In this document: positions 1 through 40,965 of the stretch, one piece after another | Layout: the number at the start of each line of letters is the position of its first letter | Numbering within the stretch: position 1 is the first letter of the stretch | Virus record (IMG/VR): IMGVR_UViG_2541047735_000003 | Location: 1-40,965 of that record | DNA: 40,965 nucleotides | Reading direction: 5' to 3' (one strand) | DNA from: a virus | Taxonomy: Duplodnaviria; Heunggongvirae; Uroviricota; Caudoviricetes | Position numbers and translations under genes: made by a program | Notes under the pieces: model-generated | The model's input: the letters and a program-made list of their open reading frames with translations, nothing else | Databases searched by the model: none | What the model was told of the DNA's origin: nothing

Positions 1-1251
1 GTGCTTACCGATACAAAATTAAAAAACCTCAAGCCGCAGGACAAACTGTACAAGGTCTCCGATCGTGACGGGCTGTATGTAGCTGTGCTTACGTCAGGCA
101 CGGTCTCGTTTCGCTATGACTACCGTATCAACGGTCGCCGCGAAACACTGGTAATCGGGCAGTATGGGCGTGACGGTATCAGCCTGGCAGAAGCGCGAGA
201 AGAACTGATTGCTGCAAAGAAGCTGCTTAAAGCAGGCCAGTCACCGGCTGCGGCTAAACGTGACGGTATCAAAAAGATTCGTGGTGCCGAGACGTTTGCG
301 GTACATACCGACAGTTATATGAAACACGTCATCCTGGCTGACAGTACCCGCGCAATGAAACAGGCGGTGATCGACCGTGACATACTTCCGGTTCTTGGCA
401 ATAAAATGATGGCTGAAATTACCACATCGATGGTTCGTGATTTGTGTGACCGGATTGTCGAACGCGGTGGCCGGGCAACAGCAGTGCAGGCCAGGGAGAT
501 CATCAGTAGCGTATACCGTCACGCCAATGACCGTGGTCATGGTTTGTTTAATCCTGCGGCTGACATTAAACCTTCGTCTATCGCCATATTTAAACCACGA
601 GAGCGAACACTGACACCAGAAGAAATTGGCCTGTTCTTCCGCACGCTGGATGCCATTGGTGCTATGGGCACTATGAAAATGGCTTTAAAACTGGTGCTTA
701 TCACTATGGTTCGTAAGGGCGAATTCACCAATGCAACGTGGGATGAAATAGATTTTAAAAAATGGACATGGACAATTCCTCCAGACCGCATGAAGGGAAG
801 CCGGGCGCACGTTATTTACCTGCCTAAACAGGCACAGGATATATTGGTCGGGTTGCAGATGTGCGCTGGTGGAAGTGAATATCTGGTTCCTGGTCGTTAC
901 AATTTCCGGAAGCCATTATCTAATGCCGCGCTGAACTCTCTGATCGACAGAACGGTGAAAATAATAAATGAAGATGGTGAGCATATTCAGGACTTCACTG
1001 TACATGATATGCGCCGTACAGCCAGTACGTTGTTGCATGAGGCTGGTTATCCTTCAGACTGGATTGAAAAGGCTCTGGCACATGAGCAGAAAGGTGTGCG
1101 CGCCGTATATAACAAAGCGGAATACGCCAGACAGCGCGCCTACATGTTGCAGCAGTGGGCCGATATGATTGATTCATGGATTGACGGGGAGCATACGGAT
1201 CTGATTCCGTTCTCCCCGTCGAAGTTTGAGAAGTGGATGGCGGGGGAATAA
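1..1251 (+). CDS. int: Phage integrase, tyrosine recombinase (P4-type)
   Basis: 416-aa ORF; N-terminus MLTDTKLKNLKP and C-terminal HDMRRT...LAH...VYNKAEY catalytic-type motifs typical of P4-family integrases; begins with GTG at window base 1, so the true 5' end may lie upstream. Confidence 0.85.
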   Translation: MLTDTKLKNLKPQDKLYKVSDRDGLYVAVLTSGTVSFRYDYRINGRRETLVIGQYGRDGISLAEAREELIAAKKLLKAGQSPAAAKRDGIKKIRGAETFAVHTDSYMKHVILADSTRAMKQAVIDRDILPVLGNKMMAEITTSMVRDLCDRIVERGGRATAVQAREIISSVYRHANDRGHGLFNPAADIKPSSIAIFKPRERTLTPEEIGLFFRTLDAIGAMGTMKMALKLVLITMVRKGEFTNATWDEIDFKKWTWTIPPDRMKGSRAHVIYLPKQAQDILVGLQMCAGGSEYLVPGRYNFRKPLSNAALNSLIDRTVKIINEDGEHIQDFTVHDMRRTASTLLHEAGYPSDWIEKALAHEQKGVRAVYNKAEYARQRAYMLQQWADMIDSWIDGEHTDLIPFSPSKFEKWMAGE

Positions 1252-1254
1252 CGT

Positions 1255-1449
1255 TTAATAGTTCTGCTGATTTTCTTCCATCTCTGCTTCTGCTGCCAGT
1301 GATTCAATTTTGTTTTCGAATATTGCTGACAGTGTTGCAAATTCAGCATCAGTGACAGCGGGAATTGGAACAAACCTGATCCCGCTGTGTGCAAGCATGT
1401 TTGCAGTTTCAAGGCATTTTCTTAAATCTGCTGGTGATGCCCTGTTCAT
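1255..1449 (-). CDS. Hypothetical small protein (64 aa)
   Basis: ATG overlaps the stop of the upstream methyltransferase in an ATGA stop-start overlap; convergent with int; no recognisable motif. Confidence 0.4.
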   Translation of the reverse strand: MNRASPADLRKCLETANMLAHSGIRFVPIPAVTDAEFATLSAIFENKIESLAAEAEMEENQQNY

Positions 1450-2108
1450 GCAGCACGCTCCCGCCCCTGGTTGTCTGTTGGTGACAGCGGAGCATTGCTG
1501 AATGCATTTGTTAATCCGCCAATATCCAACGCGTATCCAGGGTGTAGTTGCACTGCCGGGTCTTCGCACTGATTACCCCAAACATCGAAGCCATGAGACG
1601 TCTGGCGGGCGAACAGTTCAATGCGAGAAACATCGCCTAATAATTGCACAAGTTTTTCACGAACGACATCTGGTTTTCTTGAATGCTCAAGCCGCGGTGC
1701 GGTAAATGACTGAACGATCCCTGCATTAATGCGCGGAGGTAGTTTTCCCTTTACTGCAAACAGGCAATCTTCACTATTGGCGCGAGTCATGTGACCCATA
1801 CCCATAACCAGTTTATCTTGTTGTCGACTACCACATTTTATCCACGTGAAGCCCTTCATGGTCATCAGACGGAATCCCCAGGCTTCAACAACTTTTAGTG
1901 CTTCGAGTGGTTGTGTTGGCACCCACCACATGGCCAACAGACAGTTTTCATCGGCCAAATCCCACACAGGAAGGCGGCAGATATCAAGCACACTCATAAC
2001 CGGATATTTAAAACCGGCACCGCGATTACCATCTGCGGCTTTGTCCCGGTATACCCAGGGTGGATCTGCATAGATTAGTGTGTATTTCTTAGTCATAAAC
2101 CACCCCAC
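1446..2108 (-). CDS. MT-A70-family DNA N6-adenine methyltransferase
   Basis: 220-aa ORF with the DPPW catalytic motif (LIYADPPWVY) near the N-terminus; AGGA 7 nt upstream of ATG at 2108; alternative ATG at 2096. Confidence 0.75.
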   Translation of the reverse strand: MGWFMTKKYTLIYADPPWVYRDKAADGNRGAGFKYPVMSVLDICRLPVWDLADENCLLAMWWVPTQPLEALKVVEAWGFRLMTMKGFTWIKCGSRQQDKLVMGMGHMTRANSEDCLFAVKGKLPPRINAGIVQSFTAPRLEHSRKPDVVREKLVQLLGDVSRIELFARQTSHGFDVWGNQCEDPAVQLHPGYALDIGGLTNAFSNAPLSPTDNQGRERAA

Positions 2109-2388
2109 AACATCCTATGCCGCTATAGTCGCCACGGCGAAGGCCGTTACCTTTTGTGATACATTGGTCCCTGCGAACCGCAATCCTTGCTCGCTCAACA
2201 TCACCAGAAGCAACATCCATACACTGAAGCCAAAGGTGAGCGGCAATGCGGAACTGCCCTTTTTTTTCTCTTTCAATCGCGCGTTTTTCGATCTCTATCG
2301 CCGCAGGAGTAACGGCGACAATCTTTGACGGACTACGCATTGAAACCTTATTCATGTGATATTTTTCAAGTCGGCTTAACTTTCTCAC
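2089..2388 (-). CDS. Hypothetical protein
   Basis: 99-aa ORF in the leftward early operon, overlaps the methyltransferase start by about 20 nt; no motif recognised; could be shorter. Confidence 0.3.
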   Translation of the reverse strand: MRKLSRLEKYHMNKVSMRSPSKIVAVTPAAIEIEKRAIEREKKGQFRIAAHLWLQCMDVASGDVERARIAVRRDQCITKGNGLRRGDYSGIGCCGVVYD

Positions 2389-2497
2389 TTAATCCAACCC
2401 TCTCTGAAAATTAATGCCAGCAGATAAAGCCATGCTGAAACAGAGTCCAGGAATAAGTACCATCCTGACCATTTGCTCCAGTGCCTTAGCAGCGCAC

Positions 2498-2746
2498 TCA
2501 TGCAGCGTTGCTCACGGGACGATATACACGTTGCTGAACAGGAGGTTTTTTACCCTGGAACTCTGCCGGGCTTGCTGCCTGACGTTCATCAAGCCAACGC
2601 TCAACTTCGTCACGGTTCCATGCGCAGCGTTTGTCAGTGATATACCAGCGTTTAGGAAATTCACCTGCGCGCTCCATACGGTCGATAGTGCTCCATGACA
2701 GTGGCACCACCGCCAGGAGTTCCTTCTTACCTAATGCACCTTTCAT
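2498..2746 (-). CDS. AlpA/excisionase-like HTH DNA-binding protein
   Basis: 82-aa protein; LSWSTIDRMERAGEFPKRWYITDKRCAWNRDEVERWL resembles the AlpA/Xis family HTH. Confidence 0.6.
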   Translation of the reverse strand: MKGALGKKELLAVVPLSWSTIDRMERAGEFPKRWYITDKRCAWNRDEVERWLDERQAASPAEFQGKKPPVQQRVYRPVSNAA

Positions 2747-2795
2747 AAATACCTCTCTTGGTTGCAGTGCGGCGCGCGTTGCGCCGCGGTGGTGG

Positions 2796-3818
2796 TTACT
2801 CGAATTCTGGACGCATATCGTTAAGCGTCATCATGAATTTTTGGTGATATTCATCACCGAGCTTTTCAGCCATGGTGTTAATTTCATTTTCAGCGCGCTT
2901 GAACATCGTTTTTGCATCTTCAGCAGATGGATCCAGGCTATTAAGTATCGCGATGATATATTCTCGAGCTTCTTCTCGTTCTGAATCTGAAATTGGCGAC
3001 AGGTGTTGACGCTCATCGTCAACTACGGAATATTCACCAGTGATAACAGCTGCGTTATCTTGGCTAAGTCCAGCTTCAGCGCGCTCATCCATAACAACAG
3101 CCTTCTGCATTTCAATAGAAACAGGAAGATATTTGAACAGTCGGCGAATTACTGTTTTTTTAGCCATCTCATCGAAGTGATCAACCCATGGGCCACTGCT
3201 ACCGGCTTTGCTCAGTGCACGAACTTTCTCAACGTCTGCCCGGCTCATAACTTCAAATTGGACTCCGCCATCTTTCAGTCGTGCAACGGCGTAAACGTGC
3301 GTTAATTCTCCGCGGTCACCTGTTTCGCAAGGTAAATGCTCGAGCGTTTCTTCCAGGCCGTATGAGTAGCTGAATTTGTCGTTTGTATGTACGGTACGAG
3401 CCGAGATACTCAGGATCTGCCCAGAGCGGCGGGCAAGGTCAATCATTCCGCGATAGCCGATAATAAGCTGTGCTTCTGTAGATACGGTTTCCCATCTTCC
3501 ATTTACTTTCTGGCGTTTGTCGAACGGTATCAGGTAAGCGTGTCCAAGAGCTCCGCCTGGTTCAAGACCCAATTGGGCACATTGCATAATTGCCCCCAGG
3601 AAGCTGGCTTGGTCGCATGATGCAAGTTTTGGAACCTTTCTGATCTCTGTGGTTGCTATGCGCGCCAGACGGTCTGCTGTCATGTGCTTTGGAAGTGCCA
3701 AAGCCATCTGAGCTTTAATTTTTGGGTCTGCCAGAAGTCCGGCCAGAGTTGTTGGTTTCTCATTATGATGTGCAACTTGGTTACCGGTAGCCGCTGCCTT
3801 AAGTGCATTGATAGACAT
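2796..3818 (-). CDS. recT: RecT-family single-strand annealing recombinase
   Basis: 340-aa protein with GALGHAYLIPF and surrounding RecT-like core; sits directly downstream of an exonuclease gene, as in Rac-type RecET modules. Confidence 0.8.
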   Translation of the reverse strand: MSINALKAAATGNQVAHHNEKPTTLAGLLADPKIKAQMALALPKHMTADRLARIATTEIRKVPKLASCDQASFLGAIMQCAQLGLEPGGALGHAYLIPFDKRQKVNGRWETVSTEAQLIIGYRGMIDLARRSGQILSISARTVHTNDKFSYSYGLEETLEHLPCETGDRGELTHVYAVARLKDGGVQFEVMSRADVEKVRALSKAGSSGPWVDHFDEMAKKTVIRRLFKYLPVSIEMQKAVVMDERAEAGLSQDNAAVITGEYSVVDDERQHLSPISDSEREEAREYIIAILNSLDPSAEDAKTMFKRAENEINTMAEKLGDEYHQKFMMTLNDMRPEFE

Positions 3819-3827
3819 TTTTTCTCC

Positions 3828-4727
3828 TTACTTCATTCTGAAGACGCGTTGTGTCGTTGTTGTTTTGAATTTTTCGAATAACTCAGGGTGTACTGACTGG
3901 AATAGCTTCTGGTCGAATCTGTTGCTGATCTGAGATTTCCATGTGCAGAGCGGCTTTCCGTCCAGGGTCAGGACTGAGTGCTCTTGCATGTACATCTTCA
4001 GCTTCTCTTCTGATATAGCTATTTCTTCTTCCAGTGATTTTCTGCGTGACTTCATGTCTCGTAGATCGTTGAATAGTGCGAGTGCCTTTCCGTCAGCCTC
4101 GATACTTGTCCCGGCATCTTTCTCAAACATCAGCGATACATCGCTTACGCTGGTAGCTTCCGGCGGGTTAAGATTTTTCACTCGGTCCCAGAAAGCGATT
4201 TCTTTTTCTAAGATCGCCTGGATAGTTTCTTCATCACGCTCAACCCGATAGATTCGGAAGTCGTCGCCACCGATAAGCACACCGAAAACGCATACCTGTT
4301 TGTTTGTAACCATCAACCCGTGCATGGCCTGGGCCGTGTAATGCACAGGAATTGCATCTGTCTGGATTTCTCCCCATTCTTTGGCTTTGAACGGACTAAC
4401 TGTTTTGATCTCAATGTTCTCGCCTGACGCTGCTTCTGCATCGATCTCAGCTGCAATAAAATCGTAATCACGGTGGATATAGCGGTTTCCGCGATGAACG
4501 ATTTCCATCCCTGTTTCCTCAGAAAGCAGGTCTATTACGTATGGCTCCATACGCTGGCCACGCGTGAAAACTTTCTGCTTGCTTGGGTCTACTGGTTTGA
4601 CACGTGGCTGGACCTTATCCAGATAAACCTCAAGCGGGGTGCGCCATGGGCTAATTCCAAGAATCCCTGCAACATCGCTTCCTCCGATGTATTTTGTTCT
4701 ATCCATGATTCCAGCGTTCCGCATCAT
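3828..4727 (-). CDS. YqaJ-like phage recombination exonuclease
   Basis: 299-aa protein; N-terminal RTKYIGGSDVAGILGISPWRTP is typical of the YqaJ viral recombinase exonuclease domain; true start may be the internal Met (MDRTKY, about 4706). Confidence 0.75.
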   Translation of the reverse strand: MMRNAGIMDRTKYIGGSDVAGILGISPWRTPLEVYLDKVQPRVKPVDPSKQKVFTRGQRMEPYVIDLLSEETGMEIVHRGNRYIHRDYDFIAAEIDAEAASGENIEIKTVSPFKAKEWGEIQTDAIPVHYTAQAMHGLMVTNKQVCVFGVLIGGDDFRIYRVERDEETIQAILEKEIAFWDRVKNLNPPEATSVSDVSLMFEKDAGTSIEADGKALALFNDLRDMKSRRKSLEEEIAISEEKLKMYMQEHSVLTLDGKPLCTWKSQISNRFDQKLFQSVHPELFEKFKTTTTQRVFRMK

Positions 4728-5023
4728 GCCGCGTCCCTCTGCCCATCAAGCTGATCCGCCAGATCCCAGCGCGCTATAATTGCCATTGCCTCGCGCCGGT
4801 AGGAATCCATCAGTTCTTCGAACTCTGGACTGTCTTTAGCGGCCTCCAGTACTTCCTGGCGAACGCCTTTACCTGTTACAGCGTCGAAAGTTGAGGCTAG
4901 TTGATGAAGCCGGATGCTCTCGATCAGTTCAACTTGTCGGTCATATAGCTGTTCTGACAGGCGGTAGTCCTTGTCGAATGCCAGCATGATTTTTTGAAGA
5001 TTTTTCTGCTGATTAACGTTCAT
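4724..5023 (-). CDS. Hypothetical protein
   Basis: ORF-track frame 4724..5038; start placed at ATG 5023 (MNVNQQ), which is preceded by GGAGG; no motif. Confidence 0.45.
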   Translation of the reverse strand: MNVNQQKNLQKIMLAFDKDYRLSEQLYDRQVELIESIRLHQLASTFDAVTGKGVRQEVLEAAKDSPEFEELMDSYRREAMAIIARWDLADQLDGQRDAA

Positions 5024-5025
5024 TA

Positions 5026-5178
5026 TCAGACCTCCCATATCTCGTTATCGTTGGCCACATCGCGAGCTTCTTTGCTGACGAAAGCCCACTTAATGCCTTC
5101 CTGTAAGGTGCGGAACTTCCAGCTCATGAATCCGCATGCAGTAACGCAGTACCAACCGTTGATGATTTTCCACTGCAT
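5026..5178 (-). CDS. Hypothetical small protein (50 aa), first gene of leftward operon
   Basis: ATG at 5178 downstream of a TTGACA -35-like element (5235-5240, minus strand) flanked by two operator palindromes; below the ORF-track size cut-off. Confidence 0.35.
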   Translation of the reverse strand: MQWKIINGWYCVTACGFMSWKFRTLQEGIKWAFVSKEARDVANDNEIWEV

Positions 5179-5197
5179 AACTTGTTACCTCGGTCTG

Positions 5198-5212
5198 TTA
5201 CCGTTGAGGTAA
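5198..5212. promoter_or_regulatory. Operator palindrome TTACCGTTGAGGTAA (leftward promoter region)
   Basis: TTACC-N5-GGTAA between the leftward -35-like element and the start of the first leftward gene. Confidence 0.6.
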
Positions 5213-5259
5213 TAATTATGCGTATTTGGTTTGATGTCAATAGATATGAGTTAAAAAAA

Positions 5260-5274
5260 TTACCCATTAGGTAA
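5260..5274. promoter_or_regulatory. Operator palindrome TTACCCATTAGGTAA
   Basis: Perfect TTACC-N5-GGTAA about 20 bp upstream of the TTGACA -35-like element of the leftward promoter. Confidence 0.6.
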
Positions 5275-5287
5275 TAGTATAGGCAAT

Positions 5288-5310
5288 AAAAAAGCCGCCA
5301 GAAGGCGGCT
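5288..5310 (-). terminator. Intrinsic terminator downstream of repressor gene
   Basis: Minus strand: AGCCGCC-TTCT-GGCGGCT stem-loop followed by a T-run. Confidence 0.6.
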
Positions 5311-5331
5311 TACTTACTGAAAAATATGATT

Positions 5332-5916
5332 TTATTGTTTGTTTTTTTCGTTCTGGTTGATGACAAATTCAATGTAACTTTCGATCTTTGCTTTCTCGGT
5401 TTCGGGTAACAATGCGTAGCGCGAGCGGTCATAGTTGATGGTCGCAGGGTCGTGCGGGTGAATCAGTAATTCATAGCCGTGACGCCCGAATGCGGATGCA
5501 ACATTCTCCAGGGTGGAAATGGAAACGCTGACCTCATTGTTTAACAGGCGGCTGATTGTCACCTGGGCGACGCCGGATGCGCGGTGAAGTTTTCCCTGTG
5601 TTGAAAGGTCGCGGCTTTCGCTCATCCAGCGTTCCAGGTTGTGAGCCGCCAGCTGGCCAATGTCGCTTGGGCCGACAGGCTGAAAACCTTCCTGAGAAAG
5701 CGAGCGATCGATATCAAGCCAGTTACGGGGTTTATTGGCGGCAGCTTCAATTTTTCGCGCAACCTGGTCGCCGATAACCTTCTTGCCAAGAGCCCAGCGG
5801 TTTACCAGATTTGCCTGAGTTCCAAGTTTTTCTGCCATCCGCGTCTGAACACCATTGAATTCACGGTCGATCAAGTCGTTGAGATTTTGCCTGCGGACGT
5901 CCTGGATACTTTTCAT
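5332..5916 (-). CDS. CI-like prophage repressor with two HTH domains and no S24 peptidase domain
   Basis: 194-aa protein; N-terminal Cro/CI-type HTH (TRMAEKLGTQANLVNRWALGKK) and a second HTH-like segment (ASGVAQVTISRLLNNE); divergent from the cro-like gene across an operator-rich intergenic region; no Ala-Gly/Ser-Lys autocleavage module seen. Confidence 0.65.
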   Translation of the reverse strand: MKSIQDVRRQNLNDLIDREFNGVQTRMAEKLGTQANLVNRWALGKKVIGDQVARKIEAAANKPRNWLDIDRSLSQEGFQPVGPSDIGQLAAHNLERWMSESRDLSTQGKLHRASGVAQVTISRLLNNEVSVSISTLENVASAFGRHGYELLIHPHDPATINYDRSRYALLPETEKAKIESYIEFVINQNEKNKQ

Positions 5917-5971
5917 TTTCTGGAAAATCGCCTCGTATATGAATCAGTAGATGATTCAATTTAAAGCAATA

Positions 5972-6034
5972 TTACCCAACAGGTAAATGCACCCCATAGG
6001 TAACTATCCTTGATTTTTGTTACCTTATGGGTGA
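5972..6034. promoter_or_regulatory. Tripartite operator between repressor and cro-like genes
   Basis: Three sites in 63 bp: TTACCCAACAGGTAA (5972-5986), GCACCCCATAGGTAA (5989-6003), TTACCTTATGGGTGA (6020-6034). Confidence 0.65.
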
Positions 6035-6070
6035 ATATTTATTATCTGAAATAAATATCAGGCAATAGCT

Positions 6071-6301
6071 ATGAGCGATAACGGACATTTCGATTTCAAA
6101 AAGCACTGGCTTGCACTTACTCCGGATGAGCGTGAAGCCTTCGCACAGGAAGCCGGAACGACGAGTCACTATATCCAGACTCACTTAACAGGTAAGCGCA
6201 AAATGCCAGGTAAAGTATTGATGAATGGGCTTTTTAAAGCCTGTAAAACAAGACAATGGCTGCGCTCAAAAGCAGAACTGGCATACTTCTTCTACTCATG
6301 A
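6071..6301 (+). CDS. Cro-like small regulator
   Basis: 76-aa protein immediately rightward of the operators, divergent from the repressor, followed by an intrinsic terminator. Confidence 0.55.
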   Translation: MSDNGHFDFKKHWLALTPDEREAFAQEAGTTSHYIQTHLTGKRKMPGKVLMNGLFKACKTRQWLRSKAELAYFFYS

Positions 6302-6323
6302 TATCCAGCCACAACCCTCTGTA

Positions 6324-6345
6324 GACCGCCACCCGGCGGTCTTTT
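6324..6345 (+). terminator. Intrinsic terminator after cro-like gene (tR1-like)
   Basis: GACCGCC-ACCC-GGCGGTC followed by TTTT. Confidence 0.65.
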
Positions 6346-6356
6346 CATATCTATTC

Positions 6357-6371
6357 GCACCTCAAAGGTAA
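6357..6371. promoter_or_regulatory. Operator-like site GCACCTCAAAGGTAA
   Basis: Imperfect copy of the palindrome immediately after the cro terminator. Confidence 0.4.
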
Positions 6372-6451
6372 TAAAAAACCAAATCTGGTTGATCTTTTTT
6401 TTGTGTCAGCACAAAATGACCGTAATCCCAATACTAATAACAGGGCTTACC

Positions 6452-6652
6452 ATGGAAATCATTACACGTATTGATGCCGCAAAGCGCGGACTTAAACGCT
6501 ACTACACCGGAAAACCATGTAAGCACGGACATGACAGTGAACGTTGGGTTTACAACGGACACTGTGTTGAGTGCACCATGGAATCAAACCGTCGTATCAG
6601 GGCAGAGATTAAGCAGATCATGATTAATTCCTCCCCACAACATTCAAGCTGA
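6452..6652 (+). CDS. Hypothetical Cys/His-rich protein (cII position)
   Basis: 67 aa starting at MEIITRI (internal Met of ORF 6389..6652); CxH-HGH...CVEC pattern suggests metal binding; located between the cro terminator and the replication genes. Confidence 0.4.
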   Translation: MEIITRIDAAKRGLKRYYTGKPCKHGHDSERWVYNGHCVECTMESNRRIRAEIKQIMINSSPQHSS

Positions 6653-6667
6653 TAGCGGAGATTAATC

Positions 6668-7459
6668 ATGAGCAGACATGCAACAGATTGGGCCTGGGAG
6701 ACAGATCCAGGTAGCTCGTCATTAAAGCTCATACTGCTCTCGATGGCTGACAGAGCCGATGAATATAACCTATGCTACCCCAGCATAGAACGCCTCGTTA
6801 AAGACACTTGCCTGAATAAAAAAACCGTGCAGGCCGGGCTTATATCGCTCATGAAAATGGGGCTTATTTCAGATACCGGAGAGAGAAAGGGAGCGACAAA
6901 AAGAGTGCGGGTTTTCTCTCTTAATATAACCAAAAACGGGAACATTAAAGGCAACCGGGAGGGGGGCAATGAACCCGAAAACGGTAATGTTACCGAAAGC
7001 GGGAATATACCCAAAAACGGGATGTTGAATGATCCCAAAAACGGGATCCAGAACCAGTCATATAACCAGTCATTTAACCAAGAGAGGGAGAGCAGGACAA
7101 AAACCGGGAATTCTGTGCCTCATGACCCCGGCGCAAACAACGCCGTGATGAATAACTTTGTTCCTCCTGGTGGGCCAGGGCAATTAGGCAAATTTGTCAT
7201 GCATGAACAATGGCAACCATCAGATGACTTTCTTCGGAAAAGCTCATTGCAGGGAATCTACCTGGACAGTCTGCCAACGGCACAGGAACTTGCAGAGTTC
7301 AGAATTTACTGGATGGCTGAGGGTAAGGCATACCATCAGGCACAGTGGGAGCAGAAGCTGGCAAGGCGGCTGCAGATTAGCAGACAGAAGCAACCAACAT
7401 TACCTGATAACAACGTTCCGCACTGGAACAGCCCTGAAGCGTGGGAGGATTTCTTGTGA
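6668..7459 (+). CDS. Replication initiator (lambda O-like)
   Basis: 263-aa protein; N-terminal DWAW...LKLILLSMADRADE...CYPSIERL HTH typical of phage replication initiators; contains four iteron-like direct repeats inside the coding sequence. Confidence 0.65.
   Translation: MSRHATDWAWETDPGSSSLKLILLSMADRADEYNLCYPSIERLVKDTCLNKKTVQAGLISLMKMGLISDTGERKGATKRVRVFSLNITKNGNIKGNREGGNEPENGNVTESGNIPKNGMLNDPKNGIQNQSYNQSFNQERESRTKTGNSVPHDPGANNAVMNNFVPPGGPGQLGKFVMHEQWQPSDDFLRKSSLQGIYLDSLPTAQELAEFRIYWMAEGKAYHQAQWEQKLARRLQISRQKQPTLPDNNVPHWNSPEAWEDFL
6929..7048 (+). repeat. Iteron-like direct repeats inside the O-like gene (candidate origin)
   Basis: Four copies of CC(C/A)(A/G)AAAACGG(G/T)A at 6930, 6975, 7011 and 7035, followed by a tandem AACCAGTCAT(A/T)TAACC pair. 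Confidence 0.5.
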
Positions 7460-8241
7460 ACAACGTTTTTACCGCGATACAAAACCGTGACGGAGAAGCC
7501 CTTTCTCGCATGTCAGGTTATCAGCATCAATACGTCAACAATGACAATGTGGTGAACATGTCAGCAGAGAGGCTTGTTGATGCCCTTTTCAAACAGCTGA
7601 AACAACTGTTTCCGGCGGCAGTGGTAACCAACCTGAAGACGCCAGAGCAGGAAGTCGCTGCAAAACAGCAGTGGATTGCTGCGTTTGCCGAAGGTGGGAT
7701 CCGAACCCGTGAACAGGTTTCTGCTGGTATGCGCCACGCCCGCGCCAGTGAATCTCCGTTCTGGCCGTCGCCAGGGCAATTCATCAAGTGGTGCAAAGAC
7801 AGCAAGATGGTTCTTGGCGTCACCATTGACGATGTGATGGCGGAGTTTCACCGGTACAGCAAGGAAAAAAGTTTATATCCTGGTGGTCCCGAAAGATTCC
7901 CGTGGCGGCATCCGGTTATGTACTGGGTCGTATGTGATACCCGCCGTGCAATGTATCAGCGCCAGCTTAGCGAGATTGAGGTTGAGAAACACGCGCGCAG
8001 GCTGCTCGATGATTGGGCGAAAAAGGTGGCTTCCGGACAGCAGATACCCGATCCGGTGATCAGCATACAGGCAAAGCCAGAGCCCATGAGTACACCTCCG
8101 GACACAGGGAGAGACGTTTACCATCCACCAGGGCGAAGTTTCGGGTGCATGCCTAACGCCGCCACCCTTGGGGGAATAACACCGGCGCAGTGGCTGATGG
8201 AGGAATACAGGCGGGGAAAGGCGGCAGGATTTATCAAGTAA
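7456..8241 (+). CDS. Replication protein (lambda P-like helicase loader candidate)
   Basis: Follows the O-like gene with a short overlap; GTG at 7456 preceded by GGGAGGA; assignment rests mainly on position. Confidence 0.45.
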   Translation: MNNVFTAIQNRDGEALSRMSGYQHQYVNNDNVVNMSAERLVDALFKQLKQLFPAAVVTNLKTPEQEVAAKQQWIAAFAEGGIRTREQVSAGMRHARASESPFWPSPGQFIKWCKDSKMVLGVTIDDVMAEFHRYSKEKSLYPGGPERFPWRHPVMYWVVCDTRRAMYQRQLSEIEVEKHARRLLDDWAKKVASGQQIPDPVISIQAKPEPMSTPPDTGRDVYHPPGRSFGCMPNAATLGGITPAQWLMEEYRRGKAAGFIK

Positions 8242-8278
8242 TACCAGCGCGATAGCGCATTTTTTTACGCCTCAACAA

Positions 8279-8293
8279 TTACCTATAAGGTAA
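8279..8293. promoter_or_regulatory. Operator palindrome TTACCTATAAGGTAA
   Basis: Perfect site in the intergenic region after the P-like gene. Confidence 0.55.
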
Positions 8294-8340
8294 CAAAACA
8301 TTCTAAACTCTATTGATTTCGTGTCTTATGTGGTTTTTAA

Positions 8341-8355
8341 TTACCTTAGAGGTAA
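8341..8355. promoter_or_regulatory. Operator palindrome TTACCTTAGAGGTAA overlapping RBS
   Basis: Perfect site ending 3 nt before ATG 8359; its right half doubles as the Shine-Dalgarno region. Confidence 0.55.
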
Positions 8356-8358
8356 ATC

Positions 8359-8706
8359 ATGAGAAAACAGATACAGGCTCTTGGTCGACTCAAAACAGGC
8401 CAGATGAACAAAACAGAATCTGCGTATTGCCAGCACCTTGAGCAGCGTAAACGTGCAGGGGAAATCGCCTGGTATCGATTCGAGGGTATCAAGCTGCGGT
8501 TAGCTGACAACACGTTCTATACGCCCGATTTCGCTGTGATGCTCGCCACCGGAGAGATGGAACTGCACGAAGTGAAAGGGGGATTCTGGACCGACGACGC
8601 CAGGGTGAAAACCAAAGTAGCCGCAGATCAGTATCCGTTCCGAATCATCGGGGTAACGGTTAAACCAAAGAAAGCAGGTGGCGGCTGGAACATCGAAGAG
8701 TTCTGA
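8359..8706 (+). CDS. PD-(D/E)xK-type nuclease, possible Holliday-junction resolvase
   Basis: 115-aa protein with YTPDFAV...GEMELHEVKGG fitting a PD...ExK nuclease motif; nin-region position; an operator palindrome overlaps its RBS. Confidence 0.45.
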   Translation: MRKQIQALGRLKTGQMNKTESAYCQHLEQRKRAGEIAWYRFEGIKLRLADNTFYTPDFAVMLATGEMELHEVKGGFWTDDARVKTKVAADQYPFRIIGVTVKPKKAGGGWNIEEF

Positions 8707-8767
8707 ATCGACGATCTTTTTAGTTATCAATGTAATCAATAAGTTATGTGGATAAGCGAGGGTAAAG

Positions 8768-9271
8768 ATGGAAAGTAATATCAAAGGGTTAGTTGCCGCC
8801 GGGCATGAGATGGCTTCGGAACTGAAAGCAGAATGTGGTGCCGTTGATATGCGCAGTGTGGCAAAGCTGATCAGCGATTTGGCAACGCAACTGGAAGTGC
8901 AACTGGTGCGTGCTAATGCGCTGGCGGCGGAGAATGCGGGGCTGAAGTCTGCACACCCTCAACCATTCGGACCTGAGATGATGAAGGCTCTTGATGCGTA
9001 TGAGAAGCATCAGGATGAAGTGCCGGAGACTGGGATGCTTGATGCATTTTTCATCTTGCGCGACAGCATCCGTGTTGAAACCCCAGCCACCGACGCTTTT
9101 CTGGCTGAAGTACGGGCGCAGGGCGTGGAGATGCTGGCAAAAAATCATCAAAGTATCGTCAATGCACTTAAGGGGGATTCTTTATTTTCTGATGGTGAAT
9201 ACCGGCATGCAATTATCGCTTCCGCAGCAACATCTTTCGCCGCAGAGCTTCGCAAAGGAGGCAACCAGTGA
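8768..9271 (+). CDS. Ead/Ea22-like protein
   Basis: 167-aa acidic coiled-coil-like protein in the early accessory region; recalled family resemblance only. Confidence 0.45.
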   Translation: MESNIKGLVAAGHEMASELKAECGAVDMRSVAKLISDLATQLEVQLVRANALAAENAGLKSAHPQPFGPEMMKALDAYEKHQDEVPETGMLDAFFILRDSIRVETPATDAFLAEVRAQGVEMLAKNHQSIVNALKGDSLFSDGEYRHAIIASAATSFAAELRKGGNQ

Positions 9272-9798
9272 GCAAGATTGATTATCAAAAGCTTCGTGAA
9301 ATCGCTGAAAAAACAAAAATTGCTGGTGAAGCACCTGTAATGCCTTTCGATCAGCGAATTAATGCGCTTAACGATTTTATGAAGCACTTTTCGCCAGATA
9401 TCGCGCTGGCATTGTTGGATGAACGGGAAAGAAACCTGCAATACATCAAAAGCCGCGATCAGGAGAACGAGGATATTGCGCTAACGGTAGGGAAGCTGCG
9501 TGTTGAGCTGGAAGCTGCAGAGAAGCGCATTGCAGAACTGGAAGCCGAACCTGTAAGCCAAACTTACAAGTTGAACGAGCTGTCGGGCAACTATCCGGTA
9601 ACTCCGGATGGTTGGATAAGCTGTAGTGAGCGAATGCCCGCTCAAGATGATTGGATTTTAATTTATTCAAAGCACGGCGAGTATATGGCAGGACAGGTAC
9701 AAGGGGAATACGTGGAGTTGAGCGACGGCACTTTATCGTGGTTAGGGAACGCCTTGTTCTGGATGCCGCTACCAGAACCGCCGCAGGAGGTGAAGTGA
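9268..9798 (+). CDS. Ead/Ea22-like protein with DUF551-like C-terminus
   Basis: 176-aa; coiled-coil N-terminus and C-terminal WISCSERMP...WILIYSKHGEY...LFWMPLPEPP resembling DUF551. Confidence 0.5.
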   Translation: MSKIDYQKLREIAEKTKIAGEAPVMPFDQRINALNDFMKHFSPDIALALLDERERNLQYIKSRDQENEDIALTVGKLRVELEAAEKRIAELEAEPVSQTYKLNELSGNYPVTPDGWISCSERMPAQDDWILIYSKHGEYMAGQVQGEYVELSDGTLSWLGNALFWMPLPEPPQEVK

Positions 9799-9920
9799 TG
9801 AACAAGTGCAACGCTCTGCTTTATGCCATGGTGATTGGTTTCGGCCTGGCTGCTGGTATCCGGGTTTATATTACCTGGGAGTCATTAATCAATCTGGCGT
9901 GGAGTGCGATTCGTGGCTAA
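9799..9920 (+). CDS. Hypothetical small membrane protein (40 aa)
   Basis: MNKCNALLYAMVIGFGLAAGIRVYITWESLINLAWSAIRG; single hydrophobic helix; ATG directly after the upstream stop. Confidence 0.3.
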
Positions 9921-10251
9921 ATCCCCCGCAGAACGCAAAGCCGCGCAGCGCGCTCGGCAGTCCGCCGCCGGTGAGCGCAAAATTGAACTGGTGCTGGATA
10001 AGCAGGAGCAGGAAATGCTGGAGCGTAACTGTGCCACGCGTCGCCCCGGGCGTGCGCCTTACGAATTTGGTGAGTATATAGCGTTACTGACCCGCCAGGA
10101 TGATGCACGCGTGCGCGGGCGTATAAAATCGATCAGCAGAAAACGTTGCGGTAAGTGCGGCGAGAGAGTTCCAGTTAATTCATGCCCGTGTAATGGTGAC
10201 TCGCAATGCTGGGTGACCAAAGGCTGGCATGAAACGAAATTAATAGTGTGA
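9904..10251 (+). CDS. Hypothetical Cys-rich protein (CxxC...CPC), possible regulator
   Basis: 115 aa; C-terminal RKRCGKCGERVPVNSCPCNG zinc-finger-like cluster; GTG start (alternative GTG at 9913); its stop lies inside the GTGACATGTCAC palindrome. Confidence 0.4.
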   Translation: MRFVAKSPAERKAAQRARQSAAGERKIELVLDKQEQEMLERNCATRRPGRAPYEFGEYIALLTRQDDARVRGRIKSISRKRCGKCGERVPVNSCPCNGDSQCWVTKGWHETKLIV

Positions 10252-10260
10252 CATGTCACG
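10247..10260. repeat. 14-bp palindrome TGTGACATGTCACG (copy 1)
   Basis: Perfect 12-bp palindrome GTGACATGTCAC with conserved flanks; overlaps the stop of gene 9904..10251. Confidence 0.6.
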
Positions 10261-10268
10261 AAGGTGTT

Positions 10269-10481
10269 ATGCCAAAAATACGCTACGACCTTGAAGATAT
10301 GAGAGATAACTCAGCAAATTTTCCGAAAGAGGTTAAATTTCTCATGCATAAGTATGGTTGCGCCAGGAGGGATATAGTTATCGACAGTCAGCACCCTTGC
10401 GGCGAGGATGTAATTTTCATTCGCGGTAAATGGGAAGGGTATCTTGACGAGAGTTTTTACGATGAATTTGATGGACTTTGA
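10269..10481 (+). CDS. Hypothetical protein
   Basis: ORF-track frame 10248..10481; ATG at 10269 (MPKIRYD) preceded by GAAGGTG; no motif. Confidence 0.4.
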   Translation: MPKIRYDLEDMRDNSANFPKEVKFLMHKYGCARRDIVIDSQHPCGEDVIFIRGKWEGYLDESFYDEFDGL

Positions 10482-10523
10482 ATACTGCCGCCAACTATGG
10501 CGGCTTTATTTTGCATGGTACTA

Positions 10524-10538
10524 TTACCACAACGGTAA
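10524..10538. promoter_or_regulatory. Operator palindrome TTACCACAACGGTAA upstream of terminase small subunit
   Basis: Perfect site 17 nt upstream of ATG 10556. Confidence 0.55.
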
Positions 10539-10555
10539 CTATTACCACGGTGGTT

Positions 10556-11152
10556 ATGATGCCTGCTGAACCTAAAACCTATAAACGCAAATCAACGCAA
10601 TTTAAGCCACTAACAGCAATGCAGGAGGCTTATTGCCAGTCATACATCAAAACGCCTGAAAACCAGACTCAGGCAGCGATTAACGCAGGATTCTCCCCAA
10701 ATACAGCGGCAGTTAAAGCCAGTGTCATGATGCGCGATGAACGCATTCAAAAACGGATTGCCGAGTTGATGGAGGAGCGCAACAAACGAATGCGCGTCAG
10801 TGCTGATTACGTTCTCATGCGCCTGGTGGAGATCGACCAGATGGACGTGATCGACATCCTCAACGACGATGGGAGCCTTAAGCCAATCCGCGAGTGGCCG
10901 AAAATCTGGCGCACTACGCTTAGTGGCTTTGATCTGTCATCGACCATCATGAACATGAACGAGGATTCGATAGAGACAATCCTCAAAAAAATTAAATGGC
11001 CTGACAAGGTGAAGAACCTCGAACTGATTGGTAAGCACGTCGACGTCAACGCATTCAAAGAACGCCTGGATGTTAATGTGAATGTGACAATTGCTGATCG
11101 CATAGCGGCAGCCAGGAAGAGACTGAAAGAACGTCAGGATGGCAATCAGTGA
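10556..11152 (+). CDS. Terminase small subunit
   Basis: Directly upstream of and overlapping the large terminase; about 199 aa from ATG 10556 (ORF-track frame opens at TTG 10478); small-terminase-like region TPENQTQAAINAGFSPNTAAVKASVMM. Confidence 0.65.
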   Translation: MMPAEPKTYKRKSTQFKPLTAMQEAYCQSYIKTPENQTQAAINAGFSPNTAAVKASVMMRDERIQKRIAELMEERNKRMRVSADYVLMRLVEIDQMDVIDILNDDGSLKPIREWPKIWRTTLSGFDLSSTIMNMNEDSIETILKKIKWPDKVKNLELIGKHVDVNAFKERLDVNVNVTIADRIAAARKRLKERQDGNQ

Positions 11153-12624
11153 CAGATACAGCGTTATCTCCTGAAGAGCAGTTAATCGAGGATATTGCAG
11201 GGTTCACTCACGATCCGCTTGGCTATGCCCTCTATGCGTTCCCGTGGGGGGAAGAGGGTACTGAACTGGCACATGCCACCGGTCCACGTCAGTGGCAGGC
11301 CGATGCGTTCCGAGAGATACGTGATCACCTGCAGAATCCAGAGACGCGATATCAGCCGCTTATGCTGGCACGTGCTTCTGGTCACGGTATTGGTAAATCC
11401 GCATTCATCTCAATGCTGATCAACTGGGGCATGTCCACTTGCGAGGATTGTAAGGTCGTGGTGACCGCCAACACCGACAACCAGCTACGAACGAAGACCT
11501 GGCCGGAAATTATCAAGTGGTCAAACCTTGCTATCACGAAAGACTGGTTTACCTGTACCGCTACCGCGATGTACAGCAATGACCCTGGGCACGACAAGCG
11601 GTGGCGAGCTGACGCAATCCCCTGGTCTGAGCACAACACTGAGGCATTCGCCGGACTACACAACGAGCGTAAACGCATCATCGTGGTATTTGATGAAGCG
11701 TCGAACATTGCGGATCTGGTGTGGGAAGTTGCCGAGGGTGCGCTAACGGACGAAGACACTGAGATTATCTGGGTGGCTTTCGGAAACCCTACACGTAACA
11801 CCGGGCGTTTCCGTGAATGTTTCCGCAAATACAAACACCGCTGGAAAACTGCGCAGATTGACAGCAGGACGGTGGAAGGCACCAACAAACAGCAGTTGCA
11901 GAAATGGGTTGATGACTACGGGGAAGATAGCGACTTCGTTAAAATCCGTGTGCGTGGCATATTCCCTGATGCATCTGAATTGCAGTTTATCCCTACCGGT
12001 CTTACTGACGAGGCAATGAAACGGGTGGTAACTGCTGCGCAGGTGGCACATGCTCCGGTGATAATCGGCGTTGACCCGGCATACTCCGGCGTTGATGACG
12101 CTGTGATATACCTGCGGCAGGGGCTACACAGTAAGGTGCTGTGGACTGGCAACAAGACTACCGACGATCTGATTATGGCGAAGCGTATCGCTGACTTTGA
12201 AGACCAGTATCAGGCTGACGCGGTGTTCATCGACTTCGGTTACGGAACCGGTTTGAAGTCAATCGGTGACGGCTGGGGTCGTACATGGCAACTTGTTCCG
12301 TTCGGTGGCGCGTCTACTGACCAGCAGATGCTCAACAAGCGTGGGGAGATGTTCAACTCATGCAAGACATGGCTGAGGCTGGGCGGCATGCTTGATGACC
12401 AGGAAACAGCGGACGACCTGTCGGCGGCAGAGTACAAAGTTCGAGTGGACGGTAAAATCGTTATCGAACCGAAGGAAGATATCAAGGAGCGGCTTGGGCG
12501 TTCTCCTGGTAAAGGCGATGCGCTACTGCTGACGTTTGCGTTCCCGGTGTCAAAGCGCCTGCGAATTCCCGGGCAGCAGAACCAGCAAGGCAAGGCCATT
12601 ACAGATTACGATCCCTATGCTTAA
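11149..12624 (+). CDS. Terminase large subunit
   Basis: 491-aa protein; ATPase-like region (LARASGHGIGKSAF, VVFDEASNI) followed by a nuclease-like C-terminal half; canonical position after the small subunit. Confidence 0.85.
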   Translation: MTDTALSPEEQLIEDIAGFTHDPLGYALYAFPWGEEGTELAHATGPRQWQADAFREIRDHLQNPETRYQPLMLARASGHGIGKSAFISMLINWGMSTCEDCKVVVTANTDNQLRTKTWPEIIKWSNLAITKDWFTCTATAMYSNDPGHDKRWRADAIPWSEHNTEAFAGLHNERKRIIVVFDEASNIADLVWEVAEGALTDEDTEIIWVAFGNPTRNTGRFRECFRKYKHRWKTAQIDSRTVEGTNKQQLQKWVDDYGEDSDFVKIRVRGIFPDASELQFIPTGLTDEAMKRVVTAAQVAHAPVIIGVDPAYSGVDDAVIYLRQGLHSKVLWTGNKTTDDLIMAKRIADFEDQYQADAVFIDFGYGTGLKSIGDGWGRTWQLVPFGGASTDQQMLNKRGEMFNSCKTWLRLGGMLDDQETADDLSAAEYKVRVDGKIVIEPKEDIKERLGRSPGKGDALLLTFAFPVSKRLRIPGQQNQQGKAITDYDPYA

Positions 12625-12674
12625 TCCGTTAGCGGGGATAATGACGGAGATATCCTCTGGTGAGGATAAAACAA

Positions 12675-12694
12675 AGCCAGCTCATCGGCTGGCT
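12675..12694. terminator. Bidirectional stem-loop between terminase and convergent moron gene
   Basis: AGCCAGC-TCATCG-GCTGGCT with T-rich sequence on both strands. Confidence 0.45.
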
Positions 12695-12697
12695 GTT

Positions 12698-12711
12698 TGT
12701 GACATGTCACG
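12698..12711. repeat. 14-bp palindrome TGTGACATGTCACG (copy 2)
   Basis: Identical 14-mer between the terminase stop and the convergent minus-strand gene, immediately after hairpin 12675-12694. Confidence 0.6.
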
Positions 12712-12714
12712 GTG

Positions 12715-13086
12715 TTATTGCTCGCTTAACTTCTGCTTCAGCAAGTAACCTTCAAGCATCCAGATTTTGTTTACAGCATTCTGCCGGGCAATCTTCCGAC
12801 CAATTTCCGCATCAAAGTTTTCTGGGCTTGCACAGGCGCTCTCTCCGGTGACGGTGAAGCCGTTGCGCAGCACCAGAACGCAGAACGTCAGCAGAGAAAG
12901 TGATTCGTTCGGCTGGTAGTTTACCTCTCCGCCAGTATGTTTCGCTTTTATGGCCACGCCAAAGACACCATCTTCTGCTGTGAAATATGCCTCCTGAGCA
13001 ATAATGCTCTCGATATGGTCTGGCGTAACGCGCGGCGCGGCTAAACCTTTAGCCTGAATTTCAGATTCAATGTCTTTGTCACTCAT
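12715..13086 (-). CDS. Hypothetical phage protein (moron, opposite strand)
   Basis: 123-aa ORF on the minus strand between terminase and portal, co-oriented with the tRNA; bounded by a hairpin and the 14-bp palindrome. Confidence 0.5.
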   Translation of the reverse strand: MSDKDIESEIQAKGLAAPRVTPDHIESIIAQEAYFTAEDGVFGVAIKAKHTGGEVNYQPNESLSLLTFCVLVLRNGFTVTGESACASPENFDAEIGRKIARQNAVNKIWMLEGYLLKQKLSEQ

Positions 13087-13289
13087 AGTCTATTCTCAAC
13101 TTAAAAAAATGCCCGGCGAACCGGGCGAACTGGAGGCAATGAGTTATGCCTTCCGTGGCTGTACTGGTTTACAGCATGAAGTCATCGCAATGGCGTCCTG
13201 CTGTAAAAATGGCGGTGATAGTCCTTCAAGGGAAACCATCACCGCCAAGCCCCTGGAACTTCTGGCATCACGGTCCTTAGGCGTGATTC

Positions 13290-13366
13290 TGGCGTGGCAT
13301 GCAGGATTCGAACCTGCGACCAACCGCTTAGAAGGCGGTTGCTCTGTCCAACTGAGCTAATGCCAC
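13290..13366 (-). tRNA. tRNA-Arg (anticodon UCU)
   Basis: Minus strand reads GTGGCATTAGCTCAGTTGGACAGAGCAACCGCCTTCTAAGCGGTTGGTCGCAGGTTCGAATCCTGCATGCCACGCCA: 7-bp acceptor stem, D-arm, anticodon loop CTTCTAA (anticodon TCT), T-loop GGTTCGAATCC, encoded CCA. Confidence 0.85.
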
Positions 13367-13688
13367 AACGCTGAGAGCACTTAGCCTGTTAAGGCACCAC
13401 ACTTTGTCGCGGCTCCATAAATGCTCTCATCGTTGCACCCTCGTCTCTTCCGAGGTGTCACACCGAATCGCCGGGATGGTGAATCCCCGTGCGCGGAATA
13501 AAACCGCTCGACTTGCACATTCCGGCTACCTGGTTCGTTTGCCATAGCAAGGGAGGGTGCCCCTTAAACGTATCCAGACCGCTATCGGCGCATGTGCCAT
13601 ACACCGTACTGCTCAAAATAAAAGCTCACCCCACCTGTTCAATTTAACGACAAGCCAGTCAGGTTAATAACCGGAATGAACTCTTTGC

Positions 13689-13703
13689 TTACCTGAAAGG
13701 TAA
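13689..13703. promoter_or_regulatory. Operator palindrome TTACCTGAAAGGTAA upstream of portal operon
   Basis: Perfect site about 90 bp upstream of ATG 13794; identical 15-mer to the site at 34333. Confidence 0.55.
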
Positions 13704-13793
13704 TAATTAGTGCGTTAAATGTCAAGTATCTACGATAAATAAATCACATGTGGTTAAATTGGTAATAATTTAATTGCGTACGGAGTCATTGAT

Positions 13794-14000
13794 ATGTGCA
13801 TGGGTAGCTCACCATCAGTGCCTGCAACACCAGAAGTTCAGGCAGCACCACAGGAGCAGGATGCCGCCGTTGTTGATGCCCGCGACGAAGAAACTCGTCG
13901 CCGTCGCGCTGCTGCTGGTCGTAGTTCTACGCTGCTTACCGGTTCTCAGGGCGACACATCAACCGCTAATACCAGCGGTAAAACGCTACTTGGTCAGTAA
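13794..14000 (+). CDS. Hypothetical small protein preceding portal
   Basis: 68-aa ORF with GGAGT upstream of ATG; first gene of the rightward structural operon. Confidence 0.45.
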   Translation: MCMGSSPSVPATPEVQAAPQEQDAAVVDARDEETRRRRAAAGRSSTLLTGSQGDTSTANTSGKTLLGQ

Positions 14001-14014
14001 CCGGAGTCATTGAA

Positions 14015-15694
14015 ATGGCGGAAACAACTAAAGAGCGATTGAACAAACAGTTCGCACAACTTGAAAGCGAGCGTCAGTCGTTCGAGCCGCACTGGCGCGA
14101 GTTGAGTGATTACATCAACCCGCGTGGTTCCCGCTTTCTGACTTCTGAGGTCAACCGTAACGATCGACGCAATACACGTATTATTGATTCGACCGGGACT
14201 ATGGCGGCGCGCACTCTCGCCAGCGGCATGATGTCAGGCATCACAAGCCCCGCGCGTCCGTGGTTTCGCCTGGCTACGCCAGATCCTGAAATGATGGATT
14301 ATGGCCCTGTTAAGTTGTGGCTTGAGGTGGTGCAGAACCGCATGAACGATATGTTCAATAAGTCGAATCTCTACCAGTCTCTTCCGCAGTTATACGGAAG
14401 CCTCGGCACATACAGCACTGGTGCAATGGCAGTGCTGGAGGATGACGAGGACATCATTCGCACAATGCCATTCCCGATAGGCAGTTACTACCTGGCTAAC
14501 TCACCTCGTGGCAGTGTGGACACCTGTTTTCGCAAGTTCTCTATGACTGTTCGTCAGCTTGTTCAGGAGTTCGGGCTAAATAACGTCAGCGAATCCGTAA
14601 AAAGCATGTGGGAAAGCGGCACCTACGAGAAGTGGATTGAAGTGATGCATTCGGTTTACCCGAACATTGACCGCGATACATCGAAGCTGGATAGCAAGAA
14701 CAAGCCATTCAAATCGGTTTATTACGAGGTTGGTGGCGATAACGACAAGTTGTTGCGTGAGTCCGGATTCGATGAGTTTCCAATTATGGCTCCGCGCTGG
14801 GAAGTTAACGGCGAAGATGTTTATGGATCATCATGCCCGGGTATGCTGGCGCTTGGACCTGTTAAGGCATTGCAGCTTCTCCAGAAGCGCAAGTCGCAGT
14901 TGATTGATAAAGCCACCAATCCGCCGATGGTTGCTCCGACTTCCCTCAAGAATCAGCGTGCCTCCCTTCTTCCTGGCGACATCACGTATATCGATCAGAT
15001 TACTGGTCAGGATGGTTTCAGGCCTGCTTATCTGGTTAACCCCAGTACAGCAGATTTGGTGGCAGACATTCAGGACACTCGTCAAATCATTAACAGCGCC
15101 TACTTTGTCGATCTGTTCATGATGTTGCAGAACATCAATACCCGCTCGATGCCTGTTGAAGCGGTGATCGAAATGAAAGAAGAAAAACTTCTGATGTTGG
15201 GGCCGGTTCTGGAGCGTCTGAACGACGAATGTCTTAATCCTCTCATTGACCGCTCTTTCTCGATGATGGTGCGTAAAAACATGCTGCCGCCACCGCCAGA
15301 CGTGATGGAAGGTATGCCCCTGAAGGTCGAATACATTTCCGTCATGGCTCAGGCGCAGAAGTCTATCGGCCTGTCCAGTCTGGCGTCCACGGTTAACTTC
15401 ATTGGTCAACTTGCGCAAGCGAAACCAGAAGCTCTCGACAAACTCAACGTTGATCAGGCGATCGATGCATTCGCTGATATGTCCGGAGTGTCTCCAACCG
15501 TCATTGTTCCGCAGGAACAGGTTGAGCAGGCTCGCCAGCAACGGGCACAGCAGCAACAGCAGCAACAAATGATGGCGATGGGGATGGCGGCGGCACAGGG
15601 TGCCAAGACGCTAAGCGAAGCTAAAACTTCGGATCCGAGTGTTTTGTCAGCTATGGCGAATGCAGTTAGTGGTCAGGGTGGGCAATCACAATGA
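14015..15694 (+). CDS. Portal (head-to-tail connector) protein
   Basis: 559-aa protein immediately after the terminase module, typical portal size; glutamine-rich C-terminus. Confidence 0.75.
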   Translation: MAETTKERLNKQFAQLESERQSFEPHWRELSDYINPRGSRFLTSEVNRNDRRNTRIIDSTGTMAARTLASGMMSGITSPARPWFRLATPDPEMMDYGPVKLWLEVVQNRMNDMFNKSNLYQSLPQLYGSLGTYSTGAMAVLEDDEDIIRTMPFPIGSYYLANSPRGSVDTCFRKFSMTVRQLVQEFGLNNVSESVKSMWESGTYEKWIEVMHSVYPNIDRDTSKLDSKNKPFKSVYYEVGGDNDKLLRESGFDEFPIMAPRWEVNGEDVYGSSCPGMLALGPVKALQLLQKRKSQLIDKATNPPMVAPTSLKNQRASLLPGDITYIDQITGQDGFRPAYLVNPSTADLVADIQDTRQIINSAYFVDLFMMLQNINTRSMPVEAVIEMKEEKLLMLGPVLERLNDECLNPLIDRSFSMMVRKNMLPPPPDVMEGMPLKVEYISVMAQAQKSIGLSSLASTVNFIGQLAQAKPEALDKLNVDQAIDAFADMSGVSPTVIVPQEQVEQARQQRAQQQQQQQMMAMGMAAAQGAKTLSEAKTSDPSVLSAMANAVSGQGGQSQ

Positions 15695-15987
15695 CAGATT
15701 ACGAAGACGATCAACTGAAAGAAGAAAACGCCCGTAAGCAACGTGACATGGCACAGCGTGAAATTGATGACATTCGCTTTGTCATGAGCAGTGAACAGGG
15801 GCGTCGCGTTGTCTGGTCGGTGCTGGAGAAAGGCCGTGTGTTTTCTGCTATCTCACCGATGGACGCTATGGCTATGGCATTTAATGAGGGGCAACGCAAT
15901 CTGGCGCTGGAACTGTTTCAGCGCGTTATGGCGCATTGCCCTGAACAGTATTTGAAGATGGCCAAAGAGGCCAGTGAACAGGAGTGA
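15691..15987 (+). CDS. Hypothetical head-assembly protein
   Basis: 98-aa ORF overlapping the portal stop; position only. Confidence 0.4.
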   Translation: MTDYEDDQLKEENARKQRDMAQREIDDIRFVMSSEQGRRVVWSVLEKGRVFSAISPMDAMAMAFNEGQRNLALELFQRVMAHCPEQYLKMAKEASEQE

Positions 15988-15989
15988 TC

Positions 15990-16685
15990 ATGAATTTATT
16001 TGAGCGTTTGCTGTATCGCCGTCTTTGCAATGAGCAACCAGTCGATGGTGGAGCAGCTCCGGCTGCGTCAGAACCGTCAGCGCCTGCAGGTGATAACCCT
16101 GCTCCAGTTGGTGATCCATCACAATCGGAAGGTGATAAGCCACAACCTGTTGCTGATGGCGATAAACCTGCTGATGACAAAAAGCCTGAAAACGATAAGC
16201 AGGATGAAAAAAAGGACGGCGATAAACCAGAGGGTGCGCCTGAGAAGTACGAGTTTCAGGCTGCCGAAGGCGTAGAGCTGGATACAGAAGCGTTGAAGGA
16301 ATTCGAGCCTGTGGCGCGAGAACTTAACCTGACCAACGAGCAAGCGCAAAAGCTGGTTGATGCTTATCCGAAGATTCTGGCAGGTGTTCAGCAGCGCCAG
16401 GCAGAAGCCTGGCAGAAAACAACCGAGCAGTGGGCTGCGGATGTAAAAGCTGACAAAGAAATCGGTGGCGACAAGTTGATTTCTAACCTTAGCGCCGCAC
16501 AGCGTGCGCTTGACCAGTTCGGGACACCTGAGCTCAAAGAATATCTGAACACCACCGGGCTGGGTAATCACCCTGAACTGGTCAAAACGTTCGTGAAAAT
16601 CGGAAAGGCGATGTCTGAAGATGGCATGGTCACCGGTGGTAATGAAGGCCAGCGTAGTGCGGCCGAAGTGCTCTATGGCAAATAA
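15990..16685 (+). CDS. Scaffolding protein
   Basis: Acidic, Pro/Asp/Lys-rich low-complexity N-terminal half and helical C-terminal half; located between portal and major capsid; ATG 15990 preceded by CAGGAG. Confidence 0.6.
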   Translation: MNLFERLLYRRLCNEQPVDGGAAPAASEPSAPAGDNPAPVGDPSQSEGDKPQPVADGDKPADDKKPENDKQDEKKDGDKPEGAPEKYEFQAAEGVELDTEALKEFEPVARELNLTNEQAQKLVDAYPKILAGVQQRQAEAWQKTTEQWAADVKADKEIGGDKLISNLSAAQRALDQFGTPELKEYLNTTGLGNHPELVKTFVKIGKAMSEDGMVTGGNEGQRSAAEVLYGK

Positions 16686-16699
16686 GAGAGGAAATGACA

Positions 16700-17686
16700 A
16701 TGGCTGTTAAAGGCTTAACTGCGCTAACGCTGGCTGACTGGGGTAAGCGCGTCGATCCAAACGGGAAAGTCGATAAGATTATCGAGCTTCTCGGTCAAAC
16801 TAACCCGATCCTTCAGGATATGCCTTTTGTCGAAGGGAACCTTCCTACCGGACACCGAACCACCATTCGTTCTGGTTTACCTTCAGCTACCTGGCGTTTG
16901 CTGAACTATGGCGTACAGCCAAGCAAATCAACCACAGTGCAGGTAACCGATTCCGTTGGCATGCTGGAAACCTATGCTGAAGTCGATAAGTCACTGGCTG
17001 ATCTGAACGGCAATACCGCTGAATTCCGCCTGTCTGAAGACCGCGCATTTATTGAAGCGATGAATCAGCAGATGGCGCAGACGCTGTTTTATGGTGATTC
17101 CAGCGTTAACCCTCAGCAGTTTATGGGACTGTCCTCCCGCTATTCCAGCCTGTCTGCGGGTAATGCTCAGAACATCATTGATGCTGGTGGCACGGGTACA
17201 GATAACACCTCAATCTGGTTAGTGGTGTGGGGCGAAAACACCGTGCATGGCATCTTCCCGAAAGGGCAGAAGGCTGGCATCCAGATGGAAGATAAAGGCC
17301 AGGTGACACTGGAAGATGCTAATGGCGGCAAGTACGAAGGCTATCGCACCCATTACAAATGGGACAACGGACTTGCTCTGCGTGACTGGCGTTATGTTGT
17401 TCGCATTGCAAACATCGATGTCAGCAATCTTTCAGAACCTTCCTCTGCCGCAAATATTGCGAAGTTGATGGTTAAAGCACTGCATCGCATTCCAAACCGT
17501 GGAATGGGTCGCCCGGTGTTCTACATGAACCGCACTGTAGGCCAGGCTCTTGATCTGCAATCTCTGGAGAAAACATCTCTGGCGATCAGCGTAAAAGAGA
17601 CAGAAGGCGAGTGGTGGACTTCATTCCGTGGTGTACCAATCCGTGAAACTGATGCGCTTCTGGAAACAGAAGCCCGTGTGGTGTAA
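16700..17686 (+). CDS. Major capsid protein
   Basis: About 329-aa protein downstream of the scaffold gene, followed by a stem-loop; alternative ATG at 16694. Confidence 0.75.
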   Translation: MAVKGLTALTLADWGKRVDPNGKVDKIIELLGQTNPILQDMPFVEGNLPTGHRTTIRSGLPSATWRLLNYGVQPSKSTTVQVTDSVGMLETYAEVDKSLADLNGNTAEFRLSEDRAFIEAMNQQMAQTLFYGDSSVNPQQFMGLSSRYSSLSAGNAQNIIDAGGTGTDNTSIWLVVWGENTVHGIFPKGQKAGIQMEDKGQVTLEDANGGKYEGYRTHYKWDNGLALRDWRYVVRIANIDVSNLSEPSSAANIAKLMVKALHRIPNRGMGRPVFYMNRTVGQALDLQSLEKTSLAISVKETEGEWWTSFRGVPIRETDALLETEARVV

Positions 17687-17737
17687 CGCCTGTTATTAAC
17701 CAGTGGGTCGTAACAGGCCCACTAATGGAGAAAGAAG

Positions 17738-18175
17738 ATGATCACCGACAAACTGTTGATGTTCTCCGAAGCTCAGGCGGTTACGAATACCGCGGCTTCT
17801 ACTGACGTAATCGATCTCGGTCCAATTGATGGAAACCGTCGCGATATCGGCGTGGGTTATCCGCTTGAGTTTTGGGCGCTGGTTAACACAGCCGCCGCGG
17901 CAAGCGGTGATGCAACTGTAAACATCCAGTTGCAGACGAGTGAGAATAACAGCTCATGGACCACTATTTATGATAGTGGCGCACTGGCAAAGACCGCCCT
18001 GACAGCAGGTAAACGAGTTGTTTCTGCAAAGGTGCCTGCCGGTGTTCAGCGATATCTGCGTGTTAACTACTCCGTCGCAACTGGCCCACTTACGGCTGGC
18101 GAATTCACTGCTGGTATCAGTCTTGATGTTGATGCCAATACGCCGTATCCGATCCGCTCAAAAGTAACTGGTTAA
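17738..18175 (+). CDS. Hypothetical capsid-associated protein
   Basis: 145-aa ORF directly after the capsid gene; position only. Confidence 0.4.
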   Translation: MITDKLLMFSEAQAVTNTAASTDVIDLGPIDGNRRDIGVGYPLEFWALVNTAAAASGDATVNIQLQTSENNSSWTTIYDSGALAKTALTAGKRVVSAKVPAGVQRYLRVNYSVATGPLTAGEFTAGISLDVDANTPYPIRSKVTG

Positions 18176-18176
18176 G

Positions 18177-18521
18177 GTGATATCGATGTCAGGTGAGAAA
18201 CCAAGATACCGCGTTCTGCGCCTCTCTCATATCCATAACACTCTGTGGCCGGAGGGGGCAGAAATCGAATACGAAGGTGAGCCTGGTAGCGCACTGGAAC
18301 CTGTTAACGATGCAGCCAGACAGGCAAAAGCAAAAGTTGCAGGAAAGGTGTCAATGGCAGCAACCAGCACCAAAATCATCAACGATGTGTCAGATGATGG
18401 TGAACTGGATAAGCTCCGTGAAGAGTACGAATTGCTCTTTAACGAGAAGCCACACCATAACGCTAAAGCCGAAACGCTCCGCGAGAAGATCGCAGATAAG
18501 CGTAAAGAACTAGGCGTGTAA
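18177..18521 (+). CDS. Hypothetical structural protein
   Basis: 114-aa ORF; followed by a GGGGC-TTCG-GCCCC hairpin and T-run. Confidence 0.4.
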   Translation: MISMSGEKPRYRVLRLSHIHNTLWPEGAEIEYEGEPGSALEPVNDAARQAKAKVAGKVSMAATSTKIINDVSDDGELDKLREEYELLFNEKPHHNAKAETLREKIADKRKELGV

Positions 18522-18537
18522 GCCTCGCGAATCCGAC

Positions 18538-18559
18538 AAGGGGCTTCGGCCCCTTTATT
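18538..18559 (+). terminator. Intrinsic terminator/attenuator within the structural operon
   Basis: AGGGGC-TTCG-GCCCCT followed by TTTATT. Confidence 0.55.
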
Positions 18560-18571
18560 GCAGGAGTGTAT

Positions 18572-18895
18572 ATGGAACTCGTAAACCTCAAAACCGGCAC
18601 TGACAGCTACCAGGATGAGAGCGGAGAAACCAGAACTCGCGATGAATACCCGTGGGGGCTGTGCATCACTCTTAATAACGACACATTGAATAAGCTGAAG
18701 GCGCAACCTCAGGGCGTCGGAACAGAAGTGATGATAACTGCAAAAGCTGTTATTCGAGGCCTGTCTGCCAGAGAAACTGACGATGGTGTTAATCGCAGCG
18801 CCGATCTGCAGATCACTGATATGGCGATCGCTCCTGTTTCCGGGGATGTAGAAAAATCAGCGGCTGAAACCCTGTACGGCAATGGGGGTGAGTAA
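18572..18895 (+). CDS. Hypothetical structural protein
   Basis: ORF-track frame 18566..18895; ATG 18572 with GGAG 5 nt upstream. Confidence 0.4.
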   Translation: MELVNLKTGTDSYQDESGETRTRDEYPWGLCITLNNDTLNKLKAQPQGVGTEVMITAKAVIRGLSARETDDGVNRSADLQITDMAIAPVSGDVEKSAAETLYGNGGE

Positions 18896-19500
18896 TGGCC
18901 TCTGTAGTAGAGATCTGCAATCGTGCGCTGTCCAATATTGGCAATAGCCGCAGCATTAACAGCCTGACGGAAGCCAGCAAGGAAGCGGGGGAATGTTCGC
19001 TGCACTTTGAGGCCTGCCGTGATGCTGTGCTTTCTGATTTTGACTGGAACTTTGCTACCAAACGCGTGGCGCTTGCAGATACGAGCAATCCACCGCCTGA
19101 CTGGGAATATGCGTATCAGTACCCGTCCGATTGTCTGCGCATTATTGAAATTATGCTTCCTGGTGTACGCAATCCAACAGCAGCAATGCGCGTTCAGTAC
19201 GAAGTTGGTGCAGACACCAACGGAACAGGAAAGTTGATCTACACAGACCAGCCGCAGGCATGGCTCAAGTATGTCTCTCGCGTTTCAGATGTGAACATGT
19301 TTGATGCCATTTTTATGGAGGCGTTGGCCTGGCGTCTTGCGGCAGCTATTAACATGGCGCTGACTGGGAATGCAGACCTCGGTACGTTTGCCCTCAATAT
19401 GTACAATCGCGTGATTCTTAGTGCTGGCTCGCATAGCCAGAATGAATCACAGGAACCACTGCCACCGGTTGACGAGTTTACCATTGCGAGGTTGTCCTGA
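18895..19500 (+). CDS. Hypothetical structural protein (head-tail adaptor candidate)
   Basis: 201-aa ORF, translationally coupled with neighbours in the structural operon. Confidence 0.4.
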   Translation: MASVVEICNRALSNIGNSRSINSLTEASKEAGECSLHFEACRDAVLSDFDWNFATKRVALADTSNPPPDWEYAYQYPSDCLRIIEIMLPGVRNPTAAMRVQYEVGADTNGTGKLIYTDQPQAWLKYVSRVSDVNMFDAIFMEALAWRLAAAINMALTGNADLGTFALNMYNRVILSAGSHSQNESQEPLPPVDEFTIARLS

Positions 19501-21971
19501 TGGCTATCAGTTGGATCCAGCCCAGCTTTGCCGGTGGTGAGATTGGACCGTCGTTGTACGGTCGTATTGACATGGCGAAGTACCAGGTGGCATTGCGCAA
19601 GTGCGATAACTTTATCGTGCGGCAGTATGGCGGAGTTGAGAATCGACCTGGTACGCGTTTTGTCGGTGCCGCCAAATACCCAAATCGGAAATGCCGCCTG
19701 ATCCCGTTCCAGTTCTCGACGGTTCAGACTTATGCTCTGGAGTTCGGACACCAGTACATGCGCGTTATCAAAGATGGTGCGTTGGTGCTGAACAGCAGCA
19801 ATGTTATTTATGAAATTTCCACGCCATATACTGAAACCGATCTGTTCCGAATTAAATTCACGCAAAGCGCAGACGTGCTTACGCTGGTTCATCCGGCATA
19901 CCCGCCGAAAGAGTTGCGCCGCTATGCGCATGACAACTGGCAACTGGTTGATGTGGTAACGAAGAACGGGCCATTTGAAGATATCAATATTGACGAGTCA
20001 GTGACGGTTTATGCCAGCGCCAGCACCGGGACAATTACGCTAACGGCAAGCGCCTCTATTTTTGGCGCGGAGCAGGTAGGAAAATTGTTCTATCTGGAAC
20101 AGCCTGCAGTGGATTCTGTGCCGGTATGGGAAACCAGTAAGAGTACGTCGATTGGCGATATTCGCCGTGCAGACAGTAACTACTATCGCGCCGTTACAGC
20201 AGGCAAAACAGGTACTTTGCGCCCTTCGCATACAGAAGGCACATCATGGGATGGCTGGGGCGGATCCGGTGATGATGATACTGGCATTGAGTGGGAATAT
20301 CTGCACAGTGGTTTTGGCATTGCCCGTATCACTGCTGCAAATGGAACTACTGCAACTGCCGAGGTGATTTCCTATATCCCTTCGCAGGTCGTGGGCGAGG
20401 ATAATGCCAGCTATAAATGGGCTAAATATGCCTGGAACAGTGTTAATGGTTATCCTGGCACTGTTGTTTATTATCAACAACGTCTTTACTTCGCCGCATC
20501 GACTGCGTTTCCTCAGACTATCTGGGCCAGCCGTACCGGGGATTATAAGGATTTTGGCAAAAGCAATCCTACGCAGGATGACGACAGAATTATCTACACC
20601 TATGCCGGACGTCAGGTTAATGAGATCCGCCACCTGATTGATGTTGGTTCTCTGGTGGCGCTGACTTCCGGAGGTGAGTACGTCATCACCGGCGACCAGA
20701 ACAAAGTGTTAACCCCATCATCATTTGCATTCAGCTCTCAGGGATCAAATGGCTCAAGCAACGTCCCGCCAATTGCCGTGGCGAATATTGCTCTGTTCGT
20801 CCAGGAGAAAGGCAGCGTTGTCCGTGATCTGGCCTACTCATTCGATGTTGACGGCTATCAGGGGAACGACCTGACCATCCTTGCCAATCATCTTTTTCAG
20901 AAGCACAGCATTGTTGACTGGTGCTTCTCGATAGTCCCTTACTCCAGCGCCTTCTGCATTCGTGATGACGGTAAATTACTGGTGATGACCTATTTGCGTG
21001 ATCAACAGGTTTTTGCATGGGCACCACAGTCCAGTACCGGAAAATATGAAAGCACATGCAGTATCAGCGAAGGCAATGAAGATGCGGTGTATTTCGTCAT
21101 TAACCGAACCGTTAACGGGCAAACAGTGAGATACATCGAGCGACTGTCCAGCCGTTTATTTACCAGCGATGAAGATGCTTTCTTTGTTGATTCTGGCCTT
21201 AGCTATGATGGAAGAAATACGTCTGACAGAACGATGACCATCACTGGTGGTTCTGGCGAATGGGATTACCGCGCGGAATATACAATCAGTGTTTCTGGTG
21301 GTGCGTACTTCACCAGTAGTGATGTCGGCGCGCAACTACAGTTCCCTTATACCGGAACTGATCCTGATACTGGCGATGAGGTGTCAAAAGAATTACGTTG
21401 CGACATTATTTCTGTAACCAGCAATACCGCTGTAGTGGTTCGTGCTAACAGGAACGTCCCGCCATCCCTCAGGAATGTGGCCACCACGAACTGGCAGATG
21501 GCGCGCCGGACATTTGGAGGCCTGTCTCATCTTGAAGGCCAGACCGTAAACATTCTCTCTGATGCGAACGTGGAACCACAGAAAGTGGTTTCCGGAGGTG
21601 CCGTCACGCTGGAATCTCCGGGGGCTGTAGTGCACATCGGCCTGCCAATAACTGCTGAATTCGAAACACTGGATATCAACATTAACGGACAGGAAACGCT
21701 GCTGGACAAAAAACAGGTGATCCCCTCCGTTACTCTGGTTGTGAATGCCAGTCGCGGCATCTGGGCGACTACGCCCGGCGGTAAATGGTACGAATATCCA
21801 CAGCGTGAATTCGAGTTCTACGATGATCCTGTTGATGACGCTACCGGAAAAGTAGAGGTAAAACTGGACAGTAACTGGGGCAAAAACGGACGTGTAAGAA
21901 TCCGTCAGCTTGACCCGTTGCCGCTGTCTGTTCTTGCTGTTATTCCTCGCCTTACTGTTGGGGGATTCTGA
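19500..21971 (+). CDS. Large tail hub / tail tubular protein candidate
   Basis: 823-aa protein between the head genes and the internal virion proteins; no tape measure or sheath genes are present, consistent with a short-tailed virion. Confidence 0.5.
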   Translation: MAISWIQPSFAGGEIGPSLYGRIDMAKYQVALRKCDNFIVRQYGGVENRPGTRFVGAAKYPNRKCRLIPFQFSTVQTYALEFGHQYMRVIKDGALVLNSSNVIYEISTPYTETDLFRIKFTQSADVLTLVHPAYPPKELRRYAHDNWQLVDVVTKNGPFEDINIDESVTVYASASTGTITLTASASIFGAEQVGKLFYLEQPAVDSVPVWETSKSTSIGDIRRADSNYYRAVTAGKTGTLRPSHTEGTSWDGWGGSGDDDTGIEWEYLHSGFGIARITAANGTTATAEVISYIPSQVVGEDNASYKWAKYAWNSVNGYPGTVVYYQQRLYFAASTAFPQTIWASRTGDYKDFGKSNPTQDDDRIIYTYAGRQVNEIRHLIDVGSLVALTSGGEYVITGDQNKVLTPSSFAFSSQGSNGSSNVPPIAVANIALFVQEKGSVVRDLAYSFDVDGYQGNDLTILANHLFQKHSIVDWCFSIVPYSSAFCIRDDGKLLVMTYLRDQQVFAWAPQSSTGKYESTCSISEGNEDAVYFVINRTVNGQTVRYIERLSSRLFTSDEDAFFVDSGLSYDGRNTSDRTMTITGGSGEWDYRAEYTISVSGGAYFTSSDVGAQLQFPYTGTDPDTGDEVSKELRCDIISVTSNTAVVVRANRNVPPSLRNVATTNWQMARRTFGGLSHLEGQTVNILSDANVEPQKVVSGGAVTLESPGAVVHIGLPITAEFETLDININGQETLLDKKQVIPSVTLVVNASRGIWATTPGGKWYEYPQREFEFYDDPVDDATGKVEVKLDSNWGKNGRVRIRQLDPLPLSVLAVIPRLTVGGF

Positions 21972-22435
21972 TGATCGACGTTCAAATTATTCCCGCTACC
22001 GAAGAGCATCTTCAGATGATTTTGCCGGATGTTCGTCAGGCTGATATTGACGAACTGTATGCGGTATCGCTGATGACTACCGAAGATGCACTGCGTGTTG
22101 GCCTGCGTACTGCGACTATGGCTTGGTCAGGGTTCGCGAACGGAGAACTGGTAACCATGTTTGGTGTATCTCCGGCGTCAATGATCGGTGGCAATGGTAC
22201 GCCCTGGCTGGTCGGAACCAGCCGTATTGAAAAATATCAGAAGACATTTCTGCGCCACTGCCGCCCTGTATTGCAGCAGATGCTGGCAGTTTATCCGCGC
22301 CTGGAAAACTATGTCGACGAGCGAAACCATGTTGCCAAAGCATGGCTGCACTGGCTTGGATTCAGGCTTGAAGAAGCCGCGCCTTATGGTGCTCTTGGTC
22401 TTAATTTCCACAGATTTCACATGGAGAGAAAATAA
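21971..22435 (+). CDS. Hypothetical virion protein
   Basis: 154-aa ORF coupled to flanking structural genes. Confidence 0.35.
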   Translation: MIDVQIIPATEEHLQMILPDVRQADIDELYAVSLMTTEDALRVGLRTATMAWSGFANGELVTMFGVSPASMIGGNGTPWLVGTSRIEKYQKTFLRHCRPVLQQMLAVYPRLENYVDERNHVAKAWLHWLGFRLEEAAPYGALGLNFHRFHMERK

Positions 22436-22980
22436 TGTGCGATCCGGTTATTGCTGGTGGCGCAATGCTCGCCATGAGTGGCATTCAGGCATACACCCAG
22501 TACCAACAGGGAAAGTATGCCTCGAAGGTTGCAGAAGCGAACGCAGATATAGCCACTGCTCAGGCAAATGATGCAATAAACAGAGGTAACGCTGAAGCTG
22601 AGCAACGGCGCAGAGAGACCCGACAGCGGCTTGGTACACAGGCGGCGACAATGGGGGCGACCGGCGCCGATTTATCTACCGGTAACGCGCTGGATATATT
22701 TGGCGACACTGCCCAGTTTGGCACTCTTGATTCGCTGACGACGGTGAATAACGCGCAACGCGAGGCTTACGGTTATCAGGTTCAGGCTGCCAACTATAAA
22801 GCAGAAGCCAGTTCAGCCCGTAAACAGGGGAATGTGGGAGCAGCAACAACATTGCTCACTGCGCCTCTGAAGGCATACGGTGCGTACCAGATGTTTGGTG
22901 GGACGTGGAGTCCGTTTACTCAAAGCACTCCTGCGCCAATCGGGGCAGCAGCAGGAACCAGATTACCCGGAGGATTATAA
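22435..22980 (+). CDS. Internal virion protein candidate
   Basis: 181-aa Ala/Gly/Gln-rich protein preceding the large ejection proteins. Confidence 0.4.
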   Translation: MCDPVIAGGAMLAMSGIQAYTQYQQGKYASKVAEANADIATAQANDAINRGNAEAEQRRRETRQRLGTQAATMGATGADLSTGNALDIFGDTAQFGTLDSLTTVNNAQREAYGYQVQAANYKAEASSARKQGNVGAATTLLTAPLKAYGAYQMFGGTWSPFTQSTPAPIGAAAGTRLPGGL

Positions 22981-25601
22981 TGCCAGTCGTACCAACAGTA
23001 TCCGGACGTCAGGTTGAGAGTCGTGGAGTTCAGTCAGCAGGCTTGCAGACGTTTTCTCAGCCAGGTATTGGTGATGCTTTTGTTCGGGCAGGGACAGAGG
23101 CAATTGATGTTTTGGGGCAGGCAAAACAGCGTGCCAATATCGCTCTGGCTCAGGAGGCATCTCTTAACCTCAGTCAGATAAGCAGCGATCTGCTGAATAA
23201 TCCTGAAACAGGTTTGCTTAACCTGAAAGGGAAAAATGCTATTGGAAAAGGTCAGGAGTATACGCAGCAGTTTGATGCTCAGATCGAACAACTGGCTATG
23301 TCGCTGCCGGATGAACAGGCTCGTAATGCTTTCATGCAGCAGGCACAGCAGCAGCGCATTCAGTTCACTACGCAGGCCGGGAGGTACGAAATAGGACAGG
23401 TTCGCCAGTATGAGGCGGATATGCAGGATGCGACACTAAAAAACCTATCGATGCAGTTCCGTAACCCGACAATGGCAAACCAGGCAGGATTGAAGGCATA
23501 TCATAGCATCATCGCTTACGGCGAAGCCCACGGCCAGAGTCAGGAAGAGATCGAACAGAACTGGGTTTCGTGGCGCGAGAATGCCGCGAACGGTGCGGCG
23601 GAGGCGTGGTATGTGCCGATGTATCAACAGATGATGGGTCCGAACGGCAAGATTGAGGTAACCGATACACCGAGTGAGGCGCAGTTATTCTCTGCAATAA
23701 TCTGGCAGGAGAGTGGCGGAAATCAGTACGGAAAGGACGGAACACCTCTGGTGTCGCCAAAAGGCGCTGTTGGCGTAGCGCAGGTGACGGAAGATACTGG
23801 CCCCGAAGCTGCCCGCCTTGCTGGCGTGTCGTGGGACCGAGATAAATGGTTGAATGACCCGCGCTATAATGCCCGCTTGGGGCAAGCTTATTTCGGCGCG
23901 CAGATGAAGAAATACGACAATAACCCGGTTCTGGCAGTAGCTGCCTATAACGCTGGCCCAGGAAAGGTTGACGGCTGGATTAAACAGATTGGCGATCCGC
24001 GCACAGGCGAAGTCAGTGACGCCCAGTTTGCCGCAGCTATCCCATACGACGAGACGCGCAATTATGTGGCAAAAGTAACTGGCAGTGCTGGAGCTATTCC
24101 TGGATCTGCGACGATGGAAAACCTCATCGCACAGCCATTCTGGAACGCCATGAGTCCGGACAAAAAGTCGCAGATGATGAGCAAGGTTGCTGGCATGTAC
24201 GACATGCAGGCTTCAGCCGGTCGCGTTGCGCTACAGAGTCGAATGCAGGATGACCTATCCAAAATTGAGGCCGGTAAGCAGGTGACGCCTATTTCAGCGC
24301 ACGAATGGGCCGCCGTTATGCCGCTTCAGGCAGCGCCTGCCGAGCGCCTGCAGATGGAAAAAACCTTCCAGCAATACCAGCAGGCAATGACGCTACAACC
24401 TGTTTATCAGACCATTATGCAGGGCAACGTCCAGCAGGGTACCGCCGCCGTGCAGGCAATGGCACCGCAGGAAAACGACCCTGACTTTAAATACAAAGCA
24501 GAGCTTTATGCATCGGCAAAGGTCAAGCTTGGGCAGGTACTGAAGGCGCGGGAAGCGGATCCGGGGGCATGGCTGCAACAAAACTCTCCGGTTGTGCAAG
24601 CTGCATTCCAGCAGTACCTCAATGACCCTTCATCTGGTGAATACCTGGTTTCCCGCATACAGTCTGAAAAAGACCGCCTGGGGATAATGAGCAAAAAAGT
24701 TTTACCGGAGTCCATGGTCAACGACGTACTGCAGCGTATTGACAACACGCAGGAATCTAGCGTAAAGGCCATTCAGTCGGTGGCGCAGTCGTTCGGCAAA
24801 TACTCGGATCAGGTGATGCAGCAGGTTCAGAAGAACGCTTATCCTGCGTTGCAGGTTGTCATGGCTACCGAGAACCCGCGCGCGGCAAATGCGCTCTGGC
24901 AAAACCGTAGCGTTAAAACTGCTGACTTACGCGGCAGTCTTGAGAAAACCGACGCGGATAGCGCCGACTCGTCATGGAATGACCAATCGAAAGATTTTGC
25001 AGGCACGATGGTTGTTCAGCCTGGTGGCACTGCCGTGTGGAATAACTTCAACGAGCAGGGAAAACGACTTACTTACATCAACATGCAGCGCGGAATGTCG
25101 GCGTCTGATGCAGCAAAACAGGCGTATCAGGACATCCTCGGCGAGCAGTACCAGACCAATGGCACTTGGCGGCTACCTAAGCGTGCAGGGATAGATATTC
25201 GTGACGTTAACGATGGTGCCAATGCGTATCTGAAAAACCTGTCAGCAGATCAGATTATGCCGCTTATTGGTGACCCAAGGCTACCTGATGAGGTTAACCG
25301 TGAGCAGAGTATCTCCCGCATTCGTGATAATGCGCAGTGGGTTACCAACAGCGACGAAACAGGACTTACCCTGATGCTCAACGGGCTGATCGTCAACGGT
25401 GCCGATGGCAACCCGATTACGGTGACGTTCAACGATCTGGCGAAACTGGGAACAACCAACCGATCAGTATGGAACCGCATTACCAAGTTCATTGATACTC
25501 CGGTGAAATATACTCCCGGACAGTCTAAGGAATACAGCGCAGAAAGTCAGCGCGACAACCTGATTAACATTTTCCAGAACGGCCAGCAATCAGGACGATA
25601 A
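22980..25601 (+). CDS. Internal virion / ejection protein with lytic transglycosylase domain
   Basis: Start ATG 22980 (MPVVPTV); contains WQESGGNQYG...GAVGVAQVTEDTG...AAYNAGPGKV, matching SLT-family lytic transglycosylase motifs. Confidence 0.75.
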   Translation: MPVVPTVSGRQVESRGVQSAGLQTFSQPGIGDAFVRAGTEAIDVLGQAKQRANIALAQEASLNLSQISSDLLNNPETGLLNLKGKNAIGKGQEYTQQFDAQIEQLAMSLPDEQARNAFMQQAQQQRIQFTTQAGRYEIGQVRQYEADMQDATLKNLSMQFRNPTMANQAGLKAYHSIIAYGEAHGQSQEEIEQNWVSWRENAANGAAEAWYVPMYQQMMGPNGKIEVTDTPSEAQLFSAIIWQESGGNQYGKDGTPLVSPKGAVGVAQVTEDTGPEAARLAGVSWDRDKWLNDPRYNARLGQAYFGAQMKKYDNNPVLAVAAYNAGPGKVDGWIKQIGDPRTGEVSDAQFAAAIPYDETRNYVAKVTGSAGAIPGSATMENLIAQPFWNAMSPDKKSQMMSKVAGMYDMQASAGRVALQSRMQDDLSKIEAGKQVTPISAHEWAAVMPLQAAPAERLQMEKTFQQYQQAMTLQPVYQTIMQGNVQQGTAAVQAMAPQENDPDFKYKAELYASAKVKLGQVLKAREADPGAWLQQNSPVVQAAFQQYLNDPSSGEYLVSRIQSEKDRLGIMSKKVLPESMVNDVLQRIDNTQESSVKAIQSVAQSFGKYSDQVMQQVQKNAYPALQVVMATENPRAANALWQNRSVKTADLRGSLEKTDADSADSSWNDQSKDFAGTMVVQPGGTAVWNNFNEQGKRLTYINMQRGMSASDAAKQAYQDILGEQYQTNGTWRLPKRAGIDIRDVNDGANAYLKNLSADQIMPLIGDPRLPDEVNREQSISRIRDNAQWVTNSDETGLTLMLNGLIVNGADGNPITVTFNDLAKLGTTNRSVWNRITKFIDTPVKYTPGQSKEYSAESQRDNLINIFQNGQQSGR

Positions 25602-25602
25602 C

Positions 25603-27300
25603 ATGCCAATTTACACAGATGATCCGGGACAGGGCATTAACCAGCCAATTGGCAACGCGCCAGCAGGGCTTGGCGAATCGCTGCTTTCTTCCCTTAAGCA
25701 GGGATTTGAAGAGGGGCCGGTCATGTCCGGCTACCGCTTTGCGCAGGTCGACTCGCTGGCGAATGACCCAAACTCTACAGTTATCAGTAAGCAGGACGCA
25801 GATGAGCTCCTGAAGCAGTACGGCGTAAAGAGCATAAACGTGCCAGATTCTGGCGTTACGCAGGCTTTTCTCGATCATGTTATTGCCGAACGCAAAGATT
25901 CTCTGGCACGCCAGCAGATTGCGATGTCGGCACCGAGCGGGTGGGTAGCCACGCCGCTTAATTTCGCAGCCAGCCTAGCTGGTTCAATGGCAGATCCTGG
26001 TAACGTGGCGCTGGCGCTGGTTCCGTTCGCTGGAGAAGCAAAGGCAGCTTCTGTGCTTGGCCGATTTGGCGAGCGATTTGTTGCGGGTGCACGCATGGGG
26101 GCAGCGCAGGCGGTGGTGACCGTGCCGCTTACCGGGCTGGCAGCGGCGGCGGAAGGTGACGACTTCACCTATAGCAACGCGTTGGAAAGTACTTTCTTTA
26201 ACACGATGGCTGGCGGTCTAATGCATGCCGGCGGCGGCCTTATCGCCGATATCGTGCGACCGCGTCGCGTTCCCGATGCTGCAACGGGAGAGTCCCCGGC
26301 GTTTTCTGGCGATGCGCAGCCAACCCCGGTGATAACGCCTGACAACATTCCGGCGGGCGTGAATATCCCTGAGGTTGGCGCTAACGCAGATCTGGCGGCG
26401 GCCATTTCCAATGAAGCGGAGAGCTACGCATACAGCCGGGCTTATGACGACGTGATTCCTGACTATATGGCGCGCCAGCAGGAGTTACAGAGCGGACAGA
26501 TCGGTAACGTTGCCGACCTGCGTGCCGAGCTTGCGGCTAATCAACGTCATGCTGACTCGCTTGATGCGACGCTGCAGCAGCGCACCAAAAAGTATCAGGG
26601 GCAGCGGATGAAGTTTAAGGATGCGCGCTCTAGGGCACTGAAAGAGATTCAGGCCGAGAAAGACGCCATCGCTGCACGCAATCAGGAGATCAACACATCG
26701 CTGGAGCAGAACGCGACAGCAGAGCAGGCGCGCTGGCGCCAGTCTCAGATTTCCCGCGGCGAGATCCCCGACGACCTGAAAGTCACCATTTCCGAGCGTG
26801 CGCAGCAGATCCTGGACGGCATGCAGATGTCGCCGGTCGCTGGCGCAGTTCGCACTGCCGCAAGCGCCATCAGGGATGCTGACTGGAGCGTGAACCAGCA
26901 GGCGTATCGCGCTGCGCTGGCACACATGATGGAAGGACGTAGCCCAGATGTTGAGCCCTTCTATGAACTGCACAAATCGGCACTGCGTGAACGCGCCATC
27001 CATCGCATACAGAACCCGGCACGGCAGGTTGATGAAACGGCTCGCCCAGCAAGCGAAACAGCCGATCGGGTTTATCAAGAAACGCAAAAGGCAGATCATG
27101 AAATTACCGCTGCCGCTGCAGACCTTGATAACGAGCTCAACCTGAGTAACGCCCTGCTTGACGATATCGCTGTCGATAACCCTGATCTTGCGACCACGTT
27201 GCGCCAGAAACTCAATGATATTCGTGCCGACGCCAGCGACAATAGCATGAGCAACGCTTTCCGGGCATTTGCCGCCTGTATGATTAACCGGGGGATGTGA
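25603..27300 (+). CDS. Internal virion / ejection protein
   Basis: 565-aa protein in tandem with the other large ejection proteins. Confidence 0.5.
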   Translation: MPIYTDDPGQGINQPIGNAPAGLGESLLSSLKQGFEEGPVMSGYRFAQVDSLANDPNSTVISKQDADELLKQYGVKSINVPDSGVTQAFLDHVIAERKDSLARQQIAMSAPSGWVATPLNFAASLAGSMADPGNVALALVPFAGEAKAASVLGRFGERFVAGARMGAAQAVVTVPLTGLAAAAEGDDFTYSNALESTFFNTMAGGLMHAGGGLIADIVRPRRVPDAATGESPAFSGDAQPTPVITPDNIPAGVNIPEVGANADLAAAISNEAESYAYSRAYDDVIPDYMARQQELQSGQIGNVADLRAELAANQRHADSLDATLQQRTKKYQGQRMKFKDARSRALKEIQAEKDAIAARNQEINTSLEQNATAEQARWRQSQISRGEIPDDLKVTISERAQQILDGMQMSPVAGAVRTAASAIRDADWSVNQQAYRAALAHMMEGRSPDVEPFYELHKSALRERAIHRIQNPARQVDETARPASETADRVYQETQKADHEITAAAADLDNELNLSNALLDDIAVDNPDLATTLRQKLNDIRADASDNSMSNAFRAFAACMINRGM

Positions 27301-29849
27301 TGGCAGCAAACGAATTTTTGACGCAGTGCGAGCGCAGTGTAAATGCTGCCGCTGGTCGCGAGCTTTCTTCCGATGAGATGGAGTCGCTGGTGCGTGACAT
27401 GAACGACACCACTAGGCGAATTCTGGCGACCAATGAGGCGCTGTCTCTGGAAGAGGCCGCGATGCGCGCAGCGGAAGAACTGAGCAATGCCGATATGCTG
27501 GCAAAACAGATTGAGTCTCGCAATAAGGCAATCAACACCCGTATTGCCGCACAACGACTTAGAGAGCTTCGTACTATCTGGAAAGACCGCCCGGATATCG
27601 GGCTTGAAGCAATGCTGGTTGGCCGTAACGATGCGCGTACCGGCGCCCGCCGGTCGGTATCTTCGGAGGTGGCGCAACTGCGCGGCAAGTATCATTCCGG
27701 TATCAACTACGATTTTGACCGTGCCGGGCTGGTGCAATTCATCGCCAGCGGCAGCAATGACAGGGAAATTGCCGATGCAATGTGGCGCATAGGGCGCGGG
27801 CAGTCAACTGACGGTATGACAAAGCAATCCGTAAGCGCTGCACAAATCATCATGAAATGGCAGGAAACTGCGCGCATTGATGAGAACCGCGCCGGGGCAT
27901 GGATACGCAAAGAGCCGGGCTATATAGTGCGCCAGTCACACGACATCATGAAGATCCGCGCCGCAGGTTATGAAGCATGGCGAAATGCTATTCTCCCGCG
28001 CCTTGATGAGCGCACTTTTGACGGCGTGGCTGACCGCGAGCAGTTCATGCGTAACATTTATAACGGGCTGGCTTCCGGCGTGCATCTTACATCTGAAAAG
28101 CCCGATTGGATGAATGGCTTTAAGGGATCGGCGAACGCAGCTAAACGCGCCAGCCAAGAGCGAATTTTGCACTTCAAAGATGGTATCTCGTGGCACGAGT
28201 ACAACCAGCAATTCGGCACCGGCAGCCTGCGAGAGGCGCTGTTTGGTGGCTTAAACAGCGCTGCCCGCACAACGGGCATGATGCGCGTACTGGGCACTAA
28301 CCCACAGAACATGTTTAAGTACCTGACGGACACCATTGCTGAAGATATCAGCAAATCCGGAAGACCGGCAGCGTTGGCTGACTACATGACGAAGGTGCGT
28401 CGCATTAACCGTACCGTAATGCCGCAGGTTGACGGCTCGCTAAATATTCCTGGCAGCGTAGGCTGGGCCAATGCGTCGGCGGCTGTACGCGGCTGGTTGC
28501 GTATGAGCCAGCTTGGTGGCGCGGTAATCTCATCGTTTAACGACGTGCCTATCGCCGCTACCGAGATGCGCTACCAAGGGCAGAATTTTATGCAGGCGTT
28601 GCTTGGTGCTATGAGAGGCCGCTTCACGCGTTACAACAGCGCGGAGCAGAAAGAGATCCTTTCCTCTATCGGAGTTTATTCCGACTCCATGACGCAGGAA
28701 ATCATCCGGCGCATATCTGGTGATGACACGCTGAATGGAAAACTTGGTCGCGCGCAGCAGCTTTTCTTTAAGTACAACCTCATGAACTTCTGGACCGAGA
28801 GCGGTCGCAACAGTAACGCCATGATGATAACCAACTGGCTTGCAAAGAATGCTGACCAGCCTCATGCGCGGCTACCGGAAGACCTGCGACGCGTGCTGGA
28901 TCTGCACGGTATTGGCGAACGTGAGTGGGAAATTTTTCGCAACATGGACATGGCCGATAGCGAAGGTCGTAAGTTCATGACGACCAGCGGCATCCGCGGC
29001 GTGCCTGACGAAGTGATTGCCGGTTATGTAGAGAGTAAGGGGATCAAGCCAACGCAGCGCGCTATCGCTGACGCACGCGATCAATTGGAAGGGCAGTTGC
29101 GCGGCTACATCCTTGACCGCCTGAATATCGCCATGTCAGAGCCTGGCGATCGCACGCAGGCGTTTATGAAGATGGGCACGGTGCCAGGAACGGTGGCTGG
29201 GGAAGCAATACGATTCGCTGGTCAGTACAAATCGTTCACTGCAAGCTTCATGCAGAACGTACTAGGACGCGAAGTATTCGGGCGTGGTTATATTCCTGCT
29301 GGGCTTGGTGAGTCGAAAACCGGATCGCTGACGAATGCGCTGCTGCGTAACGGGAAGGGGGCTTTCCTTGGTGCTGCAAACCTCTTTGTCTGGGCGACTA
29401 TGTTTGGTTATATCTCCATGCAGTCAAAACTCATGCTGAAAGGGCAAACACCGCGCCCGGCAGATGCCAAGACGTTTCTCGCAGCCGCATCTCAGGGGGG
29501 CGGTCTTGGCATCTTGGGTGACTTCATGTTTGGCGAGGTCAACCGCATGGGGGCCGGGCCGGTTACGTCGCTAATGGGGCCGGCAGCATCGAACGCTGAC
29601 AGCATTATCACGCTGCTCCAGCAGACCACGAGAGGGGATGCAGATTTGGGTGACTGGTATCGCACGGCACTTGACAATACGCCATTCCTCAACGTGTTCT
29701 GGCTTCGTACGGCGATGAATGGTTTAATATTGAACCGGATACAAGATGCCCTTGACCCTGGCTCTCTTGAGCGTTATCAGCGCCGTGTTGAGCGTGAGCA
29801 GGGTAACGAATTTCTGATTCCACCATCGCAGTTCATGCTAGGGAAGTAA
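27297..29849 (+). CDS. Internal virion / ejection protein (large)
   Basis: 850-aa protein, last of three large tandem proteins typical of podovirus ejectosomes. Confidence 0.5.
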   Translation: MMAANEFLTQCERSVNAAAGRELSSDEMESLVRDMNDTTRRILATNEALSLEEAAMRAAEELSNADMLAKQIESRNKAINTRIAAQRLRELRTIWKDRPDIGLEAMLVGRNDARTGARRSVSSEVAQLRGKYHSGINYDFDRAGLVQFIASGSNDREIADAMWRIGRGQSTDGMTKQSVSAAQIIMKWQETARIDENRAGAWIRKEPGYIVRQSHDIMKIRAAGYEAWRNAILPRLDERTFDGVADREQFMRNIYNGLASGVHLTSEKPDWMNGFKGSANAAKRASQERILHFKDGISWHEYNQQFGTGSLREALFGGLNSAARTTGMMRVLGTNPQNMFKYLTDTIAEDISKSGRPAALADYMTKVRRINRTVMPQVDGSLNIPGSVGWANASAAVRGWLRMSQLGGAVISSFNDVPIAATEMRYQGQNFMQALLGAMRGRFTRYNSAEQKEILSSIGVYSDSMTQEIIRRISGDDTLNGKLGRAQQLFFKYNLMNFWTESGRNSNAMMITNWLAKNADQPHARLPEDLRRVLDLHGIGEREWEIFRNMDMADSEGRKFMTTSGIRGVPDEVIAGYVESKGIKPTQRAIADARDQLEGQLRGYILDRLNIAMSEPGDRTQAFMKMGTVPGTVAGEAIRFAGQYKSFTASFMQNVLGREVFGRGYIPAGLGESKTGSLTNALLRNGKGAFLGAANLFVWATMFGYISMQSKLMLKGQTPRPADAKTFLAAASQGGGLGILGDFMFGEVNRMGAGPVTSLMGPAASNADSIITLLQQTTRGDADLGDWYRTALDNTPFLNVFWLRTAMNGLILNRIQDALDPGSLERYQRRVEREQGNEFLIPPSQFMLGK

Positions 29850-29850
29850 T

Positions 29851-30222
29851 ATGAACAGAATTATATTAATGATTATTCTTATGCTTTTAGTTGTAAAATC
29901 TTTTGCAGATACTACCTCACCGTTAATGATTCAGCCTAAAAATGGGGAAACACTGGAGGATTCTAAAAAGCATACAATGGAATATTTTGGATGTATAAAA
30001 GGGCAGGCCGTAAAATACGCTAAGACAGGAGAAAGTGTTGATTCTATATCCAAAGCTTCGGTTGTGTCATGCGAGTCGTACATACAAAAGATTGCTGAAT
30101 CAAATATATACTATTTAAATTCCTCTCAAGACGGTAAGCGGAAATTTATTGGAAGGCTTAAATCAGATGGTGAAAGTTTAGCAACGAAATTTGCTATGGA
30201 TGAAAAGCTAAAAAATAAATAG
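29851..30222 (+). CDS. Secreted small protein (AT-rich moron)
   Basis: 123-aa ORF with N-terminal signal-peptide-like MNRIILMIILMLLVVKSFA; visibly AT-rich codon usage compared with flanking structural genes. Confidence 0.55.
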   Translation: MNRIILMIILMLLVVKSFADTTSPLMIQPKNGETLEDSKKHTMEYFGCIKGQAVKYAKTGESVDSISKASVVSCESYIQKIAESNIYYLNSSQDGKRKFIGRLKSDGESLATKFAMDEKLKNK

Positions 30223-30372
30223 GTGACTACATGCAAGCGATAGGATTCATTGGGCTGATGGTTTGCAGCTAACCTGCAAGTTTGCGAAGTGCCAAACAAA
30301 TAATCTCACGGCGCTGTTCATCCCCAGGAAGCTGCATTGTGATTTTCACAATGCAGGTTTTAAACCACTGCT

Positions 30373-30579
30373 TCATTTTCGTAAAGCCATACAAATCATG
30401 GCTTGCACCCCACCGGCAGAAGGTATGGTGATTTCCACCATACCCTTCGAGAAGCGTTGAGAAATCTTCTTATGTTGAGATTTCCAGTCTAGACCCATTC
30501 CCTCAACGATAGGTTTCATTGGGGTGTACGGTTCGCCGTTGTGATTGACAACATAAAGTTCTACGCCGTGGAATGGCAC
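30373..30579 (-). pseudogene. Truncated antirepressor N-terminal fragment
   Basis: 68-aa ORF whose sequence (NGEPYTPMKPIVEGMGLDWKSQHKKI) resembles the N-terminal domain of P22-type antirepressors but ends after about 68 residues, far shorter than full-length antirepressors. Confidence 0.4.
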
Positions 30580-30726
30580 GTTGATAGTAGTGACAAGTTT
30601 GAAACATCGCTGGTTGTAAGCCAGCAGATGCTCGTTATTTTACATCGCGGTACAATTTCTCGCTGGTGGCTCTTTTACACACCTTAACCAAATACGGTTG
30701 ATTTTAATGTTTTTTCGCGCTTATCA

Positions 30727-30741
30727 TTACCTTTTCGGTAA
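30727..30741. promoter_or_regulatory. Operator palindrome TTACCTTTTCGGTAA at head of antirepressor leader 1
   Basis: Perfect site followed by TTTACA, a hairpin and an intrinsic terminator. Confidence 0.55.
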
Positions 30742-30831
30742 ATTTACATCGCGCTCATCTTGTGCCATAGTAATCGGGCACTGGCAAAATCCAGTGCCGG
30801 GATTGGCGTCCCGGGTTACTAAGTGGCGCAT

Positions 30832-30854
30832 ACCACGCCAGACGTGGTTTTTTT
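30832..30854 (+). terminator. Intrinsic terminator inside antirepressor leader 1
   Basis: ACCACG-CCAGA-CGTGGT followed by seven T; about 155 bp upstream of the antirepressor start codon. Confidence 0.6.
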
Positions 30855-31010
30855 ATGCGTTAAGCACAGCTATATCCGAATTATGGTGGGCTGGGCAGGG
30901 GTCCGAAAGGACGCCGGTACCACTTAGGCCGGTACGCCAACCTTGTCCAGTTCACCACCAGTAATTGGCGTTGCGGTGGTGATTAAAATCACTAAGTGGA
31001 GATAACCACC

Positions 31011-31721
31011 ATGGCTAATGCTCAAACTGCCATCTTCAAATTTGAATCTGTTAACCCTATCCGTTCCATCATTATCGATGGCCAACCATGGTTTGTAGCC
31101 CAAGACGTTTGTAGTGCGCTGCGTATCCAAAACGTCACCCAAGCACTTGAAAAACTGGATGATGATGAAAGGTCTATGTTCAACATAGGGCATGAACATC
31201 GTGCAATTTTTGACAGCCGAGTAAAAGAGATCAACATCATCTCCGAGTCAGGCCTCTACACACTGATCCTCCGCTGCCGCGACGCAGTGACACCAGGCAC
31301 TATCCCCTACCGCTTTCGTAAATGGGTTACAGGTGAGGTTCTTCCTCAGATCCGCCGCACCGGAAGTTACATTAAAAACTCGCTCCCGCAGGAAGAACGC
31401 ATAAAGATAGTTGCCGACCAGGTAGCCAACGCCACAGCATCAGCAGTGATGCAGGCAATGAAGATAGAGAACAAAACCTACAGTGCCCCGCTGAAGCCCG
31501 GCTACCGCAGCCTGATTCATTCTCCGTCTGGTGTTCTCGGCCTGACGGAGAACTCACTGCTGATGAATCTGCTGAACCAGTTACAGGACGACGGGCACGA
31601 CGTATCGGGCGCGGCGGCGGAGCTGACCACCATGTTCTGCTACATCGTCGGTGTGAGTAAATGCCTGCGTGATATCCAGACCCACGCGGAATACATCAAC
31701 GACAAGGCAGGGTTCTTCTGA
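31011..31721 (+). CDS. Bro-N domain antirepressor-like protein (copy 1)
   Basis: N-terminal Bro-N-like motif (DGQPWFVAQDVCSALRI); C-terminal about 135 aa nearly identical to the convergent paralog 32993..33730; ATG 31011 (ORF-track frame starts 30996). Confidence 0.65.
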   Translation: MANAQTAIFKFESVNPIRSIIIDGQPWFVAQDVCSALRIQNVTQALEKLDDDERSMFNIGHEHRAIFDSRVKEINIISESGLYTLILRCRDAVTPGTIPYRFRKWVTGEVLPQIRRTGSYIKNSLPQEERIKIVADQVANATASAVMQAMKIENKTYSAPLKPGYRSLIHSPSGVLGLTENSLLMNLLNQLQDDGHDVSGAAAELTTMFCYIVGVSKCLRDIQTHAEYINDKAGFF

Positions 31722-31752
31722 CGGGCGGTGGCACAGGGATGTGCCTTTAAAT
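31308..31752 (+). repeat. Inverted repeat: 3' half of antirepressor copy 1
   Basis: About 445 bp nearly identical in inverse orientation to 32962..33406, extending about 30 bp past the stop codon. Confidence 0.65.
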
Positions 31753-31793
31753 AATTCTGTACAGATTGCAGACCGGGGGTGAATAGCGTACTA

Positions 31794-31808
31794 TTACCTT
31801 AAAGGTAA
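31794..31808. promoter_or_regulatory. Operator palindrome TTACCTTAAAGGTAA upstream of cargo operon
   Basis: Perfect site 43 bp upstream of ATG 31851. Confidence 0.55.
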
Positions 31809-31850
31809 ACCTGTTTTTATTTTATACCTGTAACTTACCGGAGATTAAAG

Positions 31851-32177
31851 ATGACAAAACTTGGATTCGTGATGAGAGGTCCGGTAAGAAGCGGAACTCA
31901 TGCAAAGCGTAGCAAGAGTCGTATTTTTACTGGTAAGGTTGTAGCACGTAAATCAGCTATTGGCTCGTTCAATAGTGAAAATGCGGCATTGCGCCATATT
32001 TTTATCAGCACAAAGCCAAGAGCATCCGCTGATGTGCATACAATGTCTATTCCTATCACAAAGAATATAAAGCGGATAAAAAAGCTCTCATCTGCAGAAT
32101 CAAAAGAGATATCTTTCCGCCAGCTTAACTCATTAGAAACGCATATGAAGGAAGAGGAATTCGATGTTTTTGAGTGA
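31851..32177 (+). CDS. Hypothetical basic protein, first gene of AT-rich cargo operon
   Basis: 108 aa, Lys/Arg-rich; GGAG upstream; overlaps the downstream gene by 14 nt; no recognisable family. Confidence 0.5.
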   Translation: MTKLGFVMRGPVRSGTHAKRSKSRIFTGKVVARKSAIGSFNSENAALRHIFISTKPRASADVHTMSIPITKNIKRIKKLSSAESKEISFRQLNSLETHMKEEEFDVFE

Positions 32178-32676
32178 GTATAGCGGGAAGGTTATACCTA
32201 CTGGTGAGTTTAAAACTGATGACTTTCTGATTTCGCTAAAAGATGCTTTTAAACAACACTGGCGTCATGGTCATCATCCTGATCTGGGAAAAGATACTCT
32301 TTTTGAAAGACCAGAGGAAGTATTAGGCTTCCATCTCAGAAAGGTTCATGTCAATATTGGTGAATATGCATCATATTCATACTCATGTACTGAACAGTGT
32401 TGGGATGAGTGGTCATATGGATTGATTGATGAACAAGGAAATTACAGGCCAAAACCAACCAGTAACGCATATCTCATATATGCAGTCAATGAAATAAGAG
32501 ATGCAGCCTTACTAGCTTATTGGGACCCGCCCGCACACACCAAAGCTAACGCAAAAGTTTGGATGGATTCCGTATTGAATTTCACAAAATTATTTCATGA
32601 ACGAACGAATACAGCTCCACTTAGTAGAAATGTTTATCCGTGGGATTATTCGTACAAATCCAAAAAGCCTGCATAG
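32164..32676 (+). CDS. YafO-like toxin candidate
   Basis: 170 aa; segments FHLRKVHVNIGE and TSNAYLIYAV...AALLAYWDPPAHTKA resemble the YafO pattern as recalled from memory; AT-rich. Confidence 0.4.
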   Translation: MFLSEYSGKVIPTGEFKTDDFLISLKDAFKQHWRHGHHPDLGKDTLFERPEEVLGFHLRKVHVNIGEYASYSYSCTEQCWDEWSYGLIDEQGNYRPKPTSNAYLIYAVNEIRDAALLAYWDPPAHTKANAKVWMDSVLNFTKLFHERTNTAPLSRNVYPWDYSYKSKKPA

Positions 32677-32757
32677 TAGTTTTTTATGGACGAAACAAAA
32701 GTCAGTGCTACACTCATTGACGCCACATTGAGGTGGTTTATAGATGGAAATTTCACA

Positions 32758-32919
32758 ATGAAAAAAGCATTTGCTGCACTGTTCGTTTTGTTGTCTCTGG
32801 TAGCTTCAACTCAGGCCTTTGCCGGTCGTTGTCAGCACGACAGCGACACTGCTGCTGACGGCTCCCGCTGCGGTGGGCGTTCTGCGGATTCCCGCCCGGG
32901 TGGCGGTGGCATTCGTTAA
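32758..32919 (+). CDS. Small secreted peptide
   Basis: Internal ATG of ORF 32686..32919 gives MKKAFAALFVLLSLVASTQAFA signal peptide followed by a short Gly/Arg/Cys-containing mature region. Confidence 0.45.
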   Translation: MKKAFAALFVLLSLVASTQAFAGRCQHDSDTAADGSRCGGRSADSRPGGGGIR

Positions 32920-32924
32920 AAACA

Positions 32925-32942
32925 AGGCCGCGAAAGCGGCCT
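32925..32942. terminator. Stem-loop between cargo operon and antirepressor copy 2
   Basis: AGGCCGC-GAAA-GCGGCCT; T-rich on the minus strand, so it likely terminates antirepressor copy 2. Confidence 0.45.
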
Positions 32943-32955
32943 GTGACATGTCACG
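32942..32955. repeat. 14-bp palindrome TGTGACATGTCACG (copy 3)
   Basis: Identical 14-mer between the cargo operon and the 3' end of antirepressor copy 2, immediately after hairpin 32925-32942. Confidence 0.6.
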
Positions 32956-32961
32956 CTAGTT

Positions 32962-33406
32962 TCGTTTTGCACGTCCCTGTGCCGCCGTTCTGTCAGAAGA
33001 ACCCTGCCTTGTCGTTGATGTATTCCGCGTGGGTCTGGATATCACGCAGGCATTTGCTCACACCGACGATGTAGCAGAACATGGTGGTCAGCTCCGCCGC
33101 CGCGCCCGATACATCGTGCCCGTCTTCCTGTAACTGGTTCAGCAGATTCATCAGCAGTGAGTTCTCCGTCAGGCCGAGAACACCAGACGGAGAATGAATC
33201 AGGCTGCGGTAGCCGGGCTTCAGCGGGGCACTGTAGGTTTTGTTCTCTATCTTCATCGCCTGCATTACTGCTGACGCCGTGGCGTTGGCTACCTGGTCGG
33301 CAACCATCTTTATGCGTTCTTCCTGCGGGAGCGAGTTTTTAATGTAACTTCCGGTGCGGCGGATCTGAGGAAGAACCTCACCTGTAACCCATTCAAGAAA
33401 TCTGAA
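32962..33406 (-). repeat. Inverted repeat: 3' half of antirepressor copy 2
   Basis: Partner of 31308..31752; antisense spurious ORFs 31372..31557 and 33157..33342 are about 90 percent identical, showing the nucleotide identity. Confidence 0.65.
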
Positions 33407-33730
33407 TGCTCTCGTTCCCTCAGTCATTGCCTCTTTGCAACGCAGAATAAGGATGTAGAGACCTGATTCTGAAACGATGGATAGTTCTTGTATTCCACCA
33501 GGGGTCTGTATTGAATACAGCCCCTTTTTGTTCCAGCCTTTTTTATCAAGTTTTCTCGCTTGTGTAACATCAATATTCAAAGCATTGCACACATCTTTGG
33601 TGACAAACCAAGGTTCTCCGTCAATCATGAACATACGGATCTGGCAGGATGACTCAAAGGAAAAGATGGAAGGTTTGGTATTCATGGCGATCACCTTTGT
33701 AGTTAGGTTAATCACCACCGCTGAGACCAA
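32993..33730 (-). CDS. Bro-N domain antirepressor-like protein (copy 2)
   Basis: N-terminal Bro-N-like motif (DGEPWFVTKDVCNALNI) divergent from copy 1; C-terminal half nearly identical to copy 1; true start probably the internal ATG (MNTKPSIF). Confidence 0.65.
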   Translation of the reverse strand: MVSAVVINLTTKVIAMNTKPSIFSFESSCQIRMFMIDGEPWFVTKDVCNALNIDVTQARKLDKKGWNKKGLYSIQTPGGIQELSIVSESGLYILILRCKEAMTEGTRAFRFLEWVTGEVLPQIRRTGSYIKNSLPQEERIKMVADQVANATASAVMQAMKIENKTYSAPLKPGYRSLIHSPSGVLGLTENSLLMNLLNQLQEDGHDVSGAAAELTTMFCYIVGVSKCLRDIQTHAEYINDKAGFF

Positions 33731-33967
33731 TCAGATGGTGGTGAACTGTGCAGAGTTGGTCTTACCGGCTACAAAGGAACCCGGCGCACCTTTCGGTGCC
33801 CCCACACAGCCCACCATAGAATAGGTGCGCTTTACACATAAAAAAACCGCTTATGCGGCATATGTGCCTCTGTAGTAATCCGGGAGACCAATCCCGGCAC
33901 TGGATTTTGCCAGTGCCCGATTACTATGGCACAAGAGGAGTGCGATGTAAATTTACCGAAAAGGTAA
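33731..33967 (-). repeat. Antirepressor leader, inverted-repeat copy A'
   Basis: Reverse complement aligns with 30715..30995, including the operator, the hairpin and a T-run terminator with a shorter CCGC-ATAA-GCGG stem. Confidence 0.6.
33953..33967. promoter_or_regulatory. Operator palindrome TTACCGAAAAGGTAA at head of antirepressor leader 2
   Basis: Perfect site; mirror-image counterpart of the site at 30727. Confidence 0.55.
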
Positions 33968-33998
33968 ATATAAGCACTCCACTTGGTAATTGCAAACC

Positions 33999-34256
33999 TT
34001 ATCTGGTTTGTTTTCGTAATTGTTCGGCACAATAGTCGAGATGTGTTTGCAGATCCTGCATAGACATCTGTGAGCTGGTGACGTAGTTAATCAGTGCAGT
34101 CAGTTCGGCAAGTGGGCCATCGACATTAAATCCATCCTTATCGAGATCCCGGAGTAATTTCATCAAGTGCGATCCCTCCACCAGTGACCTGACGCCTCCC
34201 GGCGTGTGAATCCTTTCGGTAAATCCGTCTTCCAGTGGATAGTGATACTGCTGCAT
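33999..34256 (-). CDS. Small stand-alone antirepressor C-domain homolog, LexA-box associated
   Basis: 85 aa from ATG 34256; IHTPGGVRSLVEGSHLMKLLRDLDKDGFNVDGPLAELT...DLQTH aligns with the C-terminal domain of both Bro-N proteins; a CTGT-N8-ACAG box lies about 22 bp upstream; ORF-track frame extends to 34379. Confidence 0.55.
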   Translation of the reverse strand: MQQYHYPLEDGFTERIHTPGGVRSLVEGSHLMKLLRDLDKDGFNVDGPLAELTALINYVTSSQMSMQDLQTHLDYCAEQLRKQTR

Positions 34257-34277
34257 CTTATCTTCTCCATGCAATAA

Positions 34278-34293
34278 CTGTATATTTATACAG
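34278..34293. promoter_or_regulatory. LexA (SOS) box CTGTATATTTATACAG
   Basis: Matches the CTGT-N8-ACAG consensus with an AT-rich spacer; 22 bp upstream of ATG 34256 on the minus strand. Confidence 0.6.
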
Positions 34294-34332
34294 TAGCAAA
34301 TAATTTGTTTGCTATCCAGCACGTTTTGCAAA

Positions 34333-34347
34333 TTACCTGAAAGGTAA
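34333..34347. promoter_or_regulatory. Operator palindrome TTACCTGAAAGGTAA between small antirepressor gene and tailspike
   Basis: Perfect site in the divergent intergenic region. Confidence 0.55.
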
Positions 34348-34451
34348 TATCTATTCGTATTTACAGTCTTTCTATCCATATGTGGTTTTCCAGGTAATAG
34401 AATAACCAGATATGCGGCGCAACGGGTGCTGCGACTATCTGGAGATTTAAC

Positions 34452-37400
34452 ATGACGGTCTCAACCGAAGTTGACCACAACGAATACACCGGTAACGGCG
34501 TTACGACATCGTTTCCGTATACTTTTCGAATTTTCAGAAAATCAGACCTGGTTGTTCAGGTGTCTGACCTGAACGGGAACGTAACAGAATTGGTTCTGGA
34601 TACCGGTTATACGGTAACTGGGGCGGGCACTTATAGTGGCGGTGCAGTGGTTCTTCCGTCGCCGCTTGCTGCTGGCTGGCGAATCACGATAGAGCGTGTG
34701 CTTGATGTGGTGCAGGAGACAGACCTTCGCAATCAGGGAAAATTTTTCCCCGAAGTGCATGAAGATGCCTTTGACTACCTGACGATGCTGATCCAGCAAT
34801 GTTTTGGGTGGTTCAGACGTGCATTGATGAAACCATCTTTGCTTGCAAAATATTACGATGCAAAGCAAAACAAAATTTCTAACCTTGCAGATCCATCATT
34901 TGAGCAGGACGCTGTAAATAATCGCTCAATGCGTAATTATGTCGATGCTGCAATCGCCGGGGTTGTTGGTGGTTTTGGTTGGTTTATTCAGTATGGTTCT
35001 GGGGCTGTGTACCGAACGTTCCAGGATAAAATGCGTGATGCTATTAGCCCCAAAGATTTTGGAGCTGTTGGTGATGGTATAAATGACGATTCCACTGCAA
35101 TAAGCGCGTGCCTTGAAGCCTCATCTCCAGGTTATAAAATTGACGGATTAGGGCTTACTTTTAAAGTATCAACTCTTCCGGATGTCAGTCGATTTAAAAA
35201 TGCTCGTTTTTTATTTGAGAGAATACCGGGCCAGCCTCTTTTTTATGCTTCTGAAGATTTTATCCAGGGAGAGTTATTTAAAATTACAGATACACCGTGG
35301 TACAACGCCTGGACGCAGGATAAAACGTTTGTATATGACAATGTCATCTATGCGCCTTTTATGGCTGGAGACCGCCATGGTGTAAATAACCTCCATGTTG
35401 CATGGGTTCGCTCAGGAGATGACGGGAAGACCTGGACAACGCCGGAATGGCTTACAGATTTACATGAAAACTATCCCACAGTTAACTATCACTGCATGAG
35501 TATGGGGGTTGTCAGAAATCGCCTTTTTGCTGTAATTGAGACGCGGACCGTGAGCGGAAATAAACTGCAGGTTGCAGAGTTGTGGGATCGCCCAATGAGT
35601 CGCAGCCTTCGCGTTTATGGTGGTATAACGAAAGCAGCAAATCAGCAAGTCGCTTATATTCGCATTACTGATCACGGATTATTTGCTGGTGATTTTGTCA
35701 ACTTCTCAAACTCTGGTGTTACAGGTGTTACCGGGAATATGACGGTGACTACTGTTATTGATAAAAATACTTTTACAGTTACGACGCAAAATACCCAGGA
35801 TGTGGATCAGAATAACGAGGGTAGATACTGGAGTTTTGGTACATCATTTCACTCGTCACCATGGAGAAAAACCAGTCTTGGAACTATTCCTTCTTTTGTT
35901 GACGGAAGCACTCCTGTTACTGAGATTCACAGTTTTGCGACGATTAGCGATAACAGTTTTGCTGTTGGCTACCATAATGGTGATATTGGTCCACGCGAGC
36001 TTGGGATACTCTATTTCTCTGATGCTTTCGGTTCTCCTGGTAGCTTTGTTCGCAGACGCATACCTGCAGAATATGAGGCGAATGCATCTGAGCCATGTGT
36101 AAAATATTATGATGGCATTCTGTATCTGACGACCAGGGGGACATTAAGTACTCAACCCGGTAGTTCATTGCACAGAAGCTCTGATTTAGGTACATCATGG
36201 AATTCTCTTCGCTTCCCAAATAATGTTCATCACTCAAACCTTCCTTTTGCCAAAGTTGGCGATGAGCTGATTATTTTTGGCAGTGAGCGCGCATTTGGTG
36301 AGTGGGAAGGAGGAGAACCTGATAACCGTTATGCAGGAAATTATCCAAGAACATTTATGACCAGAGTTAACGTCAATGAGTGGAGTCTGGATAATGTAGA
36401 GTGGGTTAATGTTACTGATCAGATTTATCAGGGCGGAATAGTTAACTCTGCGGTTGGTGTTGGTTCAGTTTGTATCAAAGACAACTGGCTGTACTACATT
36501 TTCGGTGGGGAAGACTTTCTAAACCCATGGAGCATAGGGGATAACAACAGAAAATATCCTTATTTTCACGATGGTCACCCGGCTGATTTGTATTGTTTCA
36601 GGGTGAAAATTAAACAGGAAGAATTTGTTTCAAGGGATTTTGTCTACGGAGCCACTCCTAACAGAACGCTTCCTACTTTTATGTCGACGTCAGGCGTGAG
36701 GACGGTTCCTGTACCCGTTGATTTCACAGATGATGTTGCCGTCCAGTCACTGACTGTCCATGCAGGTACATCAGGACAAGTTCGCGCGGAAGTCAAACTT
36801 GAGGGTAATTACGCCATTATTGCGAAGAAAGTACCGTCTGATGATGTTACCGCTCAGAGATTAATCGTTAGCGGCGGTGAAACAACGTCTTCAGCAGATG
36901 GTGCAATGATAACGTTGCATGGTTCCGGAAGCAGTACTCCACGTCGCGCGGTATATAACGCACTCGAACATCTTTTTGAGAACGGAGATGTTAAACCTTA
37001 TCTTGATAATGTAAATGCTCTTGGTGGTCCGGGAAACAGGTTCTCGACAGTTTATCTTGGCTCCAATCCTGTGGTTACCAGTGACGGAACATTAAAGACA
37101 GAGCCGGTCTCTCCTGACGAAGCATTGCTGGATGCCTGGGGTGACGTCAGGTATATCGCTTATAAATGGCTGAACGCTGTCGCTATAAAGGGGGAAGAAG
37201 GGGCGAGGATACATCATGGTGTAATCGCGCAGCAACTTCGTGATGTTCTTATTTCTCACGGACTCATGGAAGAAGAAAGCACAACATGCCGCTATGCCTT
37301 TCTTTGCTATGACGATTATCCCGCAGTATATGATGACGTCATTACTGGCCAAAGGGAAATGCCGCTGACTGATAATGACGGGAGCATCATTGTTGATGAG

Positions 37401-37571
37401 GATGATAATCCAGTGATGGTAATAGAAGACATCATTGAGCGCGTTGAAATAACGCCAGCAGGATCTAGATGGGGGGTCAGACCTGATCTCTTATTCTATA
37501 TCGAGGCAGCATGGCAGCGCAGAGAAATGGATAAGATAAAAGAGCGGGTTCAGTCTCTGGAAGAACGTTAA
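34452..37571 (+). CDS. Tailspike / receptor-binding protein with sialidase-like domain and C-terminal chaperone
   Basis: 1039 aa; two Asp-box motifs (SGDDGKTW, SSDLGTSW); C-terminal SDGTLKTEPV...HHGVIAQQLRDVL resembles the autoproteolytic S74 chaperone domain of endosialidase-type tail proteins. Confidence 0.8.
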   Translation: MTVSTEVDHNEYTGNGVTTSFPYTFRIFRKSDLVVQVSDLNGNVTELVLDTGYTVTGAGTYSGGAVVLPSPLAAGWRITIERVLDVVQETDLRNQGKFFPEVHEDAFDYLTMLIQQCFGWFRRALMKPSLLAKYYDAKQNKISNLADPSFEQDAVNNRSMRNYVDAAIAGVVGGFGWFIQYGSGAVYRTFQDKMRDAISPKDFGAVGDGINDDSTAISACLEASSPGYKIDGLGLTFKVSTLPDVSRFKNARFLFERIPGQPLFYASEDFIQGELFKITDTPWYNAWTQDKTFVYDNVIYAPFMAGDRHGVNNLHVAWVRSGDDGKTWTTPEWLTDLHENYPTVNYHCMSMGVVRNRLFAVIETRTVSGNKLQVAELWDRPMSRSLRVYGGITKAANQQVAYIRITDHGLFAGDFVNFSNSGVTGVTGNMTVTTVIDKNTFTVTTQNTQDVDQNNEGRYWSFGTSFHSSPWRKTSLGTIPSFVDGSTPVTEIHSFATISDNSFAVGYHNGDIGPRELGILYFSDAFGSPGSFVRRRIPAEYEANASEPCVKYYDGILYLTTRGTLSTQPGSSLHRSSDLGTSWNSLRFPNNVHHSNLPFAKVGDELIIFGSERAFGEWEGGEPDNRYAGNYPRTFMTRVNVNEWSLDNVEWVNVTDQIYQGGIVNSAVGVGSVCIKDNWLYYIFGGEDFLNPWSIGDNNRKYPYFHDGHPADLYCFRVKIKQEEFVSRDFVYGATPNRTLPTFMSTSGVRTVPVPVDFTDDVAVQSLTVHAGTSGQVRAEVKLEGNYAIIAKKVPSDDVTAQRLIVSGGETTSSADGAMITLHGSGSSTPRRAVYNALEHLFENGDVKPYLDNVNALGGPGNRFSTVYLGSNPVVTSDGTLKTEPVSPDEALLDAWGDVRYIAYKWLNAVAIKGEEGARIHHGVIAQQLRDVLISHGLMEEESTTCRYAFLCYDDYPAVYDDVITGQREMPLTDNDGSIIVDEDDNPVMVIEDIIERVEITPAGSRWGVRPDLLFYIEAAWQRREMDKIKERVQSLEER

Positions 37572-37577
37572 AAAAAA

Positions 37578-37597
37578 GCCCGCAAAATATTGCGGGT
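37578..37597. terminator. Stem-loop after tailspike gene
   Basis: GCCCGCAA-AATA-TTGCGGGT preceded by an A-run; strongest as a minus-strand terminator. Confidence 0.45.
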
Positions 37598-37877
37598 ATC
37601 AAAAACGGAGTTGGTGAAAAGTTATCTTTGAATTCTATCATGAATCAGTACGTATTTTAAATACATGTTCAGGTTTATTACACCATAGCATTATTAAATA
37701 CAAAATTAAGTCTATGGTTCCTGTACAACTGCCCCCACTCTGCTGGCTCGTTCTGTAAAATCATTAGTACTTTTATTGAGATATATGATATGGAACAATA
37801 ATGATTCATATATGGTTTACTATGCGGGTTTAGTCATCAATAATTGACTGGCTTATAGATAGTAAACAGGAGAAAGT

Positions 37878-38150
37878 ATGTCTGCTCAAGTAACAAGTGA
37901 GCAATTAAATCAGTTGCTTAGTTTTGGTTCTCTTGCTGCAGTTATTGCAGGTGTCCCTCCGGAGGTTGCTTTAGGGGCTTTGGCTGGGGGCGGTAATTTT
38001 TGTTACCTCTGCAGTAGAGTACCCCATCCGTCGCCGGGTGCTCCTGTCGATGCTCAGCTTTCTTTGCGGCCTTCTCTTTTACAAACCAGCAGCATCAATT
38101 CTTATCGGCATAGCCAGCCTGATCCCTACCATCACGCAGGACTCTTTTGA
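37878..38150 (+). CDS. Hypothetical membrane protein, possible holin N-terminal part
   Basis: Strong AGGAGA RBS; hydrophobic N-terminal segment; C-terminal part of this frame is Pro/Ser-rich and overlaps the next frame, so the gene model is uncertain. Confidence 0.35.
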   Translation: MSAQVTSEQLNQLLSFGSLAAVIAGVPPEVALGALAGGGNFCYLCSRVPHPSPGAPVDAQLSLRPSLLQTSSINSYRHSQPDPYHHAGLF

Positions 38151-38283
38151 AAAAGGGATTGTTTTCTCTGCAGGCGCATTCGTGTCAGCAATTGTCGCTG
38201 TGCGTATTGGTATATGGCTCTATCACCGTTCCGATAATCCACGCGAGTTAATTCCGGGGAGAAAAGACGATGGTAACGCATGA
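38038..38283 (+). CDS. Holin-like protein (two TM segments, charged C-terminus)
   Basis: 81 aa with two hydrophobic helices and C-terminal [19 protein letters not shown]; upstream of the endolysin. Confidence 0.5.
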   Translation: MLLSMLSFLCGLLFYKPAASILIGIASLIPTITQDSFEKGIVFSAGAFVSAIVAVRIGIWLYHRSDNPRELIPGRKDDGNA

Positions 38284-38578
38284 GTTTTTTTTGCTTATCA
38301 CTAATGCAGTTATTTGCACTGGCATAGCAATTCGCGTTGTCACATTCCGGCGTAACGGCTCTCAACATCGAAGGTGGGGAGGATGGCTTGCTTATTTCCT
38401 GATTGTTGCTGCGGCCAGTATTCCTGTTCGAGTCGCCTATGCAATCTGGTTACGTACGCCAATGGCTGTGGATTTATCTGAGGTCATTATCAACGCTGTC
38501 ATGCTGGCTGCGGTTATTAAAACGCGCGGTAACGTCGTTCAAATTTTTAAAGTATCGAGGTCTAAACATGGAGATTAA
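38270..38578 (+). CDS. Holin/antiholin-like membrane protein (three TM segments)
   Basis: 102 aa with three hydrophobic helices; overlaps the endolysin start by 11 nt. Confidence 0.5.
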
Positions 38579-39197
38579 ACAATTCCAGCGAGCTGCTGGT
38601 ATCAGCGAGGCACTGGCCGCACGCTGGTTCTCGCATATAACTTCTGCGATGAAAGAGTTTGGTATCAGCAAAGCAGAAGATCAGGCAATGTTTATTGCTC
38701 AAGTCGGGCATGAGTCTGGGGGCTTCACCAGGTTGCAGGAGAATTTCAACTACAGTGTCAGCGGACTGGCTAACTTCGTTCGGGCTGGGCGTCTCACTCA
38801 GGGGCAGGCTAATGCACTGGGGCGCCGTGCTGGTGAACCACCATTGCCACTTGAGCGCCAGCGCGCGATCGCAAATCTGGTATACAGCAAACGCATGGGG
38901 AACAATGCCCCTGGTGATGGCTGGAATTACCGAGGGCGCGGACTTATCCAGATTACCGGTTTGAATAACTATCGTGATTGCGGAAACGGTCTGAAGGTTG
39001 ACCTGCTGGAGAGCCCTGAACTGCTGGCGCAGGACGAATATGCGGCTCGTAGCGCGGCGTGGTTCTTCGCCAGCAAAGGATGCATGAAGTATACCGGCGA
39101 TATTGCACGTGTAACTCTGATTATCAATGGTGGCCGGAACGGCATCGACGACCGGCGAGCGCGGTACATCACTGCCAGTAAGGTGCTGGCGGTATGA
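38568..39197 (+). CDS. Endolysin (GH19 chitinase-like lysozyme)
   Basis: Start ATG 38568 ([12 protein letters not shown]); motifs [12 protein letters not shown] and GRGLIQITG typical of GH19-type endolysins. Confidence 0.8.
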
Positions 39198-39676
39198 TCT
39201 GGGCATTCGTAAAAGCATACTGGAAACAGTTTCTTATCGTGGCAGTGCTTGCTGTTCTGGTCATATCAGGAGTGGTTGCCTGGAATATACACGGCAGTCG
39301 CCAGTACGATGCCGGGTATGCTCAGGCGGAAGAAGACAGCAAAGCCGAAGAAGACAAAGTTCGTCAGTACTACGAACAGGAGAAAGTGACCAATGAACGT
39401 GAAGCTCAGCAGAGGATCGACCAGGCGCGCAATGATGCTCTTGATGCTGCCGCTAGCGCTGGCCGGTTGCAGCAACAACTCTTTGCCATCCGTGAGCAGC
39501 TCAGGCAGTATAACGCCATTGTCGGCGCTGGGTCGTCAGCCGCAGACACCGGAGTTTTGCTTGCCGACGTGCTCAGCAAATCTCTCGAGAGAAACAGACA
39601 ACTGGCAGAGTATGCTGACCGGGCAGCCGAAGCCGGAAGAGTCTGCGAAAAACAGTACGACACTTTGACCAGATAG
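39194..39676 (+). CDS. i-spanin (Rz-like)
   Basis: 160 aa; N-terminal TM helix followed by a charged coiled-coil periplasmic region; overlaps the endolysin stop. Confidence 0.7.
39393..39668 (+). CDS. o-spanin (Rz1-like lipoprotein) embedded in the Rz frame
   Basis: ORF in the +1 frame inside Rz; signal peptide with lipobox LALAGCS; AGGAGA upstream of ATG 39393; alternative start 39432. Confidence 0.55.
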   Translation: MNVKLSRGSTRRAMMLLMLPLALAGCSNNSLPSVSSSGSITPLSALGRQPQTPEFCLPTCSANLSRETDNWQSMLTGQPKPEESAKNSTTL

Positions 39677-39828
39677 CATGGCATTTTTCATGGTACTGAT
39701 TTCCGGTGACGGTATATAAAACGGTACGGGAAAAATTGAGATTTGGAAAAATGTTATCACTCAATTGGTTATGGTTGTCGTAAATAATTGAGTGGGAATG
39801 ATTTGACCCTGCACTATGAATGAACAAA

Positions 39829-39856
39829 ACCCTCTGTTACTACAGAGGGTTTTTTT
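39829..39856 (+). terminator. Intrinsic terminator at right end of prophage
   Basis: ACCCTCTG-TTACTA-CAGAGGGT followed by seven T; lies between the lysis operon and the convergent host-like gene. Confidence 0.65.
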
Positions 39857-39894
39857 ATCCTAAAGAATTATAGGTTTGAAGTTACTAACATCGT

Positions 39895-40434
39895 TTAGTT
39901 AAACCAGCTATCTGATTTATTCTCTTCTGCTTTACCCACGCTTTTCATCAGATCGCGACCGCCTTCAGTCATATTTCTGTTTGCGTCAGCTTCAGATTGC
40001 ACCACATCGGTTTGCGCAGCTTTGTGCTTCAGTTCCTGATCGATAAATTCGTTTTCGCGCTTGACGCGGGCTTCTTCTTTCGCCAGCGCCAGTTTTTGTT
40101 TCTGAATCTCTAAGCTACGTAGCTCATCTTCATAACTTTGATCGCGTTTTTTGTCCGCAGTGGCTTCGGCGTCCAGTTTATCCTGACGAGCTTTCTTATT
40201 CGCTGCTGCCGTTGCCGCTCTTTTATTAGCCGCGGCCTGGGCGTTTGCGCGACGTTGCTTCTCTTGCTGGATTTCCCTGTTGCGCTCCGCGACCCATTCG
40301 TCATGCTGCCTTTGCTCTTCATTTTTACCTTGCTGTTCCGCTTCTGCGACAGCCGAGAGTTGATCCTGCAATGATGAGGCGATAGCCGGATAGCTTAAGG
40401 AGGCTAAGATGGCGCAAAGAAAAACTTTCTTCAT
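39895..40434 (-). CDS. Periplasmic coiled-coil protein with signal peptide (host-like)
   Basis: 179 aa; signal-peptide-like MKKVFLCAILASLSYPAIA then Lys/Glu/Ala-rich helical sequence; convergent with the phage lysis operon across a terminator. Confidence 0.5.
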   Translation of the reverse strand: MKKVFLCAILASLSYPAIASSLQDQLSAVAEAEQQGKNEEQRQHDEWVAERNREIQQEKQRRANAQAAANKRAATAAANKKARQDKLDAEATADKKRDQSYEDELRSLEIQKQKLALAKEEARVKRENEFIDQELKHKAAQTDVVQSEADANRNMTEGGRDLMKSVGKAEENKSDSWFN

Positions 40435-40449
40435 GACTCCTCCTGATTA

Positions 40450-40965
40450 TTAGCTCTTTTCAGGACATTTGGTATTTGGCTGAATACGCGTTTCGTTATA
40501 CGTCGTGGTAATAACAACGGCTAAACCTGTCGTAAACTGGCACTCTTTACCCACCTGGGTGGAGGTATACACTTTGGTGCCTTCCTTATATGTTAAAGAA
40601 ACACCTTCCACTAAGGTTTTATCATTCACCATAGAACCCGCTGCCGCGCCTACAGCTCCGCCGCCAACTGCACCTGCCGTCGTTCCGGAATTGCTGCCAG
40701 ACCCGACGTTGTGGCCGATAACACCGCCAGCGACAGCGCCAATAAGCGCGCCGAAGGCTTGTGCGTTCCGTTTATTTTGGGCGTTGTCTACGGCAACTTT
40801 TGCGGGAAGAATGGAAATAATATTAACGGTTTTAGTTTCTTGTTTGGTATTCAGTTGATCGGTTTGATAAACATCGGCGGCATGATCATCAGCATTTGAC
40901 TGGCATCCTGCCAGAGTGAATGACGCTAACATTGCCACAGGCAGAAGACATTTTTTAAATTTCAT
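40450..40965 (-). CDS. Lipoprotein with glycine-zipper segment (host-like)
   Basis: 171 aa; lipobox LAGC after a signal peptide; Gly/Ala-rich glycine-zipper-like segment; start codon at the last three bases of the window. Confidence 0.5.
   Translation of the reverse strand: MKFKKCLLPVAMLASFTLAGCQSNADDHAADVYQTDQLNTKQETKTVNIISILPAKVAVDNAQNKRNAQAFGALIGAVAGGVIGHNVGSGSNSGTTAGAVGGGAVGAAAGSMVNDKTLVEGVSLTYKEGTKVYTSTQVGKECQFTTGLAVVITTTYNETRIQPNTKCPEKS

Follow-up and report, generated by a model that had tools for sequence, protein, structure and literature searches.

Repressors of the type found in phage SPC32H are built from an N-terminal DNA-binding domain, a middle dimerisation domain and a C-terminal domain for tetramerisation and binding of the antirepressor Ant. 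In phage P1, the immI module comprises a C1-controlled promoter, the c4 antisense RNA, icd and ant. The Rep-Ant immunity switch of SPC32H was reportedly described by Kim & Ryu in J Virol in 2013 and by Kim et al. in PNAS in 2016, the paper behind the epsilon15 record is said to be that of Kropinski et al. in Virology in 2007 (369:234), the dispersed operators of P1 C1 and its immI module are reportedly the subject of Citron & Schuster in 1990 and of Heinrich, Velleman & Schuster in 1995, and the 'stoperators' of mycobacteriophage L5 gp71 are said to go back to Brown et al. in EMBO J in 1997. In SPC32H, Ant is a small antirepressor that takes Rep out of action; two articles treat this switch (PMC9638917; PMC9986798). 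Phage epsilon15 carries 12 perfect copies of the palindrome TTACC-N5-GGTAA, identical in motif to those discussed here (e.g. TTACCAAAACGGTAA and TTACCTAAAAGGTAA), and 7 of the 12 are labelled 'protein_bind: repressor, lysogeny' in its GenBank record (AY150271.2 / NC_004775). The labelled sites lie before terS, gp3/portal, the tailspike and the gene in the RuvC/DUF1064 position, and at PL; the labels omit the OR sites and may be predictions of the depositors.

The window analysed here, a stretch of 40,965 nt, is a phiV10-like E. coli prophage (Uetakevirus, epsilon15-like) with the palindrome at the same positions as in epsilon15. It has what distinguishes the Uetakevirus Rep-Ant systems: a Rep homologous over its full length, an ant gene by the tailspike with a LexA box, no S24 peptidase domain, and TTACC-N5-GGTAA at PL, between rep and cro and at those distal promoters that the epsilon15 record marks. 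The palindrome, placed at promoters of early, packaging, accessory and late genes, is very probably the operator, predicted from sequence, of the prophage's own repressor, Rep. This putative role is supported by its position at the -10/+1 region of sigma-70-like promoters, the conserved layout and spacing, an invariant helix (NLVNRW) in Rep and the repressor labels of epsilon15, and the same evidence sustains the proposal of the first-pass annotation that repressor operators extend well beyond the immunity region. The palindrome is a real feature and its earlier interpretation is largely correct; it is solid yet already known, because the public epsilon15 record marks the same sites as repressor-binding.

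The presumed binder is encoded by rep (5332..5916, minus strand), a 194-aa SPC32H-type repressor 100% identical to phiV10 p40, with an N-terminal HTH, a middle HTH_3-like domain and a C-terminal oligomerisation region. Residues 1-190 align to residues 2-197 of the crystallised SPC32H Rep (PDB 5D50_A; phmmer against PDB, E 4e-42), a full-length homologue whose sequence has nevertheless diverged to 42% identity over 196 aa (BLASTP; PDB 5D50/5D4Z); identity to epsilon15 Rep is also only 42%. Pfam returned HTH families only, with no Peptidase_S24 match in Rep, and the C-terminus aligns to the oligomerisation domain of SPC32H Rep, on which grounds an autocleaving repressor of the lambda CI type was rejected. 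The earlier designation of the protein as CI-like thus fails mechanistically and gives way to an SPC32H-type Rep. The NLVNRW segment, Rep's recognition helix, is invariant among proteins 43-78% identical to the window's Rep, which would match the invariance of the half-sites.

As in lambda CI/Cro (OR1-3, OL1-3), rep and cro diverge with three operators between them and there are multiple operators at PL, but the window's Rep lacks the S24 autocleavage domain, so that induction is expected to run through an antirepressor, and the operators reach the packaging, accessory and late regions and include pairs 62 bp apart. P1 C1 likewise is one prophage repressor with operators at many separate operons, and the Bro-N leaders of the window may follow the logic of immI, with a predicted operator of the repressor ahead of an antisense RNA of the C4 family, whereas C1 binds asymmetric 17-mers and has no relationship to the HTH tetramer-type repressor with palindromic sites considered here. 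L5 shares the wide distribution, with dozens of repressor sites across the prophage including late regions, but its stoperators are asymmetric, orientation-dependent and placed inside transcription units to block elongation; sites of that type were rejected for the window, whose own sites are perfectly palindromic and lie close to promoters.

Occurrence and conservation of the palindrome

An exact scan of the whole window found 11 perfect copies of TTACC-N5-GGTAA (starting at 5198, 5260, 5972, 8279, 8341, 10524, 13689, 30727, 31794, 33953 and 34333), against a mean of 0.02 over 100 dinucleotide-preserving shuffles; the enrichment seen earlier is therefore real, with one copy more than the ten then counted. 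Allowing one mismatch gave 13 copies against 0.69 expected, the extra two being those at 6020 (GGTGA) and 10542 (GGTTA). Two further copies with two mismatches, at 5989 and 6357 (both GCACC), are intergenic and match positions at which relatives carry copies with 0-2 mismatches, which brings the total to about 15 sites. When all palindromes of the form 5-N(3-8)-5 were counted without bias, TTACC-N5-GGTAA ranked first with its 11 copies, the next unrelated motif having 3.

Under the gene model used, 91% of the window is coding and about 9% non-coding, and none of the 13 copies that are perfect or have a single mismatch lies in coding sequence (chance under random placement about 0.09^13), with the caveats that 10524 and 10542 fall within a mechanical TTG ORF (10478-11152) whose homology to epsilon15 TerS starts only at ATG 10559, that 30727 falls within a mechanical ORF that is really an isrK/C4 RNA leader, and that 34333 falls within an N-terminal ORF extension of ant, the homology of which begins at ATG 34256. 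The motif is thus not equally frequent inside coding sequence, and the intergenic placement claimed for all copies was borne out, including that of 5989 and 6357.

The scan was extended to related prophages. The same motif, positions and spacings are present in phiV10, epsilon15, SPC32H, Tyrion and BUCT711 and in six enterobacterial prophages, the relatives spanning several genera; SPC32H has 10 perfect copies in the same layout. All six phages keep the 62-63 bp spacing at PL and the 62-bp pair at the gene 8359 promoter, and the 17 bp and 18 bp operator spacings are also conserved among relatives. When orthologous intergenic regions were aligned, the half-sites were invariant, and the upstream flank and the N5 were variable.

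Operators and their promoters

The arrangement of sites given by the first-pass annotation is correct: rep and the cro-like gene have three sites between them, PL has two, and so does the region ahead of gene 8359, while terS, the portal operon, both Bro-N leaders, the cargo operon and the tailspike each have one site or a pair. At PL (minus strand; TTGACA 5240-5235, 17 nt, AATTAT 5217-5212; 10/12 positions matching), the proximal OL operator (5198..5212, perfect) is centred at about +1 and its first base on the minus strand is the last T of the -10, and the distal OL operator (5260..5274, perfect), 62 bp from 5198, lies just upstream of the -35. The cro-like small regulator (6071..6301, plus strand), a homologue of phiV10 p41 whose gene opens the rightward early operon, matches phrog_35 'transcriptional repressor' (E 5.6e-13). 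Between it and rep, OR operator a (5972..5986, perfect) lies on the rep side, operator b (GCACCCCATAGGTAA, two mismatches, 5989..6003) is 17 bp from it at an offset where epsilon15 and SPC32H have a perfect copy, and operator c (TTACCTTATGGGTGA, one mismatch, 6020..6034) is within the spacer of PR (TTGTTA 6017-6022, 17 nt, TATTAT 6040-6045). A degenerate operator (GCACCTCAAAGGTAA, two mismatches, 6357..6371) lies past the terminator following the cro-like gene; its counterpart has one mismatch in phiV10, Tyrion and BUCT711 and two in epsilon15 and SPC32H.

Further away, the promoter of gene 8359 (DUF1064; TTGATT 8313-8318, 17 nt, TTTAAT 8336-8341) is bracketed by two perfect operators 62 bp apart (8279..8293 and 8341..8355), the downstream one having the final T of the -10 as its first base and stopping 3 nt before ATG 8359. 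At terS, operator 1 (10524..10538, perfect) follows a terminator (10487-10504) and starts at the last T of TGG-TACTAT, an extended -10-like element read by eye and below the scan threshold, and operator 2 (TTACCACGGTGGTTA, one mismatch, 10542..10556), 18 bp from operator 1, abuts the terS start at 10559; the 18-bp pair is also found in phiV10, epsilon15 and Tyrion. The perfect operators of the two Bro-N leaders start on the last T of a -10, namely 30727..30741 at the gene 1 leader promoter (TTGATT 30698-30703, 18 nt, TATCAT 30722-30727) and 33953..33967, equivalent to position 20497 in phiV10, at the gene 2 leader promoter on the minus strand (TTGCAA 33995-33990, 17 nt, TATATT 33972-33967). 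The cargo-operon operator (31794..31808, perfect) is at a promoter-like site (TTGCAG 31766-31771, 17 nt, TACTAT 31789-31794; by eye, below the scan thresholds) of the 3-gene operon 31851-32919.

Four promoters that pass the consensus scan have the operator in register with -10/+1. At most promoters the operator takes the final T of the -10 hexamer as its first base, a layout that fits promoter occlusion. Rep would act on the palindrome as a non-autocleaving HTH repressor of the SPC32H/epsilon15 type; the centres of the half-sites are separated by 10 bp, the distance expected if an HTH dimer binds one DNA face. A lysogen would have Rep on about 15 operators. The operator would span the transcription start, from the final T of the -10 onwards, at PL, at gene 8359, at both Bro-N leaders and probably at terS and the cargo operon, so that RNA polymerase would be excluded; at PR it would act from inside the -35/-10 spacer, and at PL and the gene 8359 promoter the second operator, 62 bp off, would bracket the promoter.

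Antirepressor, accessory leaders and late promoters

The ant gene (33999..34256, minus strand) encodes an 85-aa homologue of the SPC32H antirepressor Ant (88% identity), in both phages next to the tailspike and preceded by a LexA box, here a perfect one (CTGTATATTTATACAG, 34278..34293) that is 22 nt away from the start codon on the upstream side. By analogy with SPC32H, LexA cleavage would release ant at induction and Ant would strip Rep off all operators at once. The homologue of the only tested antirepressor is thus ant, which lies next to the operator at 34333 and is a gene separate from the two whose leaders had been called antirepressor leaders. Those leaders do carry operators, but their genes are Bro-N genes with isrK/C4 RNA leaders: gene 1 (30996..31721, plus strand; Pfam Bro-N E 1e-19) is downstream of operator 30727 and its isrK/C4 leader, and gene 2 (32993..33730, minus strand), an inverted paralogue, is downstream of operator 33953. 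Rfam found C4 RNA (66 and 78.6 bits; gathering score 45) and isrK (67.7 and 74.7 bits; gathering score 50) in both leaders, the two RNAs lying downstream of 30727/33953. Stx phage VT2-Sakai has an isrK/C4 ant leader with homology to the Bro-N leaders, yet the segment with TTACC operator and promoter is missing there; the palindrome therefore belongs to the resident immunity system and not to the RNA cassette.

Two perfect operators lie at late genes, one at the gp3/portal operon (13689..13703), 62 bp upstream of a late-promoter-like box at 13745, and one between leftward ant and the rightward tailspike gene (34333..34347), 50 bp upstream of such a box at 34377. The consensus promoter scan found no good sigma-70 promoter overlapping the operator at 13689 or 34333. 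The portal operon and tailspike here and the lysis genes in relatives share this layout, in which a conserved late-promoter-like box follows the operator at a distance of 50-62 bp; the lysis genes of the window have a late box upstream at 37807, but no operator there. These boxes look like activator-dependent late promoters, at which Rep may be a second lock. The sites that the earlier proposal of direct late control refers to are present at the portal operon and tailspike, but they sit upstream of the late box and not on it, which makes such control less certain; we infer late-operon repression, since both sites lack an overlapping sigma-70 promoter and have the late box 50-62 bp downstream, and on sequence grounds direct repression there is plausible.

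The 62-bp pairs would suit a Rep tetramer with two DNA-binding units clamping both sites. A fuller version, to which we give rather less than an even chance, would have the tetramer clamp PL and the gene 8359 promoter by a 62-bp micro-loop and hold late (CCATAT(A/G)TGG) and accessory promoters until released by Ant; its late part refers to the conserved offsets of 50, 53 and 62 bp at the portal operon and tailspike here and at the lysis genes of relatives, and its accessory part has the Bro-N/C4 and cargo promoters locked too. If true, a single protein would lock the whole prophage and be released at once by LexA-controlled Ant; a podovirus would then have a global regulon like that of P1 C1, and its structural basis would be defined.

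Other readings of the palindrome

The main binder could be another phage regulator, with two candidates, the cro-like protein (6071-6301) and the 115-aa 'transcriptional regulator' of phrog_536 (9904-10251), which would be bound at the sites and coordinate lytic timing instead of lysogenic silencing. In lambdoid phages Cro also uses the operators of CI, the cro-like protein belongs by its match to a repressor family, and the position of the operators ahead of the late boxes is one at which binding of an activator or accessory factor is conceivable. We consider this unlikely, as the geometry of the -10/+1 register at PL, at the promoter of gene 8359 and at the Bro-N leaders is that of repression, half-site invariance tracks the invariant Rep helix and the epsilon15 record, as deposited, names the repressor as the binder; the cro-like protein may share Rep's sites, but this would add to the Rep explanation and not replace it.

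The same palindromes could act as RNA hairpins (UUACC-N5-GGUAA) that mask the Shine-Dalgarno sequence or otherwise set translation or stability, an alternative raised by the first-pass annotation. A 5-7 bp stem is possible at most sites, 8341 stops 3 nt and 10542 2 nt short of a start codon, and a GAGG within 8341 could be a Shine-Dalgarno sequence. However, predicted stabilities are just -2.9 to -5.5 kcal/mol with most z-scores between -1 and -2.5, the structure predicted at 10542 is not the palindrome stem, and a start codon is adjacent at only 2/15 sites, the rest being 36-254 nt away or upstream of the -35 (5260, 8279). The imperfect copies are moreover one-sided (TCACC..GGTAA, TTACC..GGTTA, GTACC..GGTAA, GCACC..GGTAA), no double compensatory changes were seen in six genomes, in which the exact half-site sequence is conserved, and both the pairing over 62 bp and the register with the -10 belong to the DNA level. 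These weak stems, the lack of compensatory changes and the few sites at start codons leave the hairpin alternative unsupported and highly improbable.

Equally improbable is a site without regulatory role, at module-junction recombination or mosaic boundaries or related to restriction-modification: sites do flank exchangeable modules (the Bro-N/cargo block, the tailspike), Stx phage homology breaks just downstream of an operator and the phage family encodes DNA methyltransferases, but the absence from coding DNA, the fixed -10 register, the 17, 18 and 62 bp spacings and the double and triple arrays at the rep/cro switch would not be expected. Beyond what is marked in epsilon15, the window has operators in an accessory block, at the two Bro-N leaders and the cargo operon, that are absent from that phage.

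The palindrome in its prophage context

Uetakevirus (epsilon15-like) podophages, among others phiV10, phiv142-3, PAS61 and TL-2011b, match positions 5000-12000 at 96-98% identity by megablast, and the gene order of the window is that of phiV10. The integrase gene (1-1251) is followed by a leftward early operon, the repressor gene rep (5332-5916, minus strand), a cro-like gene (6071-6301), replication genes and terS/terL, and then by a portal-to-virion operon, an accessory block, the antirepressor gene ant, the tailspike gene and the lysis genes. The sequence ATTGAGTGGGAATGATT at 39787-39803, which is the attR core reported for phiV10, epsilon15 and ZX5 (PMC9782041), marks the right prophage end, and the DNA to the right of it (39895-40965) should be host DNA. 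A tRNA-Arg gene (anticodon TCT; 13290-13366, minus strand) separates terL from the portal operon, and is matched by a tRNA-Arg of SPC32H in the corresponding position.

Scanning the whole window for TTACC-N5-GGTAA, a palindrome whose half-site centres lie 10 bp, or one helical turn, apart, yielded 11 perfect copies (0.02 expected) and 13 copies with at most one mismatch (0.69 expected). This bears out the enrichment noticed in the first-pass annotation, which had counted ten perfect copies. When all 5-N(3-8)-5 palindromes were counted de novo, the motif ranked first with its 11 copies, the next unrelated palindrome having 3. The claim that the copies are all intergenic also stood, as coding sequence takes up 91% of the window and yet holds none of the 13. 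Three seeming overlaps with open reading frames are artefacts of mechanical ORF calling: at the terS sites because TerS homology begins at ATG 10559 and not at TTG 10478, at site 30727 because ORF 30698-30964 is an isrK/C4 RNA leader, and at site 34333 because Ant starts at 34256. The two-mismatch copies 5989 and 6357 are intergenic as well, at places where relatives have copies with zero to two mismatches.

The palindrome had alternatively been proposed to act as an RNA hairpin over ribosome-binding sites, and copies 8341 and 10542 do abut start codons. These are the only two, and several palindromes lie upstream of the -35 element of the accompanying promoter. Folding of all 13 sites gave weak predicted stabilities of -2.9 to -5.5 kcal/mol, which for the most part differ from shuffled sequence by no more than about two standard deviations, and the imperfect copies across six genomes are all one-sided, with no compensatory pairs. 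The hairpin was thus rejected.

Rep, Ant and the annotated repressor sites already on record

The 194-aa repressor Rep is 100% identical to phiV10 p40 and matches the crystallised Rep of SPC32H over its whole length (5D50, E 4e-42). It had been taken for a CI-like repressor, but Pfam finds HTH domains only and no S24 peptidase in it, so that its mechanism of induction is unlike that of CI. Ant of SPC32H, a small antirepressor, has an 88% identical homologue in ORF 33999-34256, and a perfect LexA box (CTGTATATTTATACAG, 34278-34293) precedes the ant start codon by 22 nt; judged by sequence, both match the LexA-controlled antirepressor switch described for SPC32H. In that switch, as reportedly found by Kim and Ryu in 2013, LexA controls ant and Rep is uncleaved. 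The LexA box was rejected as a source of the palindrome, being a different motif whose sole promoter-placed copy lies upstream of ant.

According to two papers, Rep binds palindromic DNA as a tetramer in which the DNA-binding domains of different dimers are paired, and tetrameric Ant takes this tetramer apart (PMC9638917; PMC9986798). Within the N-terminal HTH, the segment NLVNRW is invariant in Rep proteins only 43-78% identical to that of the window, which would be in step with the invariant half-site of the palindrome; the helix was itself one pattern of the genome scan, so that the close matches all share NLVNRW and TTACC. No TTACC palindrome was found with distant homologues of the N-terminal domain (Hydrogenovibrio, Thiomicrospira, Paraburkholderia), which have other helices, a weak negative that may support a pairing of operator and helix. 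Among the matches listed there was no Uetakevirus with a non-homologous repressor, the relatives noted with at least 60% portal identity all giving Rep matches. The palindromes most probably serve an SPC32H-type Rep as operators and form a regulon that spans the prophage. Their logic is like that of P1 C1, which has dispersed operators, including an operator followed by a C4 RNA upstream of antirepressor-like genes.

The GenBank record of epsilon15 and its RefSeq copy hold seven features labelled 'protein_bind; repressor; lysogeny' (12-27, 2931-2947, 19895-19911, 32479-32494, 32554-32570, 32616-32632 and 35906-35922). Since every one of these coincides with a copy of TTACC-N5-GGTAA, the idea of a genome-wide repressor is already on record for this phage group. 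The marked copies precede terS, gp3/portal, the tailspike gene, the leftward early operon and a RuvC-like gene. The feature is real, but already annotated in epsilon15, the type phage of the genus, and because Rep and Ant are also structurally characterised, the value of the present analysis lies in confirmation and in extension to one accessory block, not in discovery. Full-text literature searches found no paper describing the palindrome, and the ZX5 paper merely speculates about 'PL' (PMC9782041). Three copies between rep and gp39 (33341, 33358 and 33388), the actual rightward operator region OR, go unmarked in the epsilon15 record, as do a perfect copy ahead of the lysis genes and the other member of a 62-bp pair (24704, 35969).

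Candidate operators at promoters and at the Bro-N leaders

Promoters were located by a consensus scan together with a scan of our own, those of terS and the cargo operon being read by eye. At four sigma-70-like promoters the first T of TTACC is also the last base of the -10 hexamer, and the operator is centred at about +1: the leftward promoter PL (TTGACA, 17 nt, AATTAT, 10/12 matches; operator 5198), the promoter of gene 8359 (TTGATT, 17 nt, TTTAAT; operator 8341) and the leader promoters of two Bro-N genes (TTGATT, 18 nt, TATCAT, operator 30727; TTGCAA, 17 nt, TATATT, operator 33953). The same register was seen at terS (TGG-TACTAT; operator 10524) and at the cargo operon (TTGCAG, 17 nt, TACTAT; operator 31794). 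At the rightward promoter PR (TTGTTA, 17 nt, TATTAT) operator 6020 falls within the spacer, and closer to rep in the rep/cro region are operators 5972 and 5989, spaced by 17 bp. A second operator is found exactly 62 bp off at PL and at the 8359 promoter, the pair bracketing the promoter. This geometry of sites and promoters holds for the compared genomes as well.

The two genes first taken for antirepressors (30996-31721, plus strand; 32993-33730, minus strand) encode Bro-N domain proteins according to Pfam. Each leader encodes an isrK-like sRNA together with a C4 antisense RNA, all of them above Rfam gathering scores (30778-30854 and 30879-30962, plus strand; 33916-33840 and 33821-33734, minus strand), and is preceded by a Rep operator and promoter in an arrangement like the c4-ant module of P1/P7 immI. 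The leader has a homologue in front of ant in Stx phage VT2-Sakai, but this homology ends just downstream of the TTACC operator, the promoter-operator segment being unrelated there. Because VT2-Sakai has the same isrK/C4 cassette before ant without the TTACC operator, the palindrome would be part of the resident immunity system and not of the RNA cassette.

The Bro-N genes and their leaders are inverted paralogues (30719-30821 versus 33873-33975, 93% complementary; gene copies 31219-31722 versus 32992-33495, 91% complementary) and flank a three-gene cargo block of 1.27 kb (31851-32919) that consists of phrog_5933, phrog_1651, with a weak YafO-toxin-like Pfam match, and phrog_3117. The inverted copies could allow inversion of this block. 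To the epsilon15 record the window would add the candidate operators at the two Bro-N/isrK/C4 leaders and at the three-gene cargo operon. In phiV10/epsilon15-like prophages the immunity repressor thus probably keeps much more silent than the two early promoters. Candidate targets are packaging genes, accessory antirepressor-like genes led by C4/isrK RNAs, the cargo operon and, probably, the late operons. This bears on how one antirepressor can turn on a whole genome, and is of use for engineering phiV10-type reporter phages and for predicting which prophage cargo stays silent in lysogens.

Conservation and the late operons

Perfect copies number 8 in phiV10 (with 6 one-mismatch copies), 12 in epsilon15, 10 in SPC32H, 9 in Klebsiella phage BUCT711 and 9 in Enterobacter phage Tyrion, and the motif is also enriched in prophages of Superficieibacter, Erwinia dacicola, Klebsiella, Citrobacter (two) and Scandinavium. 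The compared genomes share the placement of the sites. PL has two, spaced by 62-63 bp, and OR has two or three, with a distance of 17 bp between two of them in every genome where both turned up. A weak site follows the cro terminator, a DUF1064 or RuvC gene is preceded by a pair at 62 bp and terS by one at 18 bp, and single sites stand before gp3/portal, between ant and the tailspike gene, before the lysis genes and before int. In alignments of the gp3-upstream and ant-tailspike regions the half-sites are invariant, N5 and the upstream flank being variable.

From the alignments there also emerged another conserved element, CATAT(G/A)TGGTT-N7-TA(A/T)(A/G)A(A/T/G), upstream of gp3/portal, the tailspike gene and the lysis genes (13745-13768, 34377-34400 and 37807-37830), and at the same positions in five relatives, phiV10, epsilon15 and Tyrion among them. 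In phiV10, SPC32H and Tyrion the copy at the lysis genes has a perfectly palindromic core, CCATATATGG. Because this box has a fair -10 and no -35, an activator-dependent late promoter is suggested. A candidate for the factor that acts on CCATAT(A/G)TGG is the 115-aa phrog_536 regulator (9904-10251). The conserved TGTGGTT box might also be read as a DnaA box, an IHF site or an extended -10, possibilities that were weighed by eye.

The operator start is conserved 62, 50 or 53 bp upstream of the TGGTT of the late box, roughly at -65 to -80, and promoter scans found no good sigma-70 promoter overlapping operators 13689 or 34333. The proposal of one prophage-wide regulator of early, accessory, antirepressor and late promoters is largely right, its late part being suggested by the conserved operator-box coupling and the epsilon15 labels. 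Rep might act there by anti-activation, by looping to the GGTAAT of the late box or by blocking divergent promoters such as Pant. No TTACC-type site was found upstream of the window's lysis genes, though the late box is there, unlike in phiV10, epsilon15, SPC32H and Tyrion, which have such a site.

The terS CDS in the phiV10 RefSeq record (41-715; window counterpart 10478-11152) is the longest ORF and covers both terS operators. The TerS proteins of epsilon15, SPC32H and Tyrion are homologous to it only from 27 codons further on (window ATG 10559), and the phiV10 start is probably mis-annotated. In Tyrion, 34059-34271 (plus strand), annotated as 'hypothetical protein gp39', spans the PL promoter and both leftward operators and is probably not a gene.

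What the first reader, a model, noticed from the sequence alone, without database searches (positions are those of the whole stretch)
6929..7080. Iteron cluster inside the O-like replication gene (candidate origin)
Four direct repeats of a 12-bp core CC(C/A)(A/G)AAAACGG(G/T)A lie within about 120 bp of coding sequence, encoding an Asn/Gly-rich linker, and are followed by two AACCAGTCAT(A/T)TAACC repeats. Lambda places its origin iterons inside the O gene in the same way. One iteron carries GGTAATGTTACC, an inverted arrangement of the operator half-sites.
Basis: partly seen in the sequence, partly recalled or inferred. Interest (0 to 1): 0.45.

Follow-up and report, generated by a model that had tools for sequence, protein, structure and literature searches.

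The report
Replication origin inside phage initiator gene
A cluster of short repeats inside the replication-initiator gene of a phiV10-like E. coli prophage is very probably the phage's replication origin, laid out like phage lambda's origin but in a different initiator family; this is expected rather than surprising.

Summary
The repeats are real. Five copies of ACC/CCC-RAAAACGG-K-A lie at 6929-7046, three 12-mers at 7052-7087, and a purine-rich tract follows to about 7111. All sit in the disordered linker of gene 6668-7459, which has a winged-helix HTH_36 N-domain and a DnaT-like C-domain. A lambda-P-type loader gene follows.

The window is a phiV10-like (Uetakevirus) E. coli prophage. In 33 diverse homologous loci (Vibrio, Edwardsiella, Acinetobacter, Burkholderia, Desulfovibrio and others) the same dyad-symmetric motif sits directly after the N-domain. 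It is 207-fold enriched there. Twelve loci read it in more than one reading frame, its arms co-vary to keep the dyad, and the C-terminal domain does not matter. Selection is therefore on the DNA, not on the peptide.

Lambda's annotated iterons (TCCCTCAAAACGAGGGA) resemble it and occupy the equivalent position in O. Copy number ranges from 4 to 9 among E. coli relatives.

The suggested link to operator half-sites is not. Origin activity itself is untested. I found no paper or annotation describing this array. Verdict: new member of a known kind, modest interest.

The parts
6668..7459 (+). Replication initiator gene (263 aa): HTH_36 winged-helix N-domain, disordered linker, DnaT-like C-domain
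   Evidence: ORF. Pfam HTH_36 at aa 18-67 (E 1.8e-10) and DnaT at aa 176-243 (E 1.3e-15). PHROG 1032 'replication initiation protein', E 8e-102. 94-99% identical to the phiV10 and related genes annotated as primosomal / replication initiation protein.
6668..6934 (+). Coding region of the winged-helix DNA-binding domain (aa 1-89), the presumed iteron reader
   Evidence: AlphaFold2 pLDDT 80-97 for aa 1-89, topology H-H-H-H-strand-strand. Foldseek finds only generic winged-helix DNA-binding proteins, including staphylococcal plasmid RepA, all with E above 1e-3.
6929..6941 (+). Iteron 1 (ACCAAAAACGGGA); starts at codon 88, directly after the wing
6974..6986 (+). Iteron 2 (CCCGAAAACGGTA)
6992..7004 (+). 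Iteron 3, degenerate (ACCGAAAGCGGGA). With iteron 2 it forms the GGTAATGTTACC junction at 6983-6994
   Evidence: D1-D3. In phiV10 this copy reads ACCGAAAACGGGA.
7010..7022 (+). Iteron 4 (CCCAAAAACGGGA)
7031..7048 (+). Iteron 5 with full dyad arms (GATCCC-AAAAAC-GGGATC); a GATC site at each end
   Evidence: Dyad arms co-vary across the family.
7052..7087 (+). Three tandem 12-nt units (AACCAGTCATAT / AACCAGTCATTT / AACCAAGAGAGG). This is the local form of a family-wide GAAYC x3 element at a fixed offset after the last iteron. Candidate unwinding or ssDNA-contact element
   Evidence: D8. In the diverse loci the units sit at +6, +19 and +31 after the last iteron, and the motif occurs at 47.9 per kb there versus 5.0 per kb elsewhere. 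The 36-step duplex stability of 7050-7086 is -44.5 kcal/mol against a window mean of -51.1, sd 4.0.
7071..7111 (+). Purine-rich, strand-asymmetric tract (75% purine on the + strand). It includes an iteron-like remnant, ACAAAAACCGGGAAT, at 7097-7111
   Evidence: Top 0.34% of all 40-nt windows for purine content. Repeat D11. Lambda's unwinding region is likewise strand-asymmetric (PMC5043065).
7181..7438 (+). Coding region of the DnaT-like C-terminal domain (aa 172-257)
   Evidence: phmmer E 1e-20 to E. coli DnaT C-terminal domain structures 9zbt, 6aep, 4ou6 and 2ru8.
7441..8241 (+). Lambda-P-family helicase loader gene. This is the longest ORF; the phiV10 annotation corresponds to a GTG start at 7456, overlapping the initiator's stop codon
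   Evidence: Pfam Phage_lambda_P E 1.5e-56. PHROG 109 'P-like helicase loader'. phiV10 annotation.

Best explanation
Positions 6929-7111 are the vegetative replication origin of this phiV10-like prophage. It is embedded in the disordered-linker coding region of the phage's own initiator gene.

Proposed mechanism:
1. Dimers of the initiator's N-terminal winged-helix domain bind the five dyad-symmetric iterons (consensus ATCCC-AAAAAC-GGGAT, spaced 18-24 bp) and build an O-some-like nucleoprotein complex. This step is inferred.
2. The strain opens the neighbouring three 12-mers and the purine-rich tract (7052-7111). This step is inferred.
3. The DnaT-like C-terminal domain, whose E. coli homologue forms filaments on ssDNA, together with the lambda-P-like loader encoded next door, delivers host DnaB to the opened DNA. 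This step is inferred.
4. The array lies in the early rightward operon, so transcription passes through it, as at ori-lambda.

What is shown: the repeats, their dyad symmetry, their position, selection on them at the DNA level, their co-inheritance with the N-domain, and the domain identities. What is not shown: binding, opening, helicase loading and origin activity.
For: 1. The cluster is non-random: 4 hits against 0.36 expected, and 0 of 100 shuffles reach 4.
2. It starts at codon 88, immediately after the confidently folded winged helix (aa 1-89), and lies in a linker with pLDDT below 50.
3. In 33 diverse loci whose N-domain is 42-87% identical, the 10-mer CCRAWWHYGG occurs 113 times in the 9.2 kb just after the N-domain and 5 times in the other 84.6 kb. 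That is 207-fold enrichment, p = 2e-106. 28 of 33 loci have at least one copy and 24 of 33 have at least three.
4. Twelve loci read the motif in two or three reading frames. Examples: EBPR podovirus STKNGT / SQKRD / VPKTE, GF-2 TQKRD versus PKIG, PPompW TQKRE versus STENGY. In the usual frame the first codon is xCC and the fourth GGx, while the middle dipeptide varies (KN, EN, EI, KI, NI, KF and others).
5. Bases flanking the core co-vary to preserve the dyad. At offset 2, 58 of 106 are complementary against 36.6 in shuffles (0 of 2000 shuffles reach this). At offset 3, 50 against 28.8 (0 of 2000).
6. Four of the five loci without the strict motif were inspected and carry other dyad repeats at the same place: GTCGGAAAAATCCGAC, GTGCCAAAAGTGGCAC, GTCGGTAAATGCCGAC. 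Phage Min27 has GGGGCAGGAGCTGCCC x3.
7. The N-domain and iterons travel together while the C-domain changes. It is DnaT-like here and in PPompW. In GF-2 it is a lambda-O C-domain (62% identity to lambda O). Acinetobacter phages have other C-termini next to DnaB-type helicase genes.
8. Lambda's annotated iterons (ATCCCTCAAAACGAGGGA and its variants) lie at codons 117-145 of O, just after its DNA-binding domain, with spacing 20/24/23 bp. They are followed by GGGACAC and a purine-rich tract.
9. A lambda-P-family gene follows immediately.
10. Copy number varies from 4 to 9 among 79 E. coli relatives, always by whole 18- or 24-bp units. Lambda has 4 iterons and Stx phages 6 (PMC7466680).
11. The domesticated chromosomal version of this gene pair (DopC/DopE) is reported to lack iteron-like repeats (PMC5509034). 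This indicates the protein does not need them.
Against: No experiment or replication-profile data exist for this or any family member, so origin activity is inferred by analogy.

Within this window all five copies share one reading frame. The frame-independence argument therefore rests on relatives.

The flanking region is only moderately easy to melt (GC about 0.42-0.52). The least stable stretch of the gene is at the left edge of the array (6913-6949), and an AT-rich intergenic stretch (about 6340-6440, GC 0.30) lies 550 bp upstream.

The initiator shows no significant sequence similarity to lambda O (BLASTP E 0.07; hhalign probability 2.6%).

No DnaA box is nearby. The GC-skew minimum at 5-7 kb coincides with the switch in transcription direction, so it is uninformative.
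Confidence: 0.8

Rival explanations
1. The repeats are initiator-binding sites, but they act in control rather than initiation: autorepression of the operon, copy-number handcuffing or incompatibility. The true site of initiation is elsewhere, for example the AT-rich intergenic stretch at about 6340-6440.
For: Plasmid iterons commonly serve both initiation and negative control (PMC5043065). The region 6340-6440 has GC 0.30-0.35 and holds one motif-like dyad, CCAAATCTGG, at 6379. The DNA next to the array is not strongly AT-rich.
Against: The upstream intergenic region is not shared by distant relatives, yet the in-gene array, the GAAYC units and often an obvious A-rich run after them are shared. 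The single hit at 6379 is at chance level. Lambda, the closest experimentally studied layout, initiates at the in-gene array.
Confidence: 0.1
2. The repeats are only a slippage-prone peptide repeat (P-K/E-N-G) in a flexible Asn/Gly-rich linker. They are kept or tolerated for protein reasons and have no role as DNA.
For: All five copies in the window are in one frame and encode similar pentapeptides. Copy number changes by whole in-frame units. The linker is predicted to be disordered.
Against: The same DNA motif is read in three frames in relatives, and the encoded peptide changes while the DNA stays. The dyad symmetry and the co-variation of the arms have no meaning for a peptide. Differences between copies in the window fall at codon positions 1 and 2 (T/P, K/E, N/S) while third positions are kept. 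The 13+12-nt spacing of the GAAYC units is not a multiple of three. Domesticated DopC is reported to lack such repeats.
Confidence: 0.05
3. The array, or its GGTAATGTTACC junction, is bound by the prophage repressor or by another regulator that recognises GGTAA/TTACC half-sites, tying replication to immunity.
For: TTACC-N5-GGTAA palindromes are strongly over-represented in the window: 12 exact copies, three of them (one exact, two near-matches) in the repressor/cro-side intergenic region. The junction contains both half-site words.
Against: The junction has the half-sites everted and 2 nt apart, not inverted and 5 nt apart. It is the only such arrangement in the window and is missing from 32 of 80 close relatives. 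GGTA/TACC arms are an ordinary iteron variant in Vibrio and Acinetobacter phages.
Confidence: 0.03

Closest known systems
ori-lambda within gene O, with the O/P initiator-loader pair (Escherichia phage lambda)
   Same: The iteron array lies inside the initiator gene, directly after its DNA-binding domain. There are 4-6 repeats about 18 bp long with internal dyad symmetry, spaced about 18-24 bp. The arms and centre are similar (TCCC...AAAAC...GGGA). A purine-asymmetric tract follows on the 3' side. A P-family loader gene comes next, and the array lies in the early rightward operon (PMC5043065).
   Different: The initiator N-domain is Pfam HTH_36, not Phage_rep_O, and has no significant pairwise or profile similarity to lambda O. 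The iterons have shorter arms and a shorter half-site spacing (6 nt between TCCC and GGGA, against 9-10 in lambda). The C-domain is DnaT-like rather than the lambda-O C-domain. Three GAAYC 12-mers are inserted between the iterons and the purine tract. The tract is much less AT-rich than lambda's 40-bp region.
Stx-phage origins (P27, 933W) with six iterons (PMC7466680)
   Same: The number of in-gene iterons varies between related phages. Each extra iteron lengthens the initiator protein by a whole repeat unit.
   Different: Those are true lambda-O-family initiators with lambda-type iterons, and they have been studied biochemically. The array here has not been studied.
DopC/DopE, a domesticated HTH_36-DnaT_C protein plus lambda-P-like loader of Cellvibrionales and Oceanospirillales (PMC5509034)
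   Same: Identical two-gene architecture: HTH_36 N-domain, DnaT C-terminal motif, and an adjacent PF06992 protein.
   Different: DopC is chromosomal and vertically inherited, and it is reported to have no iteron-like sequences. The gene here is in a prophage and carries the array. It looks like the mobile ancestor type.
Iteron plasmid origins (RK2, F, P1, pPS10) and oriC 13-mers
   Same: An array of initiator-binding repeats sits next to a few tandem repeats of about 11-13 nt where the DNA opens (PMC5043065). The three 12-mers here occupy that position.
   Different: Plasmid Rep proteins are Rep_3 / two-winged-helix proteins encoded outside the origin. Those origins are intergenic and usually carry DnaA boxes. 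Here there are no DnaA boxes and no Rep_3 domain.
E. coli DnaT (replication-restart primosome)
   Same: The C-terminal domain (aa 172-257) aligns with the DnaT C-terminal domain at E 1e-20. That domain forms filaments on ssDNA in the preprimosome (PMC13377028).
   Different: DnaT is recruited by PriA/PriB to abandoned forks and has no sequence-specific DNA-binding domain. Here the domain is fused to a winged-helix origin reader and paired with a P-type loader.

Membership tests
Lambda-type phage origin (iterons inside the initiator gene) | The repeat array lies within the initiator's own coding sequence, just after its DNA-binding domain | tested here: met
   The array starts at codon 88, and the winged helix ends at about aa 89. 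Lambda's iterons are at codons 117-145, after Phage_rep_O at aa 22-115.
Lambda-type phage origin (iterons inside the initiator gene) | Four or more direct repeats of about 18 bp, each with internal dyad symmetry, spaced about two helical turns apart | tested here: met
   Five copies with spacing 45/18/18/24. Iteron 5 is GATCCC-N6-GGGATC. Dyad co-variation is seen across the family.
Lambda-type phage origin (iterons inside the initiator gene) | An adjacent A+T-rich, strand-asymmetric unwinding region | tested here: inconclusive
   The tract is 75% purine, in the top 0.34% of windows, and 7050-7086 is 1.6 sd less stable than average. But GC is only 0.42-0.52. Many relatives have a clear A-rich run at this position.
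Lambda-type phage origin (iterons inside the initiator gene) | The initiator belongs to the lambda O family (Pfam Phage_rep_O) | tested here: not met
   Pfam gives HTH_36 plus DnaT, with no Phage_rep_O hit. BLASTP to lambda O gives E 0.07. hhalign probability is 2.6%. PHROG 'O-like' profiles do hit aa 1-145, and PMC5509034 reports that HHpred finds an HTH_36 domain in lambda O. Distant homology is therefore possible but was not shown here.
Lambda-type phage origin (iterons inside the initiator gene) | A P-family helicase loader is encoded immediately downstream | tested here: met
   PF06992, E 1.5e-56.
Lambda-type phage origin (iterons inside the initiator gene) | The initiator binds the repeats and the fragment supports initiator-dependent replication | not testable with these tools
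   This needs EMSA or footprinting and a conditional-replicon assay.
DopC/DopE-type pair | HTH_36 N-domain, DnaT C-terminal domain, and an adjacent lambda-P-like gene | tested here: met
   definition from PMC5509034.
DopC/DopE-type pair | Chromosomal, vertically inherited, and lacking iteron-like repeats | tested here: not met
   The context is a prophage: 94-99% identical to phiV10 and other phages, and present in 424 of 5426 E. coli genomes. The iteron array is present.
Iteron-plasmid Rep/ori | A Rep_3-type two-winged-helix initiator and an intergenic origin with DnaA boxes | tested here: not met
   No Rep_3 hit. No DnaA box within 1.6 kb. The origin lies inside a gene.
Repressor operator of this prophage | TTACC-N5-GGTAA inverted repeat | tested here: not met
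   The junction reads GGTAA-N2-TTACC, which is everted.

The most novel reading that the evidence does not exclude
The three GAAYC-containing units of about 12 nt are a distinct, sequence-specific origin element, not merely easily melted DNA. They begin exactly 6 nt after the last iteron in nearly every family member, whatever the iteron arm sequence, the C-terminal domain or the helicase/loader partner. They would act as a strand-capture or opening signal, comparable to DnaA-trios or the RK2 13-mers, and would be read by a conserved surface of the winged-helix initiator or by a host factor shared across Proteobacteria.
Probability: 0.3. Interest if true: 0.55.

Novelty: new member of a known kind. 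Interest (0 to 1): 0.35.

Why it matters
It gives phiV10-type (Uetakevirus) prophages, found in about 8% of complete E. coli genomes, a concrete and unannotated origin that can be tested.

It also shows that a broad family of HTH_36-type phage initiators across Proteobacteria carries co-evolving dyad iterons in the same in-gene position as lambda. That helps origin annotation and the design of phage-derived replicons.

It is a clean example of a DNA signal overprinted on a disordered protein linker. It does not change how phage replication is understood.

Tried and rejected
- A profile comparison of the family's N-domains with the lambda O N-terminus was not significant (hhalign probability 2.6%). 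BLASTP was not significant either. Homology to lambda O is therefore left open.
- The search for homologous proteins with the N-domain returned only close or truncated proteins, many ending inside the repeat array. It was of little use for diversity.
The first IMG/VR scan gave only near-identical E. coli loci. These served for copy-number statistics.
- Foldseek against the PDB gave only generic winged-helix matches, none with E below 1e-3.
- A DnaA-box search found nothing near the array.
- The cumulative GC-skew minimum at 5-7 kb coincides with the divergent-transcription switch, so it was rejected as evidence.
- The promoter and terminator scan was at background level.
- Literature searches for phiV10 or epsilon15 origins, for HTH_36 iterons, and for the literal repeat sequences found no description of this array.
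- The operator half-site idea was examined and rejected.

Full report
**What is there.** Reading 6000-8400 and listing ORFs places the finding inside a 263-codon gene, 6668-7459 on the + strand.
- The repeat finder gives five copies of a 13-nt core at 6929, 6974, 6992, 7010 and 7034, with start-to-start spacing 45, 18, 18, 24. It also gives two 12-nt units, AACCAGTCAT(A/T)T, at 7052 and 7064. A third partial unit follows at 7076.
None of 100 shuffles reaches 4.

**Context.**
- The gene product has a Pfam HTH_36 domain (aa 18-67) and a DnaT DNA-binding domain (aa 176-243). The next gene is a lambda-P-family helicase loader (PHROGs).
- The C-domain aligns with solved E. coli DnaT C-terminal-domain structures at E 1e-20.
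- The DNA is 94-99% identical to Escherichia phage phiV10 (Uetakevirus) and to several other E. coli phages. It occurs in 424 of 5426 complete E. coli genomes, nearly always chromosomal.
- No record inspected annotates an origin there, whereas the lambda record does annotate its iterons.
- AlphaFold2 models aa 1-89 as a confident winged helix and aa 90-184 as disordered. The repeats therefore begin at codon 88, right after the wing, in the linker-coding part.
- Foldseek finds only generic winged-helix DNA binders.

**The decisive comparison.** blastn already hinted at it: Vibrio and Edwardsiella phages match the query only across the repeat region. I collected homologues of the N-domain from annotated phages and from one genome per species, 33 diverse loci in all.
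- Hosts include Vibrio, Edwardsiella, Acinetobacter, Burkholderia, Providencia, Proteus, Pseudoalteromonas, Wohlfahrtiimonas, Marinobacterium and Desulfovibrio, plus an EBPR podovirus. N-domain identity to the query is 42-87%.
- The 10-mer CCRAWWHYGG, counted on either strand, occurs 113 times in the 9.2 kb that follows the N-domain and 5 times in the remaining 84.6 kb. That is 207-fold enrichment, p = 2e-106. 24 of 33 loci have at least three copies.
- Twelve loci read the motif in two or three reading frames. In the EBPR podovirus it encodes STKNGT, SQKRD and VPKTE; in GF-2, TQKRD versus PKIG.
- The bases outside the core co-vary so that each copy stays a dyad (ATCCC..GGGAT, GTCCC..GGGAC, GTACC..GGTAC, ACCCCC..GGGGGT). 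Complementarity at flank offsets 2 and 3 exceeds all 2000 shuffles.
- Four of the five loci that lack the strict motif were inspected. They carry other dyad repeats with an A-tract centre at the same place. A more distant HTH_36 'O' protein, from phage Min27, has three GC-rich dyads there.
- Selection is therefore on the DNA, in a form typical of sites bound by a dimeric protein, and the site sequence evolves together with the N-domain.

**Modularity.** The N-domain and its repeats stay together while the rest of the protein changes.
- PPompW shares the DnaT-like C-domain.
- Edwardsiella phage GF-2 instead has a lambda-O C-terminal domain, 62% identical to lambda O over 144 residues. Its next gene is annotated 'Replication protein P'.
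- The Acinetobacter phages have other C-termini followed by DnaB-type helicase genes.
- This is the classical division of labour: the N-terminus reads the origin and the C-terminus recruits the helicase machinery.

**Comparison with lambda, tested rather than recalled.**
- Lambda's annotated iterons (ATCCCTCAAAACGAGGGA, TCCCCTAAAACGAGGGA, ATCCCTCAAATTGGGGGA, ATCCCTCAAAACAGGGGGA) lie at codons 117-145 of O, just after its Phage_rep_O domain.
- Their spacing is 20/24/23 bp. They are followed by GGGACAC and a purine-rich A+T tract.
- The repeats here look like a shorter-spacer version: TCCC, an A-rich centre, then GGGA.
- The proteins show no significant similarity. I therefore file this as working like ori-lambda, not as a member of the lambda O family.
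- Brezellec et al. (PMC5509034) describe the same HTH_36-DnaT_C plus P-like pair as the domesticated DopC/DopE. They report that the domesticated gene has no iteron-like sequences. This fits repeats that serve an origin rather than the protein.

**Second element.**
- After the last iteron, nearly all loci continue with C(A/G)GAAYC and two further GAAYC units. The starts are at +6, +19 and +31, with typical spacing 13 and 12 nt and a range of 9-14 nt.
- The motif occurs at 47.9 per kb there against 5.0 per kb elsewhere.
- Because 13 is not a multiple of three, the same pentamer is read in different frames.
- The window's version is AACCAGTCATAT / AACCAGTCATTT / AACCAAGAGAGG (7052-7087). A tract with 75% purines on the + strand follows, in the top 0.34% of 40-nt windows.
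- Stability of 7050-7086 is 1.6 sd below the window mean. The weakest stretch of the gene is at the left edge of the array.
- By position this element corresponds to the unwinding region of ori-lambda and to the 13-mers of oriC and RK2 (PMC5043065). Whether it is read sequence-specifically is open, and this is the most novel reading that the evidence does not exclude.

**Population variation.** Among 79 close E. coli relatives the array has 4-9 copies. The commonest form has 6, with spacing 45, 18, 18, 24, 24. The window's 5-copy form occurs in 6 of the 79. All differences are whole 18- or 24-bp units. This parallels lambda (4 iterons) and Stx phages (6 iterons) (PMC7466680).

**The operator remark.**
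- TTACC-N5-GGTAA palindromes are strikingly frequent across the whole window: 12 exact copies, and 40 with up to two mismatches against 11.4 expected.
- GGTAATGTTACC is the place where the right arm of iteron 2 (CGGTA) abuts the left arm of iteron 3 (TACCG). Its half-sites are everted and 2 nt apart.
- It is absent from 32 of 80 close relatives.
- GGTA/TACC arms are an ordinary iteron variant in unrelated phages.
- I see no support for a link to immunity.

**Limits.**
- Nothing here shows binding, opening or origin firing.
- Within this window all copies share one frame.
- The flanking DNA is not strongly AT-rich.
- GC skew is confounded by transcription direction, and no DnaA box is near.
- Literature searches found no description of this array or of a phiV10 origin.

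**Verdict.** This is a well-supported candidate origin built on the lambda plan but belonging to a different initiator family: a new member of a known kind. Confidence is about 0.8 and interest is modest.

Noticed in passing
window, whole length (e.g. 5198, 5260, 5972, 8279, 8341, 10524, 13689, 30727, 31794, 33953, 34333): The palindrome TTACC-N5-GGTAA occurs 12 times exactly. With up to 2 mismatches it occurs 40 times, against 11.4 expected. The copies are spread over the whole prophage, not only the repressor/cro-side intergenic region. A pair sits in the gap after the P-like gene (8279, 8341). It could be a genome-wide operator or a promoter-associated site.
   Followed up: partly
window 6618-6671: A perfect 11-nt inverted repeat (TCATGATTAAT / ATTAATCATGA) plus CCUC/GGAG pairing forms an RNA hairpin of -17.2 kcal/mol (z = -3.35). 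The hairpin buries the Shine-Dalgarno sequence and the ATG of the initiator gene. Its left arm lies inside the upstream ORF, which suggests translational coupling. It is present in 79 of 80 close relatives, but these are too similar to one another to test covariation.
   Followed up: partly
window 7031-7034 and 7045-7048: Two GATC (Dam) sites bracket iteron 5. The GATCCC...GGGATC form recurs in phiV10 and GF-2 iterons. Methylation or SeqA could therefore modulate the origin.
   Followed up: no
window 7181-7438: The initiator's C-terminal domain is strikingly close to the host E. coli DnaT C-terminal domain (E 1e-20). This implies exchange between a phage initiator and the host restart primosome, in line with PMC5509034.
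   Followed up: partly
database proteins P0001-P0020 and P0014 (relatives): Many database homologues end at aa 97-143, inside the repeat array. Some read the iterons in another frame (for example TQKRVFE repeated in a Proteus protein). This suggests frequent frameshifts or assembly breaks in the array.
   Followed up: no
window 6377-6390: A single iteron-like dyad, AACCAAATCTGGTT, lies in the AT-rich intergenic region after the terminator at 6323-6342. Its count is at chance level, but it is positioned upstream of the replication genes.
   Followed up: no
L118 (phage Min27) 1590-1655: The Stx2 phage Min27 gene annotated 'O' is an HTH_36 protein, not a lambda-O-family protein. It carries three GGGGCAGGAGCTGCCC dyads at 21-24 bp spacing just after its N-domain, a likely origin of a different specificity.
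   Followed up: partly

Follow-up and report, generated by a model that had tools for sequence, protein, structure and literature searches.

A short palindrome at gene ends of temperate phages, the probable binding site of a phage-encoded protein

Why does a temperate phage carry three identical copies of one 14-mer, TGTGACATGTCACG, at three of its gene junctions? The window, which is the whole stretch of 40,965 nt analysed here, derives from a phiV10/epsilon15-type temperate podovirus. A preliminary description had pointed to the three copies and proposed, among other roles, a binding site for an unknown factor or a recombination linker. Comparison of phage sequences supports the first proposal and indicates that the palindrome is very probably the cognate site of a protein that the phage itself encodes, the product of 9913..10251 (phiV10 gp55 / epsilon15 gp49 / N15 gp46). 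Our complete reading, to which we give a probability of roughly 0.5, is that the palindrome is the operator of this protein and that the bound protein represses by obstructing RNA polymerase where transcription units end.

The palindrome and its surroundings

The three exact copies stand where they had been described (Table 1); an analytic calculation gives an expectation of 0.03. Allowing up to two mismatches to the 14-mer, the window contains 7 strand-matches versus 0.34 expected, a number equalled by none of 100 shuffles. The sequence had been called a 14-bp palindrome. This is true of the inner 12-mer, GTGACATGTCAC, which is a perfect 12-bp palindrome, but the 14-mer is imperfect because its outer T and G are unpaired. 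Similarly, copies 1 and 2 do share extra flanking identity, as claimed: GGTGTTAT follows both (10263-10270 and 12711-12718), although with a 3-nt difference in offset between the two. A fourth, one-mismatch copy, GTGACATGGCAC, coincides with no homology breakpoint and is kept in E. coli members only, which makes its function doubtful.

Table 1. Features of the window at and around the copies of the palindrome
Feature	Position	Strand	Remark
Gene for the 112-aa candidate binding protein	9913..10251	+	phiV10 gp55 / epsilon15 gp49 / N15 gp46 family; phrog_536
Palindrome copy 1	10247..10260 (core 10248-10259)	none	Overlaps stop codon of 9913..10251
Small accessory ORF, phrog_1541	10269..10481	+	Insertion directly after copy 1
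Intrinsic terminator GCCGCCAACTATGGCGGC + TTTATTTT	10487..10512	+	Downstream of copy 1
Probable late (terS) promoter region	10516..10557	+	Extended -10 TGgTACTAT (10516-10524), read by eye
GC hairpin	12675..12694	-	Terminator call; between terL (11149..12624, +) and minus-strand accessory gene
Palindrome copy 2	12698..12711 (core 12699-12710)	none	Hairpin 3 nt away
Accessory gene	12715..13086	-	PF13876, N4 gp49 / Sf6 gene 66 family
One-mismatch fourth copy	15742..15755 (12-mer 15743-15754)		Inside Bbp19-like ORF 15691..15987
C4/isrK-controlled antirepressor-type operons	30778..32919; 33916..32993	+; -	Converge on copy 3
GC hairpin GGCCGC-tttc-GCGGCC with T-run	32925..32942	-	Terminator of Bro-N antirepressor operon
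Palindrome copy 3	32942..32955 (core 32943-32954)	none	Meeting point of two converging operons

As reported, copies 2 and 3 adjoin GC-rich hairpins, at distances of 3 nt and 0 nt, respectively. A terminator scan called both hairpins on the minus strand alone (tails TTGTTTTATC and TGTTTTTAAC), and on that strand the order at both copies is gene stop, palindrome, hairpin, T-run (copy 2 lies 4 nt past the stop of the accessory gene). Terminator status belongs to these neighbours; the palindrome itself does not form the GC-rich hairpin with T-run that characterizes an intrinsic terminator. Copy 1 includes the TGA (10249-10251) of 9913..10251, the final gene of the early-right operon, and its end lies 9 nt from the ATG of the small accessory ORF, which is missing in phiV10, TL-2011b and epsilon15. 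The terminator beyond this ORF is homologous to one found 23 nt past copy 1 in epsilon15, SPN1S and Tyrion.

No promoter is predicted at copy 1, the region of copy 2 has no suitably spaced -10, and the sole promoter-like matches in the region of copy 3 are far from the palindrome. A general -35 role for the GTGACA half-site was considered and rejected, as a correctly spaced -10 exists only at Salmonella/Enterobacter site 1 and in the divergent contig L558. Two operator-type palindromes of a different motif, ATTACC-N5-GGTAAY, lie in the terS promoter region (10523-10539 and 10541-10557; the terS ATG is at ~10556), and the equivalent of this motif is labelled a 'repressor' binding site in the epsilon15 record. 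A set of ATTACC-N5-GGTAAT operators is present in the window, at positions other than those of TGTGACATGTCACG. That the late terS operon has its own downstream promoter and operator was counted for repressive or boundary-type action at the 12-mers. A CI/Cro-type operator was likewise rejected: no copy of the 12-mer falls within the cI/cro intergenic region, and the epsilon15 'repressor' motif is the other palindrome.

The preliminary description had named absence from related phages as evidence against the motif. In fact, every relative examined carries it at the orthologous junctions. In phiV10, TL-2011b, SPN1S, Tyrion, epsilon15 and a Klebsiella prophage, a set spanning Escherichia, Salmonella, Enterobacter and Klebsiella, the 12-mer does not vary at any of the three junctions, while flanks and adjacent hairpins are divergent. 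Column conservation is maximal on the site compared with the non-coding flank; the site resists change while its surroundings drift.

The copies had further been placed at module junctions, correctly so as a description, which raises the question of whether the palindrome serves in module exchange, inversion or accessory insertion and is retained for mosaicism. Homology breakpoints do cluster within 10 nt of sites 1, 2 and 3 (66, 22 and 5-9 loci), the accessory ORF was inserted 2 nt after copy 1, the hairpin-plus-palindrome unit of copy 3 is inverted in phiV10 relative to the window, and RecT/exonuclease-type recombination genes are present in the phage. However, the palindrome is missing from most other strong junctions of the window (9888, 4704, 13088, 2784 and 8896), and the peak at site 1 reflects a single indel inherited by many loci; a general linker role is therefore not supported. 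Junctions are in any case expected beside any conserved island in free sequence. Nor would a linker explain the strict spacer and Y/R flanks of the site, its occurrence as a single copy in some genomes, its register in a stop codon or its co-variation with one protein family, all described below. We consider this role very unlikely.

Co-occurrence of the site with one phage gene

We pair the palindrome with the 9913..10251 product because gene and site co-occur across unrelated phage types, namely podo-, myo- and siphoviruses, P2-like phages, N15-like phage-plasmids and Vibrio phages. The motif Y-GTGAC-NN-GTCAC-R is found 1-3 times per genome in 13/13 complete gene-bearing genomes, against ~0.03 expected (per-genome P about 1e-6 to 1e-2). 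These genomes include the myoviruses ZF40 and AH07, a P2-like Yersinia phage, N15/phiKO2 and a Vibrio siphovirus whose protein has 32% identity. The controls P22 and L-413C (P2-like), both of which lack the gene, have no site. Among 183 loci retrieved by protein similarity in four clades, 172 have the site over the TGA stop of the family gene, in the same G-TGA-C register (E. coli-type 76/80, Yersinia P2-like 47/54, N15-like 34/34, phiKO2-like 15/15), counts that overstate the number of independent events because many loci are phylogenetically related. The arrangement persists in members with 23-27% identity, and two fringe members, L554 and L559, have no site at the gene end.

Scans in the other direction started from the DNA. 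Of 120 viral contigs chosen by the bare 14-mer, 46 have the gene in the stored piece and a further 33 show homology to regions with a site; when the N15-type and Yersinia-type 14-mers are used instead, the corresponding protein clades are retrieved. A bare 14-mer scan is unspecific on its own, with chance matches expected, and becomes informative once the matches are tested for the gene.

Could a host protein be the true ligand, either MatP tolerating a shorter spacer or a factor of CRP/FNR type, with linkage to the gene incidental? The half-sites match those of matS, TGTGA/TCACR resembles CRP half-sites, the spacing of TGTGA-N4-TCAC is FNR-like, and the motif is kept in phages of several host genera. 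Yet at >170 loci the site encloses the stop codon of one phage gene, where the gene is missing from phages of these hosts so is the site, the spacer is strictly 2 nt with the 3-nt spacer of matS virtually absent, and the central dinucleotide follows the protein clade despite overlapping host ranges. Binding by a host factor is thus quite improbable. Nor is there anything in favour of the restriction or methylation target that had also been proposed; the strict linkage is to a 112-aa protein that is not an enzyme.

Many phages have one site only, as do the Yersinia P2-like phages. Others have conserved sites inside genes, in repA of N15/phiKO2, cII and gp08 of ZF40 and the integrase gene of L557, and these intragenic sites were counted in favour of repressive or boundary-type action. 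A copy in AH07, at 34430, codes for part of a Q-like protein, its CVTCHG zinc motif, and may be conserved on that account.

Recognition of the site and the candidate protein

The grammar of the site is strict. In family-bearing DNA, 339 matches have a 2-nt spacer versus 0-3 for each other length from 0 to 8, and the outer flank is a pyrimidine in 302/302 half-sites. Across clades with 23-95% protein identity, the half-sites show neither covariation nor compensatory changes, and in N15 the asymmetric centre reads TG or CA without regard to the direction of transcription. Recognition is, to judge from these patterns, DNA-like. It is extremely unlikely that the palindrome acts instead as an RNA element, a 3'-UTR hairpin (GUGA-CAUG-UCAC) affecting mRNA stability, processing or translational coupling at the UGA-C stop. 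All copies are indeed transcribed, each either separating a stop codon from a terminator or closely preceding the next start, and the TGA register recurs at other genes, in a copy at the stop of epsilon15 gp18 and in a degenerate copy at the Rz stop of SPN1S/epsilon15. But the half-sites are invariant, the 2-nt centre is unable to loop and therefore allows at most a weak 4-bp stem, the centre is not oriented consistently with respect to transcription, and no Rfam family covers the sites.

Two host systems share letters with the palindrome. CRP sites have the same TGTGA and TCAC half-site letters, but the preliminary judgement that the spacing does not fit CRP was sound: a CRP site reads TGTGA-N6-TCACA, whereas every phage copy has N4 (TGTGA-N4-TCACG). 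The outer base is A for CRP and R in the phage motif, and the latter is linked to a phage gene. The inverted half-sites GTGAC / GTCAC are identical to those of matS, a 13-bp site with a 3-nt centre, GTGAC-RNY-GTCAC (PMC6907758, PMC3603311; consensus GTGACRNYGTCAC, PMC6907758). At 12 bp, with a 2-nt centre, the phage site is one bp shorter, and it lies at gene ends on phage DNA rather than in the chromosomal terminus. Prophages have been reported to be without true matS, which is avoided there (PMC3603311); there is a single site with a 3-nt centre in 3.8 Mb of family-bearing DNA.

Our model of the 112-aa protein (AF2, 62-sequence alignment, pLDDT 92.7) predicts an N-terminal basic helix, a ribbon-helix-helix (RHH) domain and a C-terminal Cys4 knuckle; it supersedes an earlier low-confidence model from a shallow alignment (pLDDT 63). 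Sequence searches gave no matches in Pfam (even at E<=10), NCBIfam or PDB and no antiterminator match in Pfam, PHROG or NCBIfam, and hhalign gave no significant match to any RHH family or to MatP (probability 0.3-0.6%). The predicted beta-strand residues differ between clades while the half-site is constant, so the DNA-reading element may be the conserved N-terminal basic helix (R8, R13). A toxin-antitoxin or other two-gene cassette was rejected, as no downstream partner gene is common to the clades. A literature search found no published description of the 12-mers or of the protein family; a 'gp46' detected in the proteome of a telomere-phage lysogen could not be mapped to the phiV10 gp55 family.

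The identity of half-sites suggests a viral counterpart of MatP/matS, which would organise, pair or position phage DNA or affect host MukBEF/MatP rather than transcription, with the 2-nt spacer ensuring orthogonality to host MatP. Hosts of the family (Escherichia, Salmonella, Klebsiella, Enterobacter, Yersinia, Pectobacterium, Pantoea, Vibrio, Aeromonas) are taxa that possess MatP, and the sites are few and widely spaced per genome, like matS, while true matS is essentially absent. MatP, of the Ter macrodomain system of E. coli and Vibrio, combines a four-helix bundle, an RHH domain and a C-terminal coiled coil; the phage protein has neither bundle nor coil but ends in the Cys4 knuckle. We rejected homology to MatP, since a 62-sequence profile aligned to E. 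coli MatP with an insignificant hhalign probability of 0.3%, MatP is absent from the HMMER PDB matches, and Foldseek of the model against PDB returned no significant match and did not recover MatP. In addition, phages with a single site, such as the Yersinia P2-like ones, cannot bridge in cis, and the sites are closely bound to gene ends, terminators and promoters. Such a counterpart is unlikely. Doubtful, too, is its more specific form, a miniature private MatP/matS in which a small RHH-zinc protein at 1-3 sites would organise or pair genomes or steer host condensin/MatP off or on phage DNA; if true, it could bear on the evolutionary origin of MatP. A matS site minus one bp in any case offers a testable idea, that phages are invisible to, or copy, the chromosome-organising system of the host.

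Repression, antitermination and related systems

How might the protein act at these sites? In the operator reading, it would be made at the close of early transcription and would bind a few high-affinity sites, a symmetric dimer reading Y-GTGAC-NN-GTCAC-R on double-stranded DNA. The 2-nt rather than 3-nt spacer would keep the site private to the phage protein. The bound sites would be those at the 3' ends of its own gene and of the accessory gene beside the terminase operon, and at the antirepressor/virion junction; in other phages, sites inside early genes would be bound as well. The protein would obstruct RNA polymerase repressively: at sites that overlap a -35 it would occlude the promoter, and at the others it would serve as a roadblock or boundary, so that neighbouring operons are insulated and its own synthesis possibly limited. 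A more speculative and doubtful extension is that, with the operator inside the stop codon, polymerase would stall before the stop and yield non-stop mRNA, a testable form of roadblock-type feedback. The location of sites at gene or operon 3' ends was counted for repressive or boundary-type action, and RHH proteins are overwhelmingly repressors; even so, we hold such action to be about an even chance.

The same protein and site might also work with the opposite sign, as a late switch analogous to lambda Q. From a DNA site in or close to a promoter or terminator, the protein would let RNA polymerase pass the intrinsic terminators that lie between early and late genes and between one late operon and the next. 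As with lambda Q and P22 gene 23 (qut, P-late, t-late), the family gene is the last early gene, directly before the late operon in Uetakeviruses, with a DNA site beside the gene and a terminator between site and late genes. Against repression, the gene occupies the lambda Q position in several divergent phages. In these Vibrio-type and lambdoid-type contigs, it is followed by a strong sigma-70 promoter, one or two terminators, and holin, lysozyme and terminase genes, an arrangement that corresponds to P22 gene 23 / P-late / t-late; these contigs show no other recognisable antiterminator. The full promoter-terminator-lysis layout is seen in L555, L557, L558 and L559 and is weak in SPN1S. In SPN1S/epsilon15/Tyrion and L558, site and predicted -35 overlap and a terminator follows. 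A hairpin and T-run come closely after each of the three Uetakevirus sites, an arrangement in the genus of the window that fits antitermination at least as well as repression.

Other features argue against a Q analogue. The protein has no sequence similarity to the Q family and no fold similarity, and separate regulators stand beside the family gene in several phages, a Q-like gene in N15/phiKO2 and AH07 and Ogr in P2-like phages. Sites 2 and 3 of the window, at convergent junctions, precede minus-strand accessory terminators, where read-through would give antisense RNA only; the window sites are outside predicted promoters, and the late terS promoter is equipped with an extended -10 and operators of its own. 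The conserved intragenic sites would have no obvious role, and the L557 site is ~95 bp upstream of the predicted start, beyond Q-type contact. On balance, we find the Q analogue rather unlikely.

An own-protein operator would supply a probable function and an exact DNA target for a conserved hypothetical gene of many temperate phages and prophages of E. coli, Salmonella, Klebsiella, Yersinia, Pectobacterium and Vibrio. The site is unmarked in the published annotations even of the model phages epsilon15, phiV10, N15 and ZF40. It would add a second regulatory layer beside CI-type operators, at operon boundaries and next to terminators, with relevance to the timing of terminase, virion and antirepressor expression and to the engineering of phiV10-type reporter phages.

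Among known regulators, the RHH repressors P22 Arc and Mnt and the antitoxins MazE, ParD and TacA (CopG family) belong to the same predicted fold class as the phage protein and share with it small size, an expected dimer unit and a short palindromic operator; Y-GTGAC-NN-GTCAC-R lies within the range of ~8-14 bp of palindrome per dimer typical of RHH operators. Their operators, however, are located in the promoters of their own genes, where tetramers often bind tandem half-operators, whereas the phage family has a single site of 12-14 bp in the stop codon, a C-terminal Cys4 and no conserved toxin or partner.

CopB (RepA2) of the IncFII plasmids R1/R100 is a small RHH-type regulator whose operator overlaps the defined repA promoter. 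We rejected homology, as the expected elements align but with an insignificant hhalign probability of 0.6%; the AH07 record nonetheless names its family homolog a 'RepB-like replication regulatory protein'. CopB has no zinc knuckle and acts on a defined promoter, whereas the phage protein has its Cys4 knuckle, no promoter is predicted at copy 1 of the window, and the phage family has further sites elsewhere in the genome. In both cases, a palindromic operator lies at the 3' end of the regulator's own gene, and by this layout the phage protein, like CopB, would control the transcription that leaves its own gene.

The palindrome in the window and its relatives

The window belongs to a phiV10/epsilon15-type temperate podovirus of the genus Uetakevirus, and long stretches of it are 95–97% identical to E. 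coli phages of this group. As reported in the preliminary description, the 14-mer TGTGACATGTCACG occurs three times exactly, and we confirm the positions of these copies (see table). With up to 2 mismatches to TGTGACATGTCACG allowed, the window holds 7 strand-matches versus 0.34 expected, a number reached in 0 of 100 shuffles; one further copy, GTGACATGGCAC, has a single mismatch and lies within an ORF. The motif had been described as a 14-bp palindrome. Its inner 12 bases, GTGACATGTCAC, are indeed perfectly palindromic, but the outer T and G are unpaired.

GC-rich hairpins directly adjoin copies 2 and 3, as was also described, and a terminator scan calls both of them, but solely for the minus strand. 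Followed in that direction, each of these two copies comes after a gene stop and before the hairpin and its T-run. The TGA stop of a 112-aa ORF of the phiV10 gp55/epsilon15 gp49/N15 gp46 family falls inside copy 1, and 9 nt separate the end of this copy from the ATG of a small inserted ORF. The extra identity noted beside copies 1 and 2 exists as an 8-mer, GGTGTTAT, downstream of both, but the offsets differ by 3 nt. At copy 1 the inserted ORF draws its ribosome-binding site and ATG from this 8-mer; at copy 2 the 8-mer is the end of a minus-strand gene. It could be a trace of recombination at the palindrome, or chance.

Features of the window around the palindrome copies
Feature	Position	Strand	Remarks
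ATTACC-N5-GGTAAY copies	5197, 5259, 5971, 6019, 8278, 8340, 10523, 10541, 13688, 30726, 31793, 33952, 34332		
Last early gene, 112-aa ORF	9913..10251	+	followed by copy 1
Palindrome copy 1	10247-10260		holds TGA stop, 10249-10251
GGTGTTAT near copy 1	10263-10270		
Accessory ORF, phrog_1541	10269..10481		inserted after copy 1
Intrinsic terminator	10487-10512		3′ of accessory ORF
Two ATTACC-N5-GGTAAY palindromes and extended -10	between terminator and terS		-10 placed by eye
terS	start at about 10556		
Terminator hairpin at copy 2	12694-12675	-	plus TTGTTTTATC
Palindrome copy 2	12698-12711		
GGTGTTAT near copy 2	12711-12718		
tRNA-Arg, anticodon TCT	13290-13366	-	variable region, terL to portal operon
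One-mismatch copy	15743-15754		within ORF
isrK (RF01394), then C4 antisense RNA (RF01695)	30778-30962	+	upstream of antirepressor-type ORF 30996..31721 (+)
YafO-like toxin ORF	32164-32676	+	weak Pfam match, E 7e-4
Terminator hairpin at copy 3	32942-32925	-	plus TGTTTTTAAC
Palindrome copy 3	32942-32955		
isrK (RF01394), then C4 antisense RNA (RF01695)	33734-33916	-	upstream of antirepressor-type Bro-N gene 33730..32993 (-)

The motif is retained at the orthologous junctions of related phages. In phiV10, TL-2011b, SPN1S, Tyrion, epsilon15 and a Klebsiella prophage, GTGACATGTCAC is invariant at all three: at the stop codon of the gp55/gp49 gene; directly after the terL hairpin, beside the stop of a minus-strand accessory gene; and directly after the last virion gene, immediately ahead of a hairpin and T-run. 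Flanks and hairpin sequences vary among these phages while GTGACATGTCAC is constant, and column conservation is highest on the site when set against the non-coding flank. Of 80 E. coli-type loci picked by protein similarity, 75 carry copy 1 without a mismatch. At the third junction of phiV10, the hairpin-plus-palindrome unit is inverted with respect to the window. The linear GenBank record of phiV10 begins and ends midway through copy 1 (39100-39104 joined to 1-9, TGTGA followed by CATGTTACG), which makes the site invisible in it. It had been suggested that the palindrome is a recombination linker marking mosaic junctions. Breakpoints do cluster at the sites, yet most other junctions lack the motif, and this role is unlikely.

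A degenerate copy (GTGACATGTCAT / GTGACATGGCAT) lies over the Rz TGA stop at the end of the lysis operon in SPN1S (26722-26733) and epsilon15 (26618-26629), sharing the G-TGA-C register. In epsilon15, copy 3 holds the TGA stop of gp18. The two isrK-C4 modules of the window represent P1-type immunity-I control, and their operons converge on copy 3. Copy 3 is also where the accessory operon with the YafO-like ORF ends; a YafO-family toxin is annotated in the equivalent region of TL-2011b.

A different palindrome, ATTACC-N5-GGTAAY, is marked in the epsilon15 record as the operator of the prophage repressor. In the window it gives 35 strand-matches with up to 2 mismatches, versus 3.5 expected, and precedes essentially every operon; GTGACATGTCAC is therefore a separate, second motif. 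The operator's presence ahead of the cI/cro region, the late operon and the antirepressor operons implies that CI controls late promoters directly. The late terS operon probably has a promoter/operator region to itself, beyond the terminator. Annotated terS starts in phiV10 (1-715) and SPN1S (1-669), as well as the window ORF from 10478 (10478-10560), take in the intrinsic terminator and the operator-like palindromes. The true start is probably the downstream ATG listed in the table, and several public terS annotations thus look overlong at the 5′ end.

Linkage of the palindrome to the gp55/gp49/gp46 family

Beyond the genus, tblastn finds homologs of the 112-aa protein in Pectobacterium myovirus ZF40, Pantoea myovirus AH07, P2-like Yersinia phages, the phage-plasmids N15 and phiKO2, and Vibrio and Aeromonas phages. 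All 13 complete genomes with the gene carry 1–3 copies of GTGAC-NN-GTCAC, where a first-order Markov model predicts 0.015–0.037 per genome (P about 1e-6 for three-copy genomes). One copy typically overlaps the gene's own stop codon in a fixed register: the final sense codon ends with the first G of the motif, whose positions 2-4 are then the TGA. This register is seen in 76/80 E. coli-type, 47/54 Yersinia P2-like, 34/34 N15-like and 15/15 phiKO2-like loci, which were chosen by protein similarity and hence without bias for the motif, although many are interrelated and the counts are not independent events. The arrangement is kept at 23–27% identity in divergent family members (L557, GTGACCGGTCAC; L555, GTGACGGGTAAC) and is absent from two fringe members. 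The central dinucleotide goes by clade, being AT, GC, or TG/CA, and gene and site agree across four to six deeply diverged clades.

The association also holds from site to gene. Among 120 viral contigs with the exact window 14-mer, the stored piece includes the family gene in 46, and another 33 are homologous to site-bearing regions of reference phages. Scanning with the N15-type 14-mer retrieves the N15/phiKO2-clade gene in 25 of 28 gene-bearing loci. For the Yersinia-type 14-mer, 114 matches exist in the whole collection; in its 52 gene-bearing loci, the gene is of the Yersinia/Vibrio clade in 48 and the site lies at the gene's 3′ end in 44. Neither gene nor any site is present in the controls, P22 and the P2-like L-413C. 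This linkage bears out the earlier idea that the palindrome binds a factor not then known; most probably, this is the phage-encoded protein of the gp55/gp49/gp46 family. Beside such gene–site agreement, the proposal of a restriction target appears unlikely.

The family is compact, with 202 clusters at 50% identity among 1.84 billion representatives. Its phrog_536 label, "transcriptional regulator", comes without evidence behind it. Searches of Pfam, NCBIfam and PDB yielded no sequence match to the 112-aa product, and hhalign against CopB and MatP (4d8j_B) aligned the expected elements without significance; none of these comparisons places it significantly in a named family. A structure model based on a 62-sequence alignment has pLDDT 92.7, versus 63 from a shallow alignment. 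It predicts a basic helix (residues 5-18, with R8 and R13 nearly invariant), an extended segment, helices at 30-42 and 52-75, and a Cys4 knuckle (C79 and C82 invariant, C99 nearly so) followed by a short helix. Judging from this model, the protein likely has a ribbon-helix-helix (RHH) type DNA-binding fold.

In Yersinia phage vB_YenM_201.16 (7292-7345), the stop-codon site is followed by a 7-codon mini-ORF, MKIKYVV, whose own TGA is part of another, half-degenerate site, GTGACGTGTCGT, some three helical turns farther downstream. AH07 carries an exact GTGACATGTCAC at 34430-34441, inside a gene for a Q-like "antitermination protein", where it codes for the zinc-finger motif CVTCHG. Related contigs keep this copy, which may be an accident of the coding sequence and not a place of binding.

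Reading of the site and its possible action

In 3.8 Mb of family-bearing DNA, the spacer between GTGAC and GTCAC is exactly 2 nt in 339 cases, while every other spacer from 0 to 8 nt occurs 0–3 times. In all 302 cases a pyrimidine adjoins the half-site on its outer side, so that the consensus reads Y-GTGAC-NN-GTCAC-R. At the level of sequence, a strict spacer and invariant half-sites are the mark of double-stranded DNA that is read by a symmetric protein dimer, and not of RNA structure. That the palindrome acts as an RNA element, as its place beside terminator hairpins might suggest, is unlikely: compensatory change between half-sites is never seen, asymmetric centres are oriented independently of transcription, and the sites have no Rfam matches.

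The 3′ end of a transcription unit is where most of the sites are located. The site at the family gene's own stop codon, the end of an early operon, is found in all phage types. Others lie at the end of the accessory gene facing terL, at the junction of convergent antirepressor or virion operons and, in N15/phiKO2, in the interval that separates the repA operon's last gene from the predicted promoter of the immA antirepressor operon. Further conserved sites fall within early genes, namely repA of N15/phiKO2, cII and gp08 of ZF40, and the integrase gene of L557. RHH proteins are generally repressors, and single perfect palindromes fit high-affinity obstacles; we therefore favour a repressive action, at roughly even odds. 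Where the site overlaps a predicted -35 (SPN1S and the divergent L558), the bound protein would occlude the promoter. Elsewhere it might serve as a roadblock or boundary that insulates neighbouring operons. More speculatively, a roadblock at the gene's own stop codon could stall polymerase inside the ORF, providing negative feedback.

The main rival casts the family protein as a late switch resembling Q. In divergent contigs of Vibrio and lambdoid type (L555, L557, L558, L559 and Vibrio phage K308, 32654-33514), the gene occupies the Q slot (cf. P22), followed by a strong near-consensus sigma-70 promoter, one or two intrinsic terminators and holin/lysozyme/terminase genes, and these contigs have no other recognisable antiterminator. 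In Uetakevirus, moreover, 3/3 sites precede a hairpin and T-run. However, Q or Ogr coexists with the family gene in other phages, some sites are intragenic, the terminators that follow copies 2 and 3 of the window belong to minus-strand accessory operons, and about 95 bp separate the L557 site from the predicted start.

Comparison with matS and other regulators

The host MatP protein binds matS, GTGACRNYGTCAC (PMC6907758 Table 2; PMC3603311 methods). The half-sites of the phage palindrome are identical to those of matS, whereas its centre is one base pair shorter. Among 500 prophages of Escherichia and Salmonella, Bobay et al. found no matS, from which they inferred counter-selection (PMC3603311). 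Family-bearing sequence contains a single true matS, GTGACACCGTCAC, in K308 (19491-19503). The hosts of the phage family presumably coincide with the MatP-bearing orders. Binding of the site by a host factor, to which this likeness might point, is nonetheless unlikely. The likeness lies in the appearance of the site and possibly in the mode of its reading; it speaks neither for binding by host MatP nor for MatP homology of the protein.

We found no description of the gene–site pair in the literature searched, and the site is unmarked in the annotated records of epsilon15, phiV10, N15, phiKO2 and ZF40. The proposed system, a small phage regulator, probably of RHH type, with a palindromic operator, is a variant of a familiar kind. 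What is unusual about it is that the operator is embedded in the regulator's stop codon, that sites lie at operon ends beside terminators, and that matS half-sites are combined with a private spacer.

Follow-up and report, generated by a model that had tools for sequence, protein, structure and literature searches.

Why a gene and a tRNA on the opposite strand interrupt the plus-strand run between terminase and portal in a tailed phage, and what the non-coding stretch beside them contains, are the questions raised by this locus. The window, i.e., the whole stretch of 40,965 nucleotides analysed here, derives from a phiV10/epsilon15-like (Uetakevirus) prophage in which a minus-strand unit lies between two plus-strand genes, terL at 11149-12624 and that for the portal protein at 14015-15694 (PF12236, E = 2.7e-187). 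The original prediction had placed a minus-strand gene and a tRNA-Arg inside this plus-strand run, and both were found. Read along the minus strand, the unit consists of a putative promoter, a non-coding stretch, the tRNA-Arg(UCU), two terminator-like hairpins, a gene of the Gp49/Sf6-gp66 family (the only protein-coding gene of the unit) and a last terminator, with the following features:

13720-13725, minus strand: candidate -35 hexamer TTGACA, read by eye from the sequence
13689-13703, no strand assigned: operator-like palindrome TTACCTTTCAGGTAA over the candidate -10 (pattern count)
13608-13694, minus strand: 5' leader with a degenerate P6-type hairpin, its boundaries inferred from alignment with Uetakevirus leaders
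13367-13607, minus strand: conserved structured RNA of ~240 nt (homologue searches and covariation test)
13290-13366, minus strand: tRNA-Arg(UCU), CCA encoded, starting right after the RNA element ends (ARAGORN; Rfam RF00005)
13210-13247, minus strand: first terminator-like hairpin, a 15-bp stem and then UUUUU (terminator scan)
13104-13126, minus strand: second terminator-like hairpin, GCCCGGUUCGCCGGGC then AUUUUUUU (terminator scan)
12715-13086, minus strand: Gp49/Sf6 gp66 family gene, 123 aa (PF13876 Phage_gp49_66, E = 2.5e-35)
12675-12694, minus strand: closing terminator-like hairpin, opposite the terL end (terminator scan)

The first hairpin, of the form GGCGGT...ACCGCC followed by TTTTTAC, also occurs with changed stem bases in Tyrion, L059 and the lambdoid phage cdtI. 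The second one lies directly 5' of the ribosome-binding site of the Gp49-family gene and is kept in Tyrion and L059, and a rho-independent terminator is annotated in phiV10 at the position matching the closing hairpin. The cargo of the unit differs from one relative to the next, the Gp49-family gene of the window giving way to DUF2829 in Klebsiella phage ST512-KPC3phi13.3 and to DUF551 in Tyrion, and its tRNA may be present or absent. The description of this unit as a moron thus agrees with its opposite orientation, its own terminator-like hairpins, its variable content and a promoter of its own, which is a candidate.

The stretch upstream of the tRNA had been described as a 320-bp GC-rich non-coding region. 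Its non-coding character was borne out, as the longest open reading frame in 13367-13690 does not exceed 54 aa, but the GC enrichment is slight (52.5% in 13367-13688 versus 49.8% in the whole window). The core of the RNA described below has 56% GC, and positions 13608-13793 are AT-rich (34.9% GC). One explanation would be that this stretch is no more than a promoter and an inert 5' leader preceding the tRNA, or else the remnant of a protein gene. It does lie directly 5' of the tRNA, with a candidate promoter at its far end, and small hypothetical ORFs are drawn across it in some records. However, these ORFs are short and differ from record to record, and the most recurrent of them ('MNAQADA...') has only seven conserved codons, which points to an RNA hairpin and not to a protein, so that we rejected a coding function. 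The passive leader is already contradicted by the retention of the element, at 70–82% identity and with compensatory changes, in phages devoid of the tRNA, and we regard this whole explanation as scarcely credible.

Instead, the minus strand contains a conserved structured RNA with one pseudoknot. Its core (P1 to P5) spans ~170 nt, or ~240 nt counting P6, and its parts are arranged as follows:

13606-13586, minus strand: P1
13577-74 with 13533-30, minus strand: base of P2
13530-13512, minus strand: invariant 19-mer GGUAGCCGGAAUGUGCAAG
13507-13493, minus strand: P3
13487-13473, minus strand: P4
13481-78 with 13464-61, minus strand: pseudoknot
13455-13439, minus strand: P5
13435-22 with 13379-66, minus strand: P6

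This fold of five to six helices and one pseudoknot is backed by covariation. Over the 39 modelled pairs, 88.4% of the cells were paired, compared with 28–51% when the partners were slid; 24 pairs were altered on both sides, and none of 500 shuffles matched the observed covariation score. The pseudoknot pair was CG in 48 cases and AU in 5, the single unpaired cell belonging to an unrelated chance row (L139). The many G-U pairs, which would turn into A-C mismatches if the opposite strand were read, identify the minus strand as the coding strand of the RNA. P6 is absent in about a third of the copies, including that of phage P1. A kissing interaction between the loops of P2 (UUCC) and P5 (GGAA) was also considered and discarded, as comparison of the alignment rows revealed no covariation between them.

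In an Rfam 15 search of positions 12600-14050 only the tRNA reached threshold, with no match to 13367-13700 at E ≤ 5, and the element was equally unmatched when the whole window was searched at gathering thresholds. No annotation covers it in phiV10, typing phage 9 or a 99.9%-identical prophage of E. coli ST95-32, or in any of the E. coli RefSeq records listed, and a full-text search of the literature other than King et al. 2011 (J Bacteriol 193:5784, on new put-like RNAs) retrieved no description of it. The novelty here is therefore the structured RNA element; its function is something that we infer from sequence and context. Even if the mechanism proposed below were wrong, a widespread pseudoknotted RNA of ~240 nt absent from Rfam and from annotation merits a family model.

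The non-coding stretch had been suspected to hold a promoter or a small RNA, and it appears to hold both. The candidate promoter is composed of TTGACA, 17 bases and TACCTT (-10 at 13702-13697). A consensus scan did not call it, since its -10 agrees with the consensus at only three of six positions; the layout TTGAC(A/G)-N17-TACCTT is also seen in the alignment with a Klebsiella relative. The motif TTACC-N5-GGTAA of the overlapping palindrome is present in 13 copies in the window, where 0.69 would be expected, a number reached in none of 100 shuffles, and paired sites of this kind flank an HTH repressor-like ORF (5332-5916; PF01381), an arrangement like that of the lambda OL/OR operators. Transcription of the minus-strand unit probably starts at this promoter, and the 5' leader that would follow aligns with those of other Uetakevirus members (AAAGCGCGCUUC...GGAGUGCGCUUU in PAT1 and Tyrion).

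The element is not restricted to this group of phages. We detected it in 1837 of 5426 complete E. coli genomes (about a third, with up to four copies per genome), 88 phage records, at least 120 IMG/VR contigs and 24 contigs of species-representative genomes. Its carriers comprise P1/P7, phages of Klebsiella, Salmonella and Enterobacter, Uetakevirus, Lastavirus and lambdoid phages including Stx2 phages. A tRNA adjoins it at only ~40% of the loci, either Arg(UCU) on its 3' side or an Ile2-like one (CAU) on its 5' side and always on the same strand; since most copies have no tRNA nearby, the element is independent of it. It is encountered most frequently in the early-left leader of lambdoid phages, and a cI-like repressor gene lies directly upstream at 58 of ~150 loci. 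In cdtI the order is cI, a terminator, a TTGACA-16-CATAAT promoter whose operator has half-sites identical to those of the cI-cro region, the element, two strong terminators and the first early-left gene. The same gene order is found in mEp460, Stx2c phages, Stx2a_WGPS2, mEp390 and BUCT708, and the strong terminators after the element were read in cdtI and BUCT708. In P1, the element lies within the C1-controlled ban operon. Going downstream, the first real ORF shares the strand of the element at 96 loci and has the opposite orientation at 20. At least two terminator-like hairpins follow within 680 nt at 26% of the loci versus 9.5% of control windows, an enrichment that is real but modest given a lax detector that found one match or more in 41% of the control windows. 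The element thus recurs after early promoters, ahead of terminators and same-strand genes.

This context resembles that of the antiterminator RNA put (polymerase-utilization) of HK022 and HK639, which is ~70 nt long, has two stems arranged as a V and blocks pausing and termination in cis by binding the beta' zinc-binding domain of RNA polymerase. put is a cis-encoded RNA located just past the repressor-controlled early-left promoter, before terminators, in lambdoid phages lacking N (PMC9378689), a position also seen in the HK639 annotation. In the lambdoid phages that we read closely, the element likewise sits just downstream of the repressor-controlled early-left promoter and before the early-left genes (cdtI, mEp460, Stx2c phages, Stx2a_WGPS2, mEp390 and BUCT708), and in the window it follows the putative operator-overlapped promoter. 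None of these six phages or phage groups has an annotated N gene, and the recurrent ORF families downstream of the element showed neither an N-like Pfam match nor an arginine-rich N-terminus; the absence of N is judged from these annotations and ORF families.

We also found what looks like an exchange of the two RNAs. L270, which carries an HK639-like PL and put with a cI-like repressor upstream, and Tyrion, which carries the element, are unrelated upstream but near-identical over ~120 nt from the hairpin GCGCAGGCUGAUGCGC onwards, and the same downstream identity links L170 (put) and L059 (element) over ~110 nt. The element would thus seem interchangeable with put in two phage pairs, although the swap could reflect the exchange of whole immunity/promoter cassettes and not equal function. 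The foot of P1 (A-CGGCG ... CAUGCGUCG, with a G-U third pair) is the same as the foot of put stem I in HK022 and HK639, a coincidence that covers no more than 15 bases. Beyond these bases, the element has neither the put consensus (GUCGAACGGCGCGAC..UAAACCAUGCGUCGG..GGCGGG..GGCAAU) nor its ~70-nt two-stem fold, being larger, with more helices, a pseudoknot and the invariant 19-mer, and it also occurs outside lambdoid phages (P1/P7, Uetakevirus, Lastavirus), often fused to tRNA genes. A profile of 31 put variants gave E > 5 against the element (nhmmer), and so did the search in the reverse direction. Judged by sequence, then, it is not a detectable put homologue. In IMG/VR, the first 28 loci read that match ACGGCG-N9-14-CATGCGTCG comprised 11 true put RNAs, the rest being chance matches, and no hybrid with the 19-mer was among them.

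The covarying fold, the independence from the tRNA, the position after early promoters and before terminators and same-strand genes, the put swap and the shared foot of P1 all favour our preferred reading, to which we give even chances: a new antiterminator RNA that acts in cis and is larger than put. The leader RNA (13607-13367) would be the first structured sequence made from the operator-controlled promoter (13725-13697). Once folded, it would make the transcribing RNA polymerase resist termination, doing the job of HK022 put with another fold, such that transcription could pass the tRNA-Arg and the hairpins at 13247-13210 and 13126-13104 into the Gp49-family gene. As the element would be co-transcribed with the tRNA, the RNase P cut at the tRNA 5' end would presumably free its 3' end. 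In lambdoid phages lacking N, the entire early-left operon would be reached by transcription in this way. The need for antitermination is less obvious in the window than in those phages, since the unit is short (the tRNA and one gene).

Were this correct, it would answer an open question of recent phage genomics, namely how early operons are expressed in lambdoid phages without N, and would provide a second natural RNA, structurally distinct, that reprograms RNA polymerase. Being common in E. coli genomes, P1-like plasmids and Stx2 phages, the element could influence how prophages are induced and when the genes of toxin phages are expressed. The broader version of this proposal, to which we incline somewhat less, is that of a much larger RNA class that modifies RNA polymerase without a phage protein, driving the early genes of N-less lambdoid phages (Stx2a- and Stx2c-converting ones included), P1-family plasmid prophages and epsilon15-like phages, and shielding untranslated tRNA-bearing transcripts from termination.

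The succession of promoter, RNA and terminator, however, suits a stand-alone RNA gene equally well and counts against the antiterminator. The element might be a stable non-coding RNA acting in trans, either expressed from its own promoter or excised from tRNA transcripts by RNase P and other tRNA-processing enzymes. In fact, those copies that have a tRNA abut it exactly at their 5' or 3' end, the GUUGUGG at the 3' junction is retained even where no tRNA follows, and the complex fold with its pseudoknot and long invariant stretches far exceeds put in size. There are also precedents for phage structured RNAs that adjoin tRNA genes and are probably co-transcribed with them: the tRNA operon of T4 holds stable RNAs (species 1 and 2, encoded by rnaC and rnaD), and GOLLD and ROOL have been reported close to tRNAs in prophages (PMC5737381). 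Nevertheless, our comparison with rnaC and rnaD showed a similar kind of context and no similar sequence, neither sequence nor Rfam similarity relates the element to any of these RNAs, and most of its copies start early operons with no tRNA beside them. Its 3' flank is varied (tRNA, ban leader, further leader modules), with terminators at very different distances, and no terminator was seen on reading the P1 sequence between the element and ban. A trans-acting RNA would, moreover, leave unexplained the consistent place after repressor-controlled early promoters, in the position of nut or put. We consider it unlikely, though it is the strongest competitor of the cis-acting antiterminator.

The nut-like position raises another alternative, in which the element is a docking platform comparable to nut sites or rrn leaders and antitermination is performed by host Nus factors or an unrecognised phage protein. 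Like lambda nut and the rrn leaders, the element occurs in an early leader, contains, on the 3' side of P6, an octamer similar to boxA (often UGCUCUUU or UGCUCUUA, cf. UGCUCUUUAACAA in rrn boxA) and is followed in many relatives by a conserved hairpin, GCGCAGGCUGAUGCGC, present at 24 loci with a boxA-boxB-like spacing; a GU-rich GCUGUGUGUAGUCUUGG in the long leaders recalls boxC. Unlike in those systems, the strand resembling boxA forms a helix whose two sides covary, and the P1-to-P5 core has no counterpart in them. The copies without P6 lack this strand altogether, no protein family goes with the element in all three contexts (lambdoid, P1 and Uetakevirus), and an N gene, which lambda-type antitermination would require alongside boxA and boxB, is annotated in none of cdtI, mEp460, WGPS2 and mEp390. 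The likeness to boxA is loose. The boxA and boxC resemblances are short and were spotted after the fact, such that we rejected identity with the rrn elements and retained them as a lead only. A docking platform seems to us quite improbable, well behind an RNA that acts on the polymerase by itself.

The element has long unpaired stretches that do not vary, a pseudoknot and perhaps another pairing at long range (GCACAU with AUGUGC), as is typical of ribozymes and aptamers. These features, and the coincidence of its ends with tRNA ends, could suit an RNA that cleaves itself or is catalytic in another way, or a riboswitch responding to a ligand, which would control the processing or expression of the adjacent tRNA or mRNA. 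However, no Rfam ribozyme or riboswitch matched it, the 3' part of the fold overlaps neither a terminator nor a ribosome-binding site that could serve as expression platform, and the downstream cargo is too diverse for one ligand, all of which makes this idea very improbable.

Nothing out of the ordinary distinguishes the other two members of the unit, the tRNA-Arg and the Gp49-family gene, and both had been annotated before, the product of the latter as 'Gp49 family protein' in RefSeq and the tRNA in several phage records. A tRNA finder and a covariance search had been suggested as a check on the tRNA, and both accepted it as tRNA-Arg(UCU): ARAGORN, which detected no tmRNA or second tRNA, placed the anticodon tct at position 35, and the RF00005 match scored 73.3 bits (gathering score 29; E = 2.5e-14). 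As anticipated, it is phage cargo and not the integration target, with phage genes on both sides, the same layout in phiV10 and typing phage 9, and a sequence different from that of the host argU. The idea that it serves the rare AGA codon was only weakly supported by codon usage, as AGA amounts to 5.3 per 1000 codons in the phage, with a few genes holding most of them and the head genes nearly none. It resembles other phage tRNA-Arg(UCU) genes (T4 tRNA-Arg, argN/argO of Stx phages) in being an ordinary AGA-reading tRNA. In an alignment with argU, T4 tRNA-Arg and one Klebsiella phage tRNA-Arg, ~64 of its 77 bases (counted by hand) were shared with E. coli K-12 argU, and most of the differences fell in the acceptor and anticodon stems, where pairing was preserved.

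Positions 12400-14100 of the window are 98.4% identical to Escherichia phage phiV10 (Uetakevirus, epsilon15-like) and 99.9% identical to a prophage of E. coli ST95-32. In phiV10/ST95-32-type records, the annotated order is the small and large terminase subunits, a minus-strand 'Gp49 family' gene, a tRNA-Arg (some records only), an unannotated gap, a 68-aa ORF and the portal gene (PF12236). The minus-strand gene and the tRNA-Arg(UCU) described in the original prediction are both present, the latter detected by ARAGORN and Rfam (73.3 bits, E = 2.5e-14), and they are ordinary, already known phage cargo. The non-coding region next to the tRNA had been called GC-rich, which is true only mildly (52.5% GC in 13367-13688 vs 49.8% in the window); 13608-13793 is AT-rich (34.9% GC). 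The features of this segment are:

12715-13086, minus strand: Gp49-family gene (N4 Gp49 / Sf6 gp66; PF13876, E = 2.5e-35)
13126-13104, minus strand: terminator-like hairpin 2, GCCCGGUUCGCCGGGC plus U run
13247-13210, minus strand: terminator-like hairpin 1, 15-bp stem plus U run, after the tRNA
13290-13366, minus strand: tRNA-Arg(UCU), the sole ARAGORN tRNA in the window
13607-13367, minus strand: conserved structured RNA (hereafter, the element)
13703-13689: operator-like palindrome TTACCTTTCAGGTAA, overlapping the candidate -10
13702-13697, minus strand: candidate promoter -10, TACCTT, 17 bases after the -35
13725-13720, minus strand: candidate promoter -35, TTGACA, read from the sequence
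13794-14000, plus strand: 68-aa ORF (MCMGSSPSVPATPEV...), upstream of the portal gene and conserved among Uetakeviruses, without a Pfam match

The promoter of the plus-strand 68-aa ORF, divergent from that of the element, probably also lies in the AT-rich stretch 13700-13790.

The tRNA-Arg gene encodes its CCA and has ~64 of 77 bases in common with K-12 argU (our count from the alignment); the differences lie mostly in the acceptor and anticodon stems, with pairing retained. AGA accounts for 46 of the 8687 codons in the window (5.3 per 1000), the E. coli average being ~2 per 1000. Since these codons are clustered in ORF 34452-37571 (16 codons), taken to be the tailspike, and a few early genes, with hardly any in the head genes, the rare-codon rationale proposed for the tRNA is plausible but weak.

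What makes this segment of interest is the non-coding region, which holds a real, widespread structured RNA absent from annotation and Rfam (no match at E <= 5), as anticipated by the suggestion that it might hold another small RNA. Sensitive BLAST with 13367-13700 as query matched 86 phage records of widely differing kinds, including Uetakeviruses, lambdoid phages (cdtI, mEp460, 2H10, Ayreon and phages converting for Stx2c or Stx2a), plasmid prophages such as P1, P7 and their relatives, phages of Klebsiella, Salmonella and Enterobacter, and one Lastavirus; nearly all of the matches listed lacked annotation over the element. At least 120 IMG/VR contigs contain the invariant 19-mer of the element, GGTAGCCGGAATGTGCAAG, as do 24 contigs from species-representative genomes, the latter nearly all of Enterobacterales (Escherichia, Klebsiella, Citrobacter, Kosakonia, Kluyvera, Enterobacter, Phytobacter, Buttiauxella and Erwinia). 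The element is found in 1837 of 5426 complete E. coli genomes, at up to 4 places per genome and with 554 plasmid-borne places, and the annotation under it was 'None' for almost every match listed. An exact 19-mer copy in an Oscillospiraceae MAG contig (L139) was rejected as a chance match, since its flanks could not be aligned.

An alignment of 59 diverse copies (A2) displayed invariant blocks with variable hairpins between them. It still includes L139, the source of most single 'other' cells in the pair count. We wrote a model of six helices and one pseudoknot by hand and then counted its pairs in A2. On the minus strand of the window, its parts are:

13606-13586: helix P1
13577-74 with 13533-30: base of P2
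13530-13512: invariant 19-mer
13507-13493: P3
13487-13473: P4
13481-78 with 13464-61: pseudoknot
13455-13439: P5
13435-22 with 13379-66: P6, whose final base is tRNA base +1

Standard pairs filled 88.4% of cells, vs 28-51% when partners were slid by 1-3 columns, and both sides had changed in 24 of 39 pairs. The covariation score was 0.272 vs 0.144 in shuffled alignments, and none of 500 shuffles reached the observed value. Examples of pairs are:

Columns 113-125, P1: AU:30, GC:26
Columns 139-201, P2: CG:47, UA:12
Columns 266-274, P4: AU:38, UG:15, CG:4
Columns 269-289, pseudoknot: CG:48, AU:5, the sole unpaired cell being the chance row L139
Columns 299-310, P5: CG:41, GC:11

G-U pairs were frequent (e.g., UG:55 at columns 114-124) and would read A-C on the opposite strand, which identifies the minus strand of the window as the functional one, as for the tRNA. 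The 3' motif of P6 was not found in ~1/3 of the copies, including those of phage P1 and PAT1. A second long-range pairing is possible between GCACAU of helix P1 and AUGUGC of the 19-mer, two sequences that never vary.

Among ~130 loci, tRNA-Arg(UCU) abuts the 3' end of the element in ~1/4, and a tRNA with anticodon CAU, annotated in phage P1 as trnI (tRNA-Ile2), abuts its 5' end in ~15%; every such tRNA shares the strand of the element. All other loci lack a neighbouring tRNA, so the element does not depend on one. At loci with a downstream tRNA, the 3' end of the element would be set by RNase P cutting at the 5' end of that tRNA.

The commonest upstream neighbour is a same-strand cI-like repressor gene (58 loci). 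In cdtI, the cI stop is followed by a terminator, and a promoter with 11 of 12 consensus matches (TTGACA-16-CATAAT) that carries the operator TGTACCCTTGAGATACA. The element begins ~55 nt further on and is itself followed by two strong terminators and the first early-left ORF. The operator shares its half-sites with those located between cI and cro (TGTACC..GGTACA). This is the position of nutL in lambda and putL in HK022. The same order around the element recurs in mEp460, an Stx2c phage, Stx2a_WGPS2, mEp390 and Stenotrophomonas phage BUCT708, none with an annotated N gene, and the recurrent downstream ORF families displayed no N-like features. Lambdoid phages devoid of N have been noted before, a put-like mechanism being the only suggestion offered (PMC12315714). 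In phage P1, it is part of the ban operon, controlled by C1, with trnI on one side and ban on the other, and in Lastavirus SopranoGao, as read from the sequence, it follows a terminator and a promoter-like site. The first real downstream ORF has the same direction in 96 loci and the opposite one in 20, and at least two terminator-like hairpins occur within 680 nt downstream in 26% of loci vs 9.5% of control windows. In the window, both hairpins sit immediately ahead of the ribosome-binding site of the Gp49-family gene; they recur, with changed stem bases, in the Uetakevirus Tyrion and at locus L059, and hairpin 1 resembles the first terminator of cdtI.

The put RNAs of HK022 are ~70 nt, two-stem, cis-acting RNAs that counter pausing and termination through binding to the beta' zinc-binding domain (PMC9378689). 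In HK639, a 'putL-like antiterminator RNA' is annotated downstream of the pL promoter. Helix P1 and put stem I have the same foot (A-CGGCG...CAUGCGUCG, G-U at the third pair). Membership of the element in the put family was rejected, since neither the element profile against HK022 and HK639 nor a profile of 31 put variants against the element gave a match. Put and the element are interchangeable in position: hairpin GCGCAGGCUGAUGCGC comes after the element in 24 loci and after put in two. L270, a put-carrying lambdoid that also encodes a cI-like repressor and a YqaJ recombinase, and Tyrion, which carries the element, are unrelated upstream and near-identical over ~120 nt from this hairpin onward, a pattern repeated between L170 (put) and L059 (element). 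Position, interchangeability with put, the terminators that follow and the lack of annotated N in element-carrying lambdoids lead us to consider it an evenly balanced proposition that the element is a cis-acting antitermination leader RNA. The exchanged block also includes the promoter and operators, so the swap could be an immunity-cassette exchange that does not require equal function. The rival readings, each judged less likely, are a stable RNA released by processing and working in trans, a platform for Nus factors, and a ribozyme or riboswitch.

A conserved hairpin, (G/A)UGAAUGCGCAGGCUGAUGCGC, occurs in phage early leaders after the element in 24 loci (e.g., L009, L010, L025, L138, L158, L160), at L170 and L270 after put, and at other positions in another 15 loci, one of them the P1 locus L005. 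It mimics an ORF start, 'MNAQADA...', with an unconserved tail of 9-52 aa. In E. coli lambdoid phages this tail is arginine-rich (RKTLQLLRKRAVRRGN), loosely recalling the N-terminal arginine-rich motif of lambda N. P6-type hairpins (CAAC..RAGCGCR...YGCGCUYYCA-GUUG-UGG) stand in tandem in long early leaders (L161, mEp390, 2880-3560; L162, 2830-3250) and also ahead of the core in Uetakeviruses (13694-13608 in the window, where P6 itself spans 13435-13366). Their 3' strand resembles rrn boxA (UGCUCUUU), and a motif after them, GCUGUGUGUAGUCUUGG, resembles boxC. The motif UCCCUUG(A) is present in the loop of terminator-like hairpin 1 (13247-13210) and in the apical part of P2 in most element copies.

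The region had also been proposed to contain a promoter. A candidate, TTGACA-17-TACCTT, can be read on the minus strand, but the promoter scan of the window did not call it because its -10 matches at only 3 of 6 positions. TTACC-N5-GGTAA, the palindrome over this -10, occurs 13 times in the window vs 0.69 expected (5198-5274, 5972-6034, 8279-8355, 10524-10556, 13689-13703, 30727-30741, 31794-31808, 33953-33967 and 34333-34347). Site pairs flank an HTH repressor-like ORF (5332-5916), similar to OL/OR of lambda, and further sites, alone or in pairs, stand ahead of other transcription units. Judging from these sequences, the sites seem to form a dispersed operator system of the kind that C1 has in P1, and the minus-strand unit looks repressor-controlled, like PL of lambdoid phages and Pban of P1. 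Two sites fall within the start of the small terminase gene as annotated (10478-11152), a hint that translation of this gene really begins further downstream. Two inverted isrK + C4 antisense RNA pairs (30778-30962, plus strand; 33734-33916, minus strand; Rfam 66-79 bits), each preceded by an operator palindrome, resemble a duplicated counterpart of the P1/P7 immI-type antirepressor control region.

Follow-up and report, generated by a model that had tools for sequence, protein, structure and literature searches.

Why does a temperate E. coli phage carry two antirepressor genes that face each other as near mirror images, and does their arrangement amount to a genetic switch? The locus lies in IMG/VR record IMGVR_UViG_2541047735_000003 (positions 1 to 40,965; the window, 40,965 nt, is the whole stretch that was analyzed). 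It occupies an accessory-gene hotspot of an epsilon15/phiV10-like (Uetakevirus) phage, with a virion gene on one side and the tailspike gene on the other. We consider it probable that the locus consists of two convergent immI-type antirepressor operons, each gated by RNA, directed at Rep repressors of the same class and of mosaic origin. The parts of such a system are already known; what is new, modestly, is their mirrored and reshuffled arrangement.

The two genes are convergent Bro-N paralogs, as a sequence-only reading had claimed: the antA ORF (30996..31721, +) matches Bro-N with a Pfam E value of 1e-19 and the antB ORF (32993..33730, -) with one of 2e-13, the likely start codons being the ATGs at 31011 and 33685, respectively (Table 1). 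The N-terminal parts of AntA and AntB share 46% amino acid identity. An inverted repeat (31219-31722/32992-33495; 504 nt, 91% identity) contains the inner arms, identical at 393 of 401 positions in their core, which code for the last ~13 residues of Bro-N, the linker and the Ant domain. Together with a short hairpin after the stop codon the arms align over ~430 nt, close to the ~445 bp of near-identical inverted 3' sequence previously described. The identity profile of antA and antB shows a sharp step at 31322, from ~55-60% (about 58%) upstream to 98% in the arm, and 1269 nt (31723-32991) lie between the arms. The homologous leaders reported for the outer ends correspond to a second inverted repeat (30719-30821/33873-33975; 103 nt, 93% complementary); from there to the ant start codons, homology between the modules is weaker.

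Table 1. Positions of the features discussed, in window coordinates
Feature	Position	Strand	Basis or remark
Phage RecT	2796-3818	-	
YqaJ exonuclease	3828-4727	-	
SPC32H-type Rep repressor, presumed Ant-domain target	5332..5916	-	5D50_A, E 4e-42; palindrome pairs on its flanks
Truncated P22-type antirepressor N-terminus remnant, 68 aa, left flank	30373..30579	-	PF10547, E 2.5e-20
Outer inverted repeat, left copy	30719..30821	+	operator-like palindrome, P_isrK promoter, isrK-A 5' part
Operator-like palindrome TTACCTTTTCGGTAA, left outer repeat	30727-30741	+	palindrome scan
P_isrK promoter, left	30743-30771	+	promoter scan; TTTACA-17-CATAGT
isrK-A sRNA	30778..30854	+	RF01394, 67.7 bits, gathering score 50
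isrK-A mimic site a1, TTGGCGT	30803-30809	+	
isrK-A mimic site b1, CTAAGTGG	30819-30826	+	
isrK-A intrinsic terminator	30832-30848	+	plus T run
C4-A antisense RNA	30879..30962	+	RF01695, 66 bits, gathering score 45
C4-A loop site b', CCACTTAG	30920-30927	+	
C4-A joining site a', ACGCCAA	30934-30940	+	
C4-A targets, antA leader (30965..30999): a2 TTGGCGT; b2 CTAAGTGG	30965-30971; 30992-30999	+	
antA, Bro-N (aa 1-104), linker and SPC32H-Ant-like C-domain (aa 155-231)	31011..31721	+	Pfam, 5D50_E, phrog_450
Inner inverted repeat arm, left copy	31322..31722	+	core 393/401 identical to right arm
Operator-like palindrome TTACCTTAAAGGTAA, upstream of cargo genes	31794..31808	.	palindrome scan
Cargo gene 1, 108 aa	31851..32177	+	phrog_5933; 14-nt overlap with next gene
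Cargo gene 2, 170 aa, weakly YafO-toxin-like	32164..32676	+	PF13957, E 7e-4, 20.1 bits, under 25-bit cut-off
Cargo gene 3, 53-aa signal-peptide/membrane-associated protein, last in left operon	32758..32919	+	phrog_14503
Intrinsic terminator downstream of antB	32925..32942	-	hairpin plus minus-strand T run
Inner inverted repeat arm, right copy	32992..33392	-	reverse-complement match of 31322-31722
antB, second Bro-N variant fused to Ant-like C-domain common with antA	32993..33685	-	Pfam, 5D50_E, phrog_450
C4-B targets, antB leader (33694..33730): a2 TTGGTCT; b2 CTACAAAGG	33730-33724; 33702-33694	-	
C4-B antisense RNA	33734..33821	-	Rfam, 78.6 bits
C4-B sites: b' CCTTTGTAG; a' AGACCAA	33777-33769; 33762-33756	-	
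isrK-B sRNA with terminator	33840..33916	-	Rfam, 74.7 bits
isrK-B mimic sites: a1 TTGGTCT; b1 CTACAGAGG	33891-33885; 33875-33867	-	
Outer inverted repeat, right copy	33873..33975	-	palindrome, promoter, isrK-B 5' part
P_isrK-B promoter	33951-33923	-	promoter scan
Operator-like palindrome, right outer repeat	33953-33967	-	palindrome scan
Small stand-alone Ant, 85 aa, SPC32H-Ant/phrog_450 type	33999..34256	-	42% identical to AntA C-domain
Small ant control region	34278..34347	-	LexA box CTGTATAAATATACAG 34278-34293; operator-like palindrome 34333-34347

The leaders are homologous but not anonymous: behind an operator-like palindrome and a promoter, each contains known regulatory RNAs, one isrK and one C4, with all four RNAs above their Rfam gathering scores. 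A scan for promoters and terminators placed the promoter and the isrK terminators where such operons should have them. In both ant leaders the b2 site overlaps the Shine-Dalgarno sequence (GGAG in antA). Contiguous complementarity between C4 and target reaches 8 and 7 nt in module A and 9 and 7 nt in module B, against at most 5 nt in the non-cognate combinations. The calculated duplex energies follow the same pattern (C4-A on the A target, -22.9, and on the B target, -11.9 kcal/mol; C4-B on the B target, -20.9, and on the A target, -8.9 kcal/mol), and the lowest-energy partner is the cognate one in every row of the matrix. Since both pairing positions carry compensatory differences, the A and B modules look orthogonal, and as these differences are matched by changes in C4, target and IsrK, each module appears to respond to an RNA pair of its own. 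Across 104 leaders, 38 of them unique, three states are seen at site a and four at site b, giving eight combinations, and C4 and target are always matched at both sites. None of the 19 co-resident leader pairs has both sites in common, a count that comes from related genomes and is not an independent-sample statistic.

Based on these observations, we propose that each operon is headed by a common cassette that would comprise an operator-like palindrome, a sigma-70 promoter and an isrK sRNA ending at its own terminator. Read-through past this terminator would give a transcript with the C4 antisense RNA followed by the ant mRNA. The joining region (a') and hairpin loop (b') of C4 would pair with a2 and b2 of the ant leader, which would block ant translation because b2 covers the Shine-Dalgarno sequence; IsrK, whose a1 and b1 sites copy the C4 targets, would titrate C4 and release ant translation. 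In the present phage, the processing of C4, its titration by IsrK and the binding of Rep by Ant are expected by analogy with homologues.

In the Gifsy-1 isrK-orf45-anrP system, an antirepressor operon is likewise headed by a self-terminated isrK, read-through yields a long mRNA, and IsrK base-pairs through its middle hairpin with a sequence ~130 nt downstream; IsrK supplied in trans raises anrP translation ~140-fold (PMC4825925). Its compensatory mutants G28A/C162U and G31A/C159U (PMC4825925) verified the pairs G28:C162 and G31:C159 by experiment; these match the a1:a' pairing of the present phage with a 1-nt offset, and the ~80-nt processed orf45' species (STnc1160) sits at the position of the C4 RNA. 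The systems differ in that the orf45 equivalents here have 14 and 28 codons and end well upstream of the ant ATG, without overlap, so that the translational coupling of orf45 and anrP is not conserved and cannot be transferred. Here, moreover, there are two mirrored modules with differing pairing sequences, and the antirepressor C-domain is of the SPC32H Ant type. As outlined in the account of the P1/P7 immI region (c4-icd-ant1/2) that PMC8198154 gives with reference to Citron and Schuster (1990), C4 (RF01695) and its target again share one transcript, with two pairs of complementary sites, one of them over the ribosome-binding site, and a promoter under the primary repressor; in P1, full ant repression needs C4 (PMC8198154). 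By contrast, the icd gene is absent here, which would leave C4 to block the ribosome site of ant directly, Ant is unrelated to P1 Ant1/2, and the module is present twice. P1 has copies of the target sites upstream of c4, whereas the upstream mimic sites here reside in a separately terminated sRNA, isrK.

What the antirepressors bind is suggested by their common C-domain. The sequence-only reading held that exchange of the Bro-N domains would retarget the proteins to different repressors, a logic that homology reverses. The AntA and AntB C-domains match phrog_450 (E 1e-36) and the 86-aa SPC32H Ant (PDB 5D50_E; E 2e-13 and 9e-14), the latter over nearly its whole length. SPC32H Ant alone binds the Rep repressor (PDB 5D50) and disassembles Rep tetramers, so the constant C-domain, and not the variable Bro-N, is the likely repressor binder. 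The present phage is thought of here as a user of the SPC32H Rep-Ant immunity system (Kim and Ryu 2013; Kim et al. 2016; PDB 5D4Z/5D50), since the window has a Rep homologue and a LexA-boxed 85-aa Ant. It differs in that the Ant domain of AntA and AntB lies behind Bro-N, is controlled by isrK/C4 instead of a LexA box, and is 42% identical (AntA) to the resident small Ant. Judged from these matches, AntA and AntB would most likely both attack one class of Rep repressor.

In view of this low identity to the phage's own small Ant, AntA and AntB may be aimed at another Rep allele, such as one from a competing prophage. On that basis the Bro-N-Ant fusions could be anti-immunity or cross-induction weapons against the Rep-type repressors of competitors, not a switch of the phage itself, with Bro-N contributing a further function, for instance in DNA binding or anti-defence. 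Several observations accord with this: the C-domain is 95-100% conserved across phages with differing tailspikes and flanks, the homologue in phiV10 carries the annotation "putative anti-immunity protein", and the cargo, with its YafO-like protein and small secreted protein, resembles accessory genes. However, the palindrome TTACC-N5-GGTAA, present in 13 copies within the window versus 0.69 expected, is found at the promoters flanking rep as well as at those of all three ant genes, suggesting that the resident Rep controls the latter; the distribution of the palindrome points to a role as operator. In addition, overexpression of the Bro-N antirepressor of the related Uetakevirus ZX5 lowers lysogeny of its own phage ~1000-fold (PMC9782041). 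We therefore regard the weapon function as rather unlikely; it is compatible with the RNA-gated operon pair, with the target as the sole difference.

Turning to origin, the domain shuffling that had been suspected is real at the population level. One C-terminal arm, 95-100% identical in nucleotide sequence across all modules and without clustering by N-domain, is fused to at least seven distinct N-termini, which belong to four domain families and include at least four Bro-N variants as well as P22_AR_N-type, AntA-like and ORF6N forms. Iyer, Koonin and Aravind reportedly described BRO/KilA-N domain shuffling in phage regulators in 2002. The swapping of Bro-N, ORF6N/KilA-N-like, AntA and P22_AR_N on a constant C-terminal module is of the same kind, except that the constant module here can be traced to a solved repressor-binding protein and the joints are visible at the nucleotide level in one phage population. 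The 79 loci surveyed in IMG/VR show a range of architectures. We propose that antA and antB are alternative alleles joined by mosaic recombination, with the conserved blocks (promoter/isrK core, C-domain arm and TM gene) as joints; the inverted orientation of two such blocks would account for the re-oriented and re-assorted forms of the unit and its contents that are found among relatives. RecT and the YqaJ exonuclease (2796..4727) could be the recombination system acting on the repeats.

An inverted duplication in situ, followed by divergence of the N-terminal halves and RNA sites and by gene conversion that preserved the identity of the C-terminal halves, would fit the arms differing at 8 of 401 positions within the window versus 12-17 from orthologous A arms of other genomes. 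It is nevertheless very improbable, given that A and B are found as separate, alternative single modules next to the small ant (96 and 82 genomes, respectively), that the arm is shared by so many N-termini, that arm variants do not cluster by genome (the B arm of the window has 2 differences from that of A_5), and that the jump at 31322 is typical of a mosaic joint and not of a divergence gradient. We also weighed a programmed switch: regulated inversion of either the cargo or the entire unit would change which antirepressor or cargo is expressed among the cells of one clone. From the sequence it had been suggested that homologous recombination at the inverted repeats would allow the 1.2-kb cargo to invert, and recombinant arm junctions do exist (antA arm with the inverted TM gene after it in strain N21; antB arm with cargo after it in L041/L044), but none of 5,426 complete E. 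coli genomes showed the cargo inverted by itself. Nor is the cargo an independent segment: in many genomes it travels with the left module as a single unit (30719-32955), being the 3'-terminal portion of the left operon. What is reversed relative to the same flanks, in PF9285, A_5 and IMG/VR L030, is the whole 3.2-kb unit (98.4-99.1% identical), with an identical ~50-nt stretch at the promoter -10 and isrK 5' end as exchange point. Its orientation sets which module is directly downstream of the LexA-controlled small ant, and a terminator scan found no terminator-like site from the small ant to P_isrK-B. Salmonella Hin, Mu G and P1 C are regulated DNA inversion segments. As in Mu G and P1 C (Gin/Cin), a segment bounded by inverted repeats adjoins the tailspike gene and both orientations occur among relatives; here, however, a promoter/sRNA cassette and a coding domain form the repeats, the segment carries immunity genes in place of tail-fibre tips, and the orientation differences are seen between genomes. 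A serine invertase was not found in the phage, the tyrosine integrase being its only site-specific recombinase, and because each module has its promoter within the inverted segment, flipping leaves promoter-gene coupling intact. The orientations also look fixed per lineage, with the left flank joined to A in 1 and to B in 6 of the 5,426 genomes, and the window is equally explained by an arm crossover between an N21-like parent (100% identical over 27000-31744) and an MS196-1-like one (98.9% identical over 31722-37000). A programmed switch is thus improbable. Although short-read assemblers can be misled by inverted repeats of 100-400 nt, a mis-oriented or chimeric segment is extremely improbable, as the outer junctions and inner structure recur in independent genomes (N21, MS196-1 and others). 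Both flank junctions are independently present in complete E. coli genomes (left flank to A module in N21, at 100% identity; small ant to B module in 82), so the locus is neither an assembly artefact nor a chance match.

P1 and P7 are heteroimmune through specificity differences. For a mosaic pair of RNA-gated operons, the likely benefit would be double coverage in contests of this kind: (i) in a resident prophage, two C4 specificities would silence antirepressors from incoming relatives of two classes, and (ii) an invader would have two chances of escaping the resident C4.

Within the cargo, gene 1 is a candidate antitoxin-like partner of gene 2; RefSeq lists a protein identical to the gene 2 product as a YafO family toxin.

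Two convergent ORFs, 30996..31721 (+) and 32993..33730 (-), lie in the window, and both encode a Bro-N domain (Pfam PF02498; E-values of 1e-19 and 2e-13, 71.3 and 51.2 bits versus a cut-off of 25.6). We refer to the genes, with likely start codons ATG 31011 and ATG 33685, as antA and antB; antA with its outer repeat, isrK-A and C4-A makes up module A, and the mirror image on the right is module B. A repeat finder places the inner inverted arms at 31219-31722 and 32992-33495 (504 nt, 91%) and the outer inverted arms at 30719-30821 and 33873-33975 (103 nt, 93%). Pairwise alignment of A with B gives a mosaic identity profile: about 95% over the outer ~100 nt, 70-80% in the remaining leader and about 55-60% over the first 310 nt of coding sequence, followed by an abrupt rise at 31322 to 393/401 identical positions, up to the stop codon. 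At the protein level, the N-terminal parts of AntA and AntB are 46% identical. Since both flank junctions recur in independent complete genomes, the structure of the window is not an artefact. An earlier, sequence-only reading had described the convergent Bro-N ORFs, the inverted arms and the differing N-terminal parts correctly in all material respects; its interpretation is partly supported, and gives way where it assigned roles to the N-domains and to the cargo between the arms.

A scan of the whole window against Rfam returned one isrK and one C4 RNA per leader, all above the gathering thresholds. A sigma-70-like promoter with TG, TTTACA-17-CATAGT, ends 6 nt 5' of each isrK. The palindrome TTACC-N5-GGTAA occurs in 13 copies in the window (11 perfect) versus 0.69 expected: pairs surround the two promoter regions of the rep gene (5198/5260 and 5972/6020), single copies lie directly upstream of the -35 element of both isrK promoters (30727 and 33953), and further single copies lie upstream of the cargo (31794) and of small ant (34333), a stand-alone Ant gene to the right of the locus. 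As judged by this distribution, the palindrome is a candidate Rep operator.

Coordinates of RNA, protein and DNA elements assigned in the window
Feature	Position	Strand	Evidence
isrK-A sRNA	30778-30854	+	Rfam RF01394, 67.7 bits, gathering score 50
isrK-B sRNA	33916-33840	-	Rfam RF01394, 74.7 bits, gathering score 50
C4-A antisense RNA	30879-30962	+	Rfam RF01695, 66.0 bits, gathering score 45, full-length match 1-87
C4-B antisense RNA	33821-33734	-	Rfam RF01695, 78.6 bits, gathering score 45, full-length match 1-87
isrK terminator (A)	30832-30848		hairpin + T run
isrK terminator (B)	33859-33846		hairpin + T run
Rep homologue	5332-5916		5D50_A, E 4e-42
Small Ant, 85 aa	33999-34256	-	phrog_450 E 9e-48; 42% identical to AntA C-domain
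LexA box before small ant	34278-34293		perfect; palindrome copy also precedes gene
Palindrome TTACC-N5-GGTAA	5198-5274, 5972-6034, 8279-8355, 10524-10556, 13689-13703, 30727, 31794, 33953, 34333

Each C4 has two sites that complement two sequences in the short spacer upstream of the ant ATG of the same module. The a':a2 pairing extends over 7 nt in both A and B, and the b':b2 pairing, which overlaps the Shine-Dalgarno sequence, over 8 nt (A) and 9 nt (B). IsrK mimics the ant-leader targets: a1 is the same as a2, and b1 the same as b2 except for one G-U-compatible change in B. Between the modules, a1 and a' differ by compensatory changes.

Complementary and mimic sites of the two modules
Site	Location	Module A	Module B
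a1	isrK middle-hairpin loop	UUGGCGU	UUGGUCU
b1	isrK, next single strand	CUAAGUGG	CUACAGAGG
a'	C4 joining strand	ACGCCAA	AGACCAA
b'	C4 hairpin-2 loop	CCACUUAG	CCUUUGUAG
a2	ant leader	UUGGCGU	UUGGUCU
b2	ant leader, over Shine-Dalgarno	CUAAGUGG	CUACAAAGG

We propose a gate in which the isrK terminator would stop most transcripts to give IsrK, and read-through transcripts would yield C4 together with the ant mRNA; C4 would occlude the ant ribosome site, and IsrK would act as a decoy for C4, thereby releasing ant translation. Phage P1 reportedly has the layout a1/b1 - c4 - a2/b2, as Citron and Schuster are said to have described in 1990, and the window modules have the same layout. In the P1 immI operon, icd lies between c4 and ant and its translation is the direct C4 target, whereas in the window the spacer between C4 and ant is only 48 nt long (A 30963-31010; B 33733-33686) and contains neither icd nor any other ORF. 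The role of C4 in P1 is documented in PMC8198154. Both window C4s show the covariance match of the C4 class (RF01695) and complementarity to two sites, one of which covers a ribosome-binding site; class members are ~77-nt RNAs processed from a precursor and repress ant in vivo, properties that are predicted for the window C4s. Likewise, isrK-A and isrK-B share the covariance match and the 3' intrinsic terminator of the isrK class (RF01394, Hfq-binding sRNA). In Gifsy-1, IsrK supplied in trans raises anrP translation about 140-fold (PMC4825925). There, the middle hairpin of IsrK (G28-G31) pairs with a downstream site (C159-C162), and the compensatory mutants G28A/C162U and G31A/C159U (PMC4825925) fall in the helix equivalent to a1:a', offset by 1 nt in the window. 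Translational coupling sets the two systems apart: the Gifsy-1 orf45 stop overlaps the antirepressor start codon, whereas the conserved-AUG ORFs of the window leaders comprise only 14 (A) and 28 (B) codons and stop 84 and 46 nt short of the ant ATG.

We then examined 79 IMG/VR loci encoding the C-domain and 8 annotated GenBank/RefSeq loci (6 E. coli chromosomal, 2 phage), in which nhmmer identified 104 leaders (38 unique). Because MAFFT shifted a2, b' and b2 of type A out of register by one or two columns, pairing was scored by per-sequence site extraction and duplex energies, not by alignment columns (A1). Across the 104 leaders, three states of site a are found (ACGCC/GGCGU, AGACC/GGUCU and GUGCAAA/UUUGCAC) and four of site b (CCACUUAG, CCUUUGUAG, CCUUUUAG and CCUACUAG, together with the respective complements). 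In every leader C4 matches its target, in eight a/b combinations overall, and IsrK is matched to both, bar one evident recombinant. The cognate pair is best in every row of the all-against-all duplex-energy matrix: C4-A gives -22.9 kcal/mol on the A target and -11.9 kcal/mol on the B target, and C4-B gives -8.9 and -20.9 kcal/mol, respectively; C4-IsrK duplex energies are similar to those on the ant targets. Both sites are common to 0/19 co-resident leader pairs (17 loci with two or three leaders), a count that is suggestive only, the genomes being related. Based on the site covariation, the duplex energies and the co-resident differences, modules A and B of the window look like independently gated channels.

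One viral contig (IMGVR_UViG_3300045988_096329; L013/L025) carries three isrK-C4 leaders, two of them back-to-back divergent, and the a/b codes differ among all three. In its leader L013:2477-2709, isrK a1 is in the GGCGU state and C4 and target are in the AGACC/GGUCU state; this leader is a natural isrK/C4 recombinant, in which decoy and antisense RNA should be mismatched.

In a PDB sequence search, residues 3-79 of 5D50_E, an 86-aa "anti-repressor protein", are matched by the C-domains of AntA (aa 155-231; E 2e-13) and AntB (aa 149-225; E 9e-14), which also match phrog_450 at E 6.5e-36 and 3.2e-37. 5D50_E is the Ant of Salmonella phage SPC32H; the homology of the two C-domains covers almost all of this protein, and small Ant is a stand-alone Ant of the same type. 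According to secondary descriptions, which together with the PDB matches underlie our statements on SPC32H, tetrameric Ant takes apart the DNA-binding tetramer of Rep and binds two Rep dimers (PMC9638917; see also PMC9986798). A Rep homologue is present in the window, and its binding by the Ant domains is putative. The LexA-controlled promoter of SPC32H ant has its counterpart at small ant, but not at antA or antB, which lack a LexA box; CTGT-N8-ACAG occurs in the window only at 13159 and 34278. By homology, the near-identical C-domain would be the repressor-binding module, with the Bro-N halves varying atop it. The proposal that differing Bro-N domains retarget the proteins to different repressors is therefore reversed. 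Across the modules examined, the arm (the near-identical 3' block) is fused to four Bro-N variants and to N-domains of P22_AR_N, AntA-like and ORF6N type. In the Uetakevirus vB_EcoP_ZX5, overexpression of ORF4, a Bro-N antirepressor, lowered lysogeny about 1000-fold (PMC9782041).

Both orientations of the mirrored unit are found, in different genomes. PF9285, A_5 and IMG/VR L030 carry the segment 30719-33967 at 98.4-99.1% identity to the window and in inverted orientation relative to its flanks, which hold the virion gene and the P22-Ant remnant on one side and small ant and the tailspike on the other; the left flank of PF9285 is 98.2% identical to that of the window. A megablast extension in PF9285 (27000-30986, minus strand) could be read as leaders fixed to the flanks, with C4 parted from its target, which is ruled out by the leader alignment: C4 and the 3' part of isrK travel with the cognate ant. 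Variants upstream of -10 are specific to the flank and remain with it, in contrast to C4, ant and the 3' part of isrK, which move as a block; this places the exchange in a ~50-nt identical stretch. Among 5,426 complete genomes (coverage >=80%), the left flank is joined to A in 1 genome and to B in 6, and small ant to A in 96 and to B in 82; next to small ant, A and B are therefore alternative alleles, and in most phages a single module is present.

Inversion of the 1.2-kb cargo between the arms, as the sequence-only reading had envisaged, was not borne out: a synthetic junction (antA, arm and reverse-complemented cargo end) has no full match in the 5,426 complete E. coli genomes. N21 alone matched the junction over 1-1316, with a different interior and the TM gene (cargo gene 3) convergent to antA; here, antA and arm are followed by the TM gene in opposite orientation. 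Two further loci (L041 and L044) have antB and arm followed by cargo in the same orientation. The window equals N21 (100%) up to 31744 and MS196-1 (98.9%) from 31722, and an inter-phage crossover inside the arm would explain its origin as well as inversion does. Private gene conversion as the cause of arm identity is ruled out, as arms are 95-100% identical in every module examined, with no grouping by N-domain or genome. A programmed switch is not supported. Gin/Cin/Hin invertible segments have a dedicated invertase in or beside the segment, in contrast to the window, where tblastn with Hin gave no match (best E 8.8) and the ORFs of the early region code, among others, for a tyrosine integrase, RecT and YqaJ exonuclease but for no resolvase-type enzyme. 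We instead read the operator-promoter-isrK core, the Ant-domain arm and the TM gene/terminator as mosaic recombination joints, with the inverted layout permitting re-orientation.

The arms enclose 1.27 kb of cargo with three genes, whose products are a 108-aa protein without an assigned family, a 170-aa protein (32164-32676) and a 53-aa signal-peptide protein. The 170-aa protein is weakly YafO-toxin-like (PF13957, E 7e-4, 20.1 bits versus a cut-off of 25), an identical protein is labelled YafO family toxin in RefSeq, and the upstream 108-aa ORF overlaps its gene; neither NCBIfam nor PADLOC gave a match for the cargo and Ant proteins. Leader A, antA and the three cargo genes (30719-32955) form one colinear unit without the right module in many E. 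coli genomes, and TL-2011b has the same order of genes, facing a P22-type arc-ant pair. Judging from this gene order, the cargo is therefore the distal part of the left operon, with its own extra operator-like palindrome, rather than the repeat-defined cassette of the earlier reading. Downstream of the TM gene, no clear T-run terminator is apparent for the plus-strand operon, and the hairpin 32925-32942 has a T run on the minus strand only. Read-through into the inverted arm (31322-31722 versus 32992-33392) would give an RNA folding into a ~400-bp hairpin.

No terminator-like site was found between the small ant stop codon and the adjacent P_isrK-B, so SOS read-through into the neighbouring isrK is expected: SOS transcription from LexA-controlled small ant may run into isrK-B and raise its IsrK. 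The adjoining module, B in the window and A in PF9285, would then determine which Bro-N-Ant fusion is coupled to SOS. A broader reading, which taken whole we regard as unlikely, is that the mirrored pair is a two-channel RNA-barcoded anti-immunity device, in which: (i) the two-site code in C4, ant target and IsrK decoy, with at least 3 x 4 states and 8 observed combinations, would define Uetakevirus heteroimmunity classes; (ii) selection would keep co-resident modules non-identical; (iii) promoter/isrK-core recombination (inversion or exchange, possibly RecT/YqaJ-driven) would set which fusion adjoins small ant downstream; and (iv) SOS read-through would overproduce the IsrK of the adjoining module and unlock that antirepressor alone. 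Convergent-arm read-through could also form ~400-bp double-stranded RNA coupling both operons.

All components (C4, isrK, Bro-N, SPC32H Ant/Rep and LexA-controlled ant) belong to families already on record. Four features seem to be new, with none in the literature searched: the fusion of an SPC32H-type Ant domain to Bro-N or other N-domains under isrK/C4 control, a two-site specificity code common to IsrK, C4 and target, a mirrored double module with non-identical codes, and the orientation polymorphism of the mirrored unit. The analysis joins P1 C4 antisense control, Salmonella IsrK activation and SPC32H Rep-Ant structure, literatures so far separate, into one testable circuit in which IsrK would decoy C4 and C4 would block the ant ribosome site, and it identifies the half of the common "Bro-N antirepressors" that likely touches the repressor. 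The natural two-site covariation, with 8 specificity combinations, offers ready-made orthogonal RNA regulator/target pairs, and the a/b code is a candidate heteroimmunity determinant for prophages that are widespread in E. coli, K1-endosialidase phages of extra-intestinal pathogenic strains among them. The mirrored layout presents short conserved regulatory and coding blocks as joints for re-orienting and re-assorting immunity modules.

By its flank genes (virion protein, tailspike, integrase, RecT/YqaJ and replication genes), the phage is identified as an epsilon15/phiV10-like (Uetakevirus) temperate phage. The tailspike, 34452-37571 (+), has an N-terminus of epsilon15 type joined to a K1 capsule-degrading endosialidase body; near-identical tailspikes are annotated in E. 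coli N21 (CSF isolate), MS8345 and MS196-1, which indicates a K1-specific Uetakevirus-like prophage lineage. The early leftward operon includes an MT-A70 family methyltransferase, 1446-2108 (-), and the RecT/YqaJ pair, 2796-4727 (-). A tRNA-Arg (anticodon UCU) is located at 13290-13366 (-), with the second CTGT-N8-ACAG box nearby (13159-13174). Between the 850-aa virion protein and the antirepressor locus, 29851-30222 (+) encodes a 123-aa protein with an N-terminal signal-like hydrophobic segment, kept in N21 and PF9285 and without a Pfam, NCBIfam or PHROG match. At 30373-30579 (-), a 68-aa truncated N-terminal remnant of a P22-type antirepressor is found; 12 related loci have an intact 336-aa P22_AR_N protein with the same C-terminal arm on this side. 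The orientation of the remnant versus the virion genes is flipped relative to TL-2011b, which hints at an older rearrangement.

Follow-up and report, generated by a model that had tools for sequence, protein, structure and literature searches.

Two probable P1/P7 immI-type antisense RNA modules in the antirepressor leaders of a phiV10/epsilon15-like podophage

The window analysed here, that is the whole 40,965-nt stretch of viral DNA, is a phiV10/epsilon15-like podophage of E. coli and is 97–98% identical over its first 20 kb to phages phiv142-3, PAS61 and HEMP4. It encodes two antirepressor-like proteins that both match the Pfam family Bro-N: ant1 (31011–31721, plus strand; 236 aa, E = 1e-19) and ant2 (32993–33685, minus strand; 230 aa, E = 1.8e-13), and the C-terminal half of ant2 is 91% identical to ant1. 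The open reading frames neighbouring the ant genes gave no Pfam match above curated cut-offs and include none of the Arc/Mnt type. Each ant gene is preceded by a copy of the same leader, at 30727–31010 on the plus strand and 33967–33686 on the minus strand, and the identity is approximately 82% between 30727–30995 (plus) and its mirror image 33975–33700 (minus). The original prediction described an operator, a TTTACA element, a hairpin with a 6-nt loop and a T-run terminator in these leaders, and all four are present in both copies. That reading was nevertheless incomplete, since the roughly 155 bp past the terminator are not spacer and contain a C4 gene together with the a and b target sites discussed below.

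Both leaders carry the palindrome TTACCTTTTCGGTAA at 30727–30741 and 33953–33967, respectively; in leader 1 it is a perfect palindrome that abuts the -35 element and is a putative repressor binding site. Sites of the form TTACC-N5-GGTAA number 13 in the window, where 0.69 would be expected, a count reached in none of 100 shuffles, and this excludes a chance match for the operator palindrome. Four copies of it flank a 194-aa open reading frame with an HTH_3 domain (5332–5916, minus strand), and this helix-turn-helix protein looks like the prophage repressor. We infer that the product of 5332–5916 binds the leader operators and that both leader promoters are under its control. The promoter-like site of leader 1 is TTTACA-17-CATAGT with a TG extension (30743–30771, plus strand), and since it aligns with the isrK promoter of the Salmonella prophage Gifsy-1, the transcript start was placed at 30778. 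Leader 2 contains the same TTTACA-17-CATAGT arrangement, again with the TG extension, at 33923–33951 on the minus strand. A weak promoter-like site, TTGATT-18-TATCAT (30698–30727, plus strand), lies further upstream; it is a consensus match only (9/12), is placed like P2c4/Oc4 in P1, and the start predicted from it would fall within the operator.

The window was scanned with Rfam models at their curated gathering scores (50 bits for isrK, 45 for C4 and 46.7 for c4-a1b1), and in both copies the isrK and C4 matches lie on the same strand as the antirepressor gene. The isrK model (RF01394) matches over its full length, model positions 1–77 of 77, at 30778–30854 on the plus strand (67.7 bits; fold z = -2.4) and at 33840–33916 on the minus strand (74.7 bits; fold z = -2.8). 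A discrete small RNA of about 90 nt had been proposed, which is right in kind, as the full-length isrK match indicates and as the Gifsy-1 homologue, which ends at the terminator, also suggests (PMC4825925); judged from the mapped 5' end of the homologous IsrK, its length would rather be 77 nt (30778–30854). Both copies have the architecture of isrK, in which a pair of 5' hairpins precedes an intrinsic terminator with its hairpin and U-run. In copy 1, hairpin 1 (30778–30797, plus strand) is formed by GCACUGG and CCAGUGC around the 6-nt loop CAAAAU; the stem has seven pairs and becomes the 8-bp stem originally described only with G30777–C30798 added. Its loop is invariant, and as DNA (CAAAAT) it resembles a -10-like hexamer, an observation only. 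Directly after it comes a second hairpin, CGGGA-UUGGCG-UCCCG (30798–30813, plus strand), absent from the earlier description, whose loop presents the a1 site UUGGCGU (30803–30809, plus strand). The b1 site CUAAGUGG follows at 30819–30826 (plus strand), and then the terminator (30832–30854, plus strand), which consists of a hairpin with a 6-bp stem (30832–30848) and a U7 tract (30848–30854). The last of these residues, T30854, stands 157 nt before the ATG at 31011, in good agreement with the distance of about 155 bp given before. The corresponding elements of copy 2, all on the minus strand, are a1 UUGGUCU (33891–33885), b1 CUACAGAGG (33875–33867) and the terminator hairpin with its U-run (33859–33840). 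With stems of 5–6 bp and a U7 tract, the leader terminator is probably weak.

Two further features of the leader RNA bear on its classification and folding. The first two hairpins of copy 1 are also hit by the c4-a1b1 model (RF03163) with 44.1 bits and E = 5.6e-10; because this is just under the cut-off of 46.7 and isrK covers the same hairpins, the leader was not filed under c4-a1b1. Moreover, CGCAU (30827–30831) can pair with AUGCG (30855–30859) in an outer helix (30827–30859, plus strand) that encloses the terminator hairpin and the U-run and is able to form in read-through RNA only. In the family alignment 81.7% of the cells of this helix are paired and both sides change in 4/6 pairs, a clearer result than the weak comparison of cognate with non-cognate arms (5.5 vs 4.6).

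Past each terminator lies a C4-type antisense RNA matching the Rfam C4 model (RF01695, cut-off 45) over its full length, model positions 1–87 of 87. C4-type RNA 1 occupies 30879–30962 on the plus strand (66.0 bits; minimum free energy -43.6 kcal/mol, z = -5.0) and C4-type RNA 2 occupies 33734–33821 on the minus strand (78.6 bits; fold z = -4.5), so that the genes are 84–88 nt long and their predicted fold is far stabler than that of shuffled sequence. The 3' arm of C4 ends in CACCACCA, as in P1. In both copies the next gene is the Bro-N antirepressor-like one, which we predict to be the gene under control. Two segments of the C4-type RNA are complementary to sites on either side of it. The b' segment of copy 1, CCACUUAG (30920–30927, plus strand), makes up the loop of the second of the inner hairpins in C4-1 and is the exact complement of CUAAGUGG, which is present at b1 and again at b2; the a' segment ACGCCAA (30934–30940, plus strand) is a single-stranded stretch and the exact complement of UUGGCGU at a1 and a2. 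In copy 2 the segments are b' CCUUUGUAG (33777–33769) and a' AGACCAA (33762–33756), both on the minus strand. Perfect pairing thus extends in both copies over 8–9 nt between b' and b1/b2 and over 7 nt between a' and a1/a2.

The downstream targets are contained in the ant mRNA leaders, at 30965–31001 on the plus strand for ant1 (duplexes of -12.6 and -10.3 kcal/mol) and at 33691–33730 on the minus strand for ant2 (-12.0 and -9.2 kcal/mol). In copy 1, a2 (UUGGCGU, 30965–30971) is located directly after C4 and is followed on the same plus strand by GGUGGUGA (30975–30982), a mimic of the C4 5' arm able to pair with the 3' arm of C4, which would put a2 in a hairpin loop; b2 (CUAAGUGG, 30992–30999, plus strand) overlaps the Shine-Dalgarno (SD) sequence GGAG (30998–31001). 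In copy 2, on the minus strand, a2 is UUGGUCU (33730–33724) and b2 is CUACAAAGG (33702–33694), which overlaps the SD sequence AAGGUGA (33697–33691). Predicted cognate duplexes in the window reach -12 to -14 kcal/mol at the b sites and -9 to -10 kcal/mol at the a sites, whereas the cross-copy duplexes at the a and b sites amount to -4.5 to -6.7 kcal/mol. The strongest cross value, -9.2 kcal/mol, is that of the C4-1 b' on the ant2 leader and falls at the conserved GGUGGUGA segment and not at b2. Because the a and b sequences differ and cross-pairing at these sites is weak, the two modules should not cross-react, and to judge from their sequences modules 1 and 2 should act independently.

The same arrangement was followed in related leaders by means of a pattern built from the two hairpins, which retrieved 119 IMG/VR loci comprising 98 distinct leaders, 97 of them fully parsed. 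All 97 contain the hairpin with at least five T, a gap of 11–77 nt, a C4-type RNA, a2, b2 and the next open reading frame, and in the most divergent leaders checked isrK and C4 both scored above the Rfam cut-offs (11/11). The Rfam matches in both copies of the window and this recurrence in 97 leaders mean that the leader arrangement is not due to chance. The original prediction also called for conservation of the hairpin across related phages; among 84 homologues, hairpin 1 is 99.8% paired and has compensatory changes in 5/7 pairs. The variable terminator hairpin is misaligned by MAFFT (52.6% paired), and for this element we relied on per-sequence folding instead. The pairing segments covary in a three-way fashion. 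There are seven a1/a'/a2 triplets among the 97 leaders, six of which pair 7/7 with both sites and one 7/7 with a1 and 6/7 with a2. For b', 50 distinct loops were compared, and a pairing run of at least eight is found with the cognate b1 in 43 and with the cognate b2 in 46 of them, against mean runs of 4.6 (b1) and 5.9 (b2) for non-cognate combinations; the duplex energies at b1 and b2 are -12.1 and -13.4 kcal/mol for cognate and -4.7 and -7.3 kcal/mol for non-cognate partners. Among the leaders with a long next open reading frame, the 3' end of b2 lies 6–11 nt before the ATG in 43/50 and over the ATG in five. The same a/b pairing pattern is reportedly what explained the heteroimmunity of P1 and P7 in the work of Citron and Schuster in 1990, and it extends here to dozens of specificities.

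This covariation also weighs on the comparison with lambda 6S RNA and tR' drawn in the original prediction. In a lambda-type arrangement the short RNA would be a by-product and a Q- or N-type antiterminator would carry RNA polymerase through to the antirepressor gene. A promoter-proximal terminator does yield a short RNA there, and the -10-like look of the hairpin-1 loop, again an observation only, would also suit such a reading. Protein antitermination, on the other hand, leaves the three-way a/b covariation unexplained; the element precedes an antirepressor gene and not a late operon; and in the homologous leaders of P1 and Gifsy-1 no dedicated antiterminator takes part in read-through, regulation being by RNA pairing. 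We consider this explanation highly improbable, and the lambda 6S/tR' analogy was discarded on the grounds of the homology to P1 immI and Gifsy-1 isrK, which are the actual homologues, and of the three-way RNA covariation.

What the homology, the anatomy, the complementarity and the family-wide covariation, all direct results of this analysis, point to instead is that each leader is probably a P1/P7 immI-type antisense RNA control module for its antirepressor gene. A mechanism can be outlined by analogy with experiments on P1 and Gifsy-1, which are the source for C4 processing, for the block of translation and for the decoy role. Transcription would begin near 30778 (33916 on the minus strand) from a sigma-70 promoter beside an operator probably bound by the prophage repressor. 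Most transcripts would stop at the weak intrinsic terminator and give a 77-nt IsrK-type RNA carrying a1 and b1, while the read-through RNA would contain, in this order, the C4-type RNA, a2, b2 and the antirepressor gene. From this precursor C4 is presumably excised as it is in P1, with b' exposed in a hairpin loop and a' single-stranded. Pairing of b' and a' with b2 and a2 would block ribosome binding through the overlap of b2 with the SD sequence, and the antirepressor would stay untranslated. The a1 and b1 sites of the short RNA may compete for the same surface of C4, and an excess of the short RNA should then relieve repression. A broader version, in which one three-RNA circuit runs throughout the family, C4 masks the ant ribosome binding site (RBS) at a2/b2, the short RNA acts as a decoy, titrating C4 with its a1/b1 sites, C4 on nascent a1/b1 tunes the terminator, the Gifsy-1 orf45 is the C4 gene, and isrK and P1 c4 are the same device, is put forward here only tentatively, as we would give it somewhat less than even odds. 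If it holds, two modules that do not cross-react would amount to two independently triggered antirepressors.

The Gifsy-1 locus provides most of the experimental evidence against which these proposals can be weighed. IsrK, an Hfq-binding RNA of about 77 nt known for Gifsy-1 only (PMC4825925), ends there at its own terminator, beyond which a part of the transcripts continue into anrP (Hershko-Shalev et al., 2016, PMC4825925). The longer mRNA that results is translationally silent, but anrP translation rises 139-fold when IsrK is supplied in trans; in addition, a stable processed RNA, STnc1160, is found downstream of IsrK (PMC4825925). The authors account for this by a structure switch and a translated orf45, the downstream RNA is not named there as a P1-type C4, and a2/b2 are not considered (PMC4825925). 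In our Rfam scan the Gifsy-1 isrK locus scored 79.3 for isrK, 69.0 for C4 and 48.1 for c4-a1b1. Its transcript has a2 at nt 192–198 and a b2 core at about nt 222–229, just before and partly overlapping the anrP SD, with the anrP AUG at nt 241. Mapping of the published numbering puts A107, the AUG of orf45, at the AUGG conserved in the 5' arm of C4, C159 and C162 within a', and G28 and G31 within a1; from this residue mapping, helix b-I is the a1:a' pairing and orf45 spans C4, a2 and b2.

Taken over unchanged, the Gifsy-1 model would have an inactive mRNA fold opened by IsrK in trans and orf45 translation coupled into the antirepressor gene. Start- and stop-codon mutants of orf45 lower activation, and native gels and 30S footprints agree with the model (PMC4825925). 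Yet the A107 AUG coincides with the C4 5'-arm AUGG, and orf45 overlies C4, a2 and b2. In the window the orf45 frame is 14 and 28 codons long in the two copies and leaves 68 and 36 nt to the ant start, which makes orf45–ant coupling impossible here; among the leaders of the family a stop falls inside C4 in 33/94, and the frame runs to the vicinity of the next start in only 5/68. As a conserved upstream open reading frame, orf45 was rejected because its frame is not kept among the 94 leaders. The double mutants G28A/C162U and G31A/C159U, which change a1 and a' together, stay high at 224 and 327 against 4 for the wild type (PMC4825925), and lasting derepression is what a need for a' to match a2 as well would predict. 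We therefore regard transfer of the unchanged model to these leaders as improbable, and to judge by the mapping the IsrK locus of Gifsy-1 and the c4 locus of P1 may be a single system, in which orf45 would be an RNA gene.

One Gifsy-1 result does run contrary to the prediction of a pure decoy model: the cis a1 mutants G28A and G31A raise anrP'-lacZ 23- to 55-fold (PMC4825925). It would fit a C4-responsive attenuator, an addition to the immI-type model that comes close to the checkpoint of the original prediction; here C4 on a1/b1 would break a hairpin between b1 and the terminator and so favour termination. The last 1–3 nt of b1 together with GCG(C) can indeed form an alternative hairpin with the top of the terminator 5' arm and the loop, in copy 1 as UGGCG:CGCCA (30824–30828 : 30836–30840, plus strand). 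Such a hairpin would weaken the terminator, and C4 would limit both its own synthesis and ant transcription, as does P4 CI RNA through seqA. The nascent segment from b1 to the terminator loop folds in this way in 59 distinct leaders, with a mean z of -1.78 and 78% below -1 (mononucleotide shuffles), and in P1 the leader hairpin has its 5' arm tied up by the pairing UGCGG:CCGCA; IsrK in trans also raises a Gifsy-1 transcriptional fusion 8-fold (PMC4825925). Against these points, cognate and non-cognate pairing do not differ significantly (4.25 vs 4.01), only about five sequence types covary, relief of Rho polarity could account for the 8-fold rise of the transcriptional fusion, and co-expression of STnc1160 gave no relief of IsrK toxicity (PMC4825925). 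The attenuator thus appears to us a possible addition, though a rather doubtful one.

Returning to the immI-type modules themselves, the leader is present in 253 phage records and in two copies in only one. Relatives carry a single copy, namely copy 1 in HEMP4 and copy 2 in phiV10, ZX5 and EC.W1-9, and for this reason the phage looks like a recombinant of single-copy relatives that holds both. The phiV10 record labels the leader stretch "terminator" only, and our assignment corrects the annotation of a stretch that is left blank or called only a terminator in the records of related phages. An APSE phage preprint reports isrK and c4 Rfam matches beside a Bro-N gene, a 2025 review enters IsrK and c4 as separate systems, and none of the papers searched links isrK with P1 c4. 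The device was first described in P1, P7 and Gifsy-1, and with two curated RNA families and experiments on two phages already behind it the finding is an ordinary one; unusual here are only the two modules with different pairing specificities. The interest of the find is not the leader as such but the pair of modules, predicted not to cross-react, and a reading that unites isrK with c4. In a one-system view, the role of a1/b1 as decoy, attenuator or both becomes directly testable. Approximately 50 natural b' and seven a' specificities with matched targets offer candidate orthogonal RNA repressor/target pairs, and with the same set nature provides a clean test of the pairing model.

Several known phage systems share parts of this design. 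Lambda 6S RNA/tR' with Q has in common the promoter-proximal intrinsic terminator that gives a short RNA, and differs by its protein antiterminator of the late operon and by having no antisense RNA or repeated target sites; membership in a lambda Q-type group was rejected since the terminator precedes an antirepressor gene and the homologous loci are controlled by RNA pairing. The CI RNA of P4 is a processed leader RNA that pairs with repeated sites (seqA/seqC) up- and downstream in its own transcript, much as C4 would here; the two are likened by description, and the outcome in P4 is premature transcription termination whereas here it would be masking of the RBS. The immI region of P22 (mnt, arc, sar, ant) likewise has an antirepressor among late or tail genes that is kept in check by a small antisense RNA. 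There, sar is read from the other strand and crosses the ant RBS, and the repressors are Mnt and Arc, whereas here the RNA comes from the same strand and would act in trans; the Rfam scan of the window gave no sar match, and P22 immI membership was rejected on the same-strand Rfam matches, the missing sar match and the lack of Arc/Mnt-type neighbours. Gifsy-1 isrK–anrP is one of the two homologous loci, with a full-length isrK match, an aligned 5' end, a C4-type RNA past the terminator, a2/b2 on the antirepressor SD and also the outer helix, and it differs in its a and b specificities.

The other homologue is the immI region of P1 and P7. In P1 (NC_005856) the annotated order is Oc4 (the C1 operator), P2c4, P1c4, a1, b1, c4, a2, b2, icd and ant, with experiments behind the annotation of C4 and of the a/b sites. 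As in the leaders described here, P1/P7 immI consists of an operator, one or more promoters, a1 in a hairpin loop, b1, a hairpin with a U-run, C4, a2 and b2, with b2 on the RBS of the first gene and the antirepressor following. The P1 locus scores 51.0 for c4-a1b1, 35.1 for isrK (below the cut-off) and 68.8 for C4, the last being similar to the 66 and 78.6 obtained here; its sequence also has the two leading hairpins, an outer helix that encloses the leader hairpin and a mimic of the 5' arm past a2. P1 C4 is cut by RNase P from a longer precursor to a stable RNA of about 77 nt. There are differences as well: P1 has a leader hairpin tail of AUUUUU where a clean U7 is found here, its antirepressor is Ant1/Ant2 and not a Bro-N protein of 230–236 aa, and repressor and operator differ from those of this phiV10/epsilon15-like podophage. 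P1 also has icd, whereas here, without an icd-like small gene, b2 lies directly on the antirepressor RBS and C4 would act directly on ant. Finally, unlike P1/P7 immI, this phage carries two such modules in one genome.

Besides the copies in the two leaders, the palindrome TTACC-N5-GGTAA occurs eleven more times in the window. Four of these (5198-5212, 5260-5274, 5972-5986, and 6020-6034) flank a HTH_3 repressor-like ORF at 5332-5916, and the others are found at 8279-8293, 8341-8355, 10524-10538, 10542-10556, 13689-13703, 31794-31808, and 34333-34347. Some of the latter are paired and located ahead of early-looking genes, one precedes the ORFs between the two antirepressor-like genes ant1 and ant2, and one precedes an 85-aa ORF adjoining the tail-fibre gene. 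Taken as a set, these palindromes look like the prophage repressor's operators.

The two ant genes are convergent and enclose three ORFs (31851-32919, +), which have their own putative operator (31794) ahead of them; behind them, on the minus strand, lies a strong hairpin terminator (32942-32925). The second of the three ORFs (170 aa) gives a weak match to the YafO toxin (E = 7e-4, below the cut-off), and its homologue in TL-2011b is annotated as a YafO family toxin. The 3′ part of this YafO-like ORF (32164-32676) contains, on the minus strand at 32614-32625, ACTAAGTGGAGC, the same sequence as the Shine-Dalgarno (SD) of ant1 together with b2, the overlapping predicted target site of the C4-type RNA of the first leader (C4-1). 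The b2 octamer occurs four times in the window vs. 0.8 expected, and the copy within the ORF may either serve C4-1 as a third target or be a scar left by recombination.

The antirepressor genes themselves share an inverted repeat of 504 nt (31219-31722 vs. 32992-33495) that is 91% complementary; their C-terminal halves are common to both, while the Bro-N halves and the leaders have diverged. Within both genes GGAGCTGACCACCATG is present in frame (31619-31634, + and 33080-33095, −), and the SD-to-ATG stretch of ant1, GGAGATAACCACCATG (30998-31013), closely resembles it. This internal sequence could be a short internal start comparable to that of P1 Ant1/Ant2, or else a recombination joint. Upstream of ant1, a 68-aa ORF (30373-30579, −) matches the P22 antirepressor N-terminal domain over its first 70 positions only (E = 2.5e-20), and adjoining it is GTTATTTTACATCGCG (30634-30649), a partial duplicate of the leader −35 region. 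Together they are probably the scar of an older, third antirepressor module that was cut when the leader copy before ant1 was inserted.

The window also encodes a tRNA-Arg (anticodon UCU) at 13290-13366 on the minus strand. Among the related loci, matches to RT-15 RNA (L011, 5856-6047, −; 173 bits) and to a type II hammerhead ribozyme (L005, 7644-7710, −; 65.6 bits) were observed, both unrelated to the leader RNAs.

The first hairpin of the IsrK-type RNA carries the loop G-CAAAAU-C in both leaders (30785-30790 and 33909-33904) and in all related loci; this loop was preset by the search pattern, and thus its invariance across the retrieved set carries no evidential weight. The same loop is conserved in the Rfam consensus sequences of isrK and c4-a1b1 and is similar, too, to a −10-like hexamer. 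No complementary partner for it was found in either the C4 RNA or the leader. In P1 the corresponding loop is CAAAUU instead of CAAAAU.

In the window and in about two thirds of the leaders a long ORF directly follows b2. In 24 of the 74 distinct leaders, including L003, L009, L012, L015, L016, L035, L036, L041, and L044, the ORF starting after b2 ends within about 120-190 nt and often begins with MATT; this subgroup is comparable to P1, where the first gene, icd, is short.
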